Of a DNA stretch of 64,000 nucleotides, positions 1-64,000 are shown piece by piece; positions within the stretch are counted from its first letter, which is position 1; each line of letters starts with the position of its first letter. Origin of the DNA: an uncultured Chloroflexia bacterium (GTDB lineage: Bacteria; Chloroflexota; Anaerolineae; JAAEKA01). The notes under the pieces are model-generated. The model worked only from the letters and a program-made list of their open reading frames with translations, did not search any database and was not told the DNA's origin. The stretch covers positions 92,625 through 156,624 of the forward strand of contig CAVPPH010000001.1 in NCBI GenBank assembly GCA_963707275.1, given 5' to 3'. Both the position numbers and the translations under genes were made by a program.

Positions 1-363
1 GCGCAGGTGGTCCGCCAGTGTCTGGCCGCGGCGCGGGGCATCGGCGATTTGCGTGAACGCGCCATCGACCGCCTGCGCACCTGGTGGGTCAGCACTCGAC
101 ATAACGGCTAGCAAGCTCACAGGAATGGCGTTGTTCACCACCACACGCCGCCGACTGACGCCCGCGTATCTGATGAGGGTTGGCTGGCTGGCAAAGGGAT
201 CCAGGATGGTATCCCCCGCCTGGCTGAGCTGGTCGATGTAGCGGCGCGGCAGAGCAGCCGACCACGAACGTTGCTCCAGCGCCCACAACGGGGCAGGGGT
301 CGGGAGATCGTCGGGGATGAAGGGTTCTGACCACGTCAACGGGTTGCTTGCGGCTTCCGGCAT
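1..363 (-). CDS. hypothetical protein, N-terminal 121 codons only (the ORF runs off the window start)
   Basis: An ATG at 363-361 is followed by a stop-free frame down to position 1 (MPEAASNPLTWSEPFIPDDL...LDPFASQPTLIRYAG...). It is absent from the ORF track because it has no stop inside the window. No family recognised. Confidence 0.3.
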   Translation of the reverse strand, partial: MPEAASNPLTWSEPFIPDDLPTPAPLWALEQRSWSAALPRRYIDQLSQAGDTILDPFASQPTLIRYAGVSRRRVVVNNAIPVSLLAVMSSADPPGAQAVDGAFTQIADAPRRGQTLADHLR

Positions 364-438
364 ACTACTGCCCATGGTAGCACAGATGAGCGCTTCTCAC
401 AAAGGGTAGTTGCGCTGGCGGTCGGATTCGCCAGTTTG

Positions 439-447
439 TGATATAAT
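439..447 (+). promoter_or_regulatory. extended -10 element TGaTATAAT, 6 nt upstream of the ATG at 454 (possible leaderless mRNA)
   Basis: Sequence tgatataat lies at 439-447 and the ATG at 454. No Shine-Dalgarno fits in between. Confidence 0.35.
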
Positions 448-453
448 CGGCTC

Positions 454-1398
454 ATGCGATTCCTTGTGACTGGCGGTGCGGGATTTATCGGCACAACGCT
501 GGCTAACTATCTGGTGCGGGCCGGCCACCATGTGCGCGCGTTGGATGACCTGAGCGCGGGCGATCCGGCGCGGCTGGACTCGCGCGTGCTCTTCTCACGC
601 GGCGACGTGCGCAACGTGCCCAACCTGTGGACGCTGATGCAGGACGTGGAATGTGTGTTTCATCTGGCGGCGCGCATCTCCGTACCCGAGTCGGGGCTGT
701 ATCCGCAGGAGTACAACGATGTCAATGTGGGCGGGACGGTGGCGTTATTGACAGCGGTGCGCGATGTGGGCGTGCCGCGGGTGGTGCTGGCGTCGTCTGG
801 TTCGGTCTACGGCAACCAGCCTGCGCAGCCGGTCCACGAACGGCTTCAGCCCAGCCCGCAGTCCCCTTACGCTATCACCAAGATCGCCGCCGAGCATTAT
901 CTGTTCATGCTTGGCCGGCTGTACGACTGCGAGGCAGTGGCGCTACGGGTGTTCAACGCCTACGGTCCGGGACAGCGGATTCCACCGGCCCACGCACCTG
1001 TGGTGCCGCTGTTCCTGAAGCGCGCGCTGACAGGCGGTTCGCTGGTGGTGCATGGCGACGGTAGCCAGACGCGCGACTTCGTCCACATCGACGATGTGGT
1101 GCGGGCCTTGATGGCTGCGGCAACTGTCGCGGAAGCCGACGGTCAGGTGATCAACATCGGTTCAGGACAAGAGACCAGCATTCAGGACCTGGCACGGGTG
1201 GTCGGGAGTGTGGCCGGCCGCGCGCCGTCGATCATCTACAACGAGAGCCAGTCGCCGGGCGTGGGCCGTCTGGTGGCGGATATCTCGCTGGCGCGCAGGC
1301 TGCTGGGGTATGAACCTAAGGTCGGACTGGAGCAAGGGTTGAGCGACCTGTTGAAAACCGACGCGCAGTTCGAGCGGCGGCGGCTTGTTCCGGCGTAG
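454..1398 (+). CDS. NAD-dependent epimerase/dehydratase (GalE-like)
   Basis: Intact 314-aa ORF with the N-terminal Rossmann motif VTGGAGFIG and the catalytic YxxxK (YAITK). Confidence 0.85.
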   Translation: MRFLVTGGAGFIGTTLANYLVRAGHHVRALDDLSAGDPARLDSRVLFSRGDVRNVPNLWTLMQDVECVFHLAARISVPESGLYPQEYNDVNVGGTVALLTAVRDVGVPRVVLASSGSVYGNQPAQPVHERLQPSPQSPYAITKIAAEHYLFMLGRLYDCEAVALRVFNAYGPGQRIPPAHAPVVPLFLKRALTGGSLVVHGDGSQTRDFVHIDDVVRALMAAATVAEADGQVINIGSGQETSIQDLARVVGSVAGRAPSIIYNESQSPGVGRLVADISLARRLLGYEPKVGLEQGLSDLLKTDAQFERRRLVPA

Positions 1399-1408
1399 TG
1401 TCGTCGAA

Positions 1409-1447
1409 CGCGAAAGCGCCTGGAACTCAGTTCCAGGCGCTTTCGCG
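1409..1447. terminator. bidirectional hairpin terminator between convergent genes
   Basis: Perfect 18-bp inverted repeat cgcgaaagcgcctggaac / gttccaggcgctttcgcg with a 3-nt loop, between the stops at 1398 (+) and 1465 (-). Confidence 0.6.
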
Positions 1448-1464
1448 TCAGGTGCAATAACCCG

Positions 1465-2325
1465 CTACCGGTGGACGACCACCGTCGCGCCGTTGGGGGT
1501 GAAGTTGTACAGCCACTCCGCCTCGGAGGGGCGCATGTTGACACAGCCGTGGCTCATCGGATGGCCGAAGTTGTTGTGCCAGTATGCCCCGTGGATTGCG
1601 TGGCCACGGTTGGTGAAATACATTACCCACGGGACGTTGGGCAGGTCGTAGCCGGGACCGGTCATTCGTTGCGATCGTACCTTATACTGGATGTGGTACG
1701 TTCCTACAGGTGTCGGAAAGGTTGAACCGGTGCTGACCAGCGTGTTGAAGACGGGCGTGTTGCCCTCGTAGGCTGTCAGCGATTGACTGCTGAGGTTGAT
1801 GTCGATCCAGCGGCCACCGCTGTTGCCGGGGTTGGAGACCACCGGATTGCTGGGAACTGGCGCGGGAGCTGGCGCCGGCACGCTGCCGGCGCCGCTAGCA
1901 GAAAGCACCAGCCGCTGGCCGACATAGATGTGATTGGGATTGCTGATGGCATTGGCGTTGGCGAGAGCAGCCGTCGTCGTCCCGTAGCGGGCCGCGATGC
2001 TGCTGAGGTTCTCACCGGCGCGGACGATGTGGATGCCTCCAGCGGCTGTACCTCCGCCGCCCGCGTTGCCGCCGCCACCCGCGCCTGGAATGACAAGGCG
2101 CTGGCCGACATAGATGAGATTGGGATTGCTGATGCCGTTGGCCTGAGCCAGTGCGGCCTGACTGATGCCGTAGCGTTGAGCGATCGTGCTGAGGTTCTCG
2201 CCGCGTTGAACGACGTGTACGCCGCCCTGATAGTCCGGCGCCGCTGCCGCAGGTAACACTGGCACAAGAAGCGCGACCAGCAGCACCGCCATGAGGATGA
2301 ACTTGAGACGAGTCCTGGAAACCAT
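1465..2325 (-). CDS. LysM-repeat L,D-transpeptidase (YkuD family)
   Basis: Signal/TM segment, two LysM repeats (GENLSTIAQRYG..., GENLSSIAARYG...) and a C-terminal YkuD domain with the catalytic HGCVNM. The start at 2325 follows GGAGG. The upstream ATG at 2355 is an alternative start. Confidence 0.85.
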   Translation of the reverse strand: MVSRTRLKFILMAVLLVALLVPVLPAAAAPDYQGGVHVVQRGENLSTIAQRYGISQAALAQANGISNPNLIYVGQRLVIPGAGGGGNAGGGGTAAGGIHIVRAGENLSSIAARYGTTTAALANANAISNPNHIYVGQRLVLSASGAGSVPAPAPAPVPSNPVVSNPGNSGGRWIDINLSSQSLTAYEGNTPVFNTLVSTGSTFPTPVGTYHIQYKVRSQRMTGPGYDLPNVPWVMYFTNRGHAIHGAYWHNNFGHPMSHGCVNMRPSEAEWLYNFTPNGATVVVHR

Positions 2326-2582
2326 AGAGTCCTCCATAATCATGCAACCGGGCAATTACCCGGTAAGGACCGGCGGTCCGCCGACGCCGAATACAACAAG
2401 ATAATGAGTGCTGGCGCAACTGTCCGTCCGCATGTCGATCGATCTGGAGAGTTACCAACTAGGAACGGGCAATGATCGAACAGCTAGCTTATGTCAGGTT
2501 GTACTGCAATTTTCATCCGCTGTCAAGTTTTAGCCTGTCAGGTGAATTCGTTCAGGCGTTGTGCAGTTGGTGGGCGCTGGAA

Positions 2583-2611
2583 CTGGCATCCCATTGCCTT
2601 TGTGGTATAAT
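2583..2611 (+). promoter_or_regulatory. sigma70-like promoter for the ccm genes (CTGGCA, 17 nt, TGgTATAAT)
   Basis: ctggca at 2583-2588, a 17-nt spacer containing TG, and tataat at 2606-2611, about 60 nt upstream of ccmH. Confidence 0.4.
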
Positions 2612-2674
2612 TGACAAACATTCTGAGATGTCGGTCAACGTCGTTGGTACCCCGAAGCGTTTGAGCCTCAAGAG

Positions 2675-3187
2675 ATGATCCCAAGAAACTCCCTGTCGCC
2701 CGTTCATGCCCTGTTGTTCGCCGCACTTTGTGTGTTGCTGTTTGCTGCGCCGGTCGCTGTCCTGGCGCAGCAGCCGCCAACGCCGGAGCAAATCAACGCG
2801 GTTGCCAAGGAGTTGTATTGCCCGCTTTGCAACGGCGTCCGGCTCGACACGTGTGAGCTACAGGCGTGTGAGCAGATGCGTCAGGTGATCGGCGAGAAGC
2901 TGACCGAAGGCGTTCCCAAGGAACAGATCAAGGACGAGTTCGTCGCTCAGTACGGACCTGTGGTGCTGGGCGAGCCGCCGCGCGAGGGGCTGAACCTGCT
3001 GGGCGGTTGGATACTACCCATTGCGCTGTTCCTGGCAGCAGCGGTTGCGGTAACGGTAATGGTGTTGCGCTGGTCACGCCGGCCGGAGCCGGCTGTCGCT
3101 GTAGCCGTTCCGGCGACGCCTGCCGAACAGGCCACCGGCGACGAGTATCTGGCCCGCGTCGAGGCGGACCTCGCGGATCTGGAATAG
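2675..3187 (+). CDS. ccmH: cytochrome c-type biogenesis protein CcmH/CycL
   Basis: Signal peptide, LYCPLCNG (CxxC) motif and a C-terminal TM helix, matching the CcmH layout. It lies next to ccmF. Confidence 0.8.
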   Translation: MIPRNSLSPVHALLFAALCVLLFAAPVAVLAQQPPTPEQINAVAKELYCPLCNGVRLDTCELQACEQMRQVIGEKLTEGVPKEQIKDEFVAQYGPVVLGEPPREGLNLLGGWILPIALFLAAAVAVTVMVLRWSRRPEPAVAVAVPATPAEQATGDEYLARVEADLADLE

Positions 3188-3209
3188 TGTGTGACGGAGA
3201 CGTAGTGAA

Positions 3210-3776
3210 ATGACGAACAACATGGATGTCCCTTCGGCGCCCGCCGAGCAGAAGAAGCGCGGCTTCGGCAAGTACCTGGTGCTGATCATTGCGCTCGCCT
3301 TTGCGGGGATGCTGGGGTACGGCCTGCTGACGGCGGGCGACGACCGCGTTGAGGCCGGCAAAGCGCCTGATTTCAGCCTCACTTCGTTCGACGGTGAGCA
3401 GTACCGGTTGTCAGACCTTGAAGGCAAGGTCGTAGTGGTCAACTTCTGGGCGACCTGGTGCGTCAGTTGCAAGGGCGAGGCGCCGGAGCTTGAGCAAGTC
3501 TGGCGAGATTTCAAGGACGATGGCGTCGTTTTTCTCGGCGTCGATTATCTCGACCAGAAGCCACTCAATCTTGAATGGATCGATCGCTATGATATTACCT
3601 ATCCTAACGGCGACGACATTCAGGGCCGCATTTACAATTCGTATGGCGTGCAGGGGCTACCGGAGACTTTCGTGATCAATCGCAACGGCGAGATATCAGA
3701 AGTTTTTGTAGGTGCGGTGACGCAGGATCAGCTTTCAGTGGCGATTATGGAGGCCCTGGCTGAAGGCGCAAGCTGA
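3210..3776 (+). CDS. TlpA/ResA/CcmG-like membrane-anchored thiol:disulfide oxidoreductase
   Basis: N-terminal TM helix and a thioredoxin fold with WATWCVSCKGE (CxxC). It sits between ccmH and ccmF. Confidence 0.8.
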   Translation: MTNNMDVPSAPAEQKKRGFGKYLVLIIALAFAGMLGYGLLTAGDDRVEAGKAPDFSLTSFDGEQYRLSDLEGKVVVVNFWATWCVSCKGEAPELEQVWRDFKDDGVVFLGVDYLDQKPLNLEWIDRYDITYPNGDDIQGRIYNSYGVQGLPETFVINRNGEISEVFVGAVTQDQLSVAIMEALAEGAS

Positions 3777-3854
3777 TCGAAGAATGCTGGCCTGGTTGCT
3801 TCGCACAGACTGGCCAGCGTAGTAGATAGAACTGTACGACGAAAGGAGCACAAC

Positions 3855-5925
<2,071 letters not shown>

Positions 5926-5942
5926 TCGGTGAGTAGACACGC

Positions 5943-6450
5943 ATGATACTTGTAATTATCGTCGGCGCACTGGCCTTGATCGGCATCGCCGTCGCCGCCA
6001 TCGCGTTCCCGCTGCTGCGCGAACGTGAAGACCCTGACAGCGTCGAGATCATGGAAGACCTCGACACCGTGACTGACCCGCTGGTCGATCTGGAAGCCCG
6101 CCGCGACGCCATCTACCAGGCGATCCGCGAGTTGCGCTTCGACTACGACGTCGGCAAGGTCTCGGAGACCGACTACAACATCTTCGATACCCAGCTTAAG
6201 GCGCAGGCGGTGGCGGTGCTGAAGGAGATCGATGCGCTACAGGCGGCTGAATGCAGATCCTGAACTGGACGCCAATCTGGAGGCTGAGATCGCTGCCCTG
6301 CGTCACGTCAACGGCAGCGGCCCAAAGAAGGCCCCGCCGCGCCAACCTGTGCCGGCCGGCGGTGTCGCTGTCAACTTCTGTCCACAGTGCGGCACCAAGG
6401 TGCACGCAGGTGACAAGTTCTGTGGCAAGTGTGGCGCCACCGTGGCATAA
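5943..6450 (+). pseudogene. small membrane protein with a C-terminal zinc ribbon, frameshift near 6245
   Basis: ORFs 5943..6263 (TM helix plus coiled-coil-like region) and 6232..6450 (NFCPQCGTKVHAGDKFCGKCG) join smoothly (..EIDALQAAE / ADPELDANLEAEIAAL..) if one indel is assumed. Confidence 0.45.
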
Positions 6451-6479
6451 CGACGCACGGCCAAGTCTGGTTGAATCAC

Positions 6480-6506
6480 AAAGCCCCCGTCAGCGACGGG
6501 GGCTTT
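6480..6506. terminator. GC-rich hairpin terminator
   Basis: aaagcccccgtc-agc-gacgggggcttt is a 12-bp stem. On the minus strand it is followed by TTTGTGATT, so it can end the tRNA transcript as well as the + strand gene. Confidence 0.5.
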
Positions 6507-6510
6507 GCTG

Positions 6511-6584
6511 TATCCCAGACAGGACTCGAACCTGTGACCTCTTCCTCCGCAGGGAAGCGCTCTAATCCACTGAGCTACTGGGAC
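6511..6584 (-). tRNA. tRNA-Arg (anticodon GCG)
   Basis: Hand-folded cloverleaf: acceptor GTCCCAG/CTGGGAT, D arm GCTC..GAGC, anticodon stem CTTCC/GGAAG with loop CTGCGGA, T arm ACAGG-TTCGAGT-CCTGT. No encoded CCA. Confidence 0.85.
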
Positions 6585-6588
6585 ATGA

Positions 6589-6683
<95 letters not shown>

Positions 6684-6775
6684 GTATTCGGTTATCAGTA
6701 ACCAGTGATCAGTAATCGGAAGCAAATCATGCTAACAAAACTGTCTACCGTACACTGTTAACTGCTTACTGACCA

Positions 6776-6865
<90 letters not shown>

Positions 6866-6968
6866 GGGGCGCGTTTCCTGTCCCTCAAGACTGATGCATT
6901 GTAGCATAGGGCGCGTTTTCAGTCAAAGCACAAACCAGTGTGCGCACGCCGCTGCGCTGCCCGCACCT

Positions 6969-7073
6969 GCTCGTACTCTTTCTCATACTCGTACTCTTCC
7001 TCGTACTCGTACTCGAATCCGTGACAGATCTCCGAGGAGAACGAGAACGAGTAGGAGTATGAGGAAGAGTACG
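6969..7073. repeat. inverted arrays of CTCGTA-type hexamer repeats forming a long hairpin directly after the serS stop
   Basis: The left arm is CTCGTA CTCTTT CTCATA CTCGTA CTCTTC CTCGTA CTCGTA. The right arm is its approximate reverse complement (..GAGTAGGAGTATGAGGAAGAGTACG). The outer ~25 bp pair with 2 mismatches. Confidence 0.7.
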
Positions 7074-7074
7074 C

Positions 7075-8356
<1,282 letters not shown>

Positions 8357-8465
8357 GTCGGTGCCTCCTGCTTGCTGTTGCTTATTGCGTACAGCGTATT
8401 GCTTGGCGGCGACCTGCTAGCTAAAGCAGATGCCTTGCCTTCCGAATACACAATACGCAATACGA

Positions 8466-8740
8466 AATAAAAACGCCCCACTCGTCTCCAGGACGAGGGG
8501 GCGCTCGTGGTGCCACCTGGGTTTGCCGCAGCGTCGCCGCAGCCTCAGTGGGTCTCGCGACCCTGGCTCGGTAACGGGAGCCGCTCGCCCGATCATACTT
8601 GGCACGCAGGTCGTACCGTTCCGTTCGGGGACTCAGGAGTGGATTTCGTCTGCCGCCGCTGTTGCCTCGCACCGCCCGGCAACTCTCTGGCAGCCGTTCA
8701 GCAGACTACTCGTCTCCCTCAACGTCGTGCGTTTTAAGTT
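8466..8740 (-). promoter_or_regulatory. T-box riboswitch leader with a Ser (UCC) specifier, controlling serS
   Basis: On the minus strand: Stem I elements AGAGAG (8683-8688) and GGTGCGA (8667-8673); specifier loop GAAA-TCC-A (TCC at 8641-8643); T-box sequence AAACCCAGGTGGCACCACG (8506-8524); terminator GCGCCCCCTCGTC-CTGGA-GACGAGTGGGGCGTTTTTATTT (8466-8505). Confidence 0.8.
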
Positions 8741-8746
8741 GACAAG

Positions 8747-8775
8747 ATTATAGCACGGCGGGCCTGCGGCGTCAA
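8747..8775 (-). promoter_or_regulatory. sigma70 promoter for the T-box/serS transcript (TTGACG, 17 nt, TATAAT)
   Basis: The minus strand reads cTTGACGccgcaggcccgccgtgcTATAAT. The -35 is at 8770-8775 and the -10 at 8747-8752. Confidence 0.6.
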
Positions 8776-8916
8776 GGAGAGCAAGGGAAGGAAACAAGGG
8801 ACACAAGGAAAGAAAGGAAACGAGGAAAACGAAGGAAAGGAGCCCCGGGGCGTTGCTTGCTGTGGTTTCGACGCCGCCTCCGTTGTTCCCTCCGTTTCCT
8901 CTTTTCCTTCCCTCAT
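8771..8916. repeat. purine-rich short tandem repeats (AAGGGAA/GGAAAGA type) paired with a complementary pyrimidine-rich arm
   Basis: 8771-8840 reads aaggagagcaagggaaggaaacaagggacacaaggaaagaaaggaaacgaggaaaacgaaggaaaggag. 8886-8916 reads ccctccgtttcctcttttccttccctc. The element lies between the rodA stop and the serS promoter and may act as the operon terminator. Confidence 0.6.
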
Positions 8917-10009
8917 CTAGTCGAACTCGATCTTCCGGCTGCGCATCGCGACGCTTTCGGCCAACCCGATGCCGATCATCAACGTCAGAAGCGACGAGCC
9001 TCCGTAGCTGATGAAGGGCAGCGTGATCCCGGTCACCGGTAGAATACCCAGGTTCATGCCGATGCTGACGACGCCCTGGAACATGATCATCGCTGCGATC
9101 CCGATCACCAGGTAACGGCCAAAGTTGTCGCGTGCCTGATCGGCGATGTTCAGCAGACGCAGCAACAGGACCGCCAGCAGAACAATCAGGATCAGCGCGC
9201 CGATGAAACCCAGTTCCTCGGCGACGACGCTAAAGATGAAGTCGGCGTAGCGAACGCGCAGGAAGTGGAGCTGGCTCTGGCTACCCTGCGCGAATCCCTT
9301 GCCCAGCAGCCCGCCGTTGCCGATGCTGATCAACGCCTGCGCGACGTTGAAGCTGGCATCGGGGTCGCTGGCAGGGTCAAGAAAGATCAGGATGCGCGAC
9401 TGCATGTACGCACTGGAGGTTGTTCCACATCAGGGGTACCATCATCGCCGCGCCAACCACCGTGGCGATGATGTACGCCCACGGCAGATCCGCGGCGAAC
9501 AGCATCAGTGCGCCAACCACGATGAATACCGTGGCAGTTCCCAGGTCCGGCTGCAGGTAGATCAATGCCGCCGGCAAGAGTATCAGCACGAACGCCAGCA
9601 CGACCCACTGCGGCTTGTGCATCTGGTCGTGGCGGGCGCTCAGATACTGCGCCAGGACGAGGATAAACAGCACCTTGGCTATCTCCGCCGGCTGCACCAG
9701 CACCACGCCAGCGTCAAACCAGCCGGCCGTGCCGCCGCGCACCTGTCCCAGCAATGCCACGGCTGCCAGCCCTGCAACCATGAGAATCAGCAGCGGCCAC
9801 TGGAGCGCAGTCAGCAGCCGGTAATCCAGCGCCGCCGCGCCAATCAGCAACACCAGCCCGATCAGGACGTAGACCAACTGGCGGACTGGATAGCTCTCGT
9901 AGGTTGGCACATTCAACGTCGCGCTGTAGACCATGGCGATGCCGTACAGAGCCATAGCCACCGTGCAAGCCAGCAGTACGAAGTCGAAACGACGCAGATT
10001 GAGTCGCAT
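8917..10009 (-). pseudogene. rodA: SEDS-family peptidoglycan glycosyltransferase RodA (FtsW/RodA family), frameshift near 9400
   Basis: The N-terminal 210-aa ORF (9377..10009) and C-terminal 162-aa ORF (8917..9405, ..TGITLPFISYGGSSLL..) are collinear multi-pass SEDS fragments, directly downstream of PBP2. Confidence 0.85.
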
Positions 10010-12144
10010 TATCCACCCCCACCGGGAACGACGCTGTCAGTCGGCGCGGTTGGCGCCTCAGGCTCAGCAGGCAGTGCTGGCTGCTCCTCACCCTCTGCGG
10101 CGTCAACCGGTTCGGCAGGCTGTGGCGGGTTCTTCAGCGCAAAATAGCCGCGCAGAATGTCCTGCGCCACAGGCAACGCGGTCGCCGACCCCTCGCCGCC
10201 GTTGTAGACAAAAACCACAATGGCGATCTCCGGGTCTTCGAACGGCGCGTAGGCTGTAATCCAGGCGTGGGTTGGCAGGCGGTTGTTGGGCAACAACTCG
10301 ATCTTGGGATCAAAGAACTCGGCCGTGCCAGTTTTGGCCGCGACGCTGACGCCGGGGACACTCAGCGCCTTCGCCGTTCCGTTGGGGAAGTTGACTGCTC
10401 CCCACATGCCGTCCTGCACCACCGCCACATAGTCGGGATCAACTGGCAGCTCGCGGATCAGTTCCGGCTTGAAATCATCGACTACCTTGCCGTCAACGTC
10501 GACGATCTGGCGCACGATCTGTGGCTTGAATAGATGGCCGCCGTTGGCGATGGCCGAGGTCGCGTTGAGAACCTGCAGCGGCGTTGCCAGCATCGCGCCC
10601 TGGCCGATAGCCATATTGTAGGTGTCGCCGGCTGCCCACGTTTCGGCGTAGGTCAGGCGTTTCCAGCGCGGCGTCGGCACCAGCCCCGGGTTCTCTCCCG
10701 GCAGGTCGATGCCGGTAACGTCGCCAAAGCCGAACTGCTCCGTATACTCCACCATCTTATCGATGCCGACCCCTTCGAAGGTCTTCCGATAGCCGCCGGC
10801 GACCTGGTACATGAACACGTCGCACGAGACGGCCAGCGCCTCGCGCACGTTGACCTGGTAGTGGCCGGTGCCGTAGGTGTGGATCCAGCAGTAGAACGGC
10901 TGGGCATAGCGCGAATCGTCGGGGAAGAAGCGGTTGTCCACGTAGATCAGGCCGTCGACGCGCCCGTCGAAGCTGTCGCCCAGGCGCGTGCGTTCATCGA
11001 TGACGCCTTCCTGCAGCGCAGCCGAGGCCGTCACGATCTTGAAGGTCGAGCCGGGCGGATAGAGCGCGCTGATGGCGTGGTTCACCAGCGGTCGTTGCTC
11101 ATCGGAGATCAGCACTTCGTATTCGTCGGCCGTGATGCCGTCGGCGAACAGATTGTTGTCATAGGTCGGCAGGCTGACCATGCCGAGTATCTCGCCGGTG
11201 CGCGGGTCCATGGCAATAGCGACGCCCGAGTTCGGCTTTGGCCTGTGTCAGGCCCTTTCGCAGCGCTTGCTCCATCAGCGCCTGCAACTGCGAGTCGAGC
11301 GTCAACACCAGGTTGTCACCTGGTTCGCTGGGAAAGATGTCGCCGACTGTGCGAATCTCGCGGCCGTTGACATCGACCTCGATGTTGCGGCTGCCGTTCT
11401 GGCCTCGTAAGCGCCTTTTCGAAGGTTAGTTCGACTCCCGACAGCCCGACCTGGTCGTCGGGGCGGTAGCCCTCGGCCTCGTAGTCATCGACGTACTCCA
11501 GTGGAATTGGCCCCATGAAGCCCATCACGTGCGAAGTCAGCGTGCCGCTTAGATATTCGCGCACCGGTTCAATCACCAGCTCGACGCCGGGGAGATCGTA
11601 GCGAGGCTTCGGCAATCGCGAAGGCGGTCTCCTCGCTCACCGGCCCGGCGAAGACGACCGGTCGGTAGGCCCCGCCCTGCAGGCCGGCGTTGACCTCTTC
11701 CATGGCCTGAGCGACGCTCATTCGCTCGCGGAACTGGGGCGGTGGGCTGCTGCCAAGTTGTGGCGGACCGGCTGATTCAGCGTCAACCTCGTCATCGCCA
11801 GCGTGGACCGGCAGGTCGCTTTCGCTGAGCTGGATCAGACCCTCCAGCCGTTTCAGCACGGCTTCCGCCTCTGCTTCGTCGTCCGGCAGCGTGCCGGGGA
11901 TGACGGCGATGTTGAAGCTGGGCCGGTTGCGCACCAGAATCTGGCCGTTGCGGTCATAGATCACGCCGCGCGGCCCGGTGGTTTCCACCAGCCGGAAGCG
12001 GTTTTCATTGGCGCGCAAACGGAATCCTTCGCCCTCAAGAAACTGTATCTTCCAGAGCTGGGCTACCATGATGACTGCTACTGCTACAACCAGCACGCGC
12101 AGCAGCATGATCCGAAGAGATGGGGGCAAGGGGCGACTAATCAC
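10009..12144 (-). pseudogene. mrdA: penicillin-binding protein 2 (elongasome transpeptidase), at least 2 frameshifts
   Basis: Fragments 11569..12144 (TM anchor plus dimerisation domain), 11316..11615 and 10009..11211 (transpeptidase with STFK, and KTGTAE) are collinear. Its stop overlaps the rodA start. Confidence 0.85.
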
Positions 12145-12655
12145 AGACTCTACTCCACAGGCAGGCGTTCTCGTCCAGTAATTCGATTGAACCCAGACTC
12201 AACACCGGGAATACAAACAACATCAGCAACATGTTATACATGATTTCAGGCAGCACCAGCCGGGTCAGCGTGTCGGGCAGCGAAACAGATCGCTGGTTGA
12301 GCCAGAGCAGCGCCACGTAGATGAGATCCTGTGCTATCGTGGCCAGCGCTACCATGACCAGCGCAAGTATCCAATGGCTGCGGTAGATTGTACCACTGCC
12401 GAAGCCCGCAATGGCAGCCGCAGCCAGGAGTCCCAGCGTGTAGCCGCCAAACGGCCCGCTGGATAACAAGTCCAGCCACAGCCCGCGATCAGCGCCCAGA
12501 TCATCGCACTGCGCGCGCCGCGCACTACGCCCCAGGCGACCACAATCACCAGCATCGGATCGGGCGGCACTGGTCGAGATACCAAGTGCTGGTATCAGCG
12601 ACACCTGTGCCAGCGCCACCAGGCCCAGCGCAAAGAACAGCAGGTAGGGAGCCAT
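12137..12655 (-). pseudogene. mreD: rod shape-determining protein MreD, two compensating frameshifts (near 12590 and 12480)
   Basis: Small polytopic membrane protein between mreC and mrdA. The central part is only sensible in the frame of ORF 12349..12585 (PDPMLVIVVAWGVVRG..MIWALIAG). Confidence 0.6.
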
Positions 12656-12664
12656 AGTCAGCGC

Positions 12665-13524
12665 CTATTCCGCCGGAATCTGCAGCTCGGTCAGCGGAAT
12701 GAAGTTGGTGATGACCAGCACAGTCTCCAGTGTATCGAAGTCTACCGTTGTGCGCACAACGGCCGCGCTGGAACATCTCCACGTCGTTTTGCAGCACGTC
12801 GGTCACCTGGCCCACCGGGATGCCGGCCGGGAAGTTGCCGCCTTCGCCTGAGGTGAAGACGATGTCGCCGACGGTGATCGTCCTGATCCTGCGGCAGATA
12901 GTCCATGATGGCGACTGGCCGGCCCGCCCACGCAGAATGCCCGCGTACCCTGCGTTTTGCAGCATCGTGTTGACGCTGCTGTTGCTGTCGGTGATCAACA
13001 AGCACCCGCGAGGCGTTGGTGTAGCACGTCGGTGACGCGACCCACCAGCCCGCGCTCCGTCACCACCGGCATGCCGCTCTTGCATGCCGTGCGCGCTGCC
13101 GAGGTCGATCACGATGGACTGGATCGAACTGTTCGGCTCGCTGCCCACGATCCGGCCCACGACCTGGGTGCCGCGGTAGCGGAAGGTCGAATTGGCACGC
13201 GCGAACTGGAACAGGCCGCGCAGCCGCGAGTTCTCGCTTTCCACCTCTTGTCAGACGCAGGTTGTCCACGGTCAACTGGGCGACAAGCTGCTCCAACTCC
13301 AGATTGCGCTCACGCAGAGTCGCCAGATCGCCCACGCTGCCGGTGGCTTCGCGCACGCCGTTGCCAACGCTGCGCAAGGCTTGCTGGGCAGGCAGGGTGA
13401 ACCGCGTCACCAGACTGCGCGGGCCGTCGGCAAAGCGCGAACTGATCAGAACGACCGCGATCACCACCACGGCGACTACAGCGAGCCACACCCAGCGGCG
13501 TTGCGAACGTCTTCGGCTGACCAT
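12665..13524 (-). pseudogene. mreC: rod shape-determining protein MreC, several frameshifts
   Basis: N-terminal TM plus coiled coil (13060..13524: ..LRERNLELEQLVAQLTVDNLRL..). The beta-barrel part is scattered over frames (..GDIVFTSGEGGNFPAGIPVGQVTDVLQNDVEMFQ..). It lies between mreB and mreD. Confidence 0.7.
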
Positions 13525-13533
13525 AATTCACGG

Positions 13534-14636
<1,103 letters not shown>

Positions 14637-14689
14637 TCAGGTTGATTGGCCTGACCTGTGGATTGTGAAACGTATGCACAACTTGAAGC

Positions 14690-14698
14690 ATTATACCA
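14690..14698 (-). promoter_or_regulatory. extended -10 promoter (TGgTATAAT) upstream of mreB
   Basis: The minus strand reads acaTGgTATAATgc, about 90 nt upstream of the mreB start. Confidence 0.35.
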
Positions 14699-14774
14699 TG
14701 TGTCATGCAAATGGCGAAAGCAGGGGCCAGCGGTGAATGAGATCGCGTCGACGTCGGGACGATCCGATGCAAGG

Positions 14775-15793
14775 TCAGCGAAGCCGGCGATCATTTTCTC
14801 TTCCAGCCTCCGTCGCGGTCAGCGGCCGGCAGAAATCGCCGACCTGCAGCGCGTTGAGCGACAGGCCGCGCGAGGTCGTCGCGGGTCAGGCCGAACGTCG
14901 TCGGTGAGTTTCTCGAACTCCTGCGTCAGTGTCGTGTTGAACAGCGGCGGATCGTCGGAGTTGACGGTGACGCTCAATCCCATGCGCAGCAGGTGAATGA
15001 ATGGATGCTGGTCGATGCTGCGGTAGACCTTCAGGCAGACGTTGCTGGTCGGGTTGACCTCCAGCGTAATCTGTCGGTCGCGCAGCACGGCTAGCAGGTG
15101 CGGGTCCTCGATGCTGCGCACGCCATGGCCGATGCGATCGGCCTGTAGCTCACGCACCGCACTCCAGACGCTCTCTGCGCCGGCGACTTCGCCTGCGTGC
15201 GGCGCAGAACCCAACCCGGCCGCTTTGACGCGCTCGAAGTAAGGTGCAAAGGCCGCGGCGGGTGAGTTCGCCTCGTTGCCTCCCAAACCCAGCGCCACCA
15301 CGCCGCGGTCGGCCCAGTCCAGCACAAGCTGGGTCGTGACCTCGGCCACCGGCGGGGCCAGGTTGCGATGGATGTCCAGTATCCAGCGTATCTCGACGCC
15401 GAAGTCGCGCCGTGCCCGCTGCCGGCCGTCCTCCAGCCCGGCGATGATGTCCTCGGCGCGCAGCCCCTTGTCCTGGATGAGATGCGTATAGGGTGTGACA
15501 GTCGCCTCTCGGTACAGGATGTTTTGGCGCGCCATGTCCGCGCCCAGCTCGTAGGCGATGGTTGCGAAGTCGTCCGCGCTGCGCAGGCAGCTCTGGATCT
15601 TCAGGTAGATTTCGACGAAGTGCGGGAAGTCGGAGAACTGGTACCACGTTCGCAGTGCCTCTGGCGAGTCGGCCGGCAGCGCAGTGCCGTTGCGTTCAGC
15701 CAGCCGCAGCAGCGTGGCCGGCTCGATGGCGCCCTCCAGGTGGATGTGCAGTTCCGCCTTGGGCATGTTCCTGATGAACGTTGAAATGGTCAT
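14775..15793 (-). pseudogene. add: adenosine deaminase, C-terminal frameshift near 14890 (3' end uncertain, 14775-14819)
   Basis: PKAELHIHLEGA signature, HAGE, and SVTVNSDDPPLF. The last ~35 aa read sensibly only in another frame (..FGLTRDDLA..SLNALQ..). Confidence 0.8.
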
Positions 15794-18093
15794 GGTTGAC
15801 CTGCCTTGAGTTGTTCCAGAGCATTGCGAGCGCCTCCGCGTGTTGGGTCCATGGCGAGACCAGCTTCGAACTCGGCGATGGCGCGATCTGTCAAACCCGC
15901 CTTTCGATAGGCGTGGCCAAGAGTGAAGTGGAGGTTCGGATCGTCCGCACCCAGTGTTGCTGCCTGTTCGAAGGCGACGATTGCCTGGTCAATGTTGCCG
16001 TTTGCTGCCAGTATCTCGCCTCTCTGTACGTGCGCCCAGAAGTACCCCGGCCAGCGCTGGATGATGGTGTCCAATTCGCTCATGGCTTCAGCTGACAGAC
16101 CGGCATTGCCCAATGCGCTGGCCAGACCAATGTGGGCGGCGCGGTCGTTCGGAAATAGCCTAACCGTGCGGCGATACAGTGCCAGCGCGTCGGCGGCCTT
16201 GCCTTCCTTGACCAACCGGGCAGCTTCATCGCGTAGATCGGCAGCCTTGATCGGGGCGGGGTCAATGCGAACGCGCACACCATCCTCAGCCGACAGCAAT
16301 GTCTCAGCTACCAGCAGGCGACTGTTGGGTTGGTGATACGTCCGGGCGACAGGGACCGTCACGTAGCCGAACGAACCCGGGTTGTCTCTGAATTCACGGT
16401 ACTCGGTATCGTCGACAAGGGCCATTTCGCTGGCGAGTCGTTCGGGCCAAATGATCAAGCCGATCTGGTTGTCACGCAGAAAATTGAGAAACGACGTGTT
16501 TTTGTCATAAGATGAAAACCGCTGGAAGTTGTTGGGCAGGTAGACATTAAAGGAGTAGCGCGTTGTTCCGAAGGCAAGGAAACCGGTGGGCGTCTCGATG
16601 TTCAGTTCCCTGATTGCGGCCACGGTGTTCTTCTGATCTGCGTAATCCTGAATCGGCGTAACCGGCCACGTCCAGCCGCCCGCCGCGTTGGGTGTCAGCA
16701 CCAGGCTTACACAGCCGACAACAGCGATCACCGCCACCGAGTTGATGCGCAGTGCGAACCTGCCAGACGCGTGGCGCAGCGCGTTAGAGGTGATTATGGC
16801 GATCAGAGCGATCAGCAAGTATATCTGGATTGGAAAGTAGTGCGGACGCGGATAGACGACCAGGGTCGATAGAATGGTGACCGCGGATGTGATCAGCAAC
16901 AACAGGCCGGTCAGGTTGGCCAGGTGGGCCGCATCGGAGTCGGGTGCACCGAGAACTGCATACCAGAAGCGGGGAAGCCAGGAAGACTTGTCGGGAGTAC
17001 CTGTCATGGCGCTGCGGTTGCGCTGCCAGTGCTTTAGATTGGCAGTCGCGCTGATTATCAGCGCGACTGCGATCATTAGTGACCAAAACACTGGCACGAC
17101 GATTTCAGAGAACTTCGAGGCAACTGGCTTGCTCAAATATGGAGTAAGGCCCGTAGCGATCAGTTGGGCAGGGTAGTTCCGGGCATTGGTCAGAACGTGC
17201 CACAAGAACATCCTTGGATTGGCCGCAATCATCCCGGTGACACTGTCGGCATCGCCGAACACGTCTTGCGAAACCTGCTCAGCCACCACCCACGGATCGG
17301 CGTCGGATGATGTCCAGTCGGCGTAGTTGATTGAGAAGTGTTGCTTGATGGCGACGCCGCTGCGCGTGCCTTGTAGAGGATTACCCAGCATGACAACCAG
17401 CAGCAGTGTCACGCTAACCAGAAGCATGGCCTGGGCGATGTCTGATCGCTCCAGCGTCACCCTGCCGCTGCGCACTTTCAAGATGACCAGCAAAAGCGCG
17501 CCCAGACCGGCCAGCAGGAATGCAAAGCTGTACTCGGGACGTACGAAGCTCAGAAGCAGCAGGGTTAGAAGGAGGCCGAAGGGGTGAAATCGCCGCGGTA
17601 TGACCGTTGACAGCACGAGAAAACACGCCATCAGAAACACAGCGAACCGAGTCCCCATGGGCTTCACCGCCAGGTTGGAAACAGAAACCAGGTAGAGGCA
17701 AGCAAAGGCAAGAGCCACCACAGGCAGTACCCTGGCGCGGGTCAGGAAGTGGTACAGCAGAATTGGTGTGACCACACTGAGAAAGAGCATGCTCCAGTAG
17801 AAGAGCTGTACGTTGTCTCTCAGCCAAGGCAACCGACTCAAGACAAAGAACCACAGTACGTAGAGTGGTGCCCACTGGGCAGATGGAAACCCCTCCTTCA
17901 GCAACTCCACTCCGCGGAACAAGTAGAGGGCATCGTCTCCCATCTCGATATCAATGCCCCGAGTTGCAGCCCACAGCGATTTCACCATAATCGCGCCAAG
18001 AAATGCCAGCCCAATATAGAACGCAGTTCGGCTATGGCGGCCGGAGGAAGTCGAACGCTCTGTGGACGCGTCTTCTCTAGGATTGGTGACCAT
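15790..18093 (-). CDS. polytopic membrane protein with a C-terminal TPR domain (possible PMT/ArnT-like glycosyltransferase)
   Basis: Intact 767-aa ORF with more than 10 predicted TM helices in the N-terminal ~470 aa, then TPR-like repeats (..ALYRRTVRLFPNDRAAHIGLASALGNAGL..FEQAATLGADDPNLHFTLGHAYRKAG..). The functional call is an inference from architecture only. Confidence 0.45.
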   Translation of the reverse strand: MVTNPREDASTERSTSSGRHSRTAFYIGLAFLGAIMVKSLWAATRGIDIEMGDDALYLFRGVELLKEGFPSAQWAPLYVLWFFVLSRLPWLRDNVQLFYWSMLFLSVVTPILLYHFLTRARVLPVVALAFACLYLVSVSNLAVKPMGTRFAVFLMACFLVLSTVIPRRFHPFGLLLTLLLLSFVRPEYSFAFLLAGLGALLLVILKVRSGRVTLERSDIAQAMLLVSVTLLLVVMLGNPLQGTRSGVAIKQHFSINYADWTSSDADPWVVAEQVSQDVFGDADSVTGMIAANPRMFLWHVLTNARNYPAQLIATGLTPYLSKPVASKFSEIVVPVFWSLMIAVALIISATANLKHWQRNRSAMTGTPDKSSWLPRFWYAVLGAPDSDAAHLANLTGLLLLITSAVTILSTLVVYPRPHYFPIQIYLLIALIAIITSNALRHASGRFALRINSVAVIAVVGCVSLVLTPNAAGGWTWPVTPIQDYADQKNTVAAIRELNIETPTGFLAFGTTRYSFNVYLPNNFQRFSSYDKNTSFLNFLRDNQIGLIIWPERLASEMALVDDTEYREFRDNPGSFGYVTVPVARTYHQPNSRLLVAETLLSAEDGVRVRIDPAPIKAADLRDEAARLVKEGKAADALALYRRTVRLFPNDRAAHIGLASALGNAGLSAEAMSELDTIIQRWPGYFWAHVQRGEILAANGNIDQAIVAFEQAATLGADDPNLHFTLGHAYRKAGLTDRAIAEFEAGLAMDPTRGGARNALEQLKAGQP

Positions 18094-18254
18094 TGATCAA
18101 CTCAAGTCAAAGGGGTCAATATGAGCTTATGCTGAATTCCGGTTAGGCAATTGCTGTTCCAAAACAAGTCTGTCCCTTGCATCGGCCAGGCATTTCTGTC
18201 TCGCGTAAGGTGCCGGGTGGCTTGCGCGGATTGCGAATACCAGCGCGTTGCGTC

Positions 18255-18899
18255 TCAACAGTCGTGGTCAGCGCATATCCTGTCAACGACCGGCCTCAGC
18301 TCGAGGATCGTGTCGATCCGGTAGTCGGCGCGGTCGTCAGGATCGCCGTCCACTAGCACGGTCACCATGCCCAGCGCGGCGGCCGGCTGCAGGTTGCGCC
18401 CGCTGTCCTCGATCATGACGCACTCGTCGGGCTGGCGTCCAGCAGGCGCAGGCAACTGGTGTAGGCCGGCAGGTTGGGTTTGCTGACGTAATCCGACGGC
18501 CACTACGTCGATGATGCGGCTGAAGTGGCGGCGGATGCCCAGTCGCTGCAGGACACGCTCGGCGTGCGCGCGGTCGGCGTTGGTGAAGATCACCTTTTCA
18601 GCCGGCAGGCTGGCCAGCAGGCTGTCCAGCGCAGGGTCAGGGGCCAGCGCGTCCAGCGAGAGATTGTGGACGTGGTTCAGGTAGCGGTCGGGATCGATCT
18701 GGTGGTTGGCCAGCAACCCTTGCAGCGATGTGCCATACTCGTGGTGATAGCGCCGCGCCAGCGCGTCGGCGTCCTCGACCGACAGGCCCAGGGTCTCGAC
18801 GATGTAGCCGCGGATTCGCCTGCCGATTTGTGCCATCACCCCCGCGCTGCGCGGATAAAGCGTCTCGTCCAGGTCAAACAGAAGGTAGCGGATGGGCAT
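18255..18899 (-). pseudogene. HAD-superfamily hydrolase (pyrimidine 5'-nucleotidase-like), two compensating frameshifts (about 18430 and 18490)
   Basis: The DxDxT motif (LLFDLDETLY) lies just after the start at 18899, and IEDSGRNL lies near the C-terminus. The segment SKPNLPAYTSCLRLLDA is readable only in another frame. The upstream 18 codons of the tracked ORF are translated repeat sequence. Confidence 0.7.
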
Positions 18900-18907
18900 G
18901 GGGAGTG

Positions 18908-18990
18908 GCAGGTTACAAGTTGCGGGTTGCAGGCGGCACGCTCTAGGTGGCATCCAGTCCCCAGCCCCTAGACCCTACGCCCTACACCCC
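18908..18990. repeat. two adjacent heptamer arrays (GTTGCAG type, then CCCTACG type)
   Basis: 18908-18933 reads gcaggttacaagttgcgggttgcagg. 18955-18990 reads ccagtccccagcccctagaccctacgccctacacccc. Near-identical or inverted copies occur at 47315-47341 and 28167-28206. Confidence 0.7.
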
Positions 18991-18992
18991 AT

Positions 18993-19803
18993 TCACGACG
19001 ACAGCTTCACCATCGCGCGGAAGACGCGGTAGACGGTGAGGTAGTCTTCGTGCGCGTATTCCAGCGTGTAGCCGTCCAGCCGACGGCTGCCGGGGATCAG
19101 GCTGGCGTAGTCGGCCATCAGGCTGGATTTGAGGCGCACGCGCAATACGACCGGGCCTTCCAGCCGCATGCGGTGCAACGGCTGCGCCCAGCGCCTCGTC
19201 GGCCGCCTGGCGGATCATGCTCTGCACCTCTTCGGGATGCAGGCAGATGGCGGCCTGGTTGCCCACCGCGCGCTTGACCGTGACGATCTTGACGTTGGGG
19301 CCGAGCAGCGCCCGTGCCTCTTCCGTGGCGGCCTGGTCGCCGGTCACCAGACCGACCGGCACGCCGTAATACCCGGCCAGCGCCGCGTTCAGGCCGATCT
19401 CGCCCACCGGCTTGCCGTTGAGTTCCACGTGCGCGACGACCTTGCCGCTGTAGGTGTGGTCGAGGATGGCGTTTTCTGTGCCGGCGCGTGCGTGGTAGCC
19501 GACGAAAAACACGACGCCGAAGGTATCGTCCAGCCCCTCCATCATCCCGTAGGTCTTGGGGGAGCCGGAGATCAGGTCGGCCCAGGAGTCGAGCTCATCG
19601 ATCAAAAGGTTGCGCATGCTGCCGTGCGAGTCGTTGACCACGACCTCACTGGCGCCGCCGGCGCGCGCGCCCAGAATCGCCGAGTTGGCTTCCTCGGTCA
19701 TCAGCTTGCAGGCCAGCTCGTAGCCCGCGCCGCCAGGGCTGGTCTGCTCCGGGCTGACGATCCCCGAAACGCCTTCCAAGTCAACTGATATGTATACTTT
19801 CAT
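18993..19803 (-). pseudogene. M55-family D-aminopeptidase (DppA-like), frameshift near 19180
   Basis: MKVYISVDLEGVSGI..TEEAN..VVNDSHGSMRNL..MEGLDDTF..FFVGYHARAGT is collinear with B. subtilis DppA. The C-terminus continues in ORF 18993..19178. Confidence 0.8.
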
Positions 19804-20034
19804 GGATTGATCTTTTTGGTGGGTAGGTCCGCGGCGGGTATGCAGCGGGCTAGGAAGCACTGGCTTGCCGGCTCGCAACCGGCAGCCGGCAAAATCATAG
19901 CACACGGCAGGCGGAATGACAAGACCGGGGCCTTCAGAGTTGGCATCTGGCGGCATTACCGGAGGACTACTTTCGACGCGTTAGCTTCAATGTGCGTAGA
20001 CCCGCCAGATGCCGACTCTCGAGCCGAAAACGCA

Positions 20035-20062
20035 AAGCGGGCCAGGAACTCCTGGCCCGCTT
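20035..20062 (-). terminator. rho-independent terminator of the beta-oxidation/ETF operon
   Basis: aagcgggccagg-aact-cctggcccgctt. On the minus strand the stem is followed by TTTGCGTTTTCGG, 20 nt after the etfA stop. Confidence 0.65.
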
Positions 20063-20081
20063 CGCATCACGGCTAAGTTGC

Positions 20082-21104
20082 CTAGGCCTGCAATGCCTCG
20101 ATCAACGCCGGGATGATCTCCTCCACCTCGCCGACGATGCCGTAGTCGGCGTGCTTGAAGATCGGCGCGTCGGGGTTATGGTTGATGGCGACCACGCACT
20201 TTGCGCCCTTCGGTTGCGCCGAAGTGCTGAAAGGTGCCGCGGACGCCGCAGGCGATGTAGAGGTCGGGCGCGACGATGTGCTTTGTCATGTCAACCATGT
20301 ACTCGGTGTCGATCAGCCCTTCATCCACCGCGCCGCGTGAGCCGGCCACGGCGATGCGTTTCTGTGGCATCTTGCGTGCGAAGGCCGCTGCCAGTTCCTC
20401 GACCAGTTGCCAGCCGCCGTGGCGCACACCGCGGCCGCCGGCGATGATGATGTCGGCCCGCTCCAGCGGCATGTAGGTGCGGGGCGGCTCGACCGGGTTC
20501 AGCGGCGGTTGCGGCGTCCAGACCAGCTCCACCGGGATCGACCTCGCCGGAGCGCCAGCTATCGCGGTAGGGGGTTGGGAAGGAGCCGGGTACGACCGTT
20601 GCCATCTGCGGGTGGTGGTGGCAGGCGACCACTTGATAGGCCTGGCCGCCGTACAGCGGAGTGGCAGCCAGCAGGCTGCGGTTCTCTGGGTCCAGCATGA
20701 CATCGACCGCGTGGGTCACCAGCGATGCGCCCAGCCGCTGCGCGACCTGGGGTGCCAGCTTGCGGATGCCAGCAGCGCTGTTCCACAGCACCATCTCCGG
20801 CATCTTCTCGCTCGAAGAAGCGCGCCAGGCTTTCGTCGGTCGGATAGCCAAGGCCGAGGTAGACCGTGTCGCCGCCGTAGGCGATCAGCTCCTGGCGCCA
20901 TTTGCTCGCTGGCTGTTTCGCCGAGCAGCAGCGCGTGGACGTATGCGCCCAGGCTGTCGGCCAGATCGCGCGCCTTGCCGACAAGTTGATAGTCGCTTTC
21001 CTTGAGCTTGCCGACCAGGCCATGGCAACTACCCATACGTTGCGGTAGCCTTCTTGCTCTTCGACTTCCTCGCCCAGGAGTTGTTCAAGAAATGACAGAT
21101 CCAT
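20082..21104 (-). pseudogene. etfA: electron transfer flavoprotein alpha subunit, about 3 frameshifts
   Basis: Fragments 20559..21104, 20321..20851 and 20176..20703 are collinear. They contain [12 protein letters not shown] and a C-terminal [19 protein letters not shown].. Confidence 0.8.
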
Positions 21105-21122
21105 ATGCTATCTCCTTGCCAG

Positions 21123-21913
21123 CTAGAGCACGCGGCGAGTGCGCAGGTTGGCCAACAGCGCGGTGGCGGCCTCGACCGGCGAGCCTTCCAGCATGACGCC
21201 CAGTTTCCCGCTCTGGCGGCACCCGCAAGCGGCGATCAGTGGTCGGCGCCGGCAAGCTGGCCAGGTCGATGCCCAGCGACAGGCTGCTCCACGTCTCCAC
21301 GTGTCGCAGCCCGGTAGGCGTTCATGATGCGCAGCGCCGTGCGCATAGCGCGGCTGTTCGGGCGTTTCGCGGACCGAGACCACGACGGGCAGGGGATCGG
21401 TGCTCTTGTAGTAGCAGTCGTCGATGTACTGCAGGCCGGTGGCGTGCCGGCCCTCGACGGTAAGCTGCTCGACGTCCATCATCACGCTGCCAGTCGCCCA
21501 GCTCGATGGCCAGCCGCGGCGCCAGCTCGCCGCGCCCTGTGTCGACGGCCATCGCGCCGGTCAGCACCAGTCTCGACACCACGCAGCCGCTTGATGGCTG
21601 CGGCCATCACCTTGGCCCGGCCGGCCGCCGGTAGCTTTGACAAGCACTGGATCGCTCAGCAGGATCGCCCGGTCCGCGCCCAGCGCCAGCGCCTCGCGCA
21701 GGATATCCTCCGCCAGTCGCTGTTGCCGATGGTGATGGCGATCAGCTCGGTGGTGGGATCCTTTTCCTTGAAGCGCAGCGCGGTGTCCAGCGCCCAGCGG
21801 TCGGGTGGGTTGAGTGATCTTCTTCGCCGCCGATCGTCGATGGCCTGGCGGCTGCGGCTGACCTTGATCGTGGCAGGGTCCAGGACTTGTTTGATGCAGA
21901 CAGCAATACGCAT
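21123..21913 (-). pseudogene. etfB: electron transfer flavoprotein beta subunit, at least 2 frameshifts
   Basis: N-terminal MRIAVCIKQVLDPATIKV.. (21656..21913) and C-terminal fragments (..VVSVRETPEQPRYA.. in 21123..21485). It lies immediately upstream of etfA. Confidence 0.75.
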
Positions 21914-21936
21914 GTTGCCTCCTTGCGGGCTCAGCC

Positions 21937-23105
21937 CTACGGCTCGATGGACACGCCCACATCCCGCAGCAGGTCGCGGGCGATGATGATGCGCTGGATC
22001 TCGTTGGTGCCCTCGAAGATCTCGGCGATGCGCGGCATCGCGGAAGGCACGCTCCAGCGAGATAGTCGCGGCTCAGCCCAAGCGCACCGTGGATCTCCAT
22101 GGCGTAGCTGACGCACTTGCTGGCAGATCTCGCTGCCCATCAGCTTGCAGACGTAGGCTTCCCGGTTGAAGGGCCGGTGGTTGTCCACCAGCCACGCCGT
22201 GCGATAGACCAGGCCGCGCAGCATCTCGATCCACGAGAACATGTCGGCGATCATGAACTGCACCTGCTGCTGGTGTGCGACCGGTCATGCCGTACTTCTC
22301 AGCCAGCCGGACGTAGTCGATGACCATCTCCAGCGTCTTCTGCGCGCCGCCCAGCGAGGCCGCGCCGACGGTCACCCGGCCCAGGTCCAGCGTCTTCATG
22401 AAGGTCACGAAGCCCAGGCCCTCCTGGCCGATGATGTTGGCCGCCGGCACTTCGACCTCGTCGAAGATGATCTCAGAGGTGGCCGAGGCGCGAATGCCCA
22501 GCTTCTTCTCGACGGTGCCGACCTTGACGCCCATCCCCTTGTCGGCCACGAACGCCGTCACACCGCCGCGAGCGCCCAGGGCCGGATCGGTCACTGCCAG
22601 CACCGAGAAGAGATCGGCAAAGGGGCCGTTGCTGATGTAGATCTTGTTGCCGGTGATCACCCAATTGCCGTTGGAGCGGATGGCGCGCGTCTTGATGGCC
22701 GCCGCGTCGGAGCCAGCGCCCGCCTCGGTCAGGCAGAACGCGCCGTATCTTCTCGCCGGTGGCCAGCGGAGTGAGGTACTTCTCCTTCAGCGCGTGCGAG
22801 CCATCGACGTAGAGCGCCATGGCGGCGATGCCGATGTGCGCGCCGACGATGGTCGCCAGGGAGCTGTCGACCCGGCTGATCTCCTCCATCAGGATGACGT
22901 AGCCCAGCTCGCCTGCGCCGCTGCCGCCGTATTCTTGAGGGAAGGGAATGCCGAACAGCCCGGCCTTGCCGGCCACTTCCATGGCTGCAAAGGGGACTTC
23001 CGCCTTCTCGTCCGCCTCTTCCGCCACCGGAGCAAACTCGTTCTCCATTACGTCGCGGATCATCTGTCGCAGCAGGTCATATTCTTTGGGGAGTGTCAGG
23101 TCCAT
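21937..23105 (-). pseudogene. acyl-CoA dehydrogenase, about 2 frameshifts
   Basis: MDLTLPKEYDLLRQMIRDVMENEFAP.. (start at 23105), ..ITGNKIYISNGPFADLF.. and the C-terminal ..IFEGTNEIQRIIIARDLL are collinear ACAD segments across three tracked ORFs. Confidence 0.85.
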
Positions 23106-23145
23106 AGAGGTCTCCTTTCTACGCCAGTCTCCAGGCCGTGCGCCG

Positions 23146-24272
23146 CTAAGCATGCTGCGCGCGATAGCGGTTCTGCTGAGAGCGATTGCTGCCCTCAATG
23201 CCCTCGATGGTGCGGCAGTCGCGGAAGACCCGGCCGATAGCGTAGTCGAGGATGTAGCCGTAGCCTCCGTGGGTCTGGATCATACGGTTGGCCACCTGAT
23301 AGGCGACGCGGTTGGCCCACAGCTTGGCAATGGATGCCGCTTCGCCGTCCAGCTTGTCCTGCTCGGCCAGCGACGCACAGCGGTAGATCTGGCTGCGCAG
23401 CGTCTCGACCTCCACCGCCGAGTCGGCGATGAACGCCTGGATGGCGCCCTTGCTGTGCGATCTCCACGCCGAACTGCTTGCGTTCGATGGCGAAGTTAAC
23501 GCCCAGCTCCAGGGCATGGTGAGCGCCGCCCAGGGCGATGGTCGCCATGGCCAGTCGCGAGAAGTTGTTGACGCTGTCGAGAACGGCTTGAGCACCGCCT
23601 GGCTGCCCAGCACCATGTCGGCCGGCACGACCACGTCGTTCAGGTAGAGTGGATGCACCTGTACGCCGCGCATGCCCAGGGTCTTGTCGCGGTGGCCCAG
23701 CTTGAATCCCGGGCTGCCGGCCGGCACCAGGAACGCCGTGGCTCCTTCGATGCGCTGCGGCCACCACGACATACAGACCGGCAATCGCCGCGTTGGAGAC
23801 CCATGCCTTGGCGCCGTTCAGCCGGTAGCCGTCGCCATCAGGCGATGGCTCTTGTTCTGCAGGTCGGCCAGCCCGCTGCCGTCAGGCTCCGCGAAGGCCC
23901 AGGCGCCGATGGCGCTGCCCTCGGCCAGAGCAGGCAGCCAGGCTTCCTGCTGTGCCTCGCTGCCGAGTAGCAGGATCGCTCGGCCGGCGAGGCCGTTGTG
24001 GACGTGCAGCACCATGGCCGTGCTCATGCAGGACTTCGGCGACTTCCTCAAGCAGCAGGATGTAGCTGACCGCGTCCAGTGCGGCGCCCGCCGAAGTCCT
24101 CCGGCAGCAGCGCGCCCAGAAAGCCCTGCATGGCACTCTTGCTGCAGCAGGCTCATGCGGAACTGGCTTCGTCGTCGTCCATGTGCTCGGCCTGCGGCTC
24201 GATCTCCTTGGCGACGAAGCCGGTAAACATGTCGCGGAACATCTGCTGTTCTTCGGTGAAGGAATAGTCCAT
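23146..24272 (-). pseudogene. acyl-CoA dehydrogenase (second copy), at least 2 frameshifts
   Basis: The start MDYSFTEEQQMFRDMF.. at 24272 follows GAAGGAGG. The C-terminal ..QTHGGYGYILDYAIGRVFRDCRTIEGIEGSN.. is in 23146..23784. Confidence 0.8.
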
Positions 24273-24356
24273 TTCGCCTCCTTCGTCATCCGCCAGCGGC
24301 GGGCAGGCTAGCTTGCCTTGGTACCCTGATCTGGATGAGCGAGAACTGATTCTGCC

Positions 24357-24406
24357 ACGAATTATGCGAATCTGACGAAATCCAGAGTCAGAATCGTATA
24401 ATTCGT
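24357..24406. repeat. imperfect palindrome of ACGAATT-type short repeats in the crotonase/ACAD spacer
   Basis: acgaattatgcgaatctgac gaaatccaga gtcagaatcgtataattcgt. The arms are complementary at 18 of 20 positions. Confidence 0.6.
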
Positions 24407-24451
24407 AGCAGATTGTTTGGCTCGCTGGGTAAGGAATCAAGTGTCTGGGTT

Positions 24452-25243
24452 CTAATTATCCGAGAACTGCGGCTTGCGCTTCTCCAGGAAGGCCAGCACA
24501 CCTTCGCGGGCGTCGTTGGTCTCGACCAGGCCGGTGAAGCTGGTCATCTCCTGCGCCAGGCCCTCGGTCATGCGTCAGTCTGCGTGCCGGCGTCGATGGA
24601 CTTCCAGCGCGGCGGCGATGGCCAGGGCGCCCATGCCGGCGATCTTCTTGGCCAGGCCCATGGCCTCGCGCGACCACCGCGTTGGCCGGGACGACCTTGT
24701 TGACCAGGTCGACGCGGTAGGCTTCCTGCGCGGTGATCAGATCGCCGGTCAGGATCATCTCGGTGGCCTTGGCGCGGCCGACGGCTTGCGCAAGGCGCTG
24801 GGTGCCGCCCCAGCCGGGGATGATGCCCAGGGTGATCTCAGGCAGGCCAAAGCGGGCCTTGTCGCCGCGATGCGCATGTGGCAGGCCAGCGCCAGCTCCA
24901 GCCCGCCGCCGGCTGCTGCCGCGTTGACGGCCGCGATGACCGGCTTGCGGCTGGCTTCGATCTTGCCGAAAACCTGCTGGCCCTTGGCGATGAAGGCGTG
25001 GGCCGCGTTCGGGTCGGCAGCCAGGGCCTTGACTTCGTTGAGGTCGGCCCCGGCCACAAAGGCGTACTGGCCCGCGCCGGTGATGATGATCACCTTGACG
25101 TCAGGGTTGGCGGTGGCCTCGTCGAAGGCGCCTTCCAGGTCGCTCATGGTGGCCGCGTTGAAGGCGTTGACCGGCGGGTGGTTCAGCATGATCACCGCGA
25201 CCCGGTCTTGACTGCCGTACTTTGAGTTCTGATACTCTGTCAT
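24452..25243 (-). pseudogene. enoyl-CoA hydratase (crotonase family), at least 2 frameshifts
   Basis: ..[17 protein letters not shown].. and ..[23 protein letters not shown].. are in 24755..25243. The C-terminus ..[12 protein letters not shown] ends at 24452 in another frame. Confidence 0.8.
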
Positions 25244-25263
25244 GTTCGTGTGTGCTCCTTAGA

Positions 25264-26530
25264 TTACTGATGAGGAAGTCGAGCATCGACTTCGGCGTAT
25301 TCGTGGAAGCCGCGGCCGGACTGTCTTGCCCAGCTCGCCGGCTTGCGACCTTGGTCAATCAGCAGATCGGCCGGGCGGAAGCGCTCACCGCCCCACGGTT
25401 CGTGCCATCATGCGCTCCAGGCCGGCCAGCACCACGTCCAGGCCGAATTCGTCGGCGATGGCCAGCGGCCCGATGCGCTCGCCGTCGTAGCGACATGCCG
25501 GTGCCGGCGATCATGGCCATGTCGATGTCGGGGATCGAGGCGATCTCCTCTTCGGCGATTAGGGCCGCTTCGTTGATCATCGGGAAGACCAGGCGCTCGA
25601 CTGAGAACTTGCCGACGGGGATGCCGCTCGGCCTGGATTTCGGCGATCATCTCCTTGACCGGCTCATCCGACTGGTCGCCGTAGCCGTAGAAGCCCGCGC
25701 CGCTCTTCTCGCCCAGCCGGCCGGCATCCACCAGCATCTGCAGGATCTGTGGCGAGCGCGAAGCGTTCGCCGTACTGGCTGGCCATGTAGACGCCGGCGT
25801 GCAAGCTGACGTCCAGACCCATGAAGTCCAGCAGGGTGAACGGTCCCATGGGCATGCCAAATTCCACCATGGCCTCGTCGATCTCTTCGGCCGTGGCAGC
25901 GCCTTCCTGCAACGCCAGCATCGCCTCGCCCAGATAGGGCGCCAGCAGGCGGTTGACCAGGAAGCCGGGGCATTCCTTGACCACCACAGGTATCTTGCGC
26001 AGGTCCTGGGCGAACTGCACGACGTGTCTTCGACCGATGTCCTCGCTGGTGGCAGGGCTGCGCACCACCTCGACCAGTTTCATGACGTGGGCCGGGCTGA
26101 AGAAGTGCATCCCGACGACCTTGCTGCCGGCCGGCTGGTGGCTGCCCCCATCTCCTCGATGGAGAGCGCCGAGGTGTTGGAGGCGAAGATCGCGCCCTCG
26201 TGGCAGCACCTCGTCCAGCTCCTCGAAGACCGCGCTGCTTGAGCGCCATGTTCTTCCGGCACCGCTTCGATGACGATGTCGACATCCTCGAAGTCGGCGT
26301 AGTCCAGCGTGAACTCGATCAGATCCATCTTGTCCAGCAGCTCAGCCTGGCTCATCTTGCCCTTGTCCACCCGGCTCTGGTAGATCTCGCGGATGTGCGC
26401 CTCGGCCTTGTCCAGCATGCGCCTGGTCCACGTCCTTGACCACCACCGGCAGCCCGCTGAAGCTGATCACCTGCGCGATCTCAGCGCCCATGAACCCGGC
26501 GCCGACGACGCCTGCCTTGAAAATGTACAT
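25264..26530 (-). pseudogene. 3-hydroxyacyl-CoA dehydrogenase, at least 4 frameshifts
   Basis: N-terminal Rossmann motif MYIFKAGVVGAGFMGAEIAQ, ..FFSPAHVMKLVEV.., ..CPGFLVNRLL.., ..GPF.LLDF.GLDV.. and the C-terminal ..GRGFHEYAEV are spread over five tracked ORFs in collinear order. Confidence 0.8.
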
Positions 26531-26584
26531 TGGTTACCTCTCTCTGCGTTTCGAGCAGCAATACAGTAATCGGTGATCACGTGA

Positions 26585-27863
<1,279 letters not shown>

Positions 27864-28113
27864 CGATAGTGCTCCTTTGATGATTTGGCATGCGCTGATC
27901 ATAGCGAGCCGTCCAGCGATCCCTGTCCTGACAGCGATGGTCCAATCAAAAGGCCCGCGGCGAAGCGCAAGGGCAGTCCGCCAGCCTGCGGGCCGGTCAA
28001 GCGATACGGCTCGTGGATGAGTGGATCGGCAGTGATCGTGAGTTGGTTCAATGCGTCAGAGAAGCAGCGCGTGCGATAAGCGCCAGGAGTTTATGCCGCA
28101 CTGCGTCAAAAAG

Positions 28114-28142
28114 ATTGTACACGACTTGCCCGAATTTGCCAA
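28114..28142 (-). promoter_or_regulatory. sigma70 promoter of the beta-oxidation operon (TTGGCA, 17 nt, TACAAT), leaving a ~245-nt 5' UTR
   Basis: The minus strand reads TTGGCAaattcgggcaagtcgtgTACAAT. The first start codon is at 27863. Confidence 0.45.
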
Positions 28143-28166
28143 AATGTCATGGAGCAGTGCGTCATG

Positions 28167-28206
28167 TGTGGGGGCTGGGGCGTAGGGCGTAGGGACTGGG
28201 AGGGTG
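28167..28206. repeat. GGGCGTA-type heptamer array
   Basis: gtgtgggggctggggcgtagggcgtagggactgggagggtg, the inverted counterpart of the array at 18955-18990. Confidence 0.65.
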
Positions 28207-28334
28207 AAACGCAGACAGTTCGACTTCTTCGGTGAAGTCGAATTTCTACAGCCAGCGGAGCATTTGGCTCAACGCCGCAACACTCCACGCCCTCCACCCC
28301 CATTCCCCCCAAATTCCCGAACCCGCCTGCCGTG

Positions 28335-28343
28335 TGATACAAT
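28335..28343 (+). promoter_or_regulatory. extended -10 element TGaTACAAT, 6 nt upstream of the mutL ATG (possible leaderless mRNA)
   Basis: tgatacaat at 28335-28343, ATG at 28350. The geometry is the same as at 439-454. Confidence 0.3.
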
Positions 28344-28349
28344 GCTGTC

Positions 28350-30229
28350 ATGCCGATTCGTGTCCTGCTCCCCGGAAGTGGCCAGCCGCATCGCCGCCGG
28401 CGAGGTGGTGGAACGGCCCGCGTCCGCGGTCAAGGAACTGGTGGAGAACAGCCTGGACGCTGGCGCCACCGACATCCGGGTCGAGGTACGGGAGGGCGGC
28501 CGGCGGCTGATCCGGGTGGTCGACGACGGCAACGGCATTCCCGTCGACCGAGGCCCCGCTGGCGTTCGAGCGCCATGCCACCAGCAAGCTGCTCAGCGCC
28601 GACGATCTGGAACACATCCAGACGCTGGGCTTCCGCGGCGAGGCGCTGGCCTCCATCGCCTCGGTCTCCCAGGTGACGCTGCTGACCCGCCACGCGAGCG
28701 AGGCGCTGGTACGCTTCATCCGCGTCGAAGGCGGCCATCTGGTCAGCCAGCGAGCCCAAAGGCGCGCGCGCCGGGCACGGTGATCACGGTGGAAAACCTC
28801 TTCTACAACGTGCCGGCCCGCCTGAAGTTTCTGCGCCAGGCGGCCACCGAAGCAGGCCACATTGCCGCAATCAGTGCGCAACTTTGCGCTGGCCTTCCCG
28901 CGATCGCCGCTTCAGCCTGACCTCTGACGGCCGGCTGATCTTTCGCTCCACCGGCAGCGGCCGGCTGGAGGATGTGCTGGTCAAGGTCTACGGTCTGGAG
29001 AAGGCGCGCCAGATGGTTGCCATCGAGCACGGCAGTCGGGACGGCAGGCGGTTGCGGTCGGCGGCTATGTCAGCCTGCCGCGCTGAGCCGCTCGAACCGC
29101 AACATGATCAATCTCTTTCTGAATCGCCGTCACATCCAGGACCGCACGCTGACCTTCGCCGTCACCGAAGCCTATCGCAACCGGCTGATGGTGGGCCGCT
29201 ATCCGGTGGCAGTGGTGATGATCGAGATCGATCCCGCTCTGGTGGATGTCAACGTGCATCCGGCCAAGGCTGAGGTGCGTTTTCAGGACGAGCGGGCGGT
29301 GTTTCGCGCCGTGCAGAAGGCCATCGTGACGACGCTCAACGAGCATTCGCCGGCGCCGGAGATGCGGGTCGACAGCGGCACCTGGTCCGTGCCAGGCTGG
29401 GCCGAGCGCCGGCAGGCCATTCTGGCGGCCGGACAGGGTTCTGCAACCAGCAGCTGGACCTGGGCCGGCAGCCGGCCGGGCCTGCCTGGCAGCAGTCGCC
29501 GCAGCACAACGGGGCGATCTATCAGGTCCAGCCTGACCAGCCTGTGGCCGCTGAGAGCGCAGCCGCTGATCGGCGTCGATGGCGCGTTGCCGACGCAGCC
29601 AGCCACTCCGGCAGCAAGGCGATGACCTGACAGGCAGCCGACATGCTGCCCATGCTGCGGGTTGTCGGCCAGATGGGTGCGACCTACATCGTCGCCGAAG
29701 GGCCGGAGGGCATGTATCTGGTCGACCAGCACGCAGCCCACGAGCGCATCCTTTTCGAGCAGATGATGGCGCAGCAGGCCAGCCATGGTGTGCCGCAGCA
29801 GGCGCTGCTGGAGCCGACTGGTTTTCGAGGCCGGCACGGAGCACGGCGGGCTGATGGCGGAGAATGCCGAGGGACTGGCTGCGGTCGGCTTTGGATCTGG
29901 AACCGTTTGGCAACGACACCTGGCTGGTGCGCAGCGTGCCGGCGGTCTTTGGACAGGCCGATCCCGGCCTGGCGCTGGAGGAGGTGCTGGAAGGCATCGC
30001 CGACGGCCGCGATCTGGTGGGCGAGACGCGCGAGGCTGCGCTGACCGCCAGTGATCTGCAAGCGGGCCGCCATCAAAGGGCGGCCAGAGCATTGTCACTG
30101 GAGGAGATGCGCCAACTGGTGCGCCAGCTCGAAGCCTGTCAGAAGCCCAGGGTCCTGTCCGCACGGACGCCCGACGATGCTGGTGCTCAGCACCGCTCAG
30201 CTTGAACGGGAGTTCGGGCGCCGTGGATA
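28350..30229 (+). pseudogene. mutL: DNA mismatch repair protein MutL, at least 5 frameshifts (the first within codons 6-8)
   Basis: MPIRVL(S)[33 protein letters not shown].. (GHKL ATPase), ..NVHPAKAEVRF.., ..VGQMGATYIVAEGPEGMYLVDQHAAHERILFE.. and the C-terminal ..[20 protein letters not shown] are collinear across frames. Confidence 0.9.
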
Positions 30230-30311
30230 ACCGTAGCAATAATTCTGAAGACACGGTCGACTGATGCGACTCACAGACATCTCGGCAATAACATTCAAAA
30301 GGAGAAACCTT

Positions 30312-31363
30312 GTGACCGCAGCCACCAAGACCCCGCCGTTCGTGACCAGCGGCTATCCTAACTGGCGACAGATCGTGGCCCAGTACCAAAATCCCGGACG
30401 TTCGCAACAGCGTTGGCCAGATTCTGACCTCGATCGTGCCGTATTTCGTCCTGCTGATCGTGATGTACTTCACCCTGAGACGTCTCGTATTGGCTCACTC
30501 TGTTGCTGGCCATTCCCGCCGCCGGCTTCATGATGCGCATCTTTATCATCTTCCACGACTGCGGCCATGGCTCGTTCTTCAAGAACCGCAAGGCCAACGA
30601 CATGGTGGGCGCGATCACCGGCGTCATCACCTTCACGCCCTACTACCGCTGGCGTCACGCGCATGCCATCCATCACGCCACCGCCGGCGATCTGGATCGT
30701 CGCGAGGCCGGTGACATCTGGACGATGACAGTCAATGAGTACCAGGAGGCGTCGCCCAGCAAGCGGCTGGCCTACCGGATCTACCGCAACCCGATCGTTA
30801 TCTTCACGGTCGGCGCATGGCTCAGCTTCCTGGTCTTCCAGCGCATTCCCATCTCCGAGCGCAGCAAGCGCCAGTTGATGAGCATCCTCTGGACCGATCT
30901 GGCGCTGCTGAGGGTCTTCGTGGTGGCGGCGCTGACCATCGGCCTGGGCGACTTCCTGCTGGTGCTGCTGCCGGTGATGCTGATGGGAACGTCGCTGGGT
31001 GTCTGGCTGTTCTACGTGCAGCACCAGTTCGAGGGCGTCTACTGGGAGCATCACCAGGACTGGGACTACACGAAGGCCGCCTTGCAGGGCAGTTCCTTCT
31101 ACAAGCTGCCGCGCATCCTGCAGTGGTTCTCAGGCAACATCGGCTTCCACCACATCCACCATCTCAGCCCGCGCATTCCCAACTACAACCTGGAAAAGGC
31201 CTGGAAGGAAAATGAGCTGTTCCAGGTCGAGCCAATCACGCTGCGCACCAGCCTGAAGTCGATGACTTTCCGGCTGTGGGACGAGGAGCACAAACAGTTG
31301 GTCGGCTTTGGCTATCTGAAGACACTGCCCAAGAAGGTCGTGCCAACGCCTGTCCTGGAATAG
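30312..31363 (+). pseudogene. membrane fatty-acid (acyl-lipid) desaturase, two N-terminal frameshifts (about 30400 and 30490)
   Basis: Three histidine boxes (HDCGHGS, HAIHHAT, HHIHHL) are in ORF 30503..31363. The N-terminus starts at GTG 30312 after AAGGAG and contains the TM segment VPYFVLLIVMYF in a shifted frame. Confidence 0.8.
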
Positions 31364-31445
31364 CGTTGGCTTGCCTGCCAGTTTTGTGTAACTCAACCAC
31401 TTCACGTTTCACACTTGACAACGAAAGGGCTGACAGTCCGTTTAC

Positions 31446-32039
31446 TTGACAGGCCTGTCAGCCCCGCCTCGTATGAATCGTCACTTCGACCTCCTCGCCC
31501 CATTTTACGACCGTGCCATTCCGCCGCCAGATCCTGACTGGCTGGCGGAGTTGCTGCGTCTGCCCGCGGACGGTTGGCTGCTGGACGCGGGCGGCGGCAC
31601 CGGTCGGGTGTCAGCAGGCTTGCACGGTCGCGCAGGTCGCCTGGTCATCACCGATCTATCCGCGCCGATGCTGGCTCAGGCGCAGGCCAAGCAGGTGGCC
31701 TGCCCGGTTCAGGCGCAGGTCGAGCGGCTTCCCTTTGCGGACGGCCAGTTCGACCGCATCATCGTCGTCGACGCGCTGCACCACTTCGCCGACCAGACGC
31801 TGGCGGTGGCCGAACTGGCGCGGCTGCTCAAGCCGGGCGGGCGGCTGGTGATCGAGGAGCCTGACATCCGCCAGGCGCGCGTCAAGTTGATCGCACTGGG
31901 CGAGAAACTGGCGCTGATGGGCAGCCACTTCCACACGCCGCAGCACATCCAACTGATGCTGATCGGCGCCGGGTTGACAGCTGAAGTTGTCACTAATGAC
32001 AGCCCCAGCGCGTGGATCGTCGGCGACAAGCCGGAGTAA
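31446..32039 (+). CDS. class I SAM-dependent methyltransferase
   Basis: LLDAGGGTGR motif I, then ..FDRIIVVDALHHF.. and ..LKPGGRLVI... The start is uncertain (TTG 31446 or ATG 31473). Confidence 0.75.
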   Translation: MTGLSAPPRMNRHFDLLAPFYDRAIPPPDPDWLAELLRLPADGWLLDAGGGTGRVSAGLHGRAGRLVITDLSAPMLAQAQAKQVACPVQAQVERLPFADGQFDRIIVVDALHHFADQTLAVAELARLLKPGGRLVIEEPDIRQARVKLIALGEKLALMGSHFHTPQHIQLMLIGAGLTAEVVTNDSPSAWIVGDKPE

Positions 32040-32070
32040 CCGATTAGCCAACACTGGGAGAACGATCGCC

Positions 32071-33148
32071 ATGGCTAAGCAGACGGTAGGATACGTTGAC
32101 CTTGAGTGGACTTGCCCCAACTGCGGCAACCGCAATCCGGGCACGACCATCAAATGTGTGACCTGCGGCAATCCGCAGCCGGACTGCTGTGCAGTTCGAG
32201 GCCGGCGCCAGCGGGGAACTGCTCACCGATGAGGAGAAGATTGCACGCGCCCAGGCCGGGCCGGATATCGCATGTCCCTACTGCGGCACGCGCAATCTGG
32301 CTACTGCCGAACGCTGCAAGCAGTGCGCTGGCGAACTGCAAGGCGGCGAGAAGCGCGAGGCGGGCCGGGTCGTCGGCGCCTACCGTCCCGGCGCCGCGCC
32401 GCCCATCGTGTGTTCCGCCTGCGGCACGGAAAACGCTGCGACCGCAACCAAATGCATCAACTGCGGCGCGCCCCTGGGGAAACCTGCCCGCGAGCCTGAG
32501 GTGAAGCCGGCCAAGCCGGCTGGTCGGGCCATGCCGCGCTGGCTGATCCCCGCGATCATCCTCGTGATCGTCGCATGTATTGGTTTCTTCGCCGTGCAAA
32601 GTATGCGGCGCAGCCAGAACGTGGTCGAGGTGCAGGGGGTGCAGTGGCAGCGGCGCATACTGGTCCAGGCACTGATCCCGGTGACTCGCACCGATTGGCT
32701 GGACCAGGTTCCGTCAGACGCCAACGTGACCAAGTGTAACGGACGCGTGCGCAGTGTCAGCCCCGACCCGGTCCCCAACTCGATAGAAGTCTGCGGAACG
32801 CCTTATGTGGTGGACACCGGCACAGGCGTCGGCGAGGTCGTCAAGGACTGTGAATACCAGGTCAGCGATTCGTGGTGTGTCTATGAAGTCCTGGCATGGG
32901 TAGCGGTGCCGGCAGTGGTGGCTGAGGGTACCGATTACAGCCCGCGCTGGCCGGAAACGAGGCTGGAAAACAATCAGAAGGAGACCGGCCGCGAGGAAAC
33001 CTATTCTGTGATCCTGGGCGGCGACGGTAAGACGTACCGCGTGCCGGTGCGCAGCCTGGAGGAACTCCAGCAATACCAGCCGGGCAGCCGCTGGCGGGTC
33101 GAGGTCAACGGCCTCGGCGGCGTGGTGGGTGTCGAGCCGGTGCAGTAG
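32071..33148 (+). pseudogene. membrane protein with three N-terminal zinc ribbons, frameshift near 32190
   Basis: CPNCGNRNPGTTIKCVTCG, CPYCGTRNLATAERCKQCA and CSACGTENAATATKCINCG, then one TM helix (WLIPAIILVIVACIGFFAV) and a ~190-aa extracytoplasmic domain. No family recognised. Confidence 0.5.
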
Positions 33149-33164
33149 AAATTCAATTCAGAAT

Positions 33165-33710
33165 TCAGTTGATTGCGGCCTCTTCAAGAATGCGTGCGAC
33201 TGAGGCTTCCACGCTTAGTTCCGTTGTGTCAAGCACGAACCAACCTTGCTGCTCAAGCACAGCGGCCGCCGTTTCAAGATTCGCATAAACTGATCGGATG
33301 CCGCCATCAATGTAAGTGCTGGTGACACCTGGACCAGATCGCTTCAGATTGCGATCGATGGCTGCGCTCAGACTGGGATACAGCAAAACCTTGTAGACGT
33401 GCGGGGCGGCGAACAGGCTCTGATACTCGGCTAACTGGCTGTTTGGATCCCAGAAGTCATCGATCACCACCACAAAGCCAGCCCTGTTGTATGTCATCGC
33501 CATCTGTATCACGCTCTCCCGGGCCGCTGCCAGTTGCTCGATGAGATCCTCGCCCCAAACGTCACCTGGGTGCATCACCCCTGACACCACCATTTCGCGC
33601 ACAGTATCAACCGGGATGTGGATGCTCTTTGGAAAACGAACCGCCAACCATCGCGCGGTAGAACTTTTGCCAACCGCTGGCGCCCCGACTAACAAGAAGA
33701 TGTGCGTCAT
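33165..33710 (-). CDS. P-loop NTPase/kinase-like protein (AAA_33-like)
   Basis: Walker A GAPAVGKSST at the N-terminus and a Walker B-like VVVIDDF, in a 181-aa intact ORF. The substrate is unknown. Confidence 0.5.
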   Translation of the reverse strand: MTHIFLLVGAPAVGKSSTARWLAVRFPKSIHIPVDTVREMVVSGVMHPGDVWGEDLIEQLAAARESVIQMAMTYNRAGFVVVIDDFWDPNSQLAEYQSLFAAPHVYKVLLYPSLSAAIDRNLKRSGPGVTSTYIDGGIRSVYANLETAAAVLEQQGWFVLDTTELSVEASVARILEEAAIN

Positions 33711-33842
33711 TCATGCCTCTATGCCAAAAGTTTGATCAAAACGTAACCCGGCATCGGTATTATGCCAATCAGCGCGCTTCCTTGGCTACCCTGCGTGCTC
33801 AAGCACGTGTCTTAACCACAGGTTCGCTTCGTCGATCGCCTG

Positions 33843-34780
33843 TCAACTCTCGGCAAACAGCTCGCCCAGCACCAGGAAGCCGTGGATCATGCCGTCGTAG
33901 CGCGTGCACACGGTGGGCACGCCCGTCTGTTGCAGGCGATCCGCGTAGCGTTCACCCTCGTCGCGCAGCGGATCGTACTCGGCGGTGATCACCAGCGCGG
34001 GCGGCAGGCCGCTCAGATCGGGCGCGCGCAGCGGCGATGCATGCGGATGGTTAGCCTCGCTGGCATCGTTCAGATAGTGTCCCCAAAACCAGATCATCAT
34101 GTCGCGTGTGACGAGGTATCCGTTGGCATTGGCGAGATAGGAGGGAGTTGCAGGGGTGTGATAGTCGGTCATGGGGTAGATGAGAAGCTGACCGCGCAGA
34201 GCGCGGCCCGCCCTCGTCGCGAATCCGCATTGCGATCACGGCTGCCAGGTTGCCGCCGGCGCTGTCGCCCGCCAGCGCGATCCGGGTCGCGTCGGCGTTG
34301 AACTGCGGCGGCATGCTCCGCCGCCCAGCGGGTGGCGGCCAGACAATCGTCAGGCCCGGCAGGGAACTTGTGCTCCGGCGCCAGGCGATAGTCAACTGAT
34401 ACGACGACGCAGCCCGCGCCATGACACAGACTGCGGCAAATCTCGTCGTCGTTGTCGAGCCCTCCCACCACAAAACCGCCGCCGTGAAAGAAGATCACCA
34501 GCGGGAATGGGCCAACGCCTTCCGGTGAATAGATCCGTATCGGGATTGCGCCGGCCGGGCCGGGAATGGCGCGATCCGCGATGCTGGCGACGCGGACGGG
34601 GTTGCGGCTCTTGCGAATCCGTGCCTGCGTCGACTGACGGGCCTCCGGAACGGTCATCTCGTTGAGAGGCTTGCCGCCTGTGACCCGCATCGCGAGCAGC
34701 AGAGCGCGCATCGTCAGGCTGAGTGGCATATCACAGCCTCGTGGCAGCGAGAGAGTTCTAAGACGAGCCATTCGCGCCAA
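33843..34780 (-). pseudogene. alpha/beta hydrolase, hormone-sensitive-lipase-type esterase, about 2 frameshifts
   Basis: The HGGGF oxyanion motif (34169..34780), the GDSAGGNLAA nucleophile elbow (frame of 34051..34473) and the C-terminal ..DPLRDEGERYA..L...G.....Y.GMIHGF (33843..34172) are collinear. Confidence 0.8.
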
Positions 34781-35660
34781 GCCCGCACCACTCCCAACTC
34801 AATTCCCACAGACGGCGCGCTTTCTCTTCGTCGTAAGACTCGTCACTGGAGCGTATCTCTTTGCCATCCACGATGAACTTGCCGCCGACGCTTTCATAGC
34901 GGGGATCGGTCGCGGCGACCATGTAAGACGAAGAGGCCTGTTCCAGCGAGCGCGCAAAGGGCATGCGCGGCAGGATTTGATTGTACATCAGACGGTCAAG
35001 CGCCGACGTCCGGCGATTACCGATGGCCTCGGGCACAAAACCAGGACACACCGCATTCGACGTCACGCCCGTGCCTGCGAGCCTGCGCTGCAACTCGTAC
35101 GCAAACCACATGTTCGCCAGCTTGGAGTTGCGGTAGAAGATCTCGGAGTTGTAGTACTTTTCCCCCTTGAGGTTGTCGTAGTCGAAATCAGGCGCTCCCC
35201 TGCCTCCGTAACCCGGCACGTGCTTCTGCGAGGAGACCGTGATCACGCGTGCCGGGGCTGATTGCTTCAGGTTGTCCAGCAACAGATTGGTAAGCAGGAA
35301 GTGCCCCAGGTGATTGGTGCCGAATGTCATTTCGAAGCCGTCGGCGGTGAAGCTGGCCTGCTCGCCGGCGACCGATCCGCCCGCATTGTTGATCAGGACG
35401 TGCAGCGGGTAGCCCATGGCCTGAAACGCGGCGGCGCATTGGCGCACGGCTGCGAAAGACGCCAGGTCGAGCGGGATCGACTCGAGGCTGGCGCTGGGAT
35501 TGCCGGCGCGGATGCGCTCGATGGCCTGCGCGCTGGTCTGTTGATTGCGCGACGCGAGGATGACGTGGAATCCTTTGGCCGCCAGCTTGCTGGCAGTGGC
35601 AAAGCCGATACCGCTGTTCCCGCCTGTGATCATCGCGACGCGTGGTTGTTCTGCTGGCAT
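34758..35660 (-). CDS. short-chain dehydrogenase/reductase (SDR)
   Basis: ITGGNSGIG cofactor motif, NNAG, and catalytic YRNSK. The likely start is MPAEQPRVAMITGG at 35660 rather than the tracked 35792. Confidence 0.8.
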   Translation of the reverse strand: MPAEQPRVAMITGGNSGIGFATASKLAAKGFHVILASRNQQTSAQAIERIRAGNPSASLESIPLDLASFAAVRQCAAAFQAMGYPLHVLINNAGGSVAGEQASFTADGFEMTFGTNHLGHFLLTNLLLDNLKQSAPARVITVSSQKHVPGYGGRGAPDFDYDNLKGEKYYNSEIFYRNSKLANMWFAYELQRRLAGTGVTSNAVCPGFVPEAIGNRRTSALDRLMYNQILPRMPFARSLEQASSSYMVAATDPRYESVGGKFIVDGKEIRSSDESYDEEKARRLWELSWEWCGLGANGSS

Positions 35661-35846
35661 AGGTTCTTTCTGATTTGGCTCATGTTTAGTACAACTGCTC
35701 TGGCCGGTCTCCAGACCGTGCCCGTATCGTCCAGTGCACTTGTTCCAGTCTTGAGCCTTCCGCTTCGGTTGATTTCGTGTGTTGGTGCACAACCAAAACC
35801 ATTGTATCGAGGTAACAGACTGGTCGCAAACCTCAGAATGAAGCCA

Positions 35847-36573
35847 TCACGACGATTCCGTGTTGTAGATCACCGGCATCTGCCCCCGCCACTGCTTCCA
35901 CGTGTCGTCGTCGGTGATCAACTGCGCCATGAAGTGGCCGACGTTGATGCGGCTGGTCTTGCCGGCATCGAAGAAAACGCTGCGGATCGGCGAGGGATAG
36001 ATCTCGTACCCGGTGACGTGATCCACGTCGATCAGGCTGTCCGGGCGCACGACAACCCATTCGATCTGGCCGTCGTTTTGGCCGATACCGGTCCGCAGAT
36101 ATTCCGCAGCCTGTTCGTTGTCTGCCTGCGGAGGCACCAGCACACGCATCAGCCCGATGACCAGCCGTTCGGAAGCCGCGAGCTGCTCGTCGAGATCGCG
36201 GTTGCGATTGCCGGTCGTGTTCATCAGCACAAACCGGACCGGCTCTGCCGGCTGGTTGGCCTTGACAGCCGCGCACAAGCGGCGGGTCGCATCGGTGACC
36301 AGCCGGCGCGGGCTGCCCCAAATTCCCTTCAAAGTCATGTTGTGTCCCAAACACGACGCTACCGCATCACATCCTTGAACGTGGCGGGCCATCTCGGCGT
36401 CGCTCAATTCCAGGACGCTGGCCTGTATCACCGTAGATGATCGTGATTTCTGACCGTTTCGGGCAGCTTGTCGGGCGATCTCACGATCACCTTGACGGCT
36501 TCTCCGCGGTTCAGCAATTGCTCCACCAGCAGCCTGCCGGTTGCTCCTGTCGCTCCAACTACCAGGGTGGTCA
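35847..36573 (-). pseudogene. NAD(P)H-binding (NmrA/atypical SDR-like) protein, frameshift near 36430
   Basis: N-terminal MTTLVVGATGATGRLLVEQLL (start at 36573) is in one frame and the remainder (..VASCLGHNMTLKGIWG..VRFVLMNT..) is in ORF 35847..36590. Confidence 0.6.
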
Positions 36574-36636
36574 TCTTTTTCCTCCTTCAATGAGCAGCGC
36601 TATGCGTCCAGCGCTACCGGTTCGTCTCTGTTGATG

Positions 36637-37323
36637 CTATCGTGCGCTCAGGTAGTAATGCCACAGGATGCGTGCGGCGACTGCGCGCCAGGGTCTCCAG
36701 GATGCTGCAATTTCGGACAACTTCATCCGCGGTTGACGCGGCGGGCAATCGCTTGACTTTCTGCATTGCCTTGACTAACGCCAGATCGCCCGCCGGCCAA
36801 ACATCGGGTCGCAGCAACGCCATCAGCAGGTAGATATCCGCGGTCCAGCGGCCGATCCCCTTGACCTGCATCAGTTGCGCCCGCACAGCCGCGTCGTCCA
36901 GCGAAACCAGCCTATCGAGGTCGAGGTCGCCGCTCACGATGGACCGCGACAGCTCCCGCCCGTAGACGCGCCTTCTGGCGGCTGAAGCCAATCCCGGCGC
37001 AGTTCGTCGTCGTTGAACTCAAGAAAGCGTTGCGGCGTCAGTTGCTCCGCTGCCGCTGCGAGTTTGTTGAACGCAGCCCGAGCGGACGCCAGCGAGACCT
37101 GCTGCTCCAGGATGATGTGGATCAGGGTCGGAAAACCGGGTGTCCGCGCCCAGAGCGGCGGATTGCCGTGCGCCGCGACGATGGCTGCCAGATCCGCGTC
37201 GACCGCGACCAAATGGCGTACGCCTTCGACCAACCCTGCATTGTCGAGCACGCCGCGTGGCGATTGATCCAAGGGCGATAATGACCTGCCGGTCGGTGGG
37301 TGTCCAACAGCCATTAGCGACAC
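36637..37323 (-). pseudogene. HhH-GPD DNA glycosylase (AlkA / 3-methyladenine glycosylase II-like), about 2 frameshifts
   Basis: ..LIHIILEQQVSLASARAAF.., the helix-hairpin-helix VKGIGRWTADIYLLMAL, ..PAGDLAL.. and the C-terminal ..WRPWRAVAARILWHYY in a shifted frame. Confidence 0.7.
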
Positions 37324-38210
37324 GCCTCTCGATATGCACCCAAGTCACGGTGCTTCAGAATGACGTTAAATCGCATGGCGCGAGCTTGTTCACAGACTTC
37401 GTCCAGCGATACACCTGTATCTGTGTATTCGGCGGCAAAGACAGGCTTGCCGGTGGCTACGAATGGTTCCATCTGTTCGCACCAGCCTTCCGCAAAGCAG
37501 CTTTCGGTCAGCGCCCAATCAAAGTATGGTAGCAAATCCGCCACTTGCTCAGCATCGTTCTTTAACCCGATGGATAGTCCGCGACTGTGGGCTTCTTCGG
37601 CCAGCCAGAGGTTGTACGCCAGTTGATCCTGATAGGTCAGAGGAAAACCGGTGTCGTTCAGATAGCCGTCGATGTTGTCTGGCTCGAGGCCATCATATCC
37701 CTTTGCCTGACATTCATCAAACCTTGCTCGCATGATCGGGGCCAGCAAGTCGATGCGCCGAATATCTAACCAGTTTTCCCCCGGCCAGCCAGCGTATTTC
37801 TTGCCGATGACTTCTGCGGGGAACTGGTCCCTGTCAGGTCGCCAGTCCTCCCAGGACCCCACGCTGATGTAACAGACCACCGACTGTCCCCGGCTATGCA
37901 AGGCAGCTACTGTGCTGGCATCGTTGTCGAACAGGTCGATATCGACCATCTCCGCGTCAAATGACAGGTCAAGCGCGTCGCCAAGTTGCCACTGCCAGGA
38001 TGTGTCTATAGACGGTCTCCACAGCGGTGTACGGCTCAACGCAGGCTCGATCGCTGCAGTTTGGGAGGGTGAAATTGCAGGCGCGACGACCTGAGCCAGT
38101 TCTGGTTTGGGTACTCCGTTGCCACTGGACAGGGCGTCAGGAGAGCTATCGGCACAAGCTGTGACCGCCAGCAGTGCGATCAGCAAACAGAAGTGCAAGA
38201 CAAGTTTCAC
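37314..38210 (-). CDS. GH114-family endo-alpha-1,4-polygalactosaminidase-like lipoprotein
   Basis: Lipobox LLAVTAC, then blocks typical of Glyco_hydro_114 as I recall them (..CYISVGSWEDWRPD.., ..NWLDIR.., ..GYDGLEPDNIDGY.., ..GLKND..). Confidence 0.6.
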   Translation of the reverse strand: MKLVLHFCLLIALLAVTACADSSPDALSSGNGVPKPELAQVVAPAISPSQTAAIEPALSRTPLWRPSIDTSWQWQLGDALDLSFDAEMVDIDLFDNDASTVAALHSRGQSVVCYISVGSWEDWRPDRDQFPAEVIGKKYAGWPGENWLDIRRIDLLAPIMRARFDECQAKGYDGLEPDNIDGYLNDTGFPLTYQDQLAYNLWLAEEAHSRGLSIGLKNDAEQVADLLPYFDWALTESCFAEGWCEQMEPFVATGKPVFAAEYTDTGVSLDEVCEQARAMRFNVILKHRDLGAYREACR

Positions 38211-38370
38211 TGAATCATCGTCCTGTTTCTACAAGTCACGTAACGAAAGAAGGACCCTATGCCGCGCTAGCGTCAAGGAGAGTGCATCATCGAACCGCCT
38301 ACCATCAGTTCAACGACCTGTGTACTCGCTGCGGAGAAGCCCGTACAAGTAATCTCCGTGAAACGATCCG

Positions 38371-38940
38371 TCAAGCGTTCTTCCTGTTTTCCCGCAGGTG
38401 ACCTTCGCGTCGAAAACCGCATCGTTCGAGAAGGCGCCAACTGCGGGTGTTGTTCTCGTTGCAATCACTTGTCACCCGATGCGCACCCAATTCGATGAAC
38501 AATGCTTCTAAAACGCGATTGACGGCCTCGGAGATGACCCCCTTGCCCTCGTAGTTGGTATCAGCCACGTAGCCGATGACGAACTCCGGCAAATCCCGGT
38601 TGGTCGGCGCGACGTACACTTGCCCTGCCCATTCGCCGGTTGCTTTGTCAAAGATGCCAACGAAGAAGCGAGTACCGCAATGCCAATCCTCTGCCAGTTG
38701 CCTGACGATGGCTTCGGCGTGTTCCTCGTCCTTCAAGTAAAGTATGACATTGCCGGACTCGAACCTGGCCAAATGCTCCCGATTGCGGATGCCAGCCGCA
38801 TAATACATCGGGCCATCGCCCGACTCGTAGCGTCGCAGGTGCAGCCGTTCGGTATCCATGTGCTCAGGAACCGTTGTCAACAGGGGATTATCCATATTTC
38901 CATCGTCATTCCAGTCTTCCGACATTGATCGATTGGGCAT
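38371..38940 (-). CDS. GNAT-family N-acetyltransferase (RimJ/RimL-like)
   Basis: 189-aa ORF with ..YEGKGVISEAV..L...F...GAHRV.....NN..S.RLLE.CGFRREG.. acetyl-CoA-binding core. Confidence 0.65.
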   Translation of the reverse strand: MPNRSMSEDWNDDGNMDNPLLTTVPEHMDTERLHLRRYESGDGPMYYAAGIRNREHLARFESGNVILYLKDEEHAEAIVRQLAEDWHCGTRFFVGIFDKATGEWAGQVYVAPTNRDLPEFVIGYVADTNYEGKGVISEAVNRVLEALFIELGAHRVTSDCNENNTRSWRLLERCGFRREGHLRENRKNA

Positions 38941-39001
38941 TGGCTCTCATCCCAAGCGCTGAGGCCAGCCGAGCGAGCCTACCGGCGAACGCGAGCGATG
39001 C

Positions 39002-39787
39002 TTATGGGCGTGTTCTCATTGACTGGTAGCCTGGTGTCAAGGCGCATCGAAGAAGATTGTTCAACGGCCCATCCTCGCCCACACGATGTCTGAAGGCCGG
39101 CACGATTGTCTCCAATCGGTGTATCTCGCCCTCGCAGTACGCTTGCAGAACTGGATCGACCGCTACCTCGCTTTGCTCGGCTGACTGGCTCTTGGCAATG
39201 TAAAGCCGTTCGATGGCTTGCCTCAGTTCAGTGGATGTCACGAGCCGGTCAACGCTGGTCCAGATACTCATTGGCACCACAGTATCGGTTTTCTCTATCC
39301 AGTTGACGGCCAGCAGCATTCGCAGGGCATAGAAGATCTTCTTGACGTGCATCCGGTCCGCTTCTATCGCCATTGAAAAGTAGTGGCGAGCAGCCTGAAA
39401 ATAGTGCTTCCCGCATAGAAAAGGTGAAAAATAGTCCGGCGCCAGTTGCCACAACGACCGAACTACATGATGCGGTTCCACATAGATAATCGGTGAGCTC
39501 ATCCATTCCAGCAGGCGTGCATTCGATCGTTGAAAAAGTTGCAGTGTCTTCCGAAAATCCCAACCCAGCAAATCAAGCTGATCAGATATGGGAAGCTCAA
39601 TCACGTCCCGCACCGGGTGAATTGACAGATACGTTTCAGGTTGTCGAAGATAGATGAAGCGGACATCGTAATCGCTGTCCACAGACGAAAACTGCCAGCC
39701 TCTGCTGCCGGACTCGCAGGCGAACAGGATGGAAACCTTTTCCACTCTGGATACTTCATCCAGCTTTGTGAGTATCGCTTCTCGCAT
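39002..39787 (-). CDS. predicted nucleotidyltransferase (Pol-beta superfamily, PF10127/RlaP-like)
   Basis: N-terminal ..ACESGSRGWQFSSVDSDYDVRFIY.. matches the GS..(D/E)xD NTase signature of this family. 261-aa intact ORF. Confidence 0.5.
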   Translation of the reverse strand: MREAILTKLDEVSRVEKVSILFACESGSRGWQFSSVDSDYDVRFIYLRQPETYLSIHPVRDVIELPISDQLDLLGWDFRKTLQLFQRSNARLLEWMSSPIIYVEPHHVVRSLWQLAPDYFSPFLCGKHYFQAARHYFSMAIEADRMHVKKIFYALRMLLAVNWIEKTDTVVPMSIWTSVDRLVTSTELRQAIERLYIAKSQSAEQSEVAVDPVLQAYCEGEIHRLETIVPAFRHRVGEDGPLNNLLRCALTPGYQSMRTRP

Positions 39788-39886
39788 TGGTTCGTGAACT
39801 CATACTGTGCTGGCACACACCGGCCAATCTGACCCGGCAGGGTCGCGGTCAACGGCTTTGGCTGCAAAGAACAAGCCGCAACGTGC

Positions 39887-40708
39887 CTACGATACTCCGC
39901 TTTCGCTGATCGGCATCCCTTCGCCCATCCATTCGATCAACGAGCCGTCGTAGACCGATACATTTTCGTTCCCGGCAATCAAATGCGCGATTGCATTGAC
40001 CGTCGCGGCGATTCCGCCGCCGCAGTACGTGATGATCCGGTCGTGCTGCGATGCTGCTTGCAGGCGAGATACGAACTCGTCGTCGGGCACTAACGCATCC
40101 ATTCCCTGCATCAGGTCCAAGGCTGAAACGAACGACGAGCCCGGTATGTATACGCCGCCATACATTTCAACGGGCAGCGTATATTCCGTGCAGACGCTGC
40201 TGTCGTCCATGGCTTGCAGGACTTCTTCCTTGCTGGCGAACATGCCCGGCCTGAAGTGACCCGCAAATTGCGCGCCTGCATAGTGGCAGGGTTCCTGTTC
40301 CAGTTTGCCACCTGCCTTTACCCAGCCAGCAAGCCCGCCATTGAGGACGCGCACGTTGTTGTGGCCGGCATAACGGAGAATCCACCAGGCGCGGGTTGCG
40401 GCAGGAAACACGCCGGATGCATAGAAAACGACTTCGGCATCCTGTGAAATCCCAATGCGGCCAATCTGCTTGACCAGGTCAGTTTCAGACGCGACCATAT
40501 ACTCATACTCGCTGCCCGGATCAGAAAAATCGGCGTGGTCAAAAAAGGCGGCGCCGGGGATGTGACCCGCGAGGTATTTCTCGTAGGCAGTTGTCGGGTC
40601 TGCTTCGCTTCTGAAAAACAGGATCGTGGCATCGTAGATGCGAATGTTTGGGTCGTCCAGTTTCGCCAGCAGCTCATCTGCTTCAATGAAGATGCTATCT
40701 CTGTTCAC
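39887..40708 (-). CDS. two-domain rhodanese sulfurtransferase (thiosulfate/3-mercaptopyruvate type)
   Basis: Tandem rhodanese domains (..GHIPGAAF.. and ..GVYIPGS..) with the active-site loop YCGGGIAAT in the second domain. Confidence 0.7.
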   Translation of the reverse strand: MNRDSIFIEADELLAKLDDPNIRIYDATILFFRSEADPTTAYEKYLAGHIPGAAFFDHADFSDPGSEYEYMVASETDLVKQIGRIGISQDAEVVFYASGVFPAATRAWWILRYAGHNNVRVLNGGLAGWVKAGGKLEQEPCHYAGAQFAGHFRPGMFASKEEVLQAMDDSSVCTEYTLPVEMYGGVYIPGSSFVSALDLMQGMDALVPDDEFVSRLQAASQHDRIITYCGGGIAATVNAIAHLIAGNENVSVYDGSLIEWMGEGMPISESGVS

Positions 40709-40726
40709 CGTTCGATCTCCTTTAAT

Positions 40727-41398
40727 TCACCGCAAGCCCAGTTTCTTCGCCAAATCCTGGCGATTGACACCGTTCGACATTGTCACGCCGGCATCCAGGA
40801 TCGCCTGCCTGGCCTTCTCTACCGACCAATCTTTGGTGCTGTCCAGCCAGCCGGCTGGCGCCCAATCCACCACCCGGCAGTAGCGGTTGACCGGCCAACC
40901 GTAGAATTCGCCCTTGGCGTTGACTTTGCGATCGTTGCCATCGACCGTGATGTAGTACTCCTGCTGTAATTGCTGAATGGCTCTATCCACCGCGCTGGCG
41001 CCCTGCTTGCGGCTGACGCCCATGGCTTGCCGCACCTGGCTGATGTTGAGTATGCTCTTTTCTTCAAAAAGCTGCCAGAGTTGCCAGGTTGTTTGGCTGA
41101 CTGTTCCGCCAGCCCAACGTTCGGGCATGGCAAGCGTTGGATGGAAGGCGGCATAGAAAATCGGGTACATGCGCTCCGTGACAAAGCCCTTGTTCCCACC
41201 CAGAATGCAGCCATAGGCCAGACGCTTCTCTTCAGCGACGCGATCTTTCCAGCGCCAGGGGTCGGTCTCGAGACCGGTGTGCCATTGACTTTCTGTGGTC
41301 TCGTCGCCCAGAGATGGCAAGCCAGGCAAGAGGGGCGACAGCGTCATGAAGCCCAGCGAGTTCGACGCGGGCAACAAACTCCTCGTAGGTGGTCAACA
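40727..41398 (-). pseudogene. hypothetical winged-helix protein (resembles proteins annotated AlkZ-related), frameshift near 41350
   Basis: MLTTYEEFVARVE.. (frame of 41232..41504) joins ..GFMTLSPLLPGLPSL..QWHTG.ETDPWRWKDR..EKRLAYGC.. (40727..41377). The family assignment is from memory of similar sequences only. Confidence 0.3.
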
Positions 41399-41400
41399 TT

Positions 41401-41832
41401 TCAGTCCTCGATTGCCTCAATTCCAAGTTGCCGAAGCCGCTCAAGGCCGTCCTGCATGGCTTTGAGCTCTTCAGGGGAATGCCCCTGCCAATCTGTGACC
41501 TCACCCGTGACTCGCAGCGGGTCGCGAGTGCGGTATGACTTGGTTGGATTCCCCGGGAACTTCTTGTCCGTCAGATTGGGGTCATCTTCAATCGGGCCGG
41601 TCGGTTCTACCATGTAGATTCTGCCGGGTCCTTCGCCGACGGCCAGCTCGGCTCCCCAGGTGGCCGCATCCAGGGTGGCGGTCAGATAGACGTAGGTCGC
41701 CTTCTTCCGCTTACCGTAGTTAGAGTTATAGCCAGGCTCGATCAGGTCCCCCGGCTTCAGGTCGGCCTTCGTGCCATGGTAGAACTGCTGCGAACTCAGG
41801 TCATCAATGGCTGTCATCGGCTCACTCCTCAT
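41401..41832 (-). CDS. arr: NAD+--rifampin ADP-ribosyltransferase (Arr)
   Basis: FYHGTKADLKPGDL.., ..ATWGAELA.., ..IYMVEPTGPIEDDPNLTDKKFPGNPTKSYRTRDPLRV.G.V.DW.GH..E.. is collinear with Arr-2/Arr-ms over essentially the whole length. The more likely start is the ATG at 41817, after GGAG. Confidence 0.9.
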   Translation of the reverse strand: MRSEPMTAIDDLSSQQFYHGTKADLKPGDLIEPGYNSNYGKRKKATYVYLTATLDAATWGAELAVGEGPGRIYMVEPTGPIEDDPNLTDKKFPGNPTKSYRTRDPLRVTGEVTDWQGHSPEELKAMQDGLERLRQLGIEAIED

Positions 41833-42046
41833 TCTGTTCGGCTACACTACTCATGATGCTGTCCTCCATTGGCAGGTCGCGCGCCGGTCTCGACGGGGAG
41901 TGGGTTGGCCTGAGTTCCAGTTCCATCTAGCGGAATAAGAGCTTCATGTGGCGCGCTGGCGTCAAAGCGAGAACGGTGTCGGCAGAACCAACCTTCAAAT
42001 CGCCAACAACGTAGCGGCCCACTTCAACGAATATGTTCGCTAGCCG

Positions 42047-42854
42047 TTAGAACGGAATGGTGTCTGATTCCCGTACACTGCCCGCGATCTGTTCAGGTGT
42101 CGCCATCGCTTGCTCAATAGACTGGATGAACCGTATTAATGCACACACGTGATTGAAGATCAACAGGCTTTCATCGTAATTGAGAATGGGATTGTCATGC
42201 GCGAAGCTTTGGTTGTTGCGCACATGATTAAACGATTCAAGCGTCGATATTGATGACTTGAGAATGCGTTCAGCCATTTCGGATTCGAGATGACCGCTTG
42301 ACCGCAAGTACTTGATATATTCGCCAAACATGCTGTGTAGCGGCTTGCTGCGGACAACCGTGAGACCGTGCTCCCGGCAGAGTGTGCTCACATATTTGAC
42401 AACAAATGTGTGAAGGTGATCCAAACCAGTTTCGGGCTCATTGTTTTCGATCGAATCTCGTACCGATTTCGCCAGTGCCTCAAACGTCCGATCATCGGTT
42501 AGCGATTGAATTACATCCAATTCGGTGACCGGAGCGGAATTCAGGAGACGCGTTGCGATCTGGCGACCGATTGGAACGAGTGATTGGTCAACTGTACCCA
42601 CCATTGTGGCGTATTCAGCCATTTCGCGGATGAGAACACCGACGACGTGGTTGGGCTCGATTTTCCAAAATTGCCGCAGGCGGTTTGCCTTCGAGGAACT
42701 TGCGTAGTCTGTATTTAGTATCGTCGATGTCGCGGTGAACAGCATCGGCAACGAATTCTTGGAACGTCCGGTTGGAGAAATCGAGAACGTATCCACCGCC
42801 CATTTCGAACAGCTTTTCCAGTTGGTTCTTTTCGACAAAGGTCAGGTCAGACAT
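42047..42854 (-). pseudogene. abortive-infection family protein (AbiJ-like N-terminal domain plus Abi_C C-terminal domain), frameshift at about 42700-42840
   Basis: N-terminal MSDLTFVEKNQLEKLFEMGGGYVLDFSNRTFQEFV.. (42615..42854) and C-terminal ..LESFNHVRNNQSFAHDNP.. (Abi_C-like R-N...AH motif) in 42047..42838. The region looks AT-richer than the flanks. Confidence 0.5.
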
Positions 42855-42936
42855 TCATGGGGCCTCTGTACGCCAGAGAGGTTCGGTTTGAGAGCAGATA
42901 CACGCGAAAAGGCGTCAAGATGCTTGTGGTAGCGAA

Positions 42937-43167
42937 TCAGGCCGACCCGGGTGGCCGAATGGCTTCCCGGTCTTCCTTCATGTAGACCATCAGAAACAGG
43001 TCGGCCGGCATCTCCACGACCATATCCACGTCGCTGGTATCCGTGGCCTGGTTGCGGGCGACGGAACCGAAAACCCCCAGACGGGTGACGCCGTACCGGG
43101 CAGACATTTCCTGTTTGTGGGCGCTGAGGGCCTCAAGGACTGCTTCTCGTTGCATGGTTTGTTTCAA
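42937..43167 (-). CDS. MNT-type nucleotidyltransferase (antitoxin-like), possibly C-terminally truncated
   Basis: ..RLGVFGSVARNQATDTSDVDMVVEM.. is the GS-x10-DxD minimal NTase signature. No HEPN/DUF86 partner ORF is adjacent. Confidence 0.6.
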   Translation of the reverse strand: MKQTMQREAVLEALSAHKQEMSARYGVTRLGVFGSVARNQATDTSDVDMVVEMPADLFLMVYMKEDREAIRPPGSA

Positions 43168-43231
43168 CGGCCCGATCGGGCGGTCACGTTGCCGTCGAGT
43201 GAACTCAAGCTGTACCTGTTATTCTTCGCTC

Positions 43232-43612
43232 TCAATCAGACACAAAGATCAGCTCGTCAATCTCACGCAGAACCTCGCTGAGATCCGGGGCTTGAGCCGG
43301 CTCGACGACCAAGCCAACATGTTTATGGTGGGGATGAGTTGGGATGTTTGGATAGTGCGGAGCGTTATCGTAGCGAAAGATCAACTCCCCCGACGCGTCT
43401 TGATAGTGGTATGAGTAGCGCAGTTTCGTTATTTGCCCATTGCGCAGGATGATGACTTCGCCCAATTCTAACAGCGAGCCATCGTGGTACTTCAGCCGTC
43501 CCGTGATTGTGCCCCGCTCGTTGGATCGATTATCAAAGACGAGTTGTTCAACCTCGATATATCCCCGCGAAATGACGGTATCGTAGAGGCGCTGCAAGTA
43601 GCCATTTACCAT
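43232..43612 (-). CDS. DUF6516/TumE-like toxin-antitoxin family protein
   Basis: 126-aa ORF with ..LRYSYHYQD..G.LIFRYDNAPHYPNIPTHPHHKH.., which resembles the YDN..H.H core I recall for this family. Confidence 0.4.
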   Translation of the reverse strand: MVNGYLQRLYDTVISRGYIEVEQLVFDNRSNERGTITGRLKYHDGSLLELGEVIILRNGQITKLRYSYHYQDASGELIFRYDNAPHYPNIPTHPHHKHVGLVVEPAQAPDLSEVLREIDELIFVSD

Positions 43613-43663
43613 CAGACCACCACAACCGCCTCGGTCAATTGGCTGGCAATTGTCTGCTTGGCC

Positions 43664-43909
43664 TCAGAGATACGATTCGTATTGTCCGGCCCACATGATG
43701 AAGGGAAAGTCATCGCCCATTTCACCGCGCATGAAACGGGCGTAGAAGACGTCGCTGCCCATGCCATATCTGCCTTCAAACGCAACTAATTCTCGCAGCA
43801 GGCCCAGGATATCATCCAACGTCGAACTTCGCGCCGAAGTCTGTTCCAGTAGTGCTTTGAAATCAGCAAGGTTGAGCAGATTATCTTTCGTAATCACGAT
43901 CTTTGTCAT
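43664..43909 (-). CDS. small hypothetical protein, upstream partner of the DUF6516 gene (candidate antitoxin)
   Basis: 81-aa ORF starting MTKIVITKDNLL.. at 43909, 52 nt upstream of the next start. A promoter lies just upstream. No family recognised. Confidence 0.3.
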   Translation of the reverse strand: MTKIVITKDNLLNLADFKALLEQTSARSSTLDDILGLLRELVAFEGRYGMGSDVFYARFMRGEMGDDFPFIMWAGQYESYL

Positions 43910-43980
43910 AACACGACCCGTTTCCAGTTGTAACCAGCTAGCGGCCAATCACACGGCAATTTCCAGACGTTGACGCTGGC

Positions 43981-44009
43981 ATTCTATCATCAGCACAGAC
44001 TGTCGTCAA
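43981..44009 (-). promoter_or_regulatory. sigma70 promoter for the two-gene TA-like unit (TTGACG, 17 nt, TAGAAT)
   Basis: The minus strand reads TTGACGacagtctgtgctgatgaTAGAAT, about 70 nt upstream of the ATG at 43909. Confidence 0.4.
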
Positions 44010-44047
44010 AGCGATTCGTTTGCGAGGCAAGTGACGAGTGGCGGTTA

Positions 44048-47000
44048 TCAATCTTGTGCAGCTAGCTGCTCATACACCGCCACCGTCCCCGGCGACGGCG
44101 GCACGCCCAGCTCGGCGCGCAGGCGTTCGACGCATTGGCCGTAGGTGCGCACGGCCTGCGTGCGGTTGCCCAGCGCGGCGTAGGCGGTCATGGTCAGCCG
44201 GTAGGCGCCTTCCCAGCAGTCGTCGGCCGCCAGGATCGACTGGCAGACGGCGATGACCTCCTGCCAGCGGCCGCGGTCGGCCAGCGCCTGGGCGACCCGG
44301 TCGGCGCTGCGCAGGAAGAGGGTCAGCAGCCGCTCCCGCTCCAGGCTGCACCACTCCTCGTAGGGATACTCGGCCAGGTAGCTGCCGCCGTAAAGCGCCA
44401 ACGCCTCGCGCAGCAGCGCCAGCCCGGCCTCTTCGTCCAGTTCGGTGCGCCGCTGGCCGTCGGCGACCCGCTGCTCGAACTGGTCGGCGTCCAGCCAGAC
44501 GTCCGCGCCGGGCCGCAGACCGTAGTGGCTGCCATCGCGCACCACGAACGCGGACGGCGTGCGCGCCTCGCGTGCCGGCTCCAGCACGCGGTAGAGGGTG
44601 TTCAGGGCGACCTTGAAATCGCGCTCGGCGGCTTCCGGGCTGAGATCGGGCCACAGCTTCTCGACGATCTCGTCGCGCTCCAGCATCCGCTGGCGCTGGG
44701 TCACGAGAAGCAGGAAGAGCTGGCGGGCCTTTTCACGCCGCCACTCCGCTGCCGCGATCTCCTCGCTGCCGCGCCAGGCACGGAACGCGCCCAGCGTTTG
44801 CACCCGCAACTGGTAGCCAGGATGCAACTCGACGCGCGCCAGTCCCAGCCTTGCCAGCAGGTTCTCAGCCAGCGGCCGCTGACGCCCCAGCGTGCGCGCC
44901 GCCAGCAGCAGCGGCACGACTTGCCGCACATCGGGTGGACCCAGCAAGGTCTGGTGCGTAAAGAGGAACTCGTAGCCGTGTTCACGTGTCAGACGCAGCA
45001 GGTCGTCCAGCCCGTGCTGCAAGCGCGCCTGGTCGCCGCCGGCCTGCCACGCCAGACACTGCCACAGCCGCACCAGCGTTTCGCCGTAGCTGTCGCTGCA
45101 CTCGTGAAACGCGCTGCCGGCTCTGCCCAGCCAGGCCAGGCCGTCCTCCAACTCGCCCGACAGGATCAGCCCAGCCGCCCAGCGCCAGCCGGATCAGCGC
45201 CACGATCCACTCGTCGCCGGTGTGGCGGGCGATCTCGATCCCTTGCAGCGCGGCCGCCTCAGCCGCTTCCGTCTCGCCCGCGTAGCCATAGGCGCGGCAG
45301 AGGCCCCAGTTGGCCTCGACCTTGAGGCGCGGCACCGCCAGGCTGTCGGCCAGCGCGATGGCCTCGCGGTAGCAGCGGCGCGCCTCGCCCTGGGCATTTG
45401 GCTCAGACCGCAGCAGCCAGGCGTGCCCCTCGCGCATCAGACCGACCGCGGTGATGAAGGGCGATTCCAGCTCGCGGCCGCGCTGCTTGCCCTGCACGGC
45501 GCTCTCGAAGGCCGCCTCGCCCTCGCCCTGAAACGCCAGCACCAGCGCCAGCAGCAGGTGGGTCTCACGATGGGCGCGCGGCCGCAGCACCGGGTCGCGC
45601 TGCTCGGTCTCGGCCCAGCGTTCCAGCAGCCGGCGCGCTTCGGCCAGCCGGCCGGTGCGCACCAGCACGCGCGCGTTGAGGTCCGCGTCGCTGGGACTTT
45701 CCTCGCGCAGTTCCCGGGCCAGCGCGCCGAAGCGTTGCGCGTCCTCCAGCTTGCCCAGGTTGAGCCGGTTTTCCTCCAGCAGCTCCAGCAGCCGGATGCG
45801 CGCCTCGCGATCTTCCAGGCCGTCGGAGATGCGCAGCGCCTCCTGCAGCAGCGTCTCGGCCTCGGCTGGGGTTGACGGTGTCGAGGTAGACGCGCGCCTG
45901 GCCGCGCAGCGCCTGCCCGAGCCGGTCCGTCTGGCCGCGCTGGCGGGCGATCCCCTCGGCCTGGCGATACCAGCCCAGCGCCTCGTCGAAGCGGCTGTGC
46001 AGGCGGGCGATGTCGCCCAGGTAGACCAGCAGCGCCGGGTGGCTTTGCAGCGTCTCCGGCGGCAGGCGGTCGATCCAGGCTGCCAGCGTGTCGAGCTGGC
46101 CGGCGCGCACCAGGCTGCGCCCAAGGCTTGCCAGCAGCAGCGGCCGCCTCGTGGATATTGCCCGGCGGCGATGCGATGATGCAGGGCGGCCTCGCGGTCA
46201 TCCAGCCGCTCGTAGCATTCAGCAGCCCGGCGGTGGCCGGCACGCGCATCGTCGTGCGCTGAGCTGTTGCGCCAGGAATTCGTGGAAAAGGTGGTGATAG
46301 CGGGCGTGCCCGCCGCCGAGATCGACGGTGAACAGGCCGTTGTCCAGCAGGTGACGCAGCAGCGCCGCGCTGTCATCGCTGCCGCGCAGGCAGTCGCAGA
46401 CGTCGGGCGACAGCTCGCGCAGCACGGCGGTGTCGCGCAGGAAGGCGCTGCACCGGCTGCGGCTGCTGGTTGACCACCTCCTGCGCCAGGAAGCCAAACA
46501 GGCTGTCGGGCGTGAGCAGCGCCGGGCCCGCGCTGGCTGGCGTCCCGACGCGCGCGGTGGCCTGCCGCGCCCGCAGTCCCTGCCACACCAGTTGCACGGC
46601 GATGGCCCAGCCTTCGGTTTCGGCCGCGATCTGCTGGACTTCGGCGCGGCTGAGCTGCAAGTCGTAGTTCTGCGCGAAGAGGGTGGCGATCTCGTCCGGC
46701 TGGAAGGCAAGGTGCCGCTGATCGATGGTGAGCACCTCTCCGCGCGCCTGCCAGCGCGCCAGCCCCGCTGATCTCCAGCGGATAGCGGGTGGCCAGCAGG
46801 AAATGAACGCCGTCGGGGGCGCGGTCGATGAGCCGGTCGAGGATGCCCAGGGTCTGGGCGTGGCCGTTGAGGAAGTGGGCGTCGTCCAGCGCAAGGAGCA
46901 GCGGCTGGCTGGGCCGGGCTAACCAGGGCGTTGACCAGCAGATCGACGGCGGCGGGCCAGGGGGGCGGCCCTTGCGCGCCCGCCTGGTTCCACGTTTCCA

Positions 47001-47290
47001 GCCGCGCCAGCGGCGCTTCGGACAGGTCAGGCAGCGCCAGGCGCAGGCTATGGAGCAGGTGCAGCAAGAACGACCAGGGGATCGGCGCTGTCGCTGTCGA
47101 GTTGGTACCACGCGAGGGGATGGCCCAGCTCGGCCACCGTTGCCAGCGCGGTGCTCTTGCCATAGCCTGCGCCGGCCTGCAGGAGGGTGACGCGATAATC
47201 CAGCGCTTCGGCCAGCGCGCTGGCCAGTCGCGGACGCGGCATGATGCGCTGGTTGGGGCGGGGTGGTGTCAGGCGGGTGCGTACCACCAC
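44048..47290 (-). pseudogene. large STAND-type transcriptional regulator: MalT-like P-loop NTPase, TPR region and C-terminal winged-helix/BTAD (SARP-like) domain; at least 8 frameshifts
   Basis: N-terminal ..RTRLTPPRPNQRIMPRPRL..LLQAGAGYGKST.. (Walker A), ..LLLALDDAHFL.. (Walker B), long TPR-like helical repeats, then ..LRVQTLGAFRAWRG..I....WRREKARQLFLLL......ERDEIVEKLWPD......FKVALNTLYRVLEP.. and a BTAD ending at 44048. The fragments are collinear across ORFs 47048..47554, 46219..47163, 46373..46894, 44982..47111, 45565..46110 and 44048..45151. The start (GTG 47290) is uncertain. Confidence 0.75.
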
Positions 47291-47304
47291 GGGTAGGGGT
47301 TCAC

Positions 47305-47341
47305 GGTTGGAGTTGCAGGTTGCAAGTTGCGGGTTGCAGGC
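47305..47341. repeat. GTTGCAG-type heptamer array at the 5' end of the regulator gene
   Basis: ggttggagttgcaggttgcaagttgcgggttgcaggc. 25 of 26 nt are identical to 18908-18934. Confidence 0.7.
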
Positions 47342-47452
47342 TTCGGAGCGCATTCCGAGCACAGACGCATTGCGCAGCAGGTATGACAGCTCCTGGATCT
47401 TCAACACTTCATGGTACTTGAGCGGGGGCCGGTTGGCAAATGGATGTGGGGA

Positions 47453-47527
47453 AGAACCGCGGATGAGGAGGAAGGCGCGGATCGAAGTCGAGGAAATCCG
47501 CGGCTGTCCTCCGCAATCCGCGGTTCT
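47453..47527. repeat. imperfect long palindrome carrying four CGCGGAT/ATCCGCG heptamers in the divergent regulator/KASIII intergenic region
   Basis: CGCGGAT at 47458 and 47476; ATCCGCG at 47497 and 47517. The outer arms are gaaccgcggat / atccgcggttc. The inner ggagga / tcctcc also pair. Confidence 0.6.
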
Positions 47528-47637
47528 TAGTGCCCGTTGTAACTCCTGTGTCACTGCACTGTGGTAGACTATGGATGTTCACTGTCGAAAGATCCGATCT
47601 AATCGTGCTCGCTGGCCATTGAAGCCCAGAACCGTCC

Positions 47638-48945
47638 ATGACTGACACAACCATCGCCTCGTTCGTCGTCCGTTTCACAGAGGAAACGCCGGCTGCTGAT
47701 TTGCCCGGCGCAGGCTGGCGCGGCGTCGTGCAGCACGTCCAGACCAGCGAACAGGTCCGCTTCACGCGCATCGACGACGCCCTGCGTTTCATGGGCGAAT
47801 ACGTGGACCTGCACAATCCGTTGCACGAGGAGCGAGAAGGAGCGGCGCGCGGAATGACTACCTCAATGCCACCGGTCGGCATCGTCAGCGTCGGCACCTA
47901 CTCGCCTGCCAGCTATCTGACGGCGGCGGACATCGCCGCGGCCAGTGGCCTGCCGGAATGGGTGATCCGCGACAAGATGGGCATCACGCGCAAGTTCGTG
48001 GCTGGCCCCGACGACCAACCCAACGAGATGGCCATCAAGGCCGCGCTGGACTGCCTGGCGCAGACCGACATTCCCCCCGAAGAGATCGACCTCGTCATCT
48101 GCACCACCGAGGAGTGGCGCGAGTACCTGCTCTGGACATCGGGCATCCACCTGGCGCACGCGATCGGCGCGACCAACGCCTGGGCGATGGATCTGCACAT
48201 GCGCTGTGCGACCACCGTCGGCGCGATGAAGATGGCCAGGGACATGATGCTGGCCGACCCCGACCTCAACACGGTGCTGATCGCCGGCGGCTATCGCGTC
48301 TCCGACTTCATCGACTTCAGCAACGCCCGCACCTCGTTTATGTGGAACATCGGCTCGGGGGCCGGCGCGATGCTGCTGCGCAAGGGCTGGCCGCGCAACC
48401 ACGTCCTCGGCTCGCACGTCATCGTCGACGGCAGCATGAGCAAGCATGTCATCGTGCCCGCCAGCGGCACGGCGCAGTTCGCTACGCCGCAGGCGATGGC
48501 CGGCGACAACGGGGTGCCGGCCAGTCAGTTCTACTTCGATCTGGTGGAGCCGGATGCGATGAAGAGCCGCCTCAACGCGGTCAGCATGGACAACTGGCTG
48601 CACTGCGTGGACGAGGCCCTGCGCAAGAGCGGTCACAAACCGGACGGATCGCCCTACTCGCGCGCCGACATCGACTACCTGAACATGATCCTGATCAAGC
48701 CGTCCGGCCACCGCGAGATGCTGGAGCGGCTGGGGCTGGTCGAGGAGCAGTCGGTCTACCTTGGCGAGATCGGTCACACCGGCGAGCAGGACGCGATGTT
48801 CAGCATCCGCGAGGGACTGGCCGCGGGCCGGCTCAAGGACGGCGATCTGATGGCCATCGTCGCGGCCGGCATCGGCTATGTGTGGGCGGCGGGTATTGTG
48901 CGCTGGGGGGTCAGCACACGACGGTCAATGAGCGACATTGAATAG
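47638..48945 (+). CDS. KASIII (FabH)-like thiolase-superfamily enzyme with a ~75-aa N-terminal extension and a non-canonical active site
   Basis: Intact 435-aa ORF. From MPPVGIVSVGTYSP.. it aligns with FabH. The Cys position is present (HMRCATT). The HQAN region reads KPSGHRE, and GNTSAAS reads GHTGEQD (Asn to His) in my by-eye alignment to E. coli FabH. Confidence 0.7.
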   Translation: MTDTTIASFVVRFTEETPAADLPGAGWRGVVQHVQTSEQVRFTRIDDALRFMGEYVDLHNPLHEEREGAARGMTTSMPPVGIVSVGTYSPASYLTAADIAAASGLPEWVIRDKMGITRKFVAGPDDQPNEMAIKAALDCLAQTDIPPEEIDLVICTTEEWREYLLWTSGIHLAHAIGATNAWAMDLHMRCATTVGAMKMARDMMLADPDLNTVLIAGGYRVSDFIDFSNARTSFMWNIGSGAGAMLLRKGWPRNHVLGSHVIVDGSMSKHVIVPASGTAQFATPQAMAGDNGVPASQFYFDLVEPDAMKSRLNAVSMDNWLHCVDEALRKSGHKPDGSPYSRADIDYLNMILIKPSGHREMLERLGLVEEQSVYLGEIGHTGEQDAMFSIREGLAAGRLKDGDLMAIVAAGIGYVWAAGIVRWGVSTRRSMSDIE

Positions 48946-48956
48946 GAGTTGCTACC

Positions 48957-49202
48957 ATGACAAGAGCACCAAATTGGTCACGCACCGAGTTTGAAGTCGT
49001 TCTCAGCAGAAGTGATCTTTCTGACGAGGAACTTGCGGCGTTATTAGCTCAACGAACAGTCGGAGCGGTGGATGTGGTGCGTTCTGGCATTCACAGCTAC
49101 CACGCAGGAACGAATACCTCGATGCTTTCATCGATGATGAGCGATCGACTGGCTCGAAGTCAGGGCGAGGTAACCTGTCCCAAGTGTGGTTTGAAATTCT
49201 AA
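48957..49202 (+). CDS. small hypothetical protein with a C-terminal CPKCG zinc-ribbon half-site
   Basis: 81-aa ORF preceded by AGGAG. It is visibly AT-richer than the neighbouring genes. No family recognised. Confidence 0.35.
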   Translation: MTRAPNWSRTEFEVVLSRSDLSDEELAALLAQRTVGAVDVVRSGIHSYHAGTNTSMLSSMMSDRLARSQGEVTCPKCGLKF

Positions 49203-49217
49203 GCGAGGACACAAGAC

Positions 49218-49983
49218 ATGCGACTCAACGGCAAAGTAGCTCTCATCACCGGCGGAGCGGCCGGCATTGGCAAGGCGACGGCGCAGCGCTTTCAGGAAGA
49301 GGGCGCGACGGTCGTGATCTGCGACGTCAACGAGGAGGCGGGCGAGGCAGCAGTCGCCGAGCTCGGTCTGGCAGCGTTCTACAAGGTCAACGTGGCCGAC
49401 CGGCAGGACGTGCAGCGCTGGGTGGACGACGTGGTCGGCTCGCTTCGGCCGCATCGATGTGCTGGTCAACAACGCCGGCGTGTTGCGCGACGGCCGGCTG
49501 GTGGTGGTCAAGGACGGCGAGCTGGTCAAGCAGATGCCCGAGGCCGACTGGGATCTGGTGATCGGCGTCAACCTGAAGGGCGTCTTCAACTGCACGCAGG
49601 CCGTCGCGCCGGTCATGATCAAGCAGGGCAGCGGCGTCATCCTCAACGCCAGCAGCATCGTCGGCCTGGACGGCAATTTCGGCCAGACCAACTACGTGGC
49701 CACCAAGGCAGGCGTCATCGGCCTGACCAAGGTCTGGGCACGGGAGCTGGGGCGCTACGGCGTGCGCGTCAACGCCGATCGCCCCCGGCTTCACGCTGAC
49801 CGAGATGGTCCTAGCAGATGCCGGAGAAGATGCTGGCCGAGATGGTCTCCCACGTGCCGCTGGGCCGCATGGGCCAGCCACGCGACATCGCCAACGCCTA
49901 TCTGTTCCTGGCATCGGACGAAGCCAGCTATATCTCCGGCGTAGGTGCTGCGCGTCGATGGCGGAATTGTTGTCGGAACCTGA
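49218..49983 (+). pseudogene. 3-oxoacyl-(ACP/CoA) reductase, FabG-like SDR, about 3 frameshifts
   Basis: ITGGAAGIGKA, NNAGV, ..[27 protein letters not shown].. (YxxxK) and the C-terminal ..[28 protein letters not shown].. lie in shifted frames. Confidence 0.8.
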
Positions 49984-49984
49984 G

Positions 49985-50028
49985 AAATGGTTGATGGTGA
50001 ATTCGGTGAATTGGTCAATGGTTAATGT
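49985..50028. repeat. GGTGAAT/AATGGTT-type heptamer array (left arm of an inverted pair)
   Basis: aatggttgatggtgaattcggtgaattggtcaatggttaatg. Positions 50005-50023 are complementary (18 of 19) to 50437-50455. Confidence 0.7.
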
Positions 50029-50062
50029 CAGAAGGCGATGATCATGGAAAGGAGGCGGGACT

Positions 50063-50430
50063 GTGGCAAAAGGTGATGATCTAGAAGATCGGTTGATTGA
50101 TTTTGCGGTGCCAGGTGATTGACATCAGTGCGACCGGTTGCCCGATACAGCGATCGGGGCGCCATGTTTCGAGGACAACTACTGCGAAGTGGTTCTGCTG
50201 CGAGCGCCTCATTATGGTGAAGCACGAGGTGCCGAAAGCAGACGGGATTTCGCCCATAAGCTGCGAATCGGTGCTGAAAGAGCTAAACGAATCGCGCGTG
50301 TGGCTGAAGATTGCGTTGAAGGCAAAGATGCTGCCGGTGGAGGAGCTACAGCCGGTCTCTGCGCGGAGTGCGAAGCGCTATGCCGCATTCATCAGCGCCA
50401 GCATCCGAAACCGCAATCCCGCGGCCAATC
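50063..50430 (+). pseudogene. four-helix-bundle protein (23S rRNA intervening-sequence protein / Avd-like, PF05635-type), at least 2 frameshifts
   Basis: GTG at 50063 after AAGGAGG. LEDRLIDFAV.., ..HYGEARGAESRRDFAHKLRI.. (frame of 50138..) and ..VLKELNESRVWLKIALKAKMLP.. (frame of 50097..) are collinear with this family. No stop separates it from the downstream ligase frame. Confidence 0.6.
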
Positions 50431-50436
50431 GCGATC

Positions 50437-50474
50437 AACCATTCACCAATTCACCATTCACCATTCACGAATTT
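50437..50474. repeat. ATTCACC-type heptamer array (right arm of the inverted pair)
   Basis: aaccattcaccaattcaccattcaccattcacgaatt. Confidence 0.7.
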
Positions 50475-50483
50475 TCTGCCCTC

Positions 50484-52020
50484 ATGCACGCTGCCGACTT
50501 GCTCACCAACCGCTCTCGTTTGACGCCCGACCGCGAGGCGTTGCTTTTCCTGGATACGGGAGAGCGCTTCTCCTACGGCGAGTTGAACGCGCGCTCGTGC
50601 CGCGCCGCCAATTACATGCGCGCGCTGGGCGTCCAGCCAGGCGACCGGGTGTCGATCCTGGCGCAGAACAGCGTTGTCTACCTCGACCTGTTCTACGGGC
50701 TGGCGAAGATCGGCGCGATCTTTGCGCCGCTGAACTGGCGGCTGACCGCCGCCGAGCTGACCTACATCGTCAACGACTGCGCGCCGGCGGTGCTGATCTG
50801 TAGCGCCGAGTTCGCCGGCGTGCTGGCGGAGATGCGGCCTGAGATCTTCGTCGAACATCTGATCAGCCTGGAAGGCGCAGTCATTCTCGGTGCGGAGAGC
50901 TACGAGGAGGGTGTCGCGGCGGCGTCAGCGATGGAGCCGGAGCGCCCGCCACTGGACGGCGACACGCCCTACTGCATCCTCTACACCTCCGGCACCACCG
51001 GCAAGCCGAAAGGCGCGGTCCTGCCGCATCGCCAAGTTCTGTGGAACTGTGTCAACACGGTGGTGAGCTGGGGGCTGTCAGAGAATGACGTGTCGCCGGT
51101 GCTGACGCCGATGTTTCACGCCGGTGGGCTGTTCGCCTTTCTGACGCCGCTCTTCTACATCGGCGGGCGGGTGCTGCTGGCGCGTGGTTTCGATGCCGAA
51201 CAGTCGTTGCGCGCCATCGTCGAAGAGCGCTGCACGGTGATCCTCGGCGTGCCGACCCTGTTCCAGATGTGGCTGGATACGCCGTATTTCGCCGAGGCAG
51301 ATTTCAGCCACGTGCACTTCTTCATCAGCGGCGGCGCGCCGCTGCCCGTGCCGCTGGTCAAGGCGTGGCGGGCCAAGAAGGACGTGGTCTTCCGCCAGGG
51401 CTACGGCCTCACTGAGGTCGGCCCCAACTGCTTCAGCATGACCGACGACGAGTCTTTCGTGAAGGTCGGCTCGGTGGGCAAGCCGATTTTCCACAGCGAG
51501 ATGCGGCTGGTGAACCCGGAGACCGGGCTGGGCGTGCCGGTTGGTGAGACGGGCGAGCTGCTGATCCGCGGCCCGCACGTGTGTTTGGGCTACTGGCGTA
51601 ACCTGGAAGCCACTGCTGCTGCGCTGCGCGATGGCTGGTTCCACACCGGCGACATGGCGCGGGTGGACGAAGACGGCTTCTTCACAATAGCCGGCCGCTT
51701 CAAGGACATGATCATCAGCGGCGGCGAGAACGTCTACGCCGCCGAGGTCGAGAACGTCTTCCGCGACCATCCCGCCGTGCAGGAGGCCGCACTGATCGGC
51801 ATTCCCGACGAGAAGTGGGGCGAGGTCGGTCTGATGGTGGTGGTGCTGAAGCCGGGCCAGACGGCCAGCGAGGCAGAGCTGCGCGATTTTTGCTACACCA
51901 GGCTGGCGCGCTACAAGGTGCCAAAACGAGTCGTGTTCGTCGATAGCTCTGCCCTACTCGCCTTACGGCAAGGTGATGAAGCAGGAGTTGGTGAAGCAGT
52001 ACGGCATACAATACGAGTAA
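50484..52020 (+). pseudogene. AMP-dependent acyl-CoA synthetase/ligase, one frameshift near 51945
   Basis: Starts MHAADLLTNRSRLTPDREALLF... Contains YTSGTTGKPKG (A3), ..GYGLTE.., ..TGDMARVDEDGFF.I.GR.KDMIISGGENVY.. and ..KVPK.V.F... The C-terminus ..LPYSPYGKVMKQELVKQYGIQYE is in a shifted frame. Confidence 0.85.
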
Positions 52021-52090
52021 TTCGTAACTCGTATTGCGCAGCCAGATGGTCTACTGAAAGTTACGCATTACGCAAGCACGCAATACGCAC
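52009..52090. repeat. CGTATTG/TACGCAA-type short repeats with a perfect 10-bp hairpin
   Basis: caatacgagt-aattcgta-actcgtattg, followed by gttacgcattacgcaagcacgcaatacgcac. The same motif family is present in the serS leader at 8380-8468. Confidence 0.65.
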
Positions 52091-52091
52091 T

Positions 52092-53098
52092 ATGACACGC
52101 TACGCCACAATCATCGGCACGGGACGCTACGTCCCGGAGATCGTACACACGAACGAGATGCTCAAGGAGCAGGTCAGCGTCGTCAATCCCGACCTGGCGA
52201 AGGTCGTCGACACCTTCCAGGACAGTTCGGGCATCCGCGCTCGCCGGCTGGCGCCGCGCGACTGGGCCGCGTCGGACATCGCTGTGCGCGCGGCTGAAGA
52301 TGCGCTGCAAGCGGCCGGCATCACAGCGGAGCAGGTGGACATGATCCTGCTGGGCACCGACACGCCCGACTACATCACGCCGGCCACATCGACCGTGGTG
52401 CAGCACAAGTTGGGCGCGGTCAACGCCGGCACGTATGACATCGGCTGCGCCTGCGCGTCGTTTCCCACCGGGATCGCCACGGCTGCCGGCCTGCTGGCCA
52501 CCAATCCGTGGATGAACTACATCCTGGTGGTCGGCGTCTACATGATGAGCAAGCTGGCCGATCCGACCGACGTGACCTCGTTCTTCTACAGCGACGGCGC
52601 CGAGCGCGGCGGTGATCGCGCCGGACACGAAGCCGGGCTATCTCAGCTCCGCATACCTGGCCGACGGCGCGTTTCACCAGTACTGGGGTCTGTACGCCGG
52701 CGGCACCTACGAGCCGGCCAGCGTGGAAGCTGTGGAGGCCGGTCGCACCAAGGTGCGGCTGCTGCAGCGCTACCCGCCCGACGTCAACCACGAGAACTGG
52801 CCGCGGATCGTGCGCATGCTGGCCGAGCGGGGCGGGTTCGCGGTACAGGACATCGACCTCGCCATCTTCACCCAGGTGCGTCTGCCGTCCATCAAGCTCG
52901 TGATGGAGGATCTGGGCCTGCCGCTGGAGCAAGACCCACTGGGTGATGGACAAGTGGGGCTACACCGGCTCGGCCTGCATCGGCATGTGCCTGGACGACG
53001 CCATCGACCAGGGCAAGGTGAAGTCGGGCGATCTGGTGACGCTGGTCGGCTCCGGCGTCGGCTACAACTACGCCGGCGTGGCGCTGCGGATGCCGTGA
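52092..53098 (+). pseudogene. KASIII (FabH)-like enzyme lacking the His and Asn of the catalytic triad, two frameshifts (about 52600 and 52935)
   Basis: MTRYATIIGTGRYVPE.., Cys motif DIGCACASF. FabH PHQAN corresponds to FTQVR and GNTSAAS to GYTGSAC in my by-eye alignment. The C-terminus is ..LVGSGVGYNYAGVALRMP. Confidence 0.7.
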
Positions 53099-53107
53099 AT
53101 GAGAGCC

Positions 53108-53142
53108 AGAGTTGCCAACTTTTCCGAAAAGTTGGCAACTCT
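53108..53142. promoter_or_regulatory. 35-bp perfect palindrome between KASIII-2 and the first hydrolase (operator or RNA hairpin)
   Basis: agagttgccaacttttc-c-gaaaagttggcaactct. The 17-nt arms are perfectly complementary. Confidence 0.5.
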
Positions 53143-53155
53143 CCACGAGGTGACA

Positions 53156-54228
53156 ATGACCATTCCAACCCTGCCGGGCATCACGCCCCAGACGATCACC
53201 ACCGACCGCATCACGACGCGCGTGCTCGTTCACCGGACCGGACGACGGGACGCCGGTGCTCTTCCTGCACGGCAACTCCTCGTCGGCGACCTGGTGGGAG
53301 GAGACGATGCTGGCGCTCCCGGCCAACTACCGCGGCATCGCACCTGACCAGCGCGGCTTCGGCGACGCTGAACTCGACAAGCAGATTGACGCAACGCGCG
53401 GCGCGGGCGACTGGGCCGACGACGCGCTGGCTCTGCTGGACACACTGGGCATCGCCCAGGCGCACCTGGTGGGCAACTCGCTGGGCGGCGTGGTGGTCTG
53501 GCGGCTGCTGGCCGACGCGCCGGAGCGCTTCCTGCAGCGTGACCGTGGTCGATCCCGGCTCGCCCTACGGCTTTGGCGGCACCAAGGACGCCGACGGCAC
53601 ACCCTGCTACGACGACTACGCCGGCTCGGGCGGCGGACTGATCGGCGCGCCGGTGGTCGAGGCAGTCAAGTCAGGCGACCGCAGCGTGGAGAACCCCTTC
53701 GGCTATCGCAGCGGGCTGCGCCGGCTGGTGTTCAAGCCGCCCTTCGTGCCGGCGCGCGAGGAGGACTTGCTGTCATCGTCGCTGTCGATCCACGTCGGCG
53801 ACCAGGAGTTTCCGGGCGACAAGGTCATGTCACCCAACTGGCCGTTCGTGGCGCCGGGCGTCTGGGGCGCTGCCAACGCGCTGTCGCCCAAGTATGTGAC
53901 TGAGGCGGTCGAGCGGATGATTGCGGCGGAGCCGAAGCGGAGCATCCTGTGGGTGCGCGGCAGCGATGACCTCAGCGTGTCCGACAACGCCGCCGCGGAC
54001 ATGGCGACGCTGGGCGCGCTGGGGTTGGTGCCGGGCTGGCCGGGCGCCGACGTCTTCCCGCCGCAGCCGATGCTGAAGCAGACGCGTGCGGTGCTCCAAC
54101 GCTACGCGGCGGCCGGCGGCTCGTACCGCGAGGTGGTCATCGACGACGCCGGCCACGTGCCGTTTATCGAGAAGCCGGACGAGTTCAACGCGGTGTTTCA
54201 TGCGCACCTGGCGGTAAGCGCCCCGTGA
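53156..54228 (+). pseudogene. alpha/beta hydrolase (Ser nucleophile), paralogue of 55269..56333, two frameshifts (about 53230 and 53540)
   Basis: ..VLFLHGNSSSATWWEE.., nucleophile elbow HLVGNSLGG, ..SPYGFGGTKDADGTPCYDDYAGSGGG.. and ..GHVPFIEKPDEFN... It is collinear with the intact paralogue over the whole length. Confidence 0.75.
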
Positions 54229-54380
54229 ATGAATTCACGGTCTGGCAAGGCGAAGCATGCTGAAGCAAGCTGCCGGAATCTGGCTGCATCCGCAGCCTGC
54301 TTGAGCAGGCTTTTCGAGTACCAGACGCCGGATTCATCCGGCGGGCCACGGCCGAACGAGTGCTACGCAGAGAATGAGCA

Positions 54381-55272
54381 ATGTCGAGAAAACCACCACC
54401 AATTCCTGAACGCAGCGGCTACTTGTCCGTCGAAAACGGCACGCGCCAGGTCTACTGGGAGTACTTCGGCCACGGCGACCGCGAGGTCGTGGTGATGCTC
54501 AACGGCGTGGCCATGTCCACCCGCGGCTGGTATCGCAACCTGCCCGAGCTGCAGCCGGACTACGACGTGCTGCTCTACGACTACCTGGGACAGGGCCGGT
54601 CGTCGCAGGAGGACGAGCCGTACTCACATCGACCATTTCGCCGAATACCTGGTGCGCATCATGGACGAGCTGGGCATCGAGCGCATCCATCCGGTGGGCG
54701 TCTCGTACGGCGGGTTCATCGCTGCCGAGCTGGGCCGGCTGTTCGGCGACCGGCTGCACACGCTGACCTTGTCGGGCATCCTGCTGACCCGCGAAGACGC
54801 AGTTCCAGATGTACCAGGATCTGTCGCTGACCTTCTACACGTCGCCCGACCCGGCCTTCGAGATCTACACGCAGTACATGTACGAGAAGATCTTCGGCGA
54901 GGCCTTCTGCCGGCGCATCTACGGTGACAAGATGGACCGGATGCGCCAGGGCTTCTTCGACGACTACCACGGCAAGGAGTACTGCCTGATCCGGCTGACC
55001 GAGGCGCAGAACCCGTTCTTTCGACCGCATCGACGGCGATCCCGACGCTGTACCGCGGCGTCACGACGCCGACGCTGGTCCTGACCGGCGATCAGGACCG
55101 CGCCATCCCGCCCTGGCAGCAGGCCAAGCTGCTGGACATCCTGCCCAACGCGCGCCAGATCATCGTGCCCGGCAGCGGCCACATGACCTACATGGAACGG
55201 CCGGACATCTTCTGGCCGGCAGTGAGAGCGTTCTTTGCAGCCAAATCTGTATCAGGAGTTTCCGAACCATGA
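54381..55272 (+). pseudogene. alpha/beta hydrolase (second type), at least 3 frameshifts
   Basis: ..VVVMLNGVAMSTRGW.., nucleophile elbow PVGVSYGG, and the C-terminal ..PTLVLTGDQDRAIPP....L...LPNARQIIVPGSGHMTYMERPD.. in a shifted frame. Its stop overlaps the next ATG (ATGA). Confidence 0.7.
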
Positions 55273-56333
55273 CGACTATCACACCTCTTGACGGCGTTTC
55301 TTCGCAGATGATCCAGACGAGTCGCCTGAACACCCACGTCTTGACCAGCGGGCCGGACGACGGTGTTCCGGTGGTGTTTCTGCATGGCAACTTCTCTGCC
55401 GCGACCTATTGGGAAGAGACGATACTGGCGCTTCCGGCCGGCTTCCGCGGCATCGCCCCCGACCTGCGCGGCTACGGCTGGACTGAGGACAAGCTGATCG
55501 ACGCGACGCGCGGTATGCGCGACTGGGTGGATGACCTGGCGGCGCTGTTCGAGGCGTTGTCCATCGAGAAGGCGCATCTGGTGGGCTGGTCGCTGGGCGG
55601 TGGCGTGGTGTTGCGCTTCATCGCCGATCACCCGGACAAGGTGCTGTCGGCGACGCTGATCGCGCCGGTGTCGCCCTACGGCTTTGGCGGTACCCGCGAT
55701 GCAGAGGGCACGCCCTGCTACACCGACTTTGCCGGTTCGGGCGGCGGCACGGTCAACCCGGAGTTCGTCAAGCGCATCATCGCCGGCGACCGCGGCACGG
55801 ACGATCCCAACTCGCCGCGCAACGTCATCAACGCCTTCTACTACAAGGCGCCCTTCCGGGCCGCGCGCGAGGAGGATTTCCTGACCGCCGCGCTGGCCGA
55901 GAAGATGGGCGACCAGCGCTATCCCGGCGACATGACCGCCTCGGAGAACTGGCCCAACGTCGCACCAGGTGTATGGGGTCCCATCAACGCCGGCTCGCCC
56001 AAATACGTGGCCGGCGACGCCGAGGCGCTGATTGCCGTCCAGCCCAAGCCGCCGATCCTGTGGATCCACGGCAGCGACGACCTGATCGTCGGCGACCTGT
56101 CCTTCTTCGACTTCGGCGCGCTGGGCAAGCTGGGCTACGTACCAGGCTGGCCGGGCGAGGACATCTACCCGCCGCAGCCCATGATCAGCCAGACGCGCGC
56201 CGTGCTGGAGCAGTACGCCGCGGCCGGCGGGCAGTATCGCGAGGTCGTCATTCAGGACACCGCCCACGGTCCGCATATCGAGAAGCCGGCGGAGTTCAAC
56301 GCGGCGTTTCATGGGCTGTTGCGCGGCTGGTAA
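55269..56333 (+). CDS. alpha/beta hydrolase (Ser nucleophile), intact paralogue of 53156..54228
   Basis: 354-aa ORF: ..VVFLHGNFSAATYWEE.., HLVGWSLGG, ..SPYGFGGTRDAEGTPCYTDFAGSGGG.. and ..AHGPHIEKPAEFN... Confidence 0.8.
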   Translation: MTTITPLDGVSSQMIQTSRLNTHVLTSGPDDGVPVVFLHGNFSAATYWEETILALPAGFRGIAPDLRGYGWTEDKLIDATRGMRDWVDDLAALFEALSIEKAHLVGWSLGGGVVLRFIADHPDKVLSATLIAPVSPYGFGGTRDAEGTPCYTDFAGSGGGTVNPEFVKRIIAGDRGTDDPNSPRNVINAFYYKAPFRAAREEDFLTAALAEKMGDQRYPGDMTASENWPNVAPGVWGPINAGSPKYVAGDAEALIAVQPKPPILWIHGSDDLIVGDLSFFDFGALGKLGYVPGWPGEDIYPPQPMISQTRAVLEQYAAAGGQYREVVIQDTAHGPHIEKPAEFNAAFHGLLRGW

Positions 56334-56378
56334 TCAGTCATCAGTTATCAGTTATCAGTGGACAGTAATAGGGTAACT
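56331..56378. repeat. ATCAGT-type heptamer array (left arm of an inverted pair)
   Basis: taatcagtcatcagttatcagttatcagtggacagtaat... Positions 56333-56360 are complementary (about 26 of 28) to 56899-56926. Confidence 0.7.
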
Positions 56379-56424
56379 GCGGTTTTGGTGCTCTGTGGAA
56401 GAAAGGGATCAGTGGTATTGCAAA

Positions 56425-56916
56425 ATGACACGACTCGCCCATGCCTTGAGCTATCGAGAGTTGATAGTGTATCAGAAGGCGAGGGACCTTTCGAGAGAGT
56501 TGTTCCATATCTCCAAATCTTTCCCGCGCGAGGAGATGTATTCGCTTACTGATCAGCTTCGACGGTCCTCTCGATCGGTAGGAGGACAAATTGCTGAAGC
56601 CTGGGCGAAGCGGCGCTATGAGAGGCATTTCGTCAGCAAACTCACTGATGCTGACGGCGAGCAGCAGGAGACGCAGCACTGGATTGATACGGCGCTGGAT
56701 TGCGAATACCTGTCTTCCCAACAACGTGATGAACTGATCGGAAAATGCGAGGAGATCGGACGCCTTCTGGGCGGCATGATTGCCAAAGCCGACCGCTTCT
56801 GTGGGAATCCTCTGCTGCCCCGCAACTTCGCGAACCTGAAATCGAGTACTATGTGGATGATCACGCCTCATTCTTCAGTGATCCAAACGAGATCCCAACT
56901 GGTAACTGATAACTGA
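56425..56916 (+). CDS. four-helix-bundle protein (23S rRNA intervening-sequence protein / Avd-like, PF05635-type)
   Basis: MTRLAHALSYRELIVYQKARDLSRELFHISKSFPREEMYSLTDQLRRSSRSVGGQIAEAW.. is the hallmark N-terminal half of this family. The ORF tail (after about 56825) reads on into the repeat array, so the true stop may be masked. Confidence 0.8.
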   Translation: MTRLAHALSYRELIVYQKARDLSRELFHISKSFPREEMYSLTDQLRRSSRSVGGQIAEAWAKRRYERHFVSKLTDADGEQQETQHWIDTALDCEYLSSQQRDELIGKCEEIGRLLGGMIAKADRFCGNPLLPRNFANLKSSTMWMITPHSSVIQTRSQLVTDN

Positions 56917-56942
56917 CGACTGATCACTGATAACTGATCACT
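56897..56942. repeat. ACTGAT-type heptamer array (right arm of the inverted pair)
   Basis: caactggtaactgataactgacgactgatcactgataactgatcac. Confidence 0.7.
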
Positions 56943-56954
56943 TTCAGGAGCCCT

Positions 56955-58509
<1,555 letters not shown>

Positions 58510-58511
58510 AA

Positions 58512-58577
58512 CAGAGACGAAAAAGGGAAACAAGGGAAAAGAGGGAAATCGGAGCGTTTCCCGGCTGTTTTCGTCCT
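58512..58577. repeat. purine-rich AAGGGAA-type repeats closed into a hairpin
   Basis: gacgaaaaagggaaacaagggaaaagagggaaatcggagcgtttcccggctgttttcgtc. The outer arms are gacgaaaa / ttttcgtc. The motif family is the same as at 8771-8840. Confidence 0.6.
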
Positions 58578-58588
58578 GATAAGGATGC

Positions 58589-59861
58589 ATGACTATGACC
58601 CAAAGAAAACTCGGCCGCGGCGTGGCAGTCGTCGGGGCCGGCATGAGCCAGTTTGGAACGTTTCCCGAGAAGGCCACGCGCGATCTGTTCGTCGAGGCCT
58701 TTCGCGAGCTGCGCGGCATCCGTGGACAAAGGACTGGACCCGCGCGACATCGAGGCGCTGTTCATCGGCAACTACAGCAGCGACCTGTTTGAGCATCAGG
58801 GCCACACGGCGCCGATCATGGCTGATTGGGTCGGGCTGACACCGCGGCCGGCGGTGCGTATCGAGGACGCCTGCGCCAGCAGCGGCGTGGCGCTGCGGCA
58901 GGGCATCATGGCGGTCGCGTCAGGGCTGCACGACGTGGTGCTGGTCGGCGGCATCGAGAAGATGAGCAACCTGCCGACGGCCGAGGTCACCGACACGCTG
59001 GCAACGGCGGGAGATGTGCTCTACGAAATACCGGCCGGCTTCACCTTCCCCGGCTTCTACGCCGCGATCGCCATCGGCCTACATGGCGCGCTACGGCGCG
59101 ACGCCCGAGGCGCTCCTTCGGGTCGGCATCAAGAACCATGAGAACGGTGCGCTGAACAGCAAGGCGCAGTTCAACGTCTCCATCGGCGGCATCATGCAGG
59201 CGCCGCCAGGCCAGCGCCGGCAAAAAAGGGCCGTCCGGTGCCGCAGTGGTCCGACGAGATGGCGTTCCTGCAGGACGACGTGTACAACCCGATGATCGCC
59301 TGGCCGCTGCGGCTGTTCGACTGCTCGCCCATCACCGACGGGGCGGCGGCGCTGCTGCTGGTATCCGAGGAGATCGCCGCCAACTTCAGCGACACGCCCA
59401 TCGCGATCATCGGCACCGGCCAGGCCAGTGACCGGGCGCTGCCCAACCGTCCCGATCTGACCAGCCTGGGCGCGGCGCGCCATGCCAGCCAGCAGGCCTA
59501 CCAGATGGCCGGCGTGACGCCGCAGGACATCAAGATCGCCGAGGTGCACGATTGCTTCACCATCGCCGAGATCGTCGCGACCGAGGATCTGGGGTTCTTC
59601 GAGCCGGGCCAGGGCTACGTGGCCGCCGAGGAAGGGCTGACGGCGCGCAACGGGCTGCGGCCGGTCAACACGTCGGGCGGGCTGAAGTCGAAGGGCCACC
59701 CGGTCGGCGCATCGGGCGCGGCGCAGGTGATCGAGGTCTGGAAGCAGATGCGCGGCGAAGCCGGCCAGCGCCAGGTCGATCGCGACGTGGACATCGCCCT
59801 GACCCACAACGTCGGCGGCACCGGGCAGACCTGTGTGGTGCACATTTTTGAGCGGCGGTAG
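58589..59861 (+). pseudogene. thiolase-like protein of the SCP-x / DUF35-associated type, at least 3 frameshifts
   Basis: ..VAVVGAGMSQFG.., ..IEDACASSGVALRQG.. (Cys), ..FDCSPITDGAAALLL.., ..EVHDCFTIAE.. (His) and ..NTSGGLKSKGHPVGASG.. are collinear across ORFs 58589.., 58653.., 59014.. and 59238..59861. Confidence 0.8.
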
Positions 59862-59970
59862 TCGGTGATCAGTAACCAGTTACCAGTAACCAGTAATCAG
59901 TGAACAGTTGATGCGTCACAGATCACAGATCACAGATCACTGACAACTGATCACTGACAACTGATCACCG
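59862..59970. repeat. long array of CAGT-type heptamers, CACAGAT x3, then the inverted ACTGA-type arm
   Basis: gtgatcagt aaccagt taccagt aaccagt aatcagt gaacagt .. cacagat cacagat cacagat cactgac aactgat cactgac aactgat cacc. The two halves are mutually complementary. Confidence 0.75.
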
Positions 59971-59986
59971 GATCCAGGGAGCAACA

Positions 59987-60412
59987 ATGGCTACTGAGAG
60001 CTTTACGCAAGCGGACTTTACTGGTTGGCTGGCCGAGCATAAGCTGATGGGCGCGCGCTGCCAGTCCTGTGGTGCACTCTACGCCGAGGCGCGGCCGATG
60101 TGCCCCGACTGTTTCGGCGATGACATGGCCTGGGAGCAGTTGTCGGGTCATGGCAAGCTGTCTGCGTTCACAATTGTCTACATCGCACCGACCGCCATGA
60201 TCGAAGCGGGCTACGGGCGTGACAATCCCTACGTCACCGGGATCGTAGCGCTGGACGAAGGACCCTCGATCAGCGGGCAGGTCATAGGTTTGGACGTCAG
60301 GGACGCTGCACAAGTTGCGGTAGGCATGCCTCTGCGGGCCACCTTCCTGACCCGCGGCGACGGCGATGCACGGCGAACCTTCCTGGCTTTCGAGCCTCAG
60401 TCCCAGGCATAG
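59987..60412 (+). CDS. DUF35 zinc-ribbon/OB-fold protein (thiolase partner)
   Basis: Rubredoxin-like CQSCG..x..CPDC followed by an OB-fold segment (..GKLSAFTIVY..GIVALDEGP.ISGQV..), immediately after a thiolase-like gene. Confidence 0.8.
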   Translation: MATESFTQADFTGWLAEHKLMGARCQSCGALYAEARPMCPDCFGDDMAWEQLSGHGKLSAFTIVYIAPTAMIEAGYGRDNPYVTGIVALDEGPSISGQVIGLDVRDAAQVAVGMPLRATFLTRGDGDARRTFLAFEPQSQA

Positions 60413-60435
60413 AAACAAAGCGAGAAAGTGCTGCT

Positions 60436-61305
60436 ATGACCGTCGAAGTGGGCCAGGTCGCCACCGTCAGCCGGGTGTTTACCCAGGAAGACTTCAATCG
60501 CTTCGCCGCATTGATCGGCGACGACAACCCGATCCATGTCGATCCGGCATTTGCCGCCCGCGGCAAGTTTGGTCGCACGGTGGCGCACGGCATGCTGCTT
60601 TACAGCGCCGTCAGTTCGACCTTGAGCAGCCGGTGGCCCTTTCTGGGCTGCAAGCAGTTGGTCCAGGAACTCAAGTTTCCTGCGCCGACCTATGCCGATC
60701 AGACAGTGGAGATCAGAACCGAGGTGATCGGTGTCATGCACAGCGATGGGCTGGCCGAGCTTGCGACCGAGGTCATCCAGGGGGATGGCGCGTACGGTCT
60801 GAAGGGCAAGATGCTGGTGCGGCTGCCGGGATCATCCGCCTTTCAACTTCAGGCCGCCAGCACCGGAAGCGAGGTGTTGCCACTATCCGGCGCGACGCTG
60901 CGGCATCTGGCTGTCGGACAGCGGGCCAGTTTGCAGCGCCGTTTCTCCGCCGCTGATCTGGCGGATTATGCTGATCTGATCGGTGAGCGCTGTCCGGTTT
61001 TCAGCGATGCTGACCGTGCCCGCCAGGCTGGATTTGCCGACACACCGGTGCCAGGTGCGCTGCTGGGCGGGCTTTTCTCAACGCTGCTGGGCACCCGGCT
61101 ACCCGGCTCAGGCACCAACTATCTGAAACAGCGCCTCGAGTTTCCGTCGCCCGCCTATCCTGAGCAGGACTTGACCGCCGAGGTCGAGATCGTGCGCATC
61201 CGGGCCGACAAACAACTGGTAAACCTGGCGACTCGCTGTGTCACATCATCAGGGTTGACGGTGTGCCAGGGCGAGGCGCTGGTCTTAGTCAGCGACGTTC
61301 CGTAA
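60436..61305 (+). CDS. double hot-dog MaoC-like (R)-specific enoyl-CoA hydratase/dehydratase
   Basis: Two MaoC-like halves: ..FTQEDFNRFAALIGDDNPIHVDPAFA......GRTVAHGML.. and ..FSAADLADYADLIGERCPVFSD......GFADTPVPGALL... Confidence 0.75.
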   Translation: MTVEVGQVATVSRVFTQEDFNRFAALIGDDNPIHVDPAFAARGKFGRTVAHGMLLYSAVSSTLSSRWPFLGCKQLVQELKFPAPTYADQTVEIRTEVIGVMHSDGLAELATEVIQGDGAYGLKGKMLVRLPGSSAFQLQAASTGSEVLPLSGATLRHLAVGQRASLQRRFSAADLADYADLIGERCPVFSDADRARQAGFADTPVPGALLGGLFSTLLGTRLPGSGTNYLKQRLEFPSPAYPEQDLTAEVEIVRIRADKQLVNLATRCVTSSGLTVCQGEALVLVSDVP

Positions 61306-61356
61306 TCATCCCGACCACACGAGGTCCGATTCAAACCACAAGAAGGAGAGACGATC

Positions 61357-62826
61357 ATGAAGAGACTGTATACAGTCATAGCACTGCTGCTGGTAGCGAC
61401 CATGCTGCTGGCGGCCTGTGGCGGAGGCGCAACGCCCGAGCCGACGACCGCTCCCGAACCGGCGCCTACCACTGCGCCTGAGCCGACCGCGGCGCCCGAG
61501 CCTGCGGTCACCGAAGCGGCGCCGGCCGAACCTGCGGCTACCGAAGCGCCGGCCGAGGTCATGGGTGCATTCACCTGTGACGCGCCGATCAAGATCGGTC
61601 TCATCACCGACCTGACGGGCGGTCTGGCGATCTATGGCGTCATGGCGCAGCGCTCATTCCTGCTGGGCATGGAGTACGCTTCCGGTGCAGCCGGCGAAGA
61701 GATGGGCGACAACGCCTGGTCGTACAAGTTCGGCGACTGCGAAGTGCAGGTGCTGGTGCGCGATGACAAGGGCAGCGCGGACGAGACGGCAACGCTGGCA
61801 CGCGAGCTGATCGAGAAGGACCAGGTCGACATGCTGGTCGGAACGGTCAGCTCCGGCAGCACGGCCAGCCTGCAGGAGATCGCCAAGGAGAACGACGTGG
61901 TGTTGATCGTCGCGCCGGCGGCGGCCAACGACATCACCGGCGTGAACTTCAACGACCACACCTTCCGGGTCAGCCGCGAGAACTACCAGGACTTCATCAA
62001 CCTGTGCGAGTATCTGACCTCAGAGTACGACACGTTCATCCAGATCGCGCCCGACTACAGCTTCGGCTACGGCGGCGCAGCCTCGGCCCGTGACGCCTGC
62101 ACCAAGTTCGGCGGGACGTTCGTGGCCGACGACATCTTTGCGCCGCTGGACACCAGCGACTTCACGCCATACATGGAGCAGATCGCCGATAGCGGCGCCG
62201 ATGCGTGGATCGTGACGTGGGCCGGCGGCGGGTTCGTGCCGATGTTCCAGTCGGCCAAGGAACTGGGCGTGCTGGACAGCATGGGCATGGGTGCGTCCTA
62301 CTTCGACAACAAGACGATGGCAGCGATCTTCGGACCGGTGGCGGACAAGATGCAGGGACAGGCCAGCGGCATCCTCTACCACTACACTGCGCCGGACAAT
62401 GCCATCAACGACTGGCTGGTGGAGCAGGTCAAGGCCCGCTACGGTGAGCCGCCGGACCTGTTCGACGCCGACGGCATGAACGCCGCGCTGATGGCCGTCG
62501 AGGCTCTGAAGAAGACAGGTGGCGACACCAGCTCAGCCGCGCTGATTGCAGCGATGGAAGGTCTCTCGTTCGAAGGACCGAAGGGTCTGATCGAGATCCG
62601 TCCCGAGGACCATGTCGCGTTGCAGGACATGTACATCGTCAAGCTGACCGATCTGGCTGCGCCCGACTTTGCGATGTTCGACCTGGTCACCACGACCCGG
62701 CCCGAGCCGCCCTGCCTGCTGCCTGAAGGCATGACCGATCGCTGCGGCGACCTGCCCGTCGGCAGCCTCAGCGAGATCGCCATGGAGGACACACCGGCGC
62801 GGCGGCAATGGCGATGCCAGATCTGA
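61357..62826 (+). CDS. ABC-transporter solute-binding lipoprotein, Leu/Ile/Val (Peripla_BP_6)-type, first module of a tandem array
   Basis: Lipobox LLAACGG, a Pro/Ala/Thr/Glu-rich linker, then ..IKIGLITDLTGGLAIYG.., ..DDKGSADETA....LIEKD.VDMLVGTVSSG... Confidence 0.8.
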   Translation: MKRLYTVIALLLVATMLLAACGGGATPEPTTAPEPAPTTAPEPTAAPEPAVTEAAPAEPAATEAPAEVMGAFTCDAPIKIGLITDLTGGLAIYGVMAQRSFLLGMEYASGAAGEEMGDNAWSYKFGDCEVQVLVRDDKGSADETATLARELIEKDQVDMLVGTVSSGSTASLQEIAKENDVVLIVAPAAANDITGVNFNDHTFRVSRENYQDFINLCEYLTSEYDTFIQIAPDYSFGYGGAASARDACTKFGGTFVADDIFAPLDTSDFTPYMEQIADSGADAWIVTWAGGGFVPMFQSAKELGVLDSMGMGASYFDNKTMAAIFGPVADKMQGQASGILYHYTAPDNAINDWLVEQVKARYGEPPDLFDADGMNAALMAVEALKKTGGDTSSAALIAAMEGLSFEGPKGLIEIRPEDHVALQDMYIVKLTDLAAPDFAMFDLVTTTRPEPPCLLPEGMTDRCGDLPVGSLSEIAMEDTPARRQWRCQI

Positions 62827-64000
62827 GCGGCCTGACCTGTGAGGAGCCGATCAAGATTGGTCTGATCACCGACCTGACCGGCGGGCTGGCGATCTATGGC
62901 GTCATGGCGCAGCGCTCCTTCCTGCTGGGCATGGAGTACCTGGCCGACAGCTTCGACGCCGACACCAACACGGCTACCTTTGGCGACTGCCAGGTCGAGG
63001 TGCTGGTGCGCGACGACAAGGGCAGCGCGGACGAGACGGCCACGCTGGCACGCGAGCTGATCGAGAAGGATCAGGTGGACATGCTGGTCGGGACGGTCAG
63101 TTCCGGCAGCACGGCCAGCCTGCAGGAGATCGCCAAGGAGAACGACGTGGTGTTGATCGTCGCCCCGGCGGCGGCCAACGACATCACCGGCGTGAACTTC
63201 AACGACCACACCTTCCGCGTCAGCCGCGAGAACTACCAGGACTTCATCAACCTGTGCGAGTACCTGACCTCAGAGTACGACACGTTCATCCAGATCGCGC
63301 CGGACTACAGCTTCGGCTACGGCGGCGCGGCCTCGGCCCGTGACGCCTGCACCAAGTTCGGCGGCGAGTTCGTGGCCGACGACATCTTTGCGCCGCTGGA
63401 CACCAGCGACTTCACGCCCTACATGGAGCAGATCGCCGACAGCGGCGCCGATGCGTGGATCGTGACGTGGGCCGGCGGCGGGTTCGTGCCGATGTTCCAG
63501 TCGGCCAAGGAACTGGGCGTGCTGGACAGCATGGGCATGGGTGCGTCCTACTTCGACAACAAGACGATGGCAGCGATCTTCGGACCGGTGGCGGACAAGA
63601 TGCAGGGGCAGGCCAGCGGCATCCTCTACCACTACACTGCGCCGGACAACGCGATCAACGACTGGCTGGTGGAGCAGGTCAAGGCCCGCTACGGTGAGCC
63701 GCCGGACCTGTTCGACGCCGACGGCATGAACGCCGCGCTGATGGCGATCTACAGTCTGGCGGCCAGCGGCGGCGACACCAGCTCAGCCGCGCTGATCGAC
63801 GCGATGGAAGGGCTCTCGTTCGAAGGGCCGAAGGGTCTGATCGAGATCCGGCCCGAGGACCATGTCGCGTTGCAGGACATGTACATCGTCAAGCTGACCG
63901 ATCTGGCGGCGCCGGACTTCGCGATGTTCGACCTGGTCACCACGACCCGGCCCGAGCCGCCTTGCCTGTTGCCTGAAGGTCAGACCGACCGCTGCGGCGA
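61585..64000 (+). repeat. tandem direct duplication of a ~1.25 kb coding unit (a third copy may begin at the window edge)
   Basis: The same sequence recurs with a 1,250-nt offset (for example the shadow ORFs 62020..62382 and 63270..63632). The offset is 1,262 nt at the module start because of a 12-nt length difference in one divergent patch. Confidence 0.9.
62808..64000 (+). CDS. second, near-identical solute-binding module (no signal peptide), runs off the window end
   Basis: The frame is open from about 62763 to 64000, with ATGs at 62808 and 62814 (MAMPDLSGLTCEEPIKIGLITDLTGG..). It is missing from the ORF track because it has no stop in the window. It may be fused to the preceding module if the stop at 62824 is an indel artefact. 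Confidence 0.7.
   Translation, partial: MAMPDLSGLTCEEPIKIGLITDLTGGLAIYGVMAQRSFLLGMEYLADSFDADTNTATFGDCQVEVLVRDDKGSADETATLARELIEKDQVDMLVGTVSSGSTASLQEIAKENDVVLIVAPAAANDITGVNFNDHTFRVSRENYQDFINLCEYLTSEYDTFIQIAPDYSFGYGGAASARDACTKFGGEFVADDIFAPLDTSDFTPYMEQIADSGADAWIVTWAGGGFVPMFQSAKELGVLDSMGMGASYFDNKTMAAIFGPVADKMQGQASGILYHYTAPDNAINDWLVEQVKARYGEPPDLFDADGMNAALMAIYSLAASGGDTSSAALIDAMEGLSFEGPKGLIEIRPEDHVALQDMYIVKLTDLAAPDFAMFDLVTTTRPEPPCLLPEGQTDRCG

What the first reader, a model, noticed from the sequence alone, without database searches (positions are those of the whole stretch)
44048..61305. SARP/STAND-regulated acyl-chain cluster with two atypical KASIII, two AMP-ligases, a FabG-like reductase and three hydrolases; possible head-to-head condensation or alkyl-metabolite pathway
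A ~1,080-aa MalT-type NTPase-TPR-BTAD regulator is divergent from a same-strand run of genes. The run is KASIII-like (47638), a small Zn-ribbon ORF, an SDR reductase, [4HB], AMP-ligase, KASIII-like, three alpha/beta-hydrolases, [4HB], AMP-ligase, thiolase-like, DUF35 and a double MaoC hydratase. The enzyme set (thiolase-superfamily condensing enzymes, adenylate-forming enzymes, SDR, alpha/beta-hydrolases) is the same functional inventory as OleABCD olefin/beta-lactone synthesis. It also parallels lipstatin LstA/LstB/LstC/LstD and PqsA/PqsBC alkylquinolone synthesis, and BTAD regulators are typical pathway-specific activators of secondary metabolism. It is not a canonical copy of any of these. 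The hydrolases use GxSxG Ser nucleophiles rather than the OleB-type Asp. The reductase is a classical FabG-type SDR rather than a 3-beta-HSD-type OleD. No ACP, NRPS or PKS is present. A catabolic role (activation and beta-oxidation-like shortening of an unusual acyl or steroid-like substrate) is an equally valid alternative.
Basis: inference. Interest (0 to 1): 0.75.

Follow-up and report, generated by a model that had tools for sequence, protein, structure and literature searches.

The report
Chloroflexota acid-uptake acyl-CoA operon
This is a real operon, strongly conserved in Chloroflexota, that most likely imports an organic acid and breaks it down as CoA thioesters; it is not an olefin or beta-lactone biosynthetic cluster, and its two FabH-like enzymes belong to families whose function has not been studied.

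Summary
The gene inventory is real, but the ORFs are broken by about 45 frameshifting indels, mostly +1 insertions. These look like sequencing errors, not gene decay. The 435-aa "KASIII" ORF is an artefactual fusion of a small orphan protein with KAS1.

The cluster is co-conserved as one operon in about 50 Chloroflexota genomes. The order is regulator, small protein, KAS1-SDR-ligase-hydrolase, KAS2-ligase-hydrolase-thiolase-DUF35, ligase-MaoC-crotonase-hotdog. A tandem double binding protein and LivGFHM importer genes always follow.

Distant KAS1 homologues (35-41% identity) in Spirochaetota, Desulfobacterales and Thermoflexus also sit with Liv-type importers, CoA activation and hydratases, usually under TetR.

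Every Ole-defining feature tested fails:
- Neither KASIII-like enzyme keeps the FabH/OleA Cys-His-Asn triad. KAS1 has invariant Cys-His-Asp, as in the CerJ/ChlB3 acyltransferases. KAS2 keeps only the Cys.
- The ligases are ordinary acyl-CoA synthetases; the best solved match is a feruloyl-CoA synthetase.
- The SDR is FabG-like.
- The hydrolases use Ser.

No acyl-CoA dehydrogenase, ACP or PKS is present. The most likely function is an import-coupled beta-oxidative pathway for an enoate or 3-hydroxy acid.

Side finding: the two four-helix-bundle genes are discrete insertions built like 23S rRNA intervening sequences.

The parts
44048..47300 (-). Regulator (REG). It is about 1,080-1,100 aa, with a MalT-like STAND NTPase, TPR repeats and a C-terminal wHTH + BTAD. 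It is split into at least 6 frame pieces by +1 insertions.
   Evidence: BTAD PF03704 scores 98 bits and Trans_reg_C is weak. tblastn of the intact 1100-aa orthologue L001_reg covers 44063-47290 in frames -1/-2/-3. Pfam on the orthologue gives AAA_22, WHD_MalT, TPR_MalT and BTAD. There are 17 gap openings against L025.
47638..47853 (+). Small orphan protein 'sm' (72 aa, predicted beta3-alpha fold). It is translationally coupled to KAS1 in relatives. In the window a +1 G at 47852 fuses it artefactually to KAS1.
   Evidence: Separate 71-80-aa genes are called in L001 and L004. The family has 657 homologues, no Pfam domain, and is Chloroflexota-only. The AF2 model has pLDDT 75.5 and no fold match with E<0.9. 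The insertion is listed.
47854..48945 (+). KAS1, a KASIII-fold protein of NCBIfam NF005308 (PRK06840). Cys117, His306 and Asp311 are invariant, and there is no His at the FabH His244 position.
   Evidence: NF005308 scores 411 bits against a cut-off of 315, and fabH TIGR00747 scores 93.5 against 292. Homologues are 76-92% identical. Residue counts in 88 loci are. The FabH Asn274 position aligns with His. The AF2 model and Foldseek give a generic KASIII fold.
48957..49202 (+). It is probably not a conserved gene and lies in a hypervariable KAS1-SDR spacer.
   Evidence: No Pfam hit. No tblastn hit in related loci. The spacer differs completely among the window, L025 and L021.
49218..49983 (+). 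Classical FabG/PhaB-like SDR (3-oxoacyl/3-hydroxyacyl thioester oxidoreductase), with several frameshifts.
   Evidence: adh_short hits on both pieces. The intact orthologue scores 287 bits to FabG NF004198 (cut-off 296) and 229 bits to acetoacetyl-CoA reductase. tblastn and indel data are.
49983..50483 (+). 4HB-a cassette, a roughly 500-bp insertion. It carries a frameshifted PF05635/TIGR02436 four-helix-bundle ORF (about 50063-50440) between inverted arrays of the heptamer GGTGAAT/ATTCACC. It is absent from L025, where the SDR stop overlaps the ligase start.
   Evidence: The alignment with L025 shows the clean insertion. Arms 50005-50026 and 50434-50455 are 22 nt and 91% complementary. The ends pair in both the MFE and centroid RNA folds, z = -2.8. 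tblastn to 4HB is.
50484..52020 (+). Acyl-CoA ligase 1 (ANL superfamily). The ORF list shows it fused with KAS2 because of a +1 insertion at 51948.
   Evidence: AMP-binding scores 317 bits. PRK06187 scores 458 against a cut-off of 476. The orthologue's best PDB hit is feruloyl-CoA synthetase 8wev at 371 bits, followed by FadD13 and FadD5.
52092..53098 (+). KAS2, a FabH-like protein that keeps the active-site Cys. It has Thr at the FabH His244 position and Tyr at the Asn274 position. There are 2 frameshifts.
   Evidence: tblastn finds three frame pieces at 81-88% identity to L001_KAS2. The residue-level alignment to E. coli FabH is. The C/T(S)/Y pattern holds in 14 orthologues. fabH TIGR00747 scores 167 against 292.
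53156..54228 (+). Alpha/beta-hydrolase 1 ('ABHL' type, about 350 aa, GNSLGG Ser nucleophile), frameshifted.
   Evidence: tblastn to L001_ABH1 in three frames. It is a paralogue of 55269-56333.
54381..55263 (+). Alpha/beta-hydrolase 2 (about 294 aa, weakly PcaD/enol-lactonase-like), with 4 frameshifts.
   Evidence: Abhydrolase_1 hit. The orthologue scores 98 bits to TIGR02427 pcaD, below the cut-off of 256. tblastn is.
55269..56333 (+). Alpha/beta-hydrolase 3 ('ABHL' type, 354 aa, intact, GWSLGG).
   Evidence: Abhydrolase_1 scores 83.8 bits. The best NCBIfam hit is an intracellular scl-PHA depolymerase at 83 bits, below the cut-off of 300. PDB hits are generic esterases, a PHB depolymerase and MCP hydrolases.
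56330..56945 (+). 4HB-b cassette: a four-helix-bundle ORF (56395/56425-56916) bracketed by inverted arrays of the heptamer ATCAGTT/AACTGAT.
   Evidence: PF05635 scores 107.6 bits and TIGR02436 scores 97.6 bits. Arms 56330-56366 and 56898-56934 are 37 nt at 81% complementarity, or 30 nt at 90%. A terminal stem appears in the RNA fold, z = -2.5.
56955..58509 (+). Acyl-CoA ligase 2, with a frameshift at 57775.
   Evidence: AMP-binding and AMP-binding_C hits on the two pieces. Identity to L001_lig2 is 72-84%.
58595..59861 (+). Archaeal/SCPx-type thiolase (ACAT-like), with 4 frameshifts.
   Evidence: Thiolase_N and Thiolase_C_1 hits. The orthologue scores 451 bits to PRK06064 (cut-off 420). The best PDB hit is 6esq_A, the acetoacetyl-CoA thiolase of the HMGS/ACAT/DUF35 complex, at 273 bits.
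59987..60412 (+). DUF35 protein (rubredoxin-like Zn ribbon plus OB fold), the usual partner of this type of thiolase.
   Evidence: PF12172 scores 38.8 bits and PF01796 scores 59.8 bits.
60436..61305 (+). Double hot-dog MaoC-type (R)-specific enoyl-CoA hydratase. In L004-type relatives it is two separate genes flanking a crotonase.
   Evidence: MaoC_dehydratas and FAS1_DH_region, two stretches. tblastn to L004_MaoC and L004_unk128 is.
61357..64000 (+). Tandem double Liv/HAAT-type solute-binding protein. It runs off the window end. In relatives LivG-LivF-LivH-LivM follow directly.
   Evidence: Peripla_BP_6 scores 221 bits. The second copy reads from 62802. The protein is 880 aa in L004. LivGFHM lie downstream in every locus that reaches that far. 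PDB relatives are R. palustris SBPs, including aromatic-acid binders.

Best explanation
This is one regulated operon for uptake and CoA-dependent, oxygen-independent breakdown of an imported organic acid or its ester.

Shown:
- The genes are co-conserved in this order across Chloroflexota.
- The operon ends in an SBP-dependent Liv/HAAT ABC importer.
- It encodes two or three ordinary acyl-CoA synthetases, (R)-specific MaoC hydratases (plus a crotonase in relatives), a FabG/PhaB-type 3-hydroxyacyl/3-oxoacyl thioester oxidoreductase, and an archaeal-type thiolase with its DUF35 partner.
- It encodes no acyl-CoA dehydrogenase, ACP, PKS or NRPS.

Inferred pathway:
- The STAND/TPR/BTAD regulator senses the substrate or an intermediate and activates transcription.
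- The acid is imported. Cytoplasmic Ser-hydrolases open ester, lactone or thioester bonds.
- Each freed carboxylate is converted to its CoA thioester by its own ligase.
- Because no dehydrogenase step is encoded, the substrate enters at the enoyl or 3-hydroxy level. Candidates are a cinnamate-type enoate or a (R)-3-hydroxy acid or oligo-ester.
- It is hydrated by MaoC/ECH, oxidised by the SDR and cleaved by the thiolase/DUF35 pair to acetyl-CoA plus a shortened acyl-CoA.

The two KASIII-fold proteins are not condensing enzymes of the FabH/OleA type. KAS1 (Cys-His-Asp) most likely forms an acyl-Cys intermediate. It then either transfers the acyl group between CoA and another acceptor or cleaves a thioester, ester or beta-keto bond. 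KAS2 keeps only the Cys and is often next to ligase-hydrolase-thiolase-DUF35. It may act as a partner subunit. The exact substrate and the KAS reactions are unknown.
For: Synteny in about 50 Chloroflexota loci runs REG-sm-KAS1-SDR-lig-(KAS2-lig-ABH-THL-DUF35)-(lig-MaoC-ECH-hotdog)-SBP-SBP. Among 47 loci with at least 8 kb downstream of KAS1, a ligase is present in 46, the SDR in 40 and an ABHL in 30.

LivGFHM lie directly after the SBP in every locus that extends that far.

Distant KAS1 homologues (35-41% identity) sit in importer operons in other lineages. In Desulfobacterales the order is ligase-ECH-LivGFHM-KAS. An unassigned metagenome has ACAD-MaoC-KAS-LivHMGF-ligase-SBP-TetR. Rectinema has KAS-SDR-SBP-LivHMGF-ABH-ABH plus TetR, KAS2-like and a CoA-transferase. 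Thermoflexus hugenholtzii has TetR-ABH-lig-SDR-ABH-lig-KAS-MaoC-SBP-LivGFHM. A further locus is similar.

The ligases are acyl-CoA synthetases. L004 lig2 scores 514 against the PRK06187 cut-off of 476, and lig1's best solved relative is a feruloyl-CoA synthetase at 371 bits. The thiolase scores 451 against 420 for PRK06064 and 273 bits to 6esq_A. DUF35 and MaoC domains are confirmed. SBP relatives include aromatic-acid binders from R. palustris.

No ACAD is found in any Chloroflexota locus. The KAS catalytic residues are documented, and the Cys-His-Asp triad of ChlB3/CerJ is described in PMC9573744.
Against: Gene content alone cannot fix the direction. KS-like + KR + DH is also an elongation set.

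Three ATP-consuming ligases are costly for catabolism.

No catabolic pathway is known that uses KASIII-fold enzymes, so their role here is unexplained.

BTAD regulators are best known from secondary metabolism.

The substrate is not identified. The hints are weak: the feruloyl-CoA-synthetase-like ligase, hydrolase hits to PHA depolymerase and PcaD that are all below cut-off, and the SBP relatives.

No experimental or expression data exist for any member. A search for PRK06840 in the literature returned nothing.
Confidence: 0.6

Rival explanations
1. Anabolic use of an imported precursor. A short, branched or aromatic acid is imported and activated by a ligase. KAS1/KAS2 then extend it or transfer it (KS/acyltransferase + KR + DH chemistry on CoA). 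The product would be a 3-hydroxy or enoyl acid, an ester lipid or a signalling molecule, released by the hydrolases.
For: Each KAS is paired with its own ligase (KAS1-SDR-lig and KAS2-lig) in nearly all loci. Distant KAS1 homologues carry His at both the FabH His244 and Asn274 positions, a KAS I/II-like Cys-His-His arrangement. The SDR is FabG/PhaB-like, within 9 bits of the FabG cut-off. KAS1 is conserved at 65-95% identity, higher than its neighbours. The CerJ/ChlB3-type triad belongs to biosynthetic acyltransferases.
Against: There is no ACP, no malonyl-CoA supply gene and no enoyl reductase. The Chloroflexota KAS1 clade has lost the first His. The thiolase/DUF35 pair, three ligases and three or four hydrolases are superfluous for primer elongation. 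TetR-regulated importer operons with an ACAD in other phyla look catabolic.
Confidence: 0.2
2. A PhlACB / HMGS-ACAT-DUF35-like tripartite complex. KAS2 (or KAS1), the thiolase and DUF35 would assemble into a C-C acyltransferase. It would add or remove acyl groups on a cyclic poly-beta-keto or phenolic substrate (Friedel-Crafts-type or the reverse). This step could sit within either a catabolic or a biosynthetic route.
For: The thiolase is closest to the ACAT of the archaeal complex (6esq_A, 273 bits) and also hits PhlC (105-120 bits). A DUF35 partner is present. KAS2-lig-ABH-THL-DUF35 is a recurrent block in L038, L050, L070, L073, L092 and L093. Such complexes are known to be repurposed (PMC12960953).
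Against: KAS1 and KAS2 score far below the HMGS model (48 and 66 bits against a cut-off of 244). No PhlA hit passed E 1e-5 for KAS1 or 1e-3 for KAS2. THL-DUF35 occurs without KAS2 in the L004-type loci, and KAS1 occurs without THL-DUF35 in other phyla. Thiolase + DUF35 pairs also work alone, as in BbsAB.
Confidence: 0.1
3. One reading: an OleABCD / lipstatin / nocardiolactone / Pqs-like biosynthetic cluster. It would make an olefin, beta-lactone or alkyl metabolite by head-to-head condensation, under a SARP-type pathway-specific activator.
For: The functional inventory is the same: two thiolase-superfamily enzymes, ANL enzymes, an SDR and alpha/beta-hydrolases. A BTAD regulator is adjacent in about two-thirds of loci. 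KAS2 hits OleA and PqsD structures at 78-82 bits.
Against: KAS1 and KAS2 lack the Cys-His-Asn triad that OleA, LstA/B and PqsD keep. KAS2 is closer to FabH (146 bits) than to OleA. The ligases fall in acyl-CoA synthetase families. The SDR is classical FabG-type and the hydrolases use Ser. The operon includes an importer, thiolase/DUF35 and hydratases that have no role in Ole/Lst chemistry.
Confidence: 0.05
4. A decaying, pseudogenised cluster with no current function in this organism.
For: Nearly every gene in 44048-61305 carries frameshifts.
Against: The indels are overwhelmingly single-base insertions spread evenly and not in homopolymers. Protein identity stays at 80-90% on both sides of each shift. 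ORFs across the rest of the window are equally fragmented. Orthologues in about 50 genomes are intact.
Confidence: 0.03

Closest known systems
Importer-linked CoA-dependent catabolic operons. Examples are the R. palustris pim/bad/cou-type clusters with Liv/HAAT transporters, and the CoA-dependent beta-oxidative hydroxycinnamate pathway (ligase, hydratase, SDR, thiolase/thioesterase). This comparison rests on my own knowledge of those pathways.
   Same: An SBP-dependent Liv-type importer lies in the operon. The operon has dedicated acyl-CoA ligases, with the best solved relative a feruloyl-CoA synthetase. It has a hydratase, an SDR dehydrogenase and a thiolase. No ACAD is needed if the substrate is already an enoate. 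Regulation is by a ligand-sensing activator here and by TetR in distant versions.
   Different: It contains two KASIII-fold proteins, three or four Ser-hydrolases and a conserved orphan small protein. None of these has a counterpart in the known pathways. The thiolase is the archaeal ACAT/DUF35 type. The substrate is unknown.
KSIII-like acyltransferases CerJ / ChlB3 (and DpsC)
   Same: KAS1 has the KASIII fold with an invariant Cys plus a His-x4-Asp motif in the loop where FabH has Asn274. The ungapped hit spans map His306 to ChlB3 His296 and Asp311 to ChlB3 Asp301.
   Different: Sequence similarity is very low (E from 1e-8 to 0.9), and FabH structures score better. There is no ACP, PKS or sugar-tailoring context. 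KAS1 sits in an importer/beta-oxidation operon. In some distant family members Ser or Gly replaces the Cys.
Archaeal HMGS/ACAT/DUF35 complex and its repurposed bacterial versions (PhlACB, streptococcal reutericyclin ATase)
   Same: There is an ACAT-type thiolase (273 bits to 6esq_A) with an adjacent DUF35. A thiolase-superfamily third protein (KAS2) is often encoded two or three genes upstream.
   Different: The third protein is FabH-like, not HMGS- or PhlA-like, and lacks the Glu-Cys-His triad. The trio is not obligatory in relatives. The extra ligases, hydrolases and importer are not part of those systems.
OleABCD / LstABCD / NltABCD (olefin and beta-lactone synthesis)
   Same: The list of protein superfamilies is the same: thiolase-superfamily, ANL, SDR and alpha/beta-hydrolase.
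   Different: Every defining feature tested differs: the catalytic triad of the condensing enzyme, the ligase clade, the SDR subclass and the hydrolase nucleophile. The context also adds an importer, hydratases and thiolase/DUF35.
23S rRNA intervening sequences (IVS) carrying an S23p/four-helix-bundle ORF (Leptospira, Coxiella). This applies to the two 4HB cassettes only.
   Same: They are elements of about 430-620 nt. Each has a PF05635-family ORF enclosed by terminal inverted repeats that fold into a stem of about 25-40 bp.
   Different: They lie between protein-coding genes of an mRNA operon, not in 23S rRNA helices. The arms are arrays of tandem heptamers, and the heptamer sequence differs from copy to copy.

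Membership tests
OleABCD / Lst / Nlt | OleA-type condensing enzyme with a Cys-His-Asn triad (plus Glu from the partner subunit) | tested here: not met
   KAS2 has Cys kept, Thr for His244 and Tyr for Asn274 (14 orthologues). KAS1 has Cys kept, no His at the His244 position and His for Asn274.
OleABCD / Lst / Nlt | OleC-type beta-lactone synthetase rather than an acyl-CoA synthetase | tested here: not met
   The best families are acyl-CoA ligases. L004 lig2 scores 514 against the PRK06187 cut-off of 476, and window lig1 scores 458. The best solved relatives are a feruloyl-CoA synthetase, FadD13 and FadD5. No OleC reference sequence was compared directly.
OleABCD / Lst / Nlt | OleD-type reductase of the 3-beta-HSD / extended SDR class | tested here: not met
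   It is a classical SDR: Pfam adh_short, 287 bits to FabG NF004198 and 229 bits to acetoacetyl-CoA reductase.
OleABCD / Lst / Nlt | OleB-type alpha/beta-hydrolase with an Asp nucleophile | tested here: not met
   The nucleophile elbows are GNSLGG, GWSLGG and GHSMGG, read directly from the translations.
Housekeeping FabH (KASIII) | Score above the TIGR00747 cut-off and a Cys-His-Asn triad | tested here: not met
   KAS1 scores 93.5 and KAS2 167 against a cut-off of 292. The triad residues are missing.
NCBIfam NF005308 (PRK06840, '3-oxoacyl-ACP synthase', uncharacterised) | Whole-protein score above the curated cut-off | tested here: met
   KAS1 scores 411 bits against a cut-off of 315. KAS2 scores 157 bits and is not a member.
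KSIII-like acyltransferases (CerJ/ChlB3 type) | Cys-His-Asp triad with His-x4-Asp in the FabH Asn274 loop | tested here: met
   Cys117, His306 and Asp311 are invariant in 88 loci. G305, H306 and D311 are invariant across 22 distant family members. The spans of the ChlB3 hit place His306 on His296 and Asp311 on Asp301. The triad is defined in PMC9573744.
KSIII-like acyltransferases (CerJ/ChlB3 type) | Membership of that clade by overall sequence or structure | tested here: inconclusive
   CerJ scores E 1.7e-8 and DpsC 1e-6 on the N-terminal part only, while FabH scores 1e-19. Foldseek gives all KASIII subfamilies similar scores. No phylogeny was built.
KSIII-like acyltransferases (CerJ/ChlB3 type) | Works with an ACP or PKS partner encoded nearby | tested here: not met
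   No ACP or PKS appears among the genes called within +/-10 kb in the loci inspected.
HMGS/ACAT/DUF35 complexes (incl. PhlACB) | ACAT/SCPx-type thiolase plus a DUF35 protein encoded together | tested here: met
   The thiolase scores 273 bits to 6esq_A and 451 against 420 for PRK06064. DUF35 shows PF12172 + PF01796. The two genes are adjacent in 21-22 of 47 loci.
HMGS/ACAT/DUF35 complexes (incl. PhlACB) | HMGS- or PhlA-type third subunit | tested here: not met
   Against NF003274 HMGS, KAS1 scores 48 bits and KAS2 66 bits (cut-off 244). No PhlA chain appears among the PDB hits.
HMGS/ACAT/DUF35 complexes (incl. PhlACB) | Physical tripartite complex | not testable with these tools
   This needs co-purification or multimer modelling.
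Liv/HAAT importer-linked acyl-CoA catabolic operon | SBP plus permease and ATPase genes in the same transcription unit as the CoA ligase and beta-oxidation-type enzymes | tested here: met
   The window shows the double SBP before it ends. Relatives show SBP-LivG-LivF-LivH-LivM on the same strand.
Liv/HAAT importer-linked acyl-CoA catabolic operon | Complete beta-oxidation set including an acyl-CoA dehydrogenase | tested here: not met
   A hydratase, dehydrogenase and thiolase are present, but no ACAD is found in any Chloroflexota locus. The nearest ACAD-like sequence in the window is at 22166-23009.
Liv/HAAT importer-linked acyl-CoA catabolic operon | Substrate-dependent induction, or growth on the substrate | not testable with these tools
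   No cultured carrier with data was found. The Thermoflexus paper does not mention the cluster.
SARP (AfsR-type) regulators | BTAD domain | tested here: met
   PF03704 scores 98 bits against a cut-off of 22. NF041231 BagI/FevR scores only 42 bits against a cut-off of 500.
SARP (AfsR-type) regulators | N-terminal OmpR-type wHTH + BTAD followed by the NTPase/TPR (AfsR domain order) | tested here: not met
   The order is reversed: the MalT-like NTPase and TPR come first, and a weak Trans_reg_C (20 bits, below cut-off) plus BTAD lie at the C-terminus.

The most novel reading that the evidence does not exclude
KAS1, a PRK06840-family KASIII fold with a Cys-His-Asp triad, and KAS2 would catalyse a reaction type not yet known in catabolism. 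One possibility is CoA-dependent (thiolytic) cleavage or transacylation of an ester or beta-dicarbonyl bond. KAS2, the thiolase and DUF35 might form a PhlACB-like complex. Together they would define a new oxygen-independent route by which abundant, uncultured filamentous Chloroflexota consume a specific class of organic acids or oligo-esters.
Probability: 0.15. Interest if true: 0.7.

Novelty: new variant of a known kind. Interest (0 to 1): 0.4.

Why it matters
The operon occurs in at least 165 species-level genomes, nearly all of them uncultured Anaerolineae, Caldilineales, Ardenticatenaceae or Promineifilaceae. These lineages dominate activated sludge, sediments and sponges, and their carbon sources are poorly known. 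Its central enzyme is one of the most conserved proteins in the locus, at 65-95% identity across orders. The operon is therefore likely to encode an ecologically important substrate-utilisation trait.

The KAS1 family has no characterised member, and it is linked to Liv-type importers in several phyla. Identifying its reaction would assign a function to a whole NCBIfam family and might add a new reaction type to the thiolase superfamily.

For genome mining, this is a cautionary case. An Ole/Lst-like enzyme inventory with a BTAD regulator is not a biosynthetic cluster.

Tried and rejected
- An exact-sequence look-up of hydrolase 3 in the public contig index found nothing.
- Literature searches found no paper on this cluster or family. 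I tried DUF35/KASIII/CoA ligase, Chloroflexi terms and 'PRK06840'. One search failed on syntax. The Thermoflexus hugenholtzii metabolism paper does not mention the operon.
- A genome scan with the distant-homologue alignment A1 failed because no conserved stretch was found. I used the Chloroflexota-level alignment A2 instead.
- The AF2 model of KAS1 with Foldseek against the PDB gave only the generic KASIII fold. FabH, BioZ, PqsC and OleA all scored within E 1e-27 to 1e-23, so structure could not assign a subfamily.
- The AF2 model of the small protein matched no known fold.
- Hydrolase, crotonase and SBP family scans gave only sub-threshold or generic hits: PcaD, PHA depolymerase, alternative oxepin-CoA hydrolase and R. 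palustris SBPs. The substrate could not be named.
- I rejected the HMG-CoA synthase reading for KAS1/KAS2 (scores far below cut-off).
- I rejected the housekeeping FabH reading (triad missing).
- I rejected pseudogenisation (the indel pattern indicates sequencing error).
- I rejected the 'Zn-ribbon ORF' as a conserved gene.

Full report
OBSERVATION

The window has about 63% G+C, and its proteins match Chloroflexota MAGs best. The ORF map is badly fragmented, however. tblastn with intact orthologous proteins from two related contigs (L001, L004) rebuilds each gene across two to six reading frames.

The nearest relative is L025, an Anaerolineales MAG (JACKBI010000003.1). It is about 90% identical in DNA and collinear from 44070 to at least 59236. 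Against L025 the window has 48 indels. Of these, 45 are not multiples of three, about 38 are single-base insertions in the window, and only 4 lie in homopolymers. Protein identity stays at 80-90% on both sides of each shift. ORFs elsewhere in the window are just as fragmented. The frameshifts are therefore read or assembly errors, not gene decay.

- The 435-aa 'KASIII' ORF at 47638 is an artefact. A +1 G at 47852 fuses a separate, conserved 72-aa protein ('sm') to KAS1, which starts at 47854. In relatives the two genes overlap by ATGA.
- The 'Zn-ribbon ORF' (48957-49202) has a single CxxC, no family match and no homologue in 95 related loci. It lies in a spacer that differs completely even between close relatives.

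CONSERVATION

KAS1 homologues at 76-92% identity are abundant in Chloroflexota metagenome bins. A scan of one genome per species found 165 genomes with a relative. Nearly all are Anaerolineae, Caldilineales, Ardenticatenaceae or Promineifilaceae.

I ran tblastn with all reference proteins against 93 fetched loci. This gave a consistent operon in about 50 of them:
- the regulator (REG) and sm;
- module A: KAS1-SDR-ligase-hydrolase;
- module B: KAS2-ligase-hydrolase-thiolase-DUF35;
- module C: ligase-MaoC-crotonase-second hot-dog;
- one or two solute-binding proteins.

Among 47 loci with at least 8 kb downstream of KAS1, a ligase is present in 46, the SDR in 40, an 'ABHL' hydrolase in 30, KAS2 in 23 and thiolase/DUF35 in 21-22. 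Many of these loci end before the distal genes. REG is adjacent in roughly two-thirds of the loci listed. It is divergent in the window's close relatives and co-directional in the others.

Wherever a locus extends past the binding protein, LivG-LivF-LivH-LivM homologues follow on the same strand. In the window the binding protein is the first half of a tandem double SBP that runs off the end. It is an 880-aa gene in L004. This is a genuine functional unit.

WHAT THE PARTS ARE

KAS1. It passes the curated cut-off of NCBIfam NF005308/PRK06840 (411 against 315 bits) and fails FabH (93.5 against 292). No paper mentions this family. At 50% clustering the family is small, with 108 clusters at E<1e-30. 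The Chloroflexota clade is essentially a single cluster, and its next relatives are only 35-41% identical.

KAS1 catalytic residues. The FabH Cys is kept. The FabH His244 position is Leu/Ile. The FabH Asn274 position is an invariant His, followed five residues later by an invariant Asp. Cys117, His306 and Asp311 are each present in 88 of 88 loci. This Cys / His-x4-Asp arrangement is the triad of the KSIII-like acyltransferases ChlB3 (Cys113/His296/Asp301) and CerJ (PMC9573744). The ungapped hit spans place KAS1 His306 on ChlB3 His296 and Asp311 on Asp301. Overall similarity to those enzymes is very low, and Foldseek cannot separate KASIII subfamilies. The resemblance is therefore at the level of the catalytic motif and does not establish clade membership. 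In some distant family members the Cys is replaced by Ser or Gly. That fits acyl-enzyme chemistry better than Claisen condensation.

KAS2. It is closer to FabH (146 bits) than to OleA or PqsD (78-82 bits). It keeps only the Cys. His244 is replaced by Thr and Asn274 by Tyr, seen in a residue-level alignment to E. coli FabH and in all 14 clear orthologues.

Ligases. These are ordinary acyl-CoA synthetases. One orthologue passes the PRK06187 cut-off (514 against 476), and window ligase 1 scores 458. The best solved relative of ligase 1 is a feruloyl-CoA synthetase (371 bits), followed by FadD13 and FadD5.

Other enzymes:
- The SDR is FabG/PhaB-like (287 against a cut-off of 296).
- The thiolase passes PRK06064 (451 against 420). 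[quoted passage not shown] The next gene is a bona fide DUF35.
- The last enzyme is a double MaoC hot-dog.
- The hydrolases have Ser nucleophiles and give only sub-threshold hits to PcaD, PHA depolymerases and MCP hydrolases.
- The SBP's solved relatives are R. palustris Liv-type proteins, including aromatic-acid binders.
- No acyl-CoA dehydrogenase occurs in any Chloroflexota locus. No ACP, PKS or NRPS is called in any inspected locus.

CONTEXT OF DISTANT HOMOLOGUES

This is the most informative evidence for function. KAS1 relatives at 35-41% identity in other lineages are again embedded in Liv-type importer operons with CoA activation and hydratases:
- Desulfobacterales: ligase-ECH-LivGFHM-KAS.
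- An unassigned lineage: ACAD-MaoC-KAS-LivHMGF-ligase-SBP-TetR.
- Rectinema (Spirochaetota): KAS-SDR-SBP-LivHMGF-ABH-ABH, divergent from TetR, a KAS2-like gene and a CoA-transferase.
- Thermoflexus hugenholtzii, which is cultured: TetR-ABH-ligase-SDR-ABH-ligase-KAS-MaoC-SBP-LivGFHM.
- A further locus: MaoC-TetR-KAS-FMN reductase-ligase-SBP-LivHMGF-SBP-KAS.

An SBP-dependent importer with TetR control, ligases and hydratases is the signature of substrate utilisation, not of secondary-metabolite synthesis.

MECHANISM

Shown:
- The operon structure and the importer.
- The enzyme families.
- The absence of an ACAD, ACP or PKS.
- The absence of the FabH/OleA catalytic dyad.

Inferred:
- The regulator is a STAND-type NTPase with a TPR sensor and a C-terminal wHTH/BTAD output. 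It activates the operon in response to the substrate.
- The acid, or an ester of it, is imported. Cytoplasmic Ser-hydrolases open ester, lactone or thioester bonds.
- Each carboxylate is thioesterified by its own ligase.
- Because there is no dehydrogenase, the substrate probably enters at the enoyl or 3-hydroxy level.
- MaoC (with a crotonase in relatives) hydrates or epimerises it. The FabG-like SDR oxidises the (R)-3-hydroxyacyl-CoA. Thiolase/DUF35 releases acetyl-CoA.

Two candidate substrate classes fit, and the evidence for both is weak:
- Cinnamate-type enoates. Supporting hints are the feruloyl-CoA-synthetase-like ligase, the aromatic-acid-type SBP relatives, and the use of thiolase/DUF35 for aromatic beta-keto-CoAs in BbsAB.
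- (R)-3-hydroxyalkanoates or their oligo-esters. Supporting hints are the PhaB/PhaJ-like SDR and MaoC and the faint PHA-depolymerase-like hydrolase hits.

The KASIII-fold proteins remain the unexplained core. KAS1 probably forms an acyl-Cys intermediate and transfers or cleaves an acyl group. KAS2 may be a partner subunit, possibly of thiolase/DUF35. I put this overall reading at about 0.6.

RIVALS

- Anabolic use of an imported precursor (about 0.2). This cannot be excluded, because KS-like + KR + DH is also an elongation set and each KAS is paired with its own ligase.
- A PhlACB/HMGS-ACAT-DUF35-like complex (about 0.1). It is compatible with either direction.
- The Ole/Lst/Pqs reading (about 0.05). 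It fails every defining feature tested.
- Pseudogenisation (about 0.03). The indel pattern contradicts it.

COMPARISON AND NOVELTY

The general kind of system, an importer-linked CoA-dependent pathway, is well known. The composition is not described. It has two non-canonical KASIII-fold proteins, an orphan small protein, multiple hydrolases, an archaeal-type thiolase/DUF35 and no ACAD. The KAS1 family has no characterised member. I rate it a new variant of a known kind, of moderate interest. It matters mainly because it is so widespread and conserved in uncultured Chloroflexota.

SIDE FINDING

Both four-helix-bundle (PF05635/TIGR02436) genes of the window lie in this operon, and there are no other copies in the window. 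Both are discrete insertions.
- Cassette 4HB-a (49983-50483) is absent from L025, where the SDR stop codon overlaps the ligase start codon.
- Each cassette is bracketed by inverted arrays of a tandem heptamer: GGTGAAT/ATTCACC for 4HB-a and ATCAGTT/AACTGAT for 4HB-b.
- Three of four cassettes examined in L001 and L004 have the same anatomy, each with a different heptamer.
- The ends pair into a long terminal stem in both the MFE and centroid RNA folds (z = -2.8 and -2.5).
- Among orthologous operons the cassettes sit in different spacers.

This is the anatomy of 23S rRNA intervening sequences that carry an S23p ORF and are excised by RNase III (PMC4990558). Here, though, it lies inside an mRNA operon. 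I have not tested whether the stems are cleaved or how the cassettes move.

Noticed in passing
window 49983-50483 and 56330-56945; also L001 6937-7441 and 14476-15008, and L004 11058-11518: The four-helix-bundle (23S rRNA IVS protein family) genes are discrete cassettes of about 500-620 bp. Each is flanked by inverted arrays of a tandem heptamer, and the heptamer sequence differs between cassettes. The arms fold into a terminal stem of about 25-40 bp. One cassette is cleanly absent from the closest relative, and the cassettes occupy different intergenic spacers in orthologous operons. The anatomy matches rRNA intervening sequences, but the cassettes sit inside an mRNA operon. The heptamer arrays recall cyanobacterial STRR repeats (from my own knowledge).
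   Followed up: partly
window 44070-59236, and probably the whole window: The sequence carries about one indel per 330 bp relative to a 90%-identical relative. Nearly all are single-base insertions outside homopolymers. This pattern is typical of uncorrected long-read insertion errors. Any ORF-based reading of this window needs frameshift-tolerant methods.
   Followed up: yes
window 47638-47853: A conserved orphan small protein (61-129 aa among the hits listed) lies between the regulator and KAS1. Its motif is SF(V/I)xRF...WRG(V/L)(V/I)xH(V/I)Q(T/S)...RF(T)...AL(R)F. It has 657 homologues, all Chloroflexota-type, with no Pfam family. The predicted fold is three strands and a helix, with no structural match. 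It is translationally coupled to KAS1, and its role is unknown (subunit, chaperone or regulator partner).
   Followed up: partly
window 48946-49217; L025 11043-11177; L021 11046-11798: The KAS1-SDR spacer is hypervariable between close relatives. It is 300 bp with an unconserved 81-aa ORF in the window. In L025 it is a 134-bp heptamer-repeat remnant (CAGTAAT-type). In L021 it is a roughly 750-bp unrelated insertion. Intergenic spacers of this operon appear to be insertion hot spots.
   Followed up: partly
window 61357-64000: The solute-binding protein is a tandem duplication. The two Peripla_BP_6 domains are near-identical in places and fused into one 880-aa protein in relatives. The stop codon at 62826 in the window is probably another sequencing error.
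   Followed up: partly
window 38000-44000: A lower-GC stretch (52-58%, against about 63% elsewhere) lies just upstream of the regulator. It carries unrelated accessory genes: RlaP (39002-39787), rhodanese (39887-40708), AlkZ-related (40727-41377), a rifampin ADP-ribosyltransferase Arr (41401-41832) and an Abi_C abortive-infection protein (42047-42838). It looks like a variable island and is not part of the operon.
   Followed up: no
KAS1 across loci L014-L093: KAS1 is the most conserved protein of the operon, at 65-95% identity across Chloroflexota orders. Against L004 it is 80% identical, compared with 47-77% for its neighbours. A few hits come from bins labelled Ignavibacteriales, KSB1, Longimicrobiales, Bipolaricaulota and Marinicellaceae. 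These could reflect horizontal transfer or mis-binning.
   Followed up: no
window 22166-23009 (minus strand): This is the only acyl-CoA-dehydrogenase-like sequence in the window (about 30% identity to the ACAD of L011). It lies 21 kb from the operon and was not examined further.
   Followed up: no

Follow-up and report, generated by a model that had tools for sequence, protein, structure and literature searches.

Packaging in a hairpin ties the PF05635 family to the intergenic heptamer repeats of bacteria, a long-standing puzzle

The 64,000-nt stretch of DNA that was analysed here (the window) carries two PF05635 genes in a protein-coding operon, and each of them is enclosed by inverted arrays of tandem heptamers. 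We consider it probable (roughly 0.6) that both are copies of a widespread compact cassette, in which a promoter-less PF05635 gene occupies the loop of an inverted-heptamer hairpin, lies co-directionally in an intercistronic gap, is transcribed by read-through and is processed by RNase III. Hairpin packaging is the rule for the family across the approximately 150 relatives sampled and is not peculiar to this operon.

The assembly of the window contains many errors and frameshifts, and heptamer arrays occur frequently between its genes. The two cassettes comprise the following parts:

49982..50026, + strand: left (5') arm of cassette 1, tandem heptamers of the GGTGAAT/GGTCAAT/GGTTAAT family, pairing with 50434-50476
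50063..50433, + strand: cargo of cassette 1, a PF05635/TIGR02436 gene of the 120-aa subfamily B (Pfam, NCBIfam, orthologue alignment)
50434..50476, + strand: right (3') arm of cassette 1, ATTCACC-family heptamers (TRF period 7 at 50438-50468)
56330..56369, + strand: left arm of cassette 2, ATCAGTN heptamers of the CAGT family (TRF period 7 at 56333-56359)
56425..56909, + strand: cargo of cassette 2, a PF05635/TIGR02436 gene of the ~150-160-aa subfamily A (Pfam, NCBIfam)
56897..56942, + strand: right arm of cassette 2, 6.6 copies of AACTGAT/TAACTGA heptamers (TRF period 7)

The gene upstream of cassette 1 encodes a short-chain dehydrogenase (SDR), and the left arm begins on its TGA stop (49981-49983). 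The cassette gene starts at GTG 50063, preceded by the ribosome-binding site AAAGGAGG, and the right arm ends 7 nt 5' of the ATG (50484-50486) of AMP-ligase 1. A repeat finder paired 22 nt of the arms at 91%, and a recount of 50005-50023 against 50437-50455 gave exactly the 18 of 19 positions reported in the initial annotation. The gene had been described as frameshifted, which holds, and its extent was corrected to about nine insertions relative to the intact 120-aa orthologues (alignment with L082-L084); the copy in the window is either a decaying pseudogene or a run of sequencing errors. Cassette 2 begins on the TAA stop (56331-56333) of an alpha/beta-hydrolase gene and its right arm ends 12 nt 5' of the ATG (56955) of AMP-ligase 2. 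Its gene, which carries the conserved subfamily A motif ...DADGEQQETQHW..., has one frameshift near 56811-56820, and the corrected stop is TGA 56907-56909 within the right arm, rather than the end at 56916 first assigned. The repeat finder paired 37 nt of these arms at 81%. The pairing noted earlier (56333-56360 with 56899-56926, about 26 of 28) is real but off by one in register: 56332-56359 pairs with 56898-56925 at 25 of 28 positions, and 56330-56359 with 56898-56927 at 27 of 30. The stems do use different heptamers (GGTGAAT/ATTCACC in cassette 1, ATCAGTT/AACTGAT in cassette 2), because each family belongs to a different protein subfamily.

Both genes were correctly recognized as PF05635-type four-helix-bundle genes. 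In Pfam and NCBIfam searches, the gene of cassette 2 matched PF05635 with E 4e-31 (107.8 bits, curated cut-off 33.8) and TIGR02436 with E 4e-28 (97.8 bits, curated cut-off 24). Rebuilt across its frameshifts, the gene of cassette 1 also exceeded these cut-offs (E 3e-11 and 44.0 bits for PF05635, E 2e-14 and 54.0 bits for TIGR02436). The former is 95% identical to P0001, a subfamily A relative, and the latter 86% identical to the intact subfamily B relative P0121; no family among the PADLOC defence-system models matches either relative. The PF05635 family comprises 8444 clusters at 50% identity in a representative library. Profile A1 matched the solved structures 2RLD (E 6e-13) and 2GSC (E 3e-9), and profile A3 matched 2RLD (E 1e-22), which points to a relationship of the cassette proteins with these four-helix-bundle structures; both deposited entries contain five chains. 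The same fold family includes Avd, the accessory protein of diversity-generating retroelements and a nucleic-acid and polymerase adaptor. The shared fold, together with matches to bAvd (PF22296, E 2e-13) and to the NCBIfam model DivGenRetAVD (48 bits), would fit an Avd gene left behind after a retroelement lost its reverse transcriptase and its template and variable repeats. However, the DivGenRetAVD score of 48.3 bits lies below the curated cut-off of 80. Further, no RVT gene was detected within 10 kb of the cassette in the related loci L001 and L168 or among ten window ORFs tested, and the repeat finder saw no template/variable repeat pair in the window. The cassette gene stands alone in its hairpin, and the same anatomy recurs at about 116 loci without an RT-shaped partner. 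A degenerate retroelement is therefore very improbable.

The arms pair far better than expected by chance. Among 400 random window pairs of the same spacing none reached 20 complementary bases of 22, while the cassettes reach 20 and 21. In minimum-free-energy RNA folds both cassettes are closed by the terminal array stem (z -4.9 and -3.1). An error-rich assembly with frameshifts and abundant intergenic heptamers might have been thought to place slippage-prone simple repeats or assembly errors beside two small genes by accident. This reading is effectively refuted by the random pairs and by shifted controls in related loci, of which 1 in 382 reached the observed complementarity, and the same anatomy occurs in independent NCBI, JGI, ENA and Logan assemblies and in finished Nostoc plasmids. 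No promoter-like or terminator-like site was found on the + strand in 49700-57100. The initial annotation had compared the cassettes with ORF-bearing intervening sequences (IVSs) of 23S rRNA, and indeed an ORF in the loop of a terminal inverted-repeat stem is their architecture, with a close parallel in Coxiella (PMC4990558). It had also placed the cassettes in a protein-coding operon and not in an rRNA. This is borne out: Rfam searches revealed no rRNA in the window and no match to an Rfam 15 covariance model in 49900-57000 up to E = 1, about 170 related loci lacked conserved 23S motifs, and the flanks in L001 and L168 are protein-coding genes.

Related loci were surveyed using the best 80 hits of each scan, which are not a random sample of the family. 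Flanking inverted arrays were called at a Smith-Waterman (SW) score of at least 30, with shifted windows in the same loci as controls. Such arrays were present at 116 of 150 loci from two protein subfamilies and at least six phyla, compared to 1 of 382 shifted controls (subfamily A, 53/76 loci versus 1/266 windows; subfamily B, 63/74 versus 0/116). The proposal had been tied to whether other family copies have flanking inverted repeats, and most of them do. About 20-30% of the loci stayed below the threshold, some with short arms or with coordinate errors at frameshifted ORFs. The arms measure about 40 nt, are about 84% complementary and typically contain 4-7 units per array; both arms had period 7 at 46 of 53 subfamily A and 52 of 63 subfamily B loci. 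Conversely, when inverted heptamer pairs with a spacing of 250-1100 nt were sought in about 0.9 Mb of loci, five of six further cases enclosed PF05635 genes.

The left arm ends 20-30 nt 5' of the cassette start codon and leaves no room for a promoter, and the stop codon of the cassette gene marks the start of the right arm (median -1 nt in subfamily A, -2 nt in B). The stop of the upstream gene lies +2/-2 nt (A/B) from the left arm, and the right arm 18/15 nt from the next start codon (medians). Where both neighbours share a strand, the cassette follows it in 40 cases versus 6 for subfamily A and in 37 versus 3 for B. Arms are more complementary within a locus than between loci (38.5 versus 19; 47 versus 24, p 3e-22), and orthologues at one site show compensatory changes (GTGAAT/ATTCAC versus GTCAAT/ATTGAC). 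At several loci the Shine-Dalgarno sequence lies inside the stem, GGAGG being paired with CCTCC. The arm mismatches revealed no strand-specific RNA signal: 190 were G-U-compatible and 191 of the A-C type in the two subfamilies, and this lack of a sense-strand G-U bias means that nothing marks the sense RNA as the selected molecule. Six loci, and also an Oscillatoria plasmid copy, have direct instead of inverted arrays, which would be unable to fold into a stem. In the copies on cyanobacterial plasmids the arrays are G-rich and have a period of about 8 nt. A special relation to AMP-ligase genes is not supported: cassettes of the same subfamilies precede a wide variety of unrelated genes, among them one that its conserved motif marks as aroA-like. 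What the cassette sites have in common is an intercistronic stop/start junction.

Comparison of orthologous operons, as the initial annotation had suggested, uncovered an empty SDR/ligase 1 junction. In L001 and L168 this site is a TGATG junction with exact boundaries, and the relatives imply that cassette 1 was gained once and once precisely lost. The filled junction (...AACCTGA-cassette-ATGCAC...) and the empty one (...AACCTGATGCAC...) share at most 1 nt, hence there is no target-site duplication. At the hydrolase/ligase 2 junction the close relative L168 carries a different PF05635 subfamily with GGTAGAT arrays. Cassettes are patchily distributed over phyla, with protein relatives 60-74% identical across Chloroflexota, Verrucomicrobiota, Bacteroidota, Lentisphaerota and others, and with copies on conjugative cyanobacterial plasmids. 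Exact presence/absence, subfamily swap and patchy spread including plasmids thus speak for the mobile IVS-like cassette proposed earlier. The cassettes encode no mobility enzyme. Among cassette 1 orthologues at the SDR/ligase 1 junction dN/dS was 0.05-0.22, and the protein is under purifying selection. With dS saturated among these orthologues, cassette 1 is an old resident and not a recent insertion.

The same observations could be read at the DNA level, with the arrays as terminal inverted repeats for a trans-acting recombinase or for hairpin-dependent replication slippage, "autonomous-looking" cassettes, MITE-like solo hairpins and merely incidental RNA pairing. The symmetric mismatch spectrum of the arms and the gain and loss of solo hairpins among close relatives would suit such an element, and Ralph and McClelland proposed that the IVS ORF serves mobility (as quoted in PMC4990558). 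Gene-less copies, presence/absence polymorphism and the short intergenic inverted-repeat form are indeed shared with MITEs and REP-type elements. On the contrary, the cassette arms are variable tandem arrays and not the conserved sequence that a recombinase site would be, and the cargo is a small helical protein instead of a transposase or RAYT. In L001 and L168 no transposase, integrase or reverse transcriptase is found beside the cassettes. Cassette 1 has resided at its junction for so long that dS is saturated, and its kind's strong co-orientation with the genes of the host indicates that transcription matters. We therefore regard a DNA-level mobile element as an unlikely alternative. A DDE-type transposon or MITE was rejected, given the missing target-site duplication, arms that differ between loci and no adjacent transposase.

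Arrays without a PF05635 gene are also found in the window:

59862..59971, + strand: solo hairpin of the CAGT/ACTG family, filling the gap from the thiolase stop (59859-59861) to the next start (59987)
6684..6768, - strand: solo hairpin of inverted CAGT-family heptamers, separating two tRNA genes
52010..52090, + strand: arrays of a third family (CGTATTG/TACGCAA) in the spacer between ligase 1 and KAS III
57312..57361, + strand: array of the ACCATTC/ACCAATT type (QLTIHQLTNSPINHY), in frame within the ligase 2 coding sequence

The hairpin at 59862 folds with z -5.3 on the + strand and even better, with z -5.8, on the - strand, and its position is kept in L001 and L168. The CGTATTG/TACGCAA pair folds weakly in the window (z -0.5), is clear in L001 (4658-4752) and is absent in L168. 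The heptamer family of the array within ligase 2 is that of the right arm of cassette 1. More generally, solo arrays near cassettes resemble the arms of their own cassette, and the spacer before ligase 3 in L001 and L168 contains the heptamer family of the respective genome's own cassette. Across the survey the heptamer family tracks protein phylogeny and not host phylum, and each protein subfamily carries its own heptamer family.

These associations would also be expected if the arrays were primarily DNA or RNA binding sites for the cassette's own protein, with complementarity as a by-product. The protein would then autoregulate and act on solo arrays as an intercistronic regulon, perhaps affecting translation start, which is compatible with the cassette reading. 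Loci with direct arrays, the missing sense-strand wobble bias, and arrays of 4-7 units beside related structures with five chains agree with this idea. MacGregor (2015) suggested that a TAACTGA-binding protein might itself be the mobile element (PMC4679880), and GGGAATC repeat #15 extends over the start of XCC0516, which encodes the protein of 2GSC. However, the binding is putative, heptamers vary much within a subfamily and even within one array, and a protein that binds single strands would be unable to recognize both arms, which are complementary rather than identical. Neither inverted orientation (116 of 150 loci) nor the exact stop/start geometry of the stem would be required for binding. 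We regard binding as the primary function as unlikely.

For the read-through cassette, the following mechanism can be drawn up by analogy. The cassette would be transcribed only as part of the operon RNA, and its two arrays would pair into a long stem, which at 22-37 bp is in principle long enough for RNase III. The enzyme would cut this stem as in the ORF-bearing 23S rRNA IVSs of Leptospira and Coxiella; in Coxiella burnetii RNase III cleaves a terminal stem of 28 bp, and the S23p ORF lies in the loop (PMC4990558). Cleavage would free the mRNA of the four-helix-bundle protein and separate the flanking cistrons, so that the insertion is tolerated. Gene and arrays would be inherited and exchanged as one unit that is gained, exactly lost and swapped at fixed junctions. 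IVSs and cassettes share the PF05635 cargo, a similar size (about 430-760 nt and 500-620 nt, respectively), and an ORF in the loop of a 20-40 bp terminal inverted-repeat stem; both also depend on read-through transcription from the host and occur sporadically, with a horizontally patchy spread. In contrast to IVSs, which reside in helix 9, 25 or 45 of 23S rRNA and whose cleavage has been demonstrated, the cassettes lie between protein-coding cistrons with the stem base abutting stop and start codons. The cassette stems are tandem 7-nt arrays. Since gene/array units travel together, heptamers are subfamily-specific and solo hairpins occupy other gaps, the data suggest that a putatively pentameric cassette protein recognizes the arrays and that solo hairpins are its non-autonomous relatives.

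Intergenic heptanucleotide repeats of cyanobacteria are known as STRR. TAACTGA repeats were described in Beggiatoaceae, Cyanobacteria and Bacteroidetes (MacGregor, 2015; PMC4679880) and GGGAATC repeats, with 70-75 inverted pairs per genome, in Xanthomonas (Rehm, 2015), in both cases as repeats alone with no associated gene family named. We found no paper linking the PF05635 family to heptamer repeats. All are tandem 7-nt intergenic units with related variants, often just 5' of start codons, set among co-oriented genes, sometimes in convergent inverted pairs and patchy across phyla; the right arm of cassette 2 even contains literal TAACTGA units. The cassette arrays differ in that they bracket a specific gene and that their heptamer family tracks the protein subfamily. 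We tentatively propose, as a conjecture still more doubtful than likely, that PF05635 proteins belong together with short-period hairpin arrays in a single class of element that has so far gone unrecognized. The cassettes would be its autonomous members, and gene-less hairpins and arrays (STRR, TAACTGA, GGGAATC and others) non-autonomous derivatives, which the cognate pentameric protein would create, maintain or use. ORF-bearing 23S IVSs would be copies landed in rRNA, and the stem would bring the stop codon before the cassette close to the start codon after it, so that the operon could still be expressed despite the insertion.

If gene and arrays are one unit, three formerly separate puzzles would merge into one testable problem: the role of the widespread PF05635 "23S IVS / S23p" proteins outside diversity-generating retroelements, the origin of rRNA intervening sequences, and the heptamer repeats over-represented in intergenic DNA of cyanobacteria, Xanthomonas, Beggiatoaceae, Bacteroidetes and, here, Chloroflexota. 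Material is at hand with the crystal structures 2GSC (Xanthomonas) and 2RLD, for which the genome sequence gives the cognate arrays, with published Xanthomonas RNA-seq, and with genetically tractable Nostoc and Bacteroides. The cassette structure of gene and arrays also explains why short-read contigs often break beside these genes. For annotation it means that small genes within operons can be insulated passengers and not members of the pathway.

A single co-directional operon in the window, with the gene order KAS III, short-chain dehydrogenase (SDR), AMP-ligase 1, KAS III, three alpha/beta-hydrolases, AMP-ligase 2, thiolase and further genes, is interrupted by two small genes. The window has a G+C content of 62.5%, and metagenome-assembled genomes of the Caldilineales/Anaerolineales are nearest to it. 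The related locus L001 (GCA_041391245.1) shares about 87% DNA identity with the window, and the hydrolase of a second one, L168 (GCA_020634615.1), 93% protein identity. The window assembly contains many errors, and frameshifts occur throughout it in conserved genes (for example 50063-50433, 52094-53098, 53157-54228 and 54381-55260). The two small genes were assigned as follows:

50063-50433, gene 1 (cassette 1, SDR/ligase 1 junction), rebuilt across frameshifts: PF05635, E 3e-11; TIGR02436, E 2e-14
56425 onward, gene 2 (cassette 2, hydrolase/ligase 2 junction): PF05635, E 4e-31; TIGR02436, E 4e-28

An exact look-up of the window protein found it absent from the record because of its frameshift. 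Gene 1 has kept its arms and carries about 9 insertions (about 11 extra bases in 370 nt, insertions only), a higher frameshift density than in the neighbouring genes (about 1.2% gap positions compared to L001). It is either decaying or mis-sequenced.

Both genes were said to lie between inverted arrays of 7-nt units (heptamers), and this observation was confirmed. In cassette 1, positions 50005-50023 indeed pair with 50437-50455 at 18 of 19 positions. For cassette 2 the complementarity is real, but the register had to be shifted by one base, giving 25 of 28 positions; over the arms 56330-56359 and 56898-56927, 27 of 30 positions are paired. None of 400 random window pairs came near this level. 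RNA folds of both cassettes have the arrays as closing stem. Each left arm begins on the stop codon of the gene before it (TGA 49981-83; TAA 56331-33), the corrected stop of gene 2 (TGA 56907-09) falls within the right arm, and only 7 nt (cassette 1) and 12 nt (cassette 2) separate the right arm from the ligase start codon.

We asked whether other copies of the family have flanking inverted repeats. An alignment of gene 2 relatives (subfamily A) served to scan one genome per species, and the best 80 loci, with proteins of 47-74% identity, came from Chloroflexota, Verrucomicrobiota, Bacteroidota, Planctomycetota, Acidobacteriota, Lentisphaerota and Desulfobacterota. A metagenome scan with relatives of gene 1 (subfamily B) supplied the best 80 further loci. 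For each locus, the flank before the start codon was compared with the reverse complement of the flank after the stop codon. With a score of at least 30, inverted arrays were found in 53 of 76 subfamily A and 63 of 74 subfamily B loci, while shifted control windows reached an equal score in 1 of 266 and 0 of 116 cases. Both arms had period 7 in 46/53 and 52/63 of these loci, and the others mostly had period 8. Arms were about 40 nt long with about 84% complementarity.

Placement of arms and neighbours in the surveyed loci (subfamily A; subfamily B)
Gap between left arm and start codon (median): 30 nt; 20 nt
Offset of the right arm's first base from the stop codon (median): -1 nt; -2 nt
Distance of the left arm from the stop codon upstream (median): +2 nt; -2 nt
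Gap between right arm and the following start codon (median): 18 nt; 15 nt
Both neighbours on the strand of the cassette / both opposite: 40 / 6; 37 / 3

From these distances it follows that the cassette is a unit of arm, ribosome-binding site, ORF and arm, which fits exactly into the intercistronic gap without room for a promoter of its own. Furthermore, in about 0.9 Mb of fetched DNA, five of six further inverted heptamer pairs (250-1100 nt apart) contain PF05635 genes, and apart from one probable chance pair no other cargo was found in heptamer hairpins. Finished Nostoc plasmids have an equal arrangement, but with G-rich/C-rich arrays of about 8-nt period. Direct rather than inverted arrays flank one Oscillatoria copy and six metagenomic loci. 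We conclude that array bracketing is a rule for the PF05635 gene family and not a local oddity. Some subfamily B cassettes have a solo (gene-less) hairpin nested ahead of the gene, with complete left and right arrays between outer left arm and start codon (L090 2373-2500, also L094 and L105).

Heptamer and protein families go together. Subfamily A units are of the NNNCAGT/ACTGNNN type, with GAGGACN in one sub-clade, and subfamily B units are AATTGTG/AATGGTG and CACAATT/CACCATT. When proteins were ordered by similarity, array types grouped by protein, not by host phylum. Arms match better within than between loci, and orthologous copies at one junction show compensatory changes (GTGAAT/ATTCAC versus GTCAAT/ATTGAC). 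Solo arrays near cassettes resemble the arms of their own cassette (115 loci, p 7e-5). Gene and arrays are a single unit. Solo hairpins of the cassette heptamer families fill other gaps, in the window these:

59862-59971, hairpin of a cassette heptamer family, conserved in L001 and L168
6684-6768, minus strand, inverted CAGT-family hairpin in the spacer of two tRNA genes

In L001 a solo hairpin of cassette heptamer families fills the gap before the third ligase, and in L168 the first units of this gap are GGTAGAT, the heptamer family that the L168 cassette also has. No relics of four-helix-bundle genes were found by tblastn in solo hairpins or elsewhere in the window (E at least 0.2). Three tRNA genes occupy 6511-6865 on the minus strand, and a solo hairpin is thus also present inside a stable-RNA operon.

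Many metagenomic relatives have cassette 1 at the same SDR/ligase 1 junction; their ORFs are intact (119-127 aa), with dN/dS of 0.05-0.22 and dS mostly saturated. Cassette 1 is missing from the junction in L001, L168 and L174. When a neighbour-joining tree was built from the first 340 nt of ligase 1, L001 and L168 formed one clade nested among carriers, with L174, likewise cassette-free, as the outgroup. This is most simply explained by a single gain and a single loss; the loss was exact and leaves an overlapping stop/start, TGATG. Tree and dS saturation together rule out a recent insertion. Cassette 2 with its subfamily A gene is common to the window and L001. At the identical hydrolase/ligase 2 junction, the PF05635 gene of L168 and L169 is another one (33% identity over 57 aa), with GGTAGAT/ATCTACC arrays, and this difference is a cassette swap. 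The suggested targeting of AMP-ligase genes is not supported, as the neighbours of the cassettes vary.

The analogy with 23S rRNA intervening sequences (IVSs) proposed in the initial annotation is sound and extends beyond the operon: the cassettes have the anatomy of ORF-bearing IVSs. Unlike these, they lie outside rRNA, and no 23S motifs were found in any fetched locus. Because a location in rRNA was looked for and not found, we file the cassettes as PF05635 members that would be IVS-like in their working, yet are not IVSs. They are not parts of diversity-generating retroelements. The cassette region had no Rfam match even at E = 1, tblastn found none in 50,697 phage records, and PADLOC defence-system models gave no match.

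By analogy with ORF-bearing IVSs, we infer that cassette RNA would be made by read-through transcription, that the two arms would then pair and that RNase III would cleave the paired stem. The co-orientation with host genes, the missing promoter space and a stem that covers the Shine-Dalgarno sequence in some loci fit this RNA mechanism. Scanning 49700-57100, weakly informative for Chloroflexota, revealed one minus-strand promoter-like site and no terminators. In aligned arms, G-U-compatible and A-C mismatches numbered 115 versus 99 and 75 versus 92, a strand-symmetric spectrum with which the mismatch test cannot separate RNA from DNA models. In view of this symmetry and of the few loci with direct arrays, the arrays may instead act at the DNA level or as binding sites for the pentameric protein, and either role may coexist with the RNA mechanism.

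Several other repeats and genes were observed. An in-frame array of ACCATTC/ACCAATT type, the unit family of the cassette 1 right arm, lies within the ligase 2 coding sequence (57312-57361, QLTIHQLTNSPINHY) and is conserved in L001 (10890-10935) with a 3-nt indel. In the region 8438-8842, a minus-strand T-box leader (8486-8731; 95.6 bits) lies between an AATACGC heptamer array (8438-8482) and a purine-rich array, GGAAACAAG, with a period of about 9 nt (8788-8842); another array of similar purine-rich type is located after ligase 2 (58510-58550). Between KAS III and the first hydrolase, the palindrome GAGTTGCCAACTTTTCCGAAAAGTTGGCAACTC (53110-53145, 14-bp arms) is non-heptameric, has no T-tail and is conserved in L168 (7733-7765). 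The gap upstream of the operon in L168 (2516-2930) contains GTTGCAG heptamers, as found at window positions 47312-47340, together with a longer inverted motif, GAACCGCGGAT...ATCCGCGGTT, that is present in several copies. Directly after the orthologous hydrolase, L170 (11060-11700) and L171 carry a PDDEXK_3 (PF13366) gene with inverted copies of a palindromic unit (about 55 nt) on either side, two upstream and one downstream. Here too a small ORF between two cistrons is held in a hairpin, but it belongs to a different gene family and the arms are not heptameric. In the operon of a distant relative (L176 4544-5329), an RVT_1 reverse-transcriptase gene and a DDE transposase lie just downstream of an AMP-ligase, with no adjacent PF05635 gene. 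The window also has a stretch of low G+C (about 36000-44000), whose minus-strand genes encode GH114, a GNAT acetyltransferase, rhodanese, RlaP of an RNA-repair nucleotidyltransferase family, an Abi_C protein and an AlkZ-related protein; this stretch may represent an island of horizontal origin or of the defence type.

Two earlier papers described intergenic heptamer repeats that lack an explanation: TAACTGA in Beggiatoaceae, Cyanobacteria and Bacteroidetes (PMC4679880) and, in Xanthomonas, GGGAATC, of which each genome has 70-75 inverted pairs (PMC4692102). Neither paper mentions the PF05635 family. MacGregor raised the speculation that the mobile element might be a protein that binds the repeats (PMC4679880), and GGGAATC repeat #15 overlaps the start of XCC0516, whose protein was solved as structure 2GSC (supplementary table, PMC4692102). 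A full-text search of the literature outside subscription journals found no link between the gene family and heptamer repeats, and the general link of PF05635 proteins to short-period hairpin arrays appears to be new. This coupling offers a testable route to an old question.

Follow-up and report, generated by a model that had tools for sequence, protein, structure and literature searches.

The window, i.e., the whole stretch of 64,000 nucleotides that was analysed, ends in two tandem solute-binding modules. The first ORF, at 61357..62826, encodes 489 aa and is preceded by an RBS (AAGGAGAG); it carries a lipobox and a Pro/Thr/Ala-rich tether. Its LLAAC sequence matches the pattern [LVI][ASTVI][GAS]C, from which lipid anchoring is predicted, and the residues Ala20 and Cys21 are conserved in at least 90% of 70 two-module homologues. 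The second ORF, at 62808..>64000, lacks a signal peptide, as had been observed for the second copy in the sequence-only reading. The features of the locus are the following:

57844..61305, + strand: upstream context with the genes for an AMP-dependent ligase (3' end), a thiolase (in several frames), a ChsH2-like protein and a MaoC protein (Pfam)
59987-60412, + strand: ChsH2-like Zn-ribbon/OB gene (Pfam)
60436-61305, + strand: MaoC double-hotdog hydratase gene (Pfam)
61357..61419, + strand: signal peptide and lipobox (MKRLYTVIALLLVATMLLAA followed by C), read off the sequence; lipid attachment is predicted at the Cys
61420..61572, + strand: Pro/Thr/Ala/Glu-rich tether of ~51 aa, containing a 30-nt tandem repeat (sequence and P0001 model)
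61573..62772, + strand: binding module 1 (TCDAPIK..GSLS, 400 aa), with a Peripla_BP_6/type I periplasmic-binding fold (phmmer, Pfam, AF2)
61678..61749, + strand: patch 1 of module 1 (ASGAAGEEMGDNAWSYKFGDCEVQ), a β-hairpin joining helix α1 to strand β2
62497..62517, + strand: patch 2 of module 1 (VEALKKT), the usual module-1 type in the family (EALK)
62773..62834, + strand: inter-module linker (EIAMEDT..AAAMAMPDLSGL), containing a 1-base gap at ~62792 that splits the ORF (DNA alignment to L025)
62835..64000, continuing to 64022, + strand: binding module 2 (TCEEPIK..) (sequence, phmmer)
62940..62999, + strand: patch 1 of module 2 (LADSFDADTNTATFGDCQVE); the module 1 counterpart is 4 codons longer
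63747..63767, + strand: patch 2 of module 2 (IYSLAAS)

The near-identical tandem modules with a 1,250-nt period that had been described from the letters are LivJ-type modules that are ~92% identical in DNA: 100 of the 1200 aligned nt differ, and direct repeats with 93-95% identity occur at spacings of 1250 and 1262 nt. The proposed concentration of the divergence in two patches was also confirmed, with 41 of the 100 differences located in alignment nt 61-180 (patch 1) and 14 in nt 901-960 (patch 2); another 10 are located in the last 60 nt of the alignment. Patch 1 of module 2 has an identical counterpart in module 2 of the homologue P0001 and similar ones in module 2 of P0005 and P0006. The frame of module 2 is indeed already open before the stop of the first ORF, although from 62727, i.e., 100 nt before it and not 60. 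The EPPCLLPEG.TDRCG sequence at the end of the window, which had been taken as a sign of a third copy, is module 2's own end. The stop of module 2, after ..GSLSGE, is located at 64029-64031, 31 nt outside the window, and is followed by a heptamer-repeat spacer and then by livG; no further module copies beyond these two were found in the window's own genome.

The apparent stop of the first ORF (62824-62826) and the apparent start of the second (62808) both fall within the linker at 62773..62834. In a DNA alignment with L025 as the reference, the window is one base short at ~62792 compared with the intact orthologues, in agreement with the earlier suggestion that a single indel near 62800 would fuse the modules; when one base is added, the linker length becomes identical to that of the orthologues. 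The idea of one multi-domain protein is further supported by two uninterrupted orthologues from a sister species that share the linker with the window, namely, P0001 (892 aa, 97% identical over 100% coverage, present on two independent contigs) and P0127 (896 aa), whose intact, in-frame linkers have the same length and read DTAMEDTSGAAAMAMPDLSGL. A programmed frameshift was ruled out because the orthologues are in frame. Based on these alignments, the two ORFs of the window are almost certainly one gene split by a one-base assembly error.

If the frameshift were real, the locus would encode a one-module lipoprotein with an RRQWRCQI tail, and module 2 would be a recently stranded remnant or part of a decaying operon. 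This is how the assembled sequence reads, and close relatives do have one-module, 475-aa forms. The livG gene of the operon, intact with 262 aa in L024 and L025, is also interrupted in this assembly (three single-base indels relative to L025, one missing and two extra), which would fit the decay of the whole operon equally well. Nevertheless, the thiolase gene, phnC and mreB of this assembly are each divided between frames by single-base indels too, indicating that the indel pattern is genome-wide, and in the sister species the junction is in frame on several contigs. Additionally, the comparison of the module 1 and module 2 cores (dS 0.166, dN 0.010, dN/dS 0.06) showed that both modules are under purifying selection, and module 2 has no internal stop or shift across 1.2 kb, although the low dN/dS could partly predate a recent inactivation. 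Given that module 2 has no signal peptide, it could reach the outside solely as part of a fusion. A real frameshift is thus unlikely, and we infer from the alignments that the missing base at ~62792 is an assembly error. The explanation that we favour as a whole, to which we assign a probability of about 0.8, is a single gene for a two-module receptor of ~891 aa that is split by a missing base and whose module core has been homogenised by recombination.

Both window modules matched the module query over its full length in phmmer searches. The structural results come from a model of P0001, which shares 97% identity with the protein of the window. The P0001 sequence scored 421.6 bits against PF13458 (cut-off 31.7) in two stretches, and in its AF2 model the modules have a pLDDT >90, with a pTM of 0.53, while residues 473-486, corresponding to the linker, have a pLDDT <50. 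Residues 21-63, the equivalent of the tether, also have a pLDDT <50, so the tether is predicted to be disordered. Using Foldseek, the P0001 modules matched 3n0x with a TM of 0.87 and 4ey3, 4zpj and 4evq with TMs of 0.84-0.87, and each PDB match spanned one module, never both. Both modules are complete, and according to the model each is predicted to fold on its own, so that the chain would resemble beads on a string. The profile score, the type I two-lobe α/β fold and the transporter gene neighbours all place the protein in the Peripla_BP_6/LivJ-type family; the previous assignment to a Leu/Ile/Val type thus stands at the family level and not beyond. The chain would start with the lipid-anchored Cys, continue with ~50 aa of disordered Pro/Thr/Ala tether, and then comprise module 1, ~20 aa of flexible linker and module 2.

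Among 122 scanned sequences, 98 presented two module matches in the phmmer domain table, and ~80 of these 98 are full-length (846-912 aa), all of them from Chloroflexota. Two-module receptors are common in Anaerolineae-class Chloroflexota of activated sludge and soil, and some two-module loci lie on long contigs (1.1-3.8 Mb). Full-text literature searches revealed no account of LivJ-type tandem receptors; the two-module design is common yet undescribed in Chloroflexota. In the same genus and in the same family, the species representatives show a single module. The 475-aa one-module forms resemble chimeras produced by collapse of the repeat, with the start of module 1 joined to the end of module 2. 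A duplication private to this genome was considered and dropped, given the two-module orthologues and these chimeric forms. A DNA search of six relatives revealed no stray junction contigs, a negative result that carries no weight either way. The database label for the two-module proteins is merely "substrate-binding domain-containing protein".

The single module of the relatives, together with the error-bearing, metagenome-type assembly of this genome, might suggest that the tandem copy is an artefact in which one gene was expanded or strain variants were joined. This is extremely improbable, since both the linker, which is unique, and the patch 1 version specific to module 2 were found again in independent samples and some of the ~80 full-length two-module homologues lie on Mb-scale contigs. 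An error in the opposite direction is likelier: in short-read assemblies, the 1.2-kb repeat is collapsed or wrongly phased, which results in chimeras of 475 aa and in patches exchanged between modules. The two modules of P0001, for example, have 0 differences over 960 nt, an identical tract that probably reflects short-read mis-phasing, and module phasing is reliable for the window copy only. Long-read-only assemblies phase the repeat correctly but are broken by indels; consequently, the gene calls of the two-module family are unreliable from either type of assembly.

The concerted evolution proposed for the two copies was supported by the module core, which is more alike within than between proteins, while sequence islands escape. 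The core identity is 0.93 within a protein, a value that short-read assemblies probably inflate, and 0.78 between proteins, for same-position and cross-position comparisons alike; in the proteins from long contigs, it is 0.87-1.0 within and 0.73 between proteins. In a tree of the core, the module 1/module 2 label requires 56 changes (shuffle average 48), i.e., there is no positional signal, whereas in a tree of the ends it requires 30 changes (lowest shuffle 39) and a pure module-2 clade of 25 is recovered. Patch 1 and the C-terminal third thus retain position-specific types. The repeats within a gene are, in summary, more alike than the same-position repeats of different species, and the flanks are positionally orthologous.

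Higher identity within than between proteins, along with the existence of one-module forms, could also arise if each lineage had duplicated one module independently and recently, without gene conversion. We consider this improbable, because the ends of the same proteins are position-specific: in the members of the pure module-2 clade, patch 1 shows an identity of 0.53-0.66 when the same position is compared and of 0.38 between the two modules of one protein, whose cores are 0.92 identical. The linker architecture is also conserved throughout. In the recombination model that we prefer, exchange between the two 1.2-kb repeats would repeatedly homogenise the module core, while the patch 1 hairpin, the C-terminal third (including patch 2) and the tail would keep position-specific sequence. 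The two-module gene would be a clean natural example of intragenic concerted evolution with resistant islands.

The patches are the most variable columns family-wide and had been read as possibly ligand-proximal loops under selected diversification. If they were specificity loops, the two modules would bind different ligands, as do SBD1 and SBD2 of GlnPQ. The patch types are in fact position-specific and conserved across many species ('DYT-SYML.CEIQ / EALK' in module 1 versus 'DQW-NF..CPVEV / NALR' in module 2). Their location points elsewhere. Patch 1 aligns to the short α1-β2 loop of 3n0x and LivJ, being an insertion relative to 3n0x, and patch 2, placed via the secondary structure of the P0001 model, corresponds to the C-terminal (distal) half of the surface helix 369-388. 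In the type I fold, the β→α loops form the cleft face; based on the model, both patches would lie opposite this face. When the eleven contact residues of LivJ were mapped onto the modules (mafft, HMM), the alignment was reliable in its first half, where the residues aligned with Y18, L77-S79 and A100-T102 are the same in modules 1 and 2. Both modules also share the same set of family-invariant columns. The dN/dS ratio is ~1 in the patches, not >1, in comparison with 0.06 in the core, and the patch dS is raised, which indicates an old divergence under relaxed constraint in which positive selection is not demonstrable. Ligand-proximal, selected patches are therefore not borne out, and modules of different specificity are unlikely.

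The persistence of position-specific patch types despite core homogenisation nevertheless implies that something holds the patches apart. Both patches and the tail may all be located at the lobe I pole, the point of entry of the tether or linker. It is conceivable, although rather doubtful, that these surfaces are kept apart because the modules have different relay jobs; for example, docking on the permease might be restricted to one module, with the other handing the ligand over, or the surfaces might form an inter-module contact. If so, lipid-anchored tandem receptors would be a functional device of the monoderm-like Chloroflexota and not just a doubling of dose.

The permease and ATPase genes that the sequence-only reading had suggested looking for downstream of the window were found and are of the livG/F/H/M type. 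Directly 3' of the two-module gene are two BPD_transp_2 permease genes (528 and 402 aa) and also ABC_tran ATPase genes, one of which carries a BCA_ABC_TP_C tail. The transporter genes are ordered likewise on the sister contigs, where the gene order is ECH, AMP-ligase, MaoC, two-module SBP and livGFHM. Because of this gene context and the nearest solved relatives, RPA4397 (3n0x) and aromatic-acid binding proteins, an organic (carboxylic) acid entering an acyl-CoA pathway is a more likely ligand than Leu/Ile/Val. Of 22 mis-predicted COG0683 binding proteins of R. palustris, very few shifted with Leu/Ile/Val or short amides, and most with aromatic, fatty or dicarboxylic acids or other amino acids; no ligand is given for RPA4397 (PMC3223731). 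The two modules would capture the same ligand or closely similar ones, as the mapped cleft positions are identical, and would pass it on to the importer encoded immediately 3', with its LivH/LivM-type permease and LivG/LivF ATPases. The two modules would thereby double the capture sites tethered beside one importer.

To our knowledge, tandem binding domains have been studied almost exclusively in GlnPQ. The GlnPQ of Lactococcus lactis, with its SBD1-SBD2 tandem, likewise has two complete binding domains per chain (PMC8025302). The linkers are short and flexible in both systems (14 aa in GlnPQ, about 12-25 aa here), and the domains are membrane-tethered next to one ABC importer. This arrangement of two domains and a flexible linker is present in P0001, P0127 and ~80 homologues, and in the window if the gap is an error. 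The domains of GlnPQ are largely independent, and the AF2 model, with its confident modules and pTM of 0.53, suggests the same here. In contrast, the GlnPQ domains are small, of type II (cluster F), of differing specificity and fused to the permease, whereas the modules described here are 400-aa, type I, LivJ-type units on a separate lipid-anchored protein whose permeases are encoded by separate genes. Furthermore, unlike those of GlnPQ, the modules are 93% identical, have a predicted common binding site and would be kept alike by recombination. The two-module LivJ-type receptor on a lipid tether would represent a second, unrelated solution beside GlnPQ.

The transporter gene set, with two BPD_transp_2 permeases and two ABC ATPases, is the same as that of LivJ/LivK-LivHMGF (HAAT family, TC 3.A.1.4). 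PF13458 and the fold (TM 0.87) are shared with the Peripla_BP_6 proteins RPA4397 (3n0x), RPA0668 and RPA0985 of R. palustris. Compared with LivJ and the Peripla_BP_6 proteins, the receptor differs in having two modules per chain, a lipoprotein anchor with a long tether, six conserved Cys residues per module and an enlarged α1-β2 hairpin.

Two Peripla_BP_6 (LivJ-type) binding modules lie in tandem at the 3′ end of the window (C1:92625-156624), in a host genome of 5.7 Mb and 15 contigs (estimated completeness, 85%). As the sequence-only reading described, a second near-identical copy directly follows the first with a 1,250-nt period: the modules are direct repeats, 93-95% identical, with spacings of 1250 and 1262 nt, the 12-nt difference coming from an indel in patch 1. 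As assembled, the locus comprises:

61357..62826 (+): ORF 1, 489 aa; lipobox signal peptide (..LLAAC), Pro/Thr/Ala-rich stretch, then a 400-aa binding module
62808 (+): ATG of ORF 2, encoding the second binding module, without signal peptide
62773..62834 (+): linker with one-base gap
61678..61749 and 62940..62999 (+): patch 1 of modules 1 and 2
62497..62517 and 63747..63767 (+): patch 2 of modules 1 and 2

No obvious RBS was seen in the sequence ahead of the ORF 2 ATG. The module-2 frame is open before the ORF 1 stop, as previously noted, but over 100 nt (from 62727) rather than 60 nt. The suspected third copy was absent from the sequence read beyond the window end, where module 2 ends (..GSLSGE, stop) 31 nt on.

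A single indel near 62800 had been proposed to separate the two copies. The frames were joined in this way into 891 aa and used as a query against the protein collection, and the top match was P0001, an unbroken 892-aa protein from a sister species, 97% identical over its full length and encoded on two independent metagenome contigs. The P0001 linker, ..GSLSDTAMEDTSGAAAMAMPDLSGLTCEEPIK, has the same length as the window linker plus one base, and P0127 (896 aa), a second intact form, has the same junction. Both are in frame across it, and nucleotide alignment with the sister contig L025 places the window one base short at 62792, which bears out the proposal. Other frame breaks occur in this assembly: livG, past the window end, shows three single-base indels against L025, the N and C domains of the thiolase lie in different frames, as do ABC_tran profile positions 1-51 and 73-136 of phnC, and mreB is broken in two (13670-14555; C1:106294-107179, minus strand; adjoining pieces covering profile positions 3-206 and 205-295). 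A second, intact mreB copy is present on contig C6 of the same genome. We strongly infer that the gap at 62792 is an assembly error; the two-module feature is real, and its call as two ORFs is wrong. Outside the patches, 37.5 synonymous and 8.5 non-synonymous changes separate the modules (dS 0.166, dN 0.010, dN/dS 0.06). Since strong constraint on a module without signal peptide makes sense only within an exported fusion, the only sensible reading of these substitutions is that module 2 would be part of one, although part of the divergence could have arisen before a break that is very recent.

Two module matches were found in 98 of the 122 sequences scanned, about 80 of the 98 being full-length (846-912 aa), with a signal peptide and tether ahead of the first module and a linker of ~9-25 aa ahead of the second. 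Every named source belongs to Chloroflexota (Caldilineales, Ardenticatenaceae, Promineifilaceae, Anaerolineales). Two-module loci were also seen in the genomes of species representatives, on contigs spanning 1.1 to 3.8 Mb; thus, the design is not a short-read artefact. Two other architectures were noted: P0018 (1173 aa) has an extra ~370-aa N-terminal region with precomputed Bmp/Peripla_BP_1 hits before two LivJ-type modules, and in P0115 (1162 aa) a single module is fused with TPR and CHAT domains. The AlphaFold2 model of P0001, run with 69 homologues, gave pLDDT >90 for the modules and <50 for the tether (21-63) and linker (473-486), with pTM 0.53, i.e., two confidently predicted modules whose mutual orientation is not fixed.

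The module repeat is evidently threaded arbitrarily or collapsed by short-read graphs at its 1.2-kb scale, judging from the sequences compared. The P0001 modules show 0 differences over 960 nt; P0001 and P0127, of one species-level cluster, each carry a single patch-2 type in both modules, the type differing between the proteins, and P0127 has the module-1 patch 1 twice. The 475-aa "single-module" forms (P0121, P0126 and that of the genus representative genome G003) combine a module-1 start with a module-2-type patch 2 and a module-2 end, and the G003 contig (L005) equals L025 minus one repeat unit. Together with the swapped patch types, these 475-aa forms of the sister species look like repeat collapse or mis-phasing in short-read or hybrid assemblies, real copy-number variation being a less likely reading. 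Given such threading or collapse, near-100% within-protein identities are suspect, as perhaps are many "one-module" relatives. The long-read copy in the window is correctly phased, with a Z-type patch 1 and VEALKK in module 1 and a Y-type patch 1 and IYSLAAS in module 2.

Concerted evolution of the modules, also suggested earlier, was upheld. In a set of 70 non-redundant two-module proteins to which the window protein was added, mean identity between the modules of one protein is 93% in the core (module columns 61-270). For protein pairs 70-80% identical overall, core identity is 78.4% between same-position and 78.2% between different-position modules. On the core tree, the module 1/module 2 label requires 56 changes vs a shuffled-label mean of 48, and 36 of 71 proteins have their modules as sister leaves. 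By these comparisons, the core retains no trace of module position. The conclusion stands unchanged when the test is repeated on seven proteins, six encoded on contigs of ≥260 kb and the window protein itself, where core identity is 0.87-1.0 within proteins vs 0.73 between proteins for either module position.

In patch 1 (columns 34-60), columns 281-330 and the tail, modules at the same position are more alike than modules at different positions, for proteins down to ~70% overall identity. On the tree of these ends, the label requires 30 changes, below the lowest shuffle (39), and a pure module-2 clade of 25 is recovered. In this clade, patch-1 identity is 0.38 within proteins, 0.66 among module 1s and 0.53 among module 2s, and core identity is 0.92 within and 0.82 between proteins. 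The signatures can be told apart by eye and are "..NG-DYT-SYML.CEIQ" and "..TEALKATGG" for module 1, and "..EQVSD-DQW-NF..D.CPVEV" and "..xNALRATGG" for module 2. Mid-module columns with patch-like entropy differ far less between the modules of one protein, which argues that the patches do escape homogenisation. The Caldilineales-like clade shows three recurrent patch-1 types, which occupy differing positions:

Patch-1 types
Z: ATGG../ASGAAGEEMGDNAW..
X: A.AQDALVYK.DDC
Y: ADS[MF].D..T.T.GDC

The arrangement (module 1-module 2) is Z-Y in the window protein and P0001, Z-X in P0002 and P0007, and X-Y in P0005 and P0006, which hints at a three-module ancestor with module loss, or at module exchange.

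Divergence had been described as concentrated in two patches, possibly ligand-proximal. The first part held: outside the patches, the window modules differ only at DA/EE (columns 3-4), T/E (182), A/D (326) and M/Q (387). The second was not supported. In the P0001 model, patch 1 forms a beta-hairpin that connects helix alpha1 (92-110) to strand beta2 (129-137), and patch 2 makes up the C-terminal half of helix 369-388, directly before a GGD turn. In the type I fold, beta-to-alpha loops line the cleft, and alpha-to-beta connections lie on the opposite face. In alignment, patch 1 falls on the short alpha1-beta2 loop of 3n0x, with six inserted residues in the window protein, and on "ADINAKGGIKGNKLQI" of E. 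coli LivJ. From the model, we conclude that the patches are distal surface elements. Residues aligned with Y18, L77-S79 and A100-T102, ligand contacts in LivJ, are identical in both window modules, and modules 1 and 2 share one set of family-invariant columns; both modules probably bind the same ligand. Selected diversification of the patches found no backing in the per-segment analysis, since dS (0.4-0.6) is raised together with dN/dS (0.9-1.3). Between species, too, no columns vary more than those of the patches (within-protein difference vs column entropy, Spearman 0.82). Candidate reasons for their position specificity are the surroundings where the tether or linker enters, or recombination simply failing in diverged DNA. 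Each module has six conserved Cys (two invariant, four in at least 90% of sequences), e.g., at 61576-61578, at 61738-61740 and in CLLPEG.TDRC near the module end, suggesting three predicted disulfides, of which one would pin the N-terminus of the module to the patch-1 hairpin and another would close a small C-terminal loop.

The downstream transport genes that the sequence-only reading had proposed looking for were found, comprising two BPD_transp_2 permease genes and livG- and livF-type ATPase genes:

5′ of the feature, same strand: AMP-dependent ligase, thiolase, ChsH2-like Zn-ribbon/OB protein and MaoC hydratase genes
3′ of module 2, in order: heptamer-repeat spacer, livG-type ATPase gene (in pieces), livF-type ATPase gene (234 aa), BPD_transp_2 permease genes (528 aa, 402 aa)

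Around the P0001 gene, the sister-contig order is ECH, AMP-ligase, MaoC, two-module protein, livG (262 aa, intact), livF, livH and livM. Leu/Ile/Val-type remains apt as a family name but probably not as a ligand, given the acyl-CoA ligase, hydratase and thiolase genes upstream of the operon and a Rhodopseudomonas palustris screen in which, of 22 mis-predicted COG0683 proteins, very few gave a response with Leu, Ile, Val or short amides and most had aromatic, fatty or dicarboxylic acids as ligands (PMC3223731). PDB matches all span one module, the best being 3n0x (RPA4397, R. palustris; TM 0.87), followed by the aromatic-acid binding proteins 4ey3, 4eyg, 4evs and 4evq. Our best guess for the putative ligand is an organic acid. 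The closest functional analogue of the two-module protein is GlnPQ, which also has two binding domains joined by a linker (14 aa), acting largely independently (PMC8025302); in contrast to the modules here, those domains adopt another fold, form part of the permease polypeptide and have come to differ in specificity. Full-text literature searches returned no description of LivJ-type tandem receptors, and the protein is a modestly novel take on a known theme.

In the window, thiolase and ChsH2-like OB genes lie between the AMP-ligase and MaoC genes (58589-60412), which directly abut on the sister contig L024 (1200-3598). The livH-type permease, downstream of the window (6286-7872 of L003, the extended locus), has 528 aa, of which the BPD_transp_2 profile covers residues 238-518 only; its ~230-aa N-terminal extension has extra hydrophobic segments and equal length in L024 and L025. 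An intergenic 7-nt repeat array (59870-59968; CAGTAAC and TCACAGA units) separates the thiolase and ChsH2-like genes, and the stretch from the binding-protein gene to livG contains inverted AGATTGG/CCAATCT units (about 64032-64170; L003 4657-4795), where L025 has 11-13 nt indels precisely within the repeat spacer.
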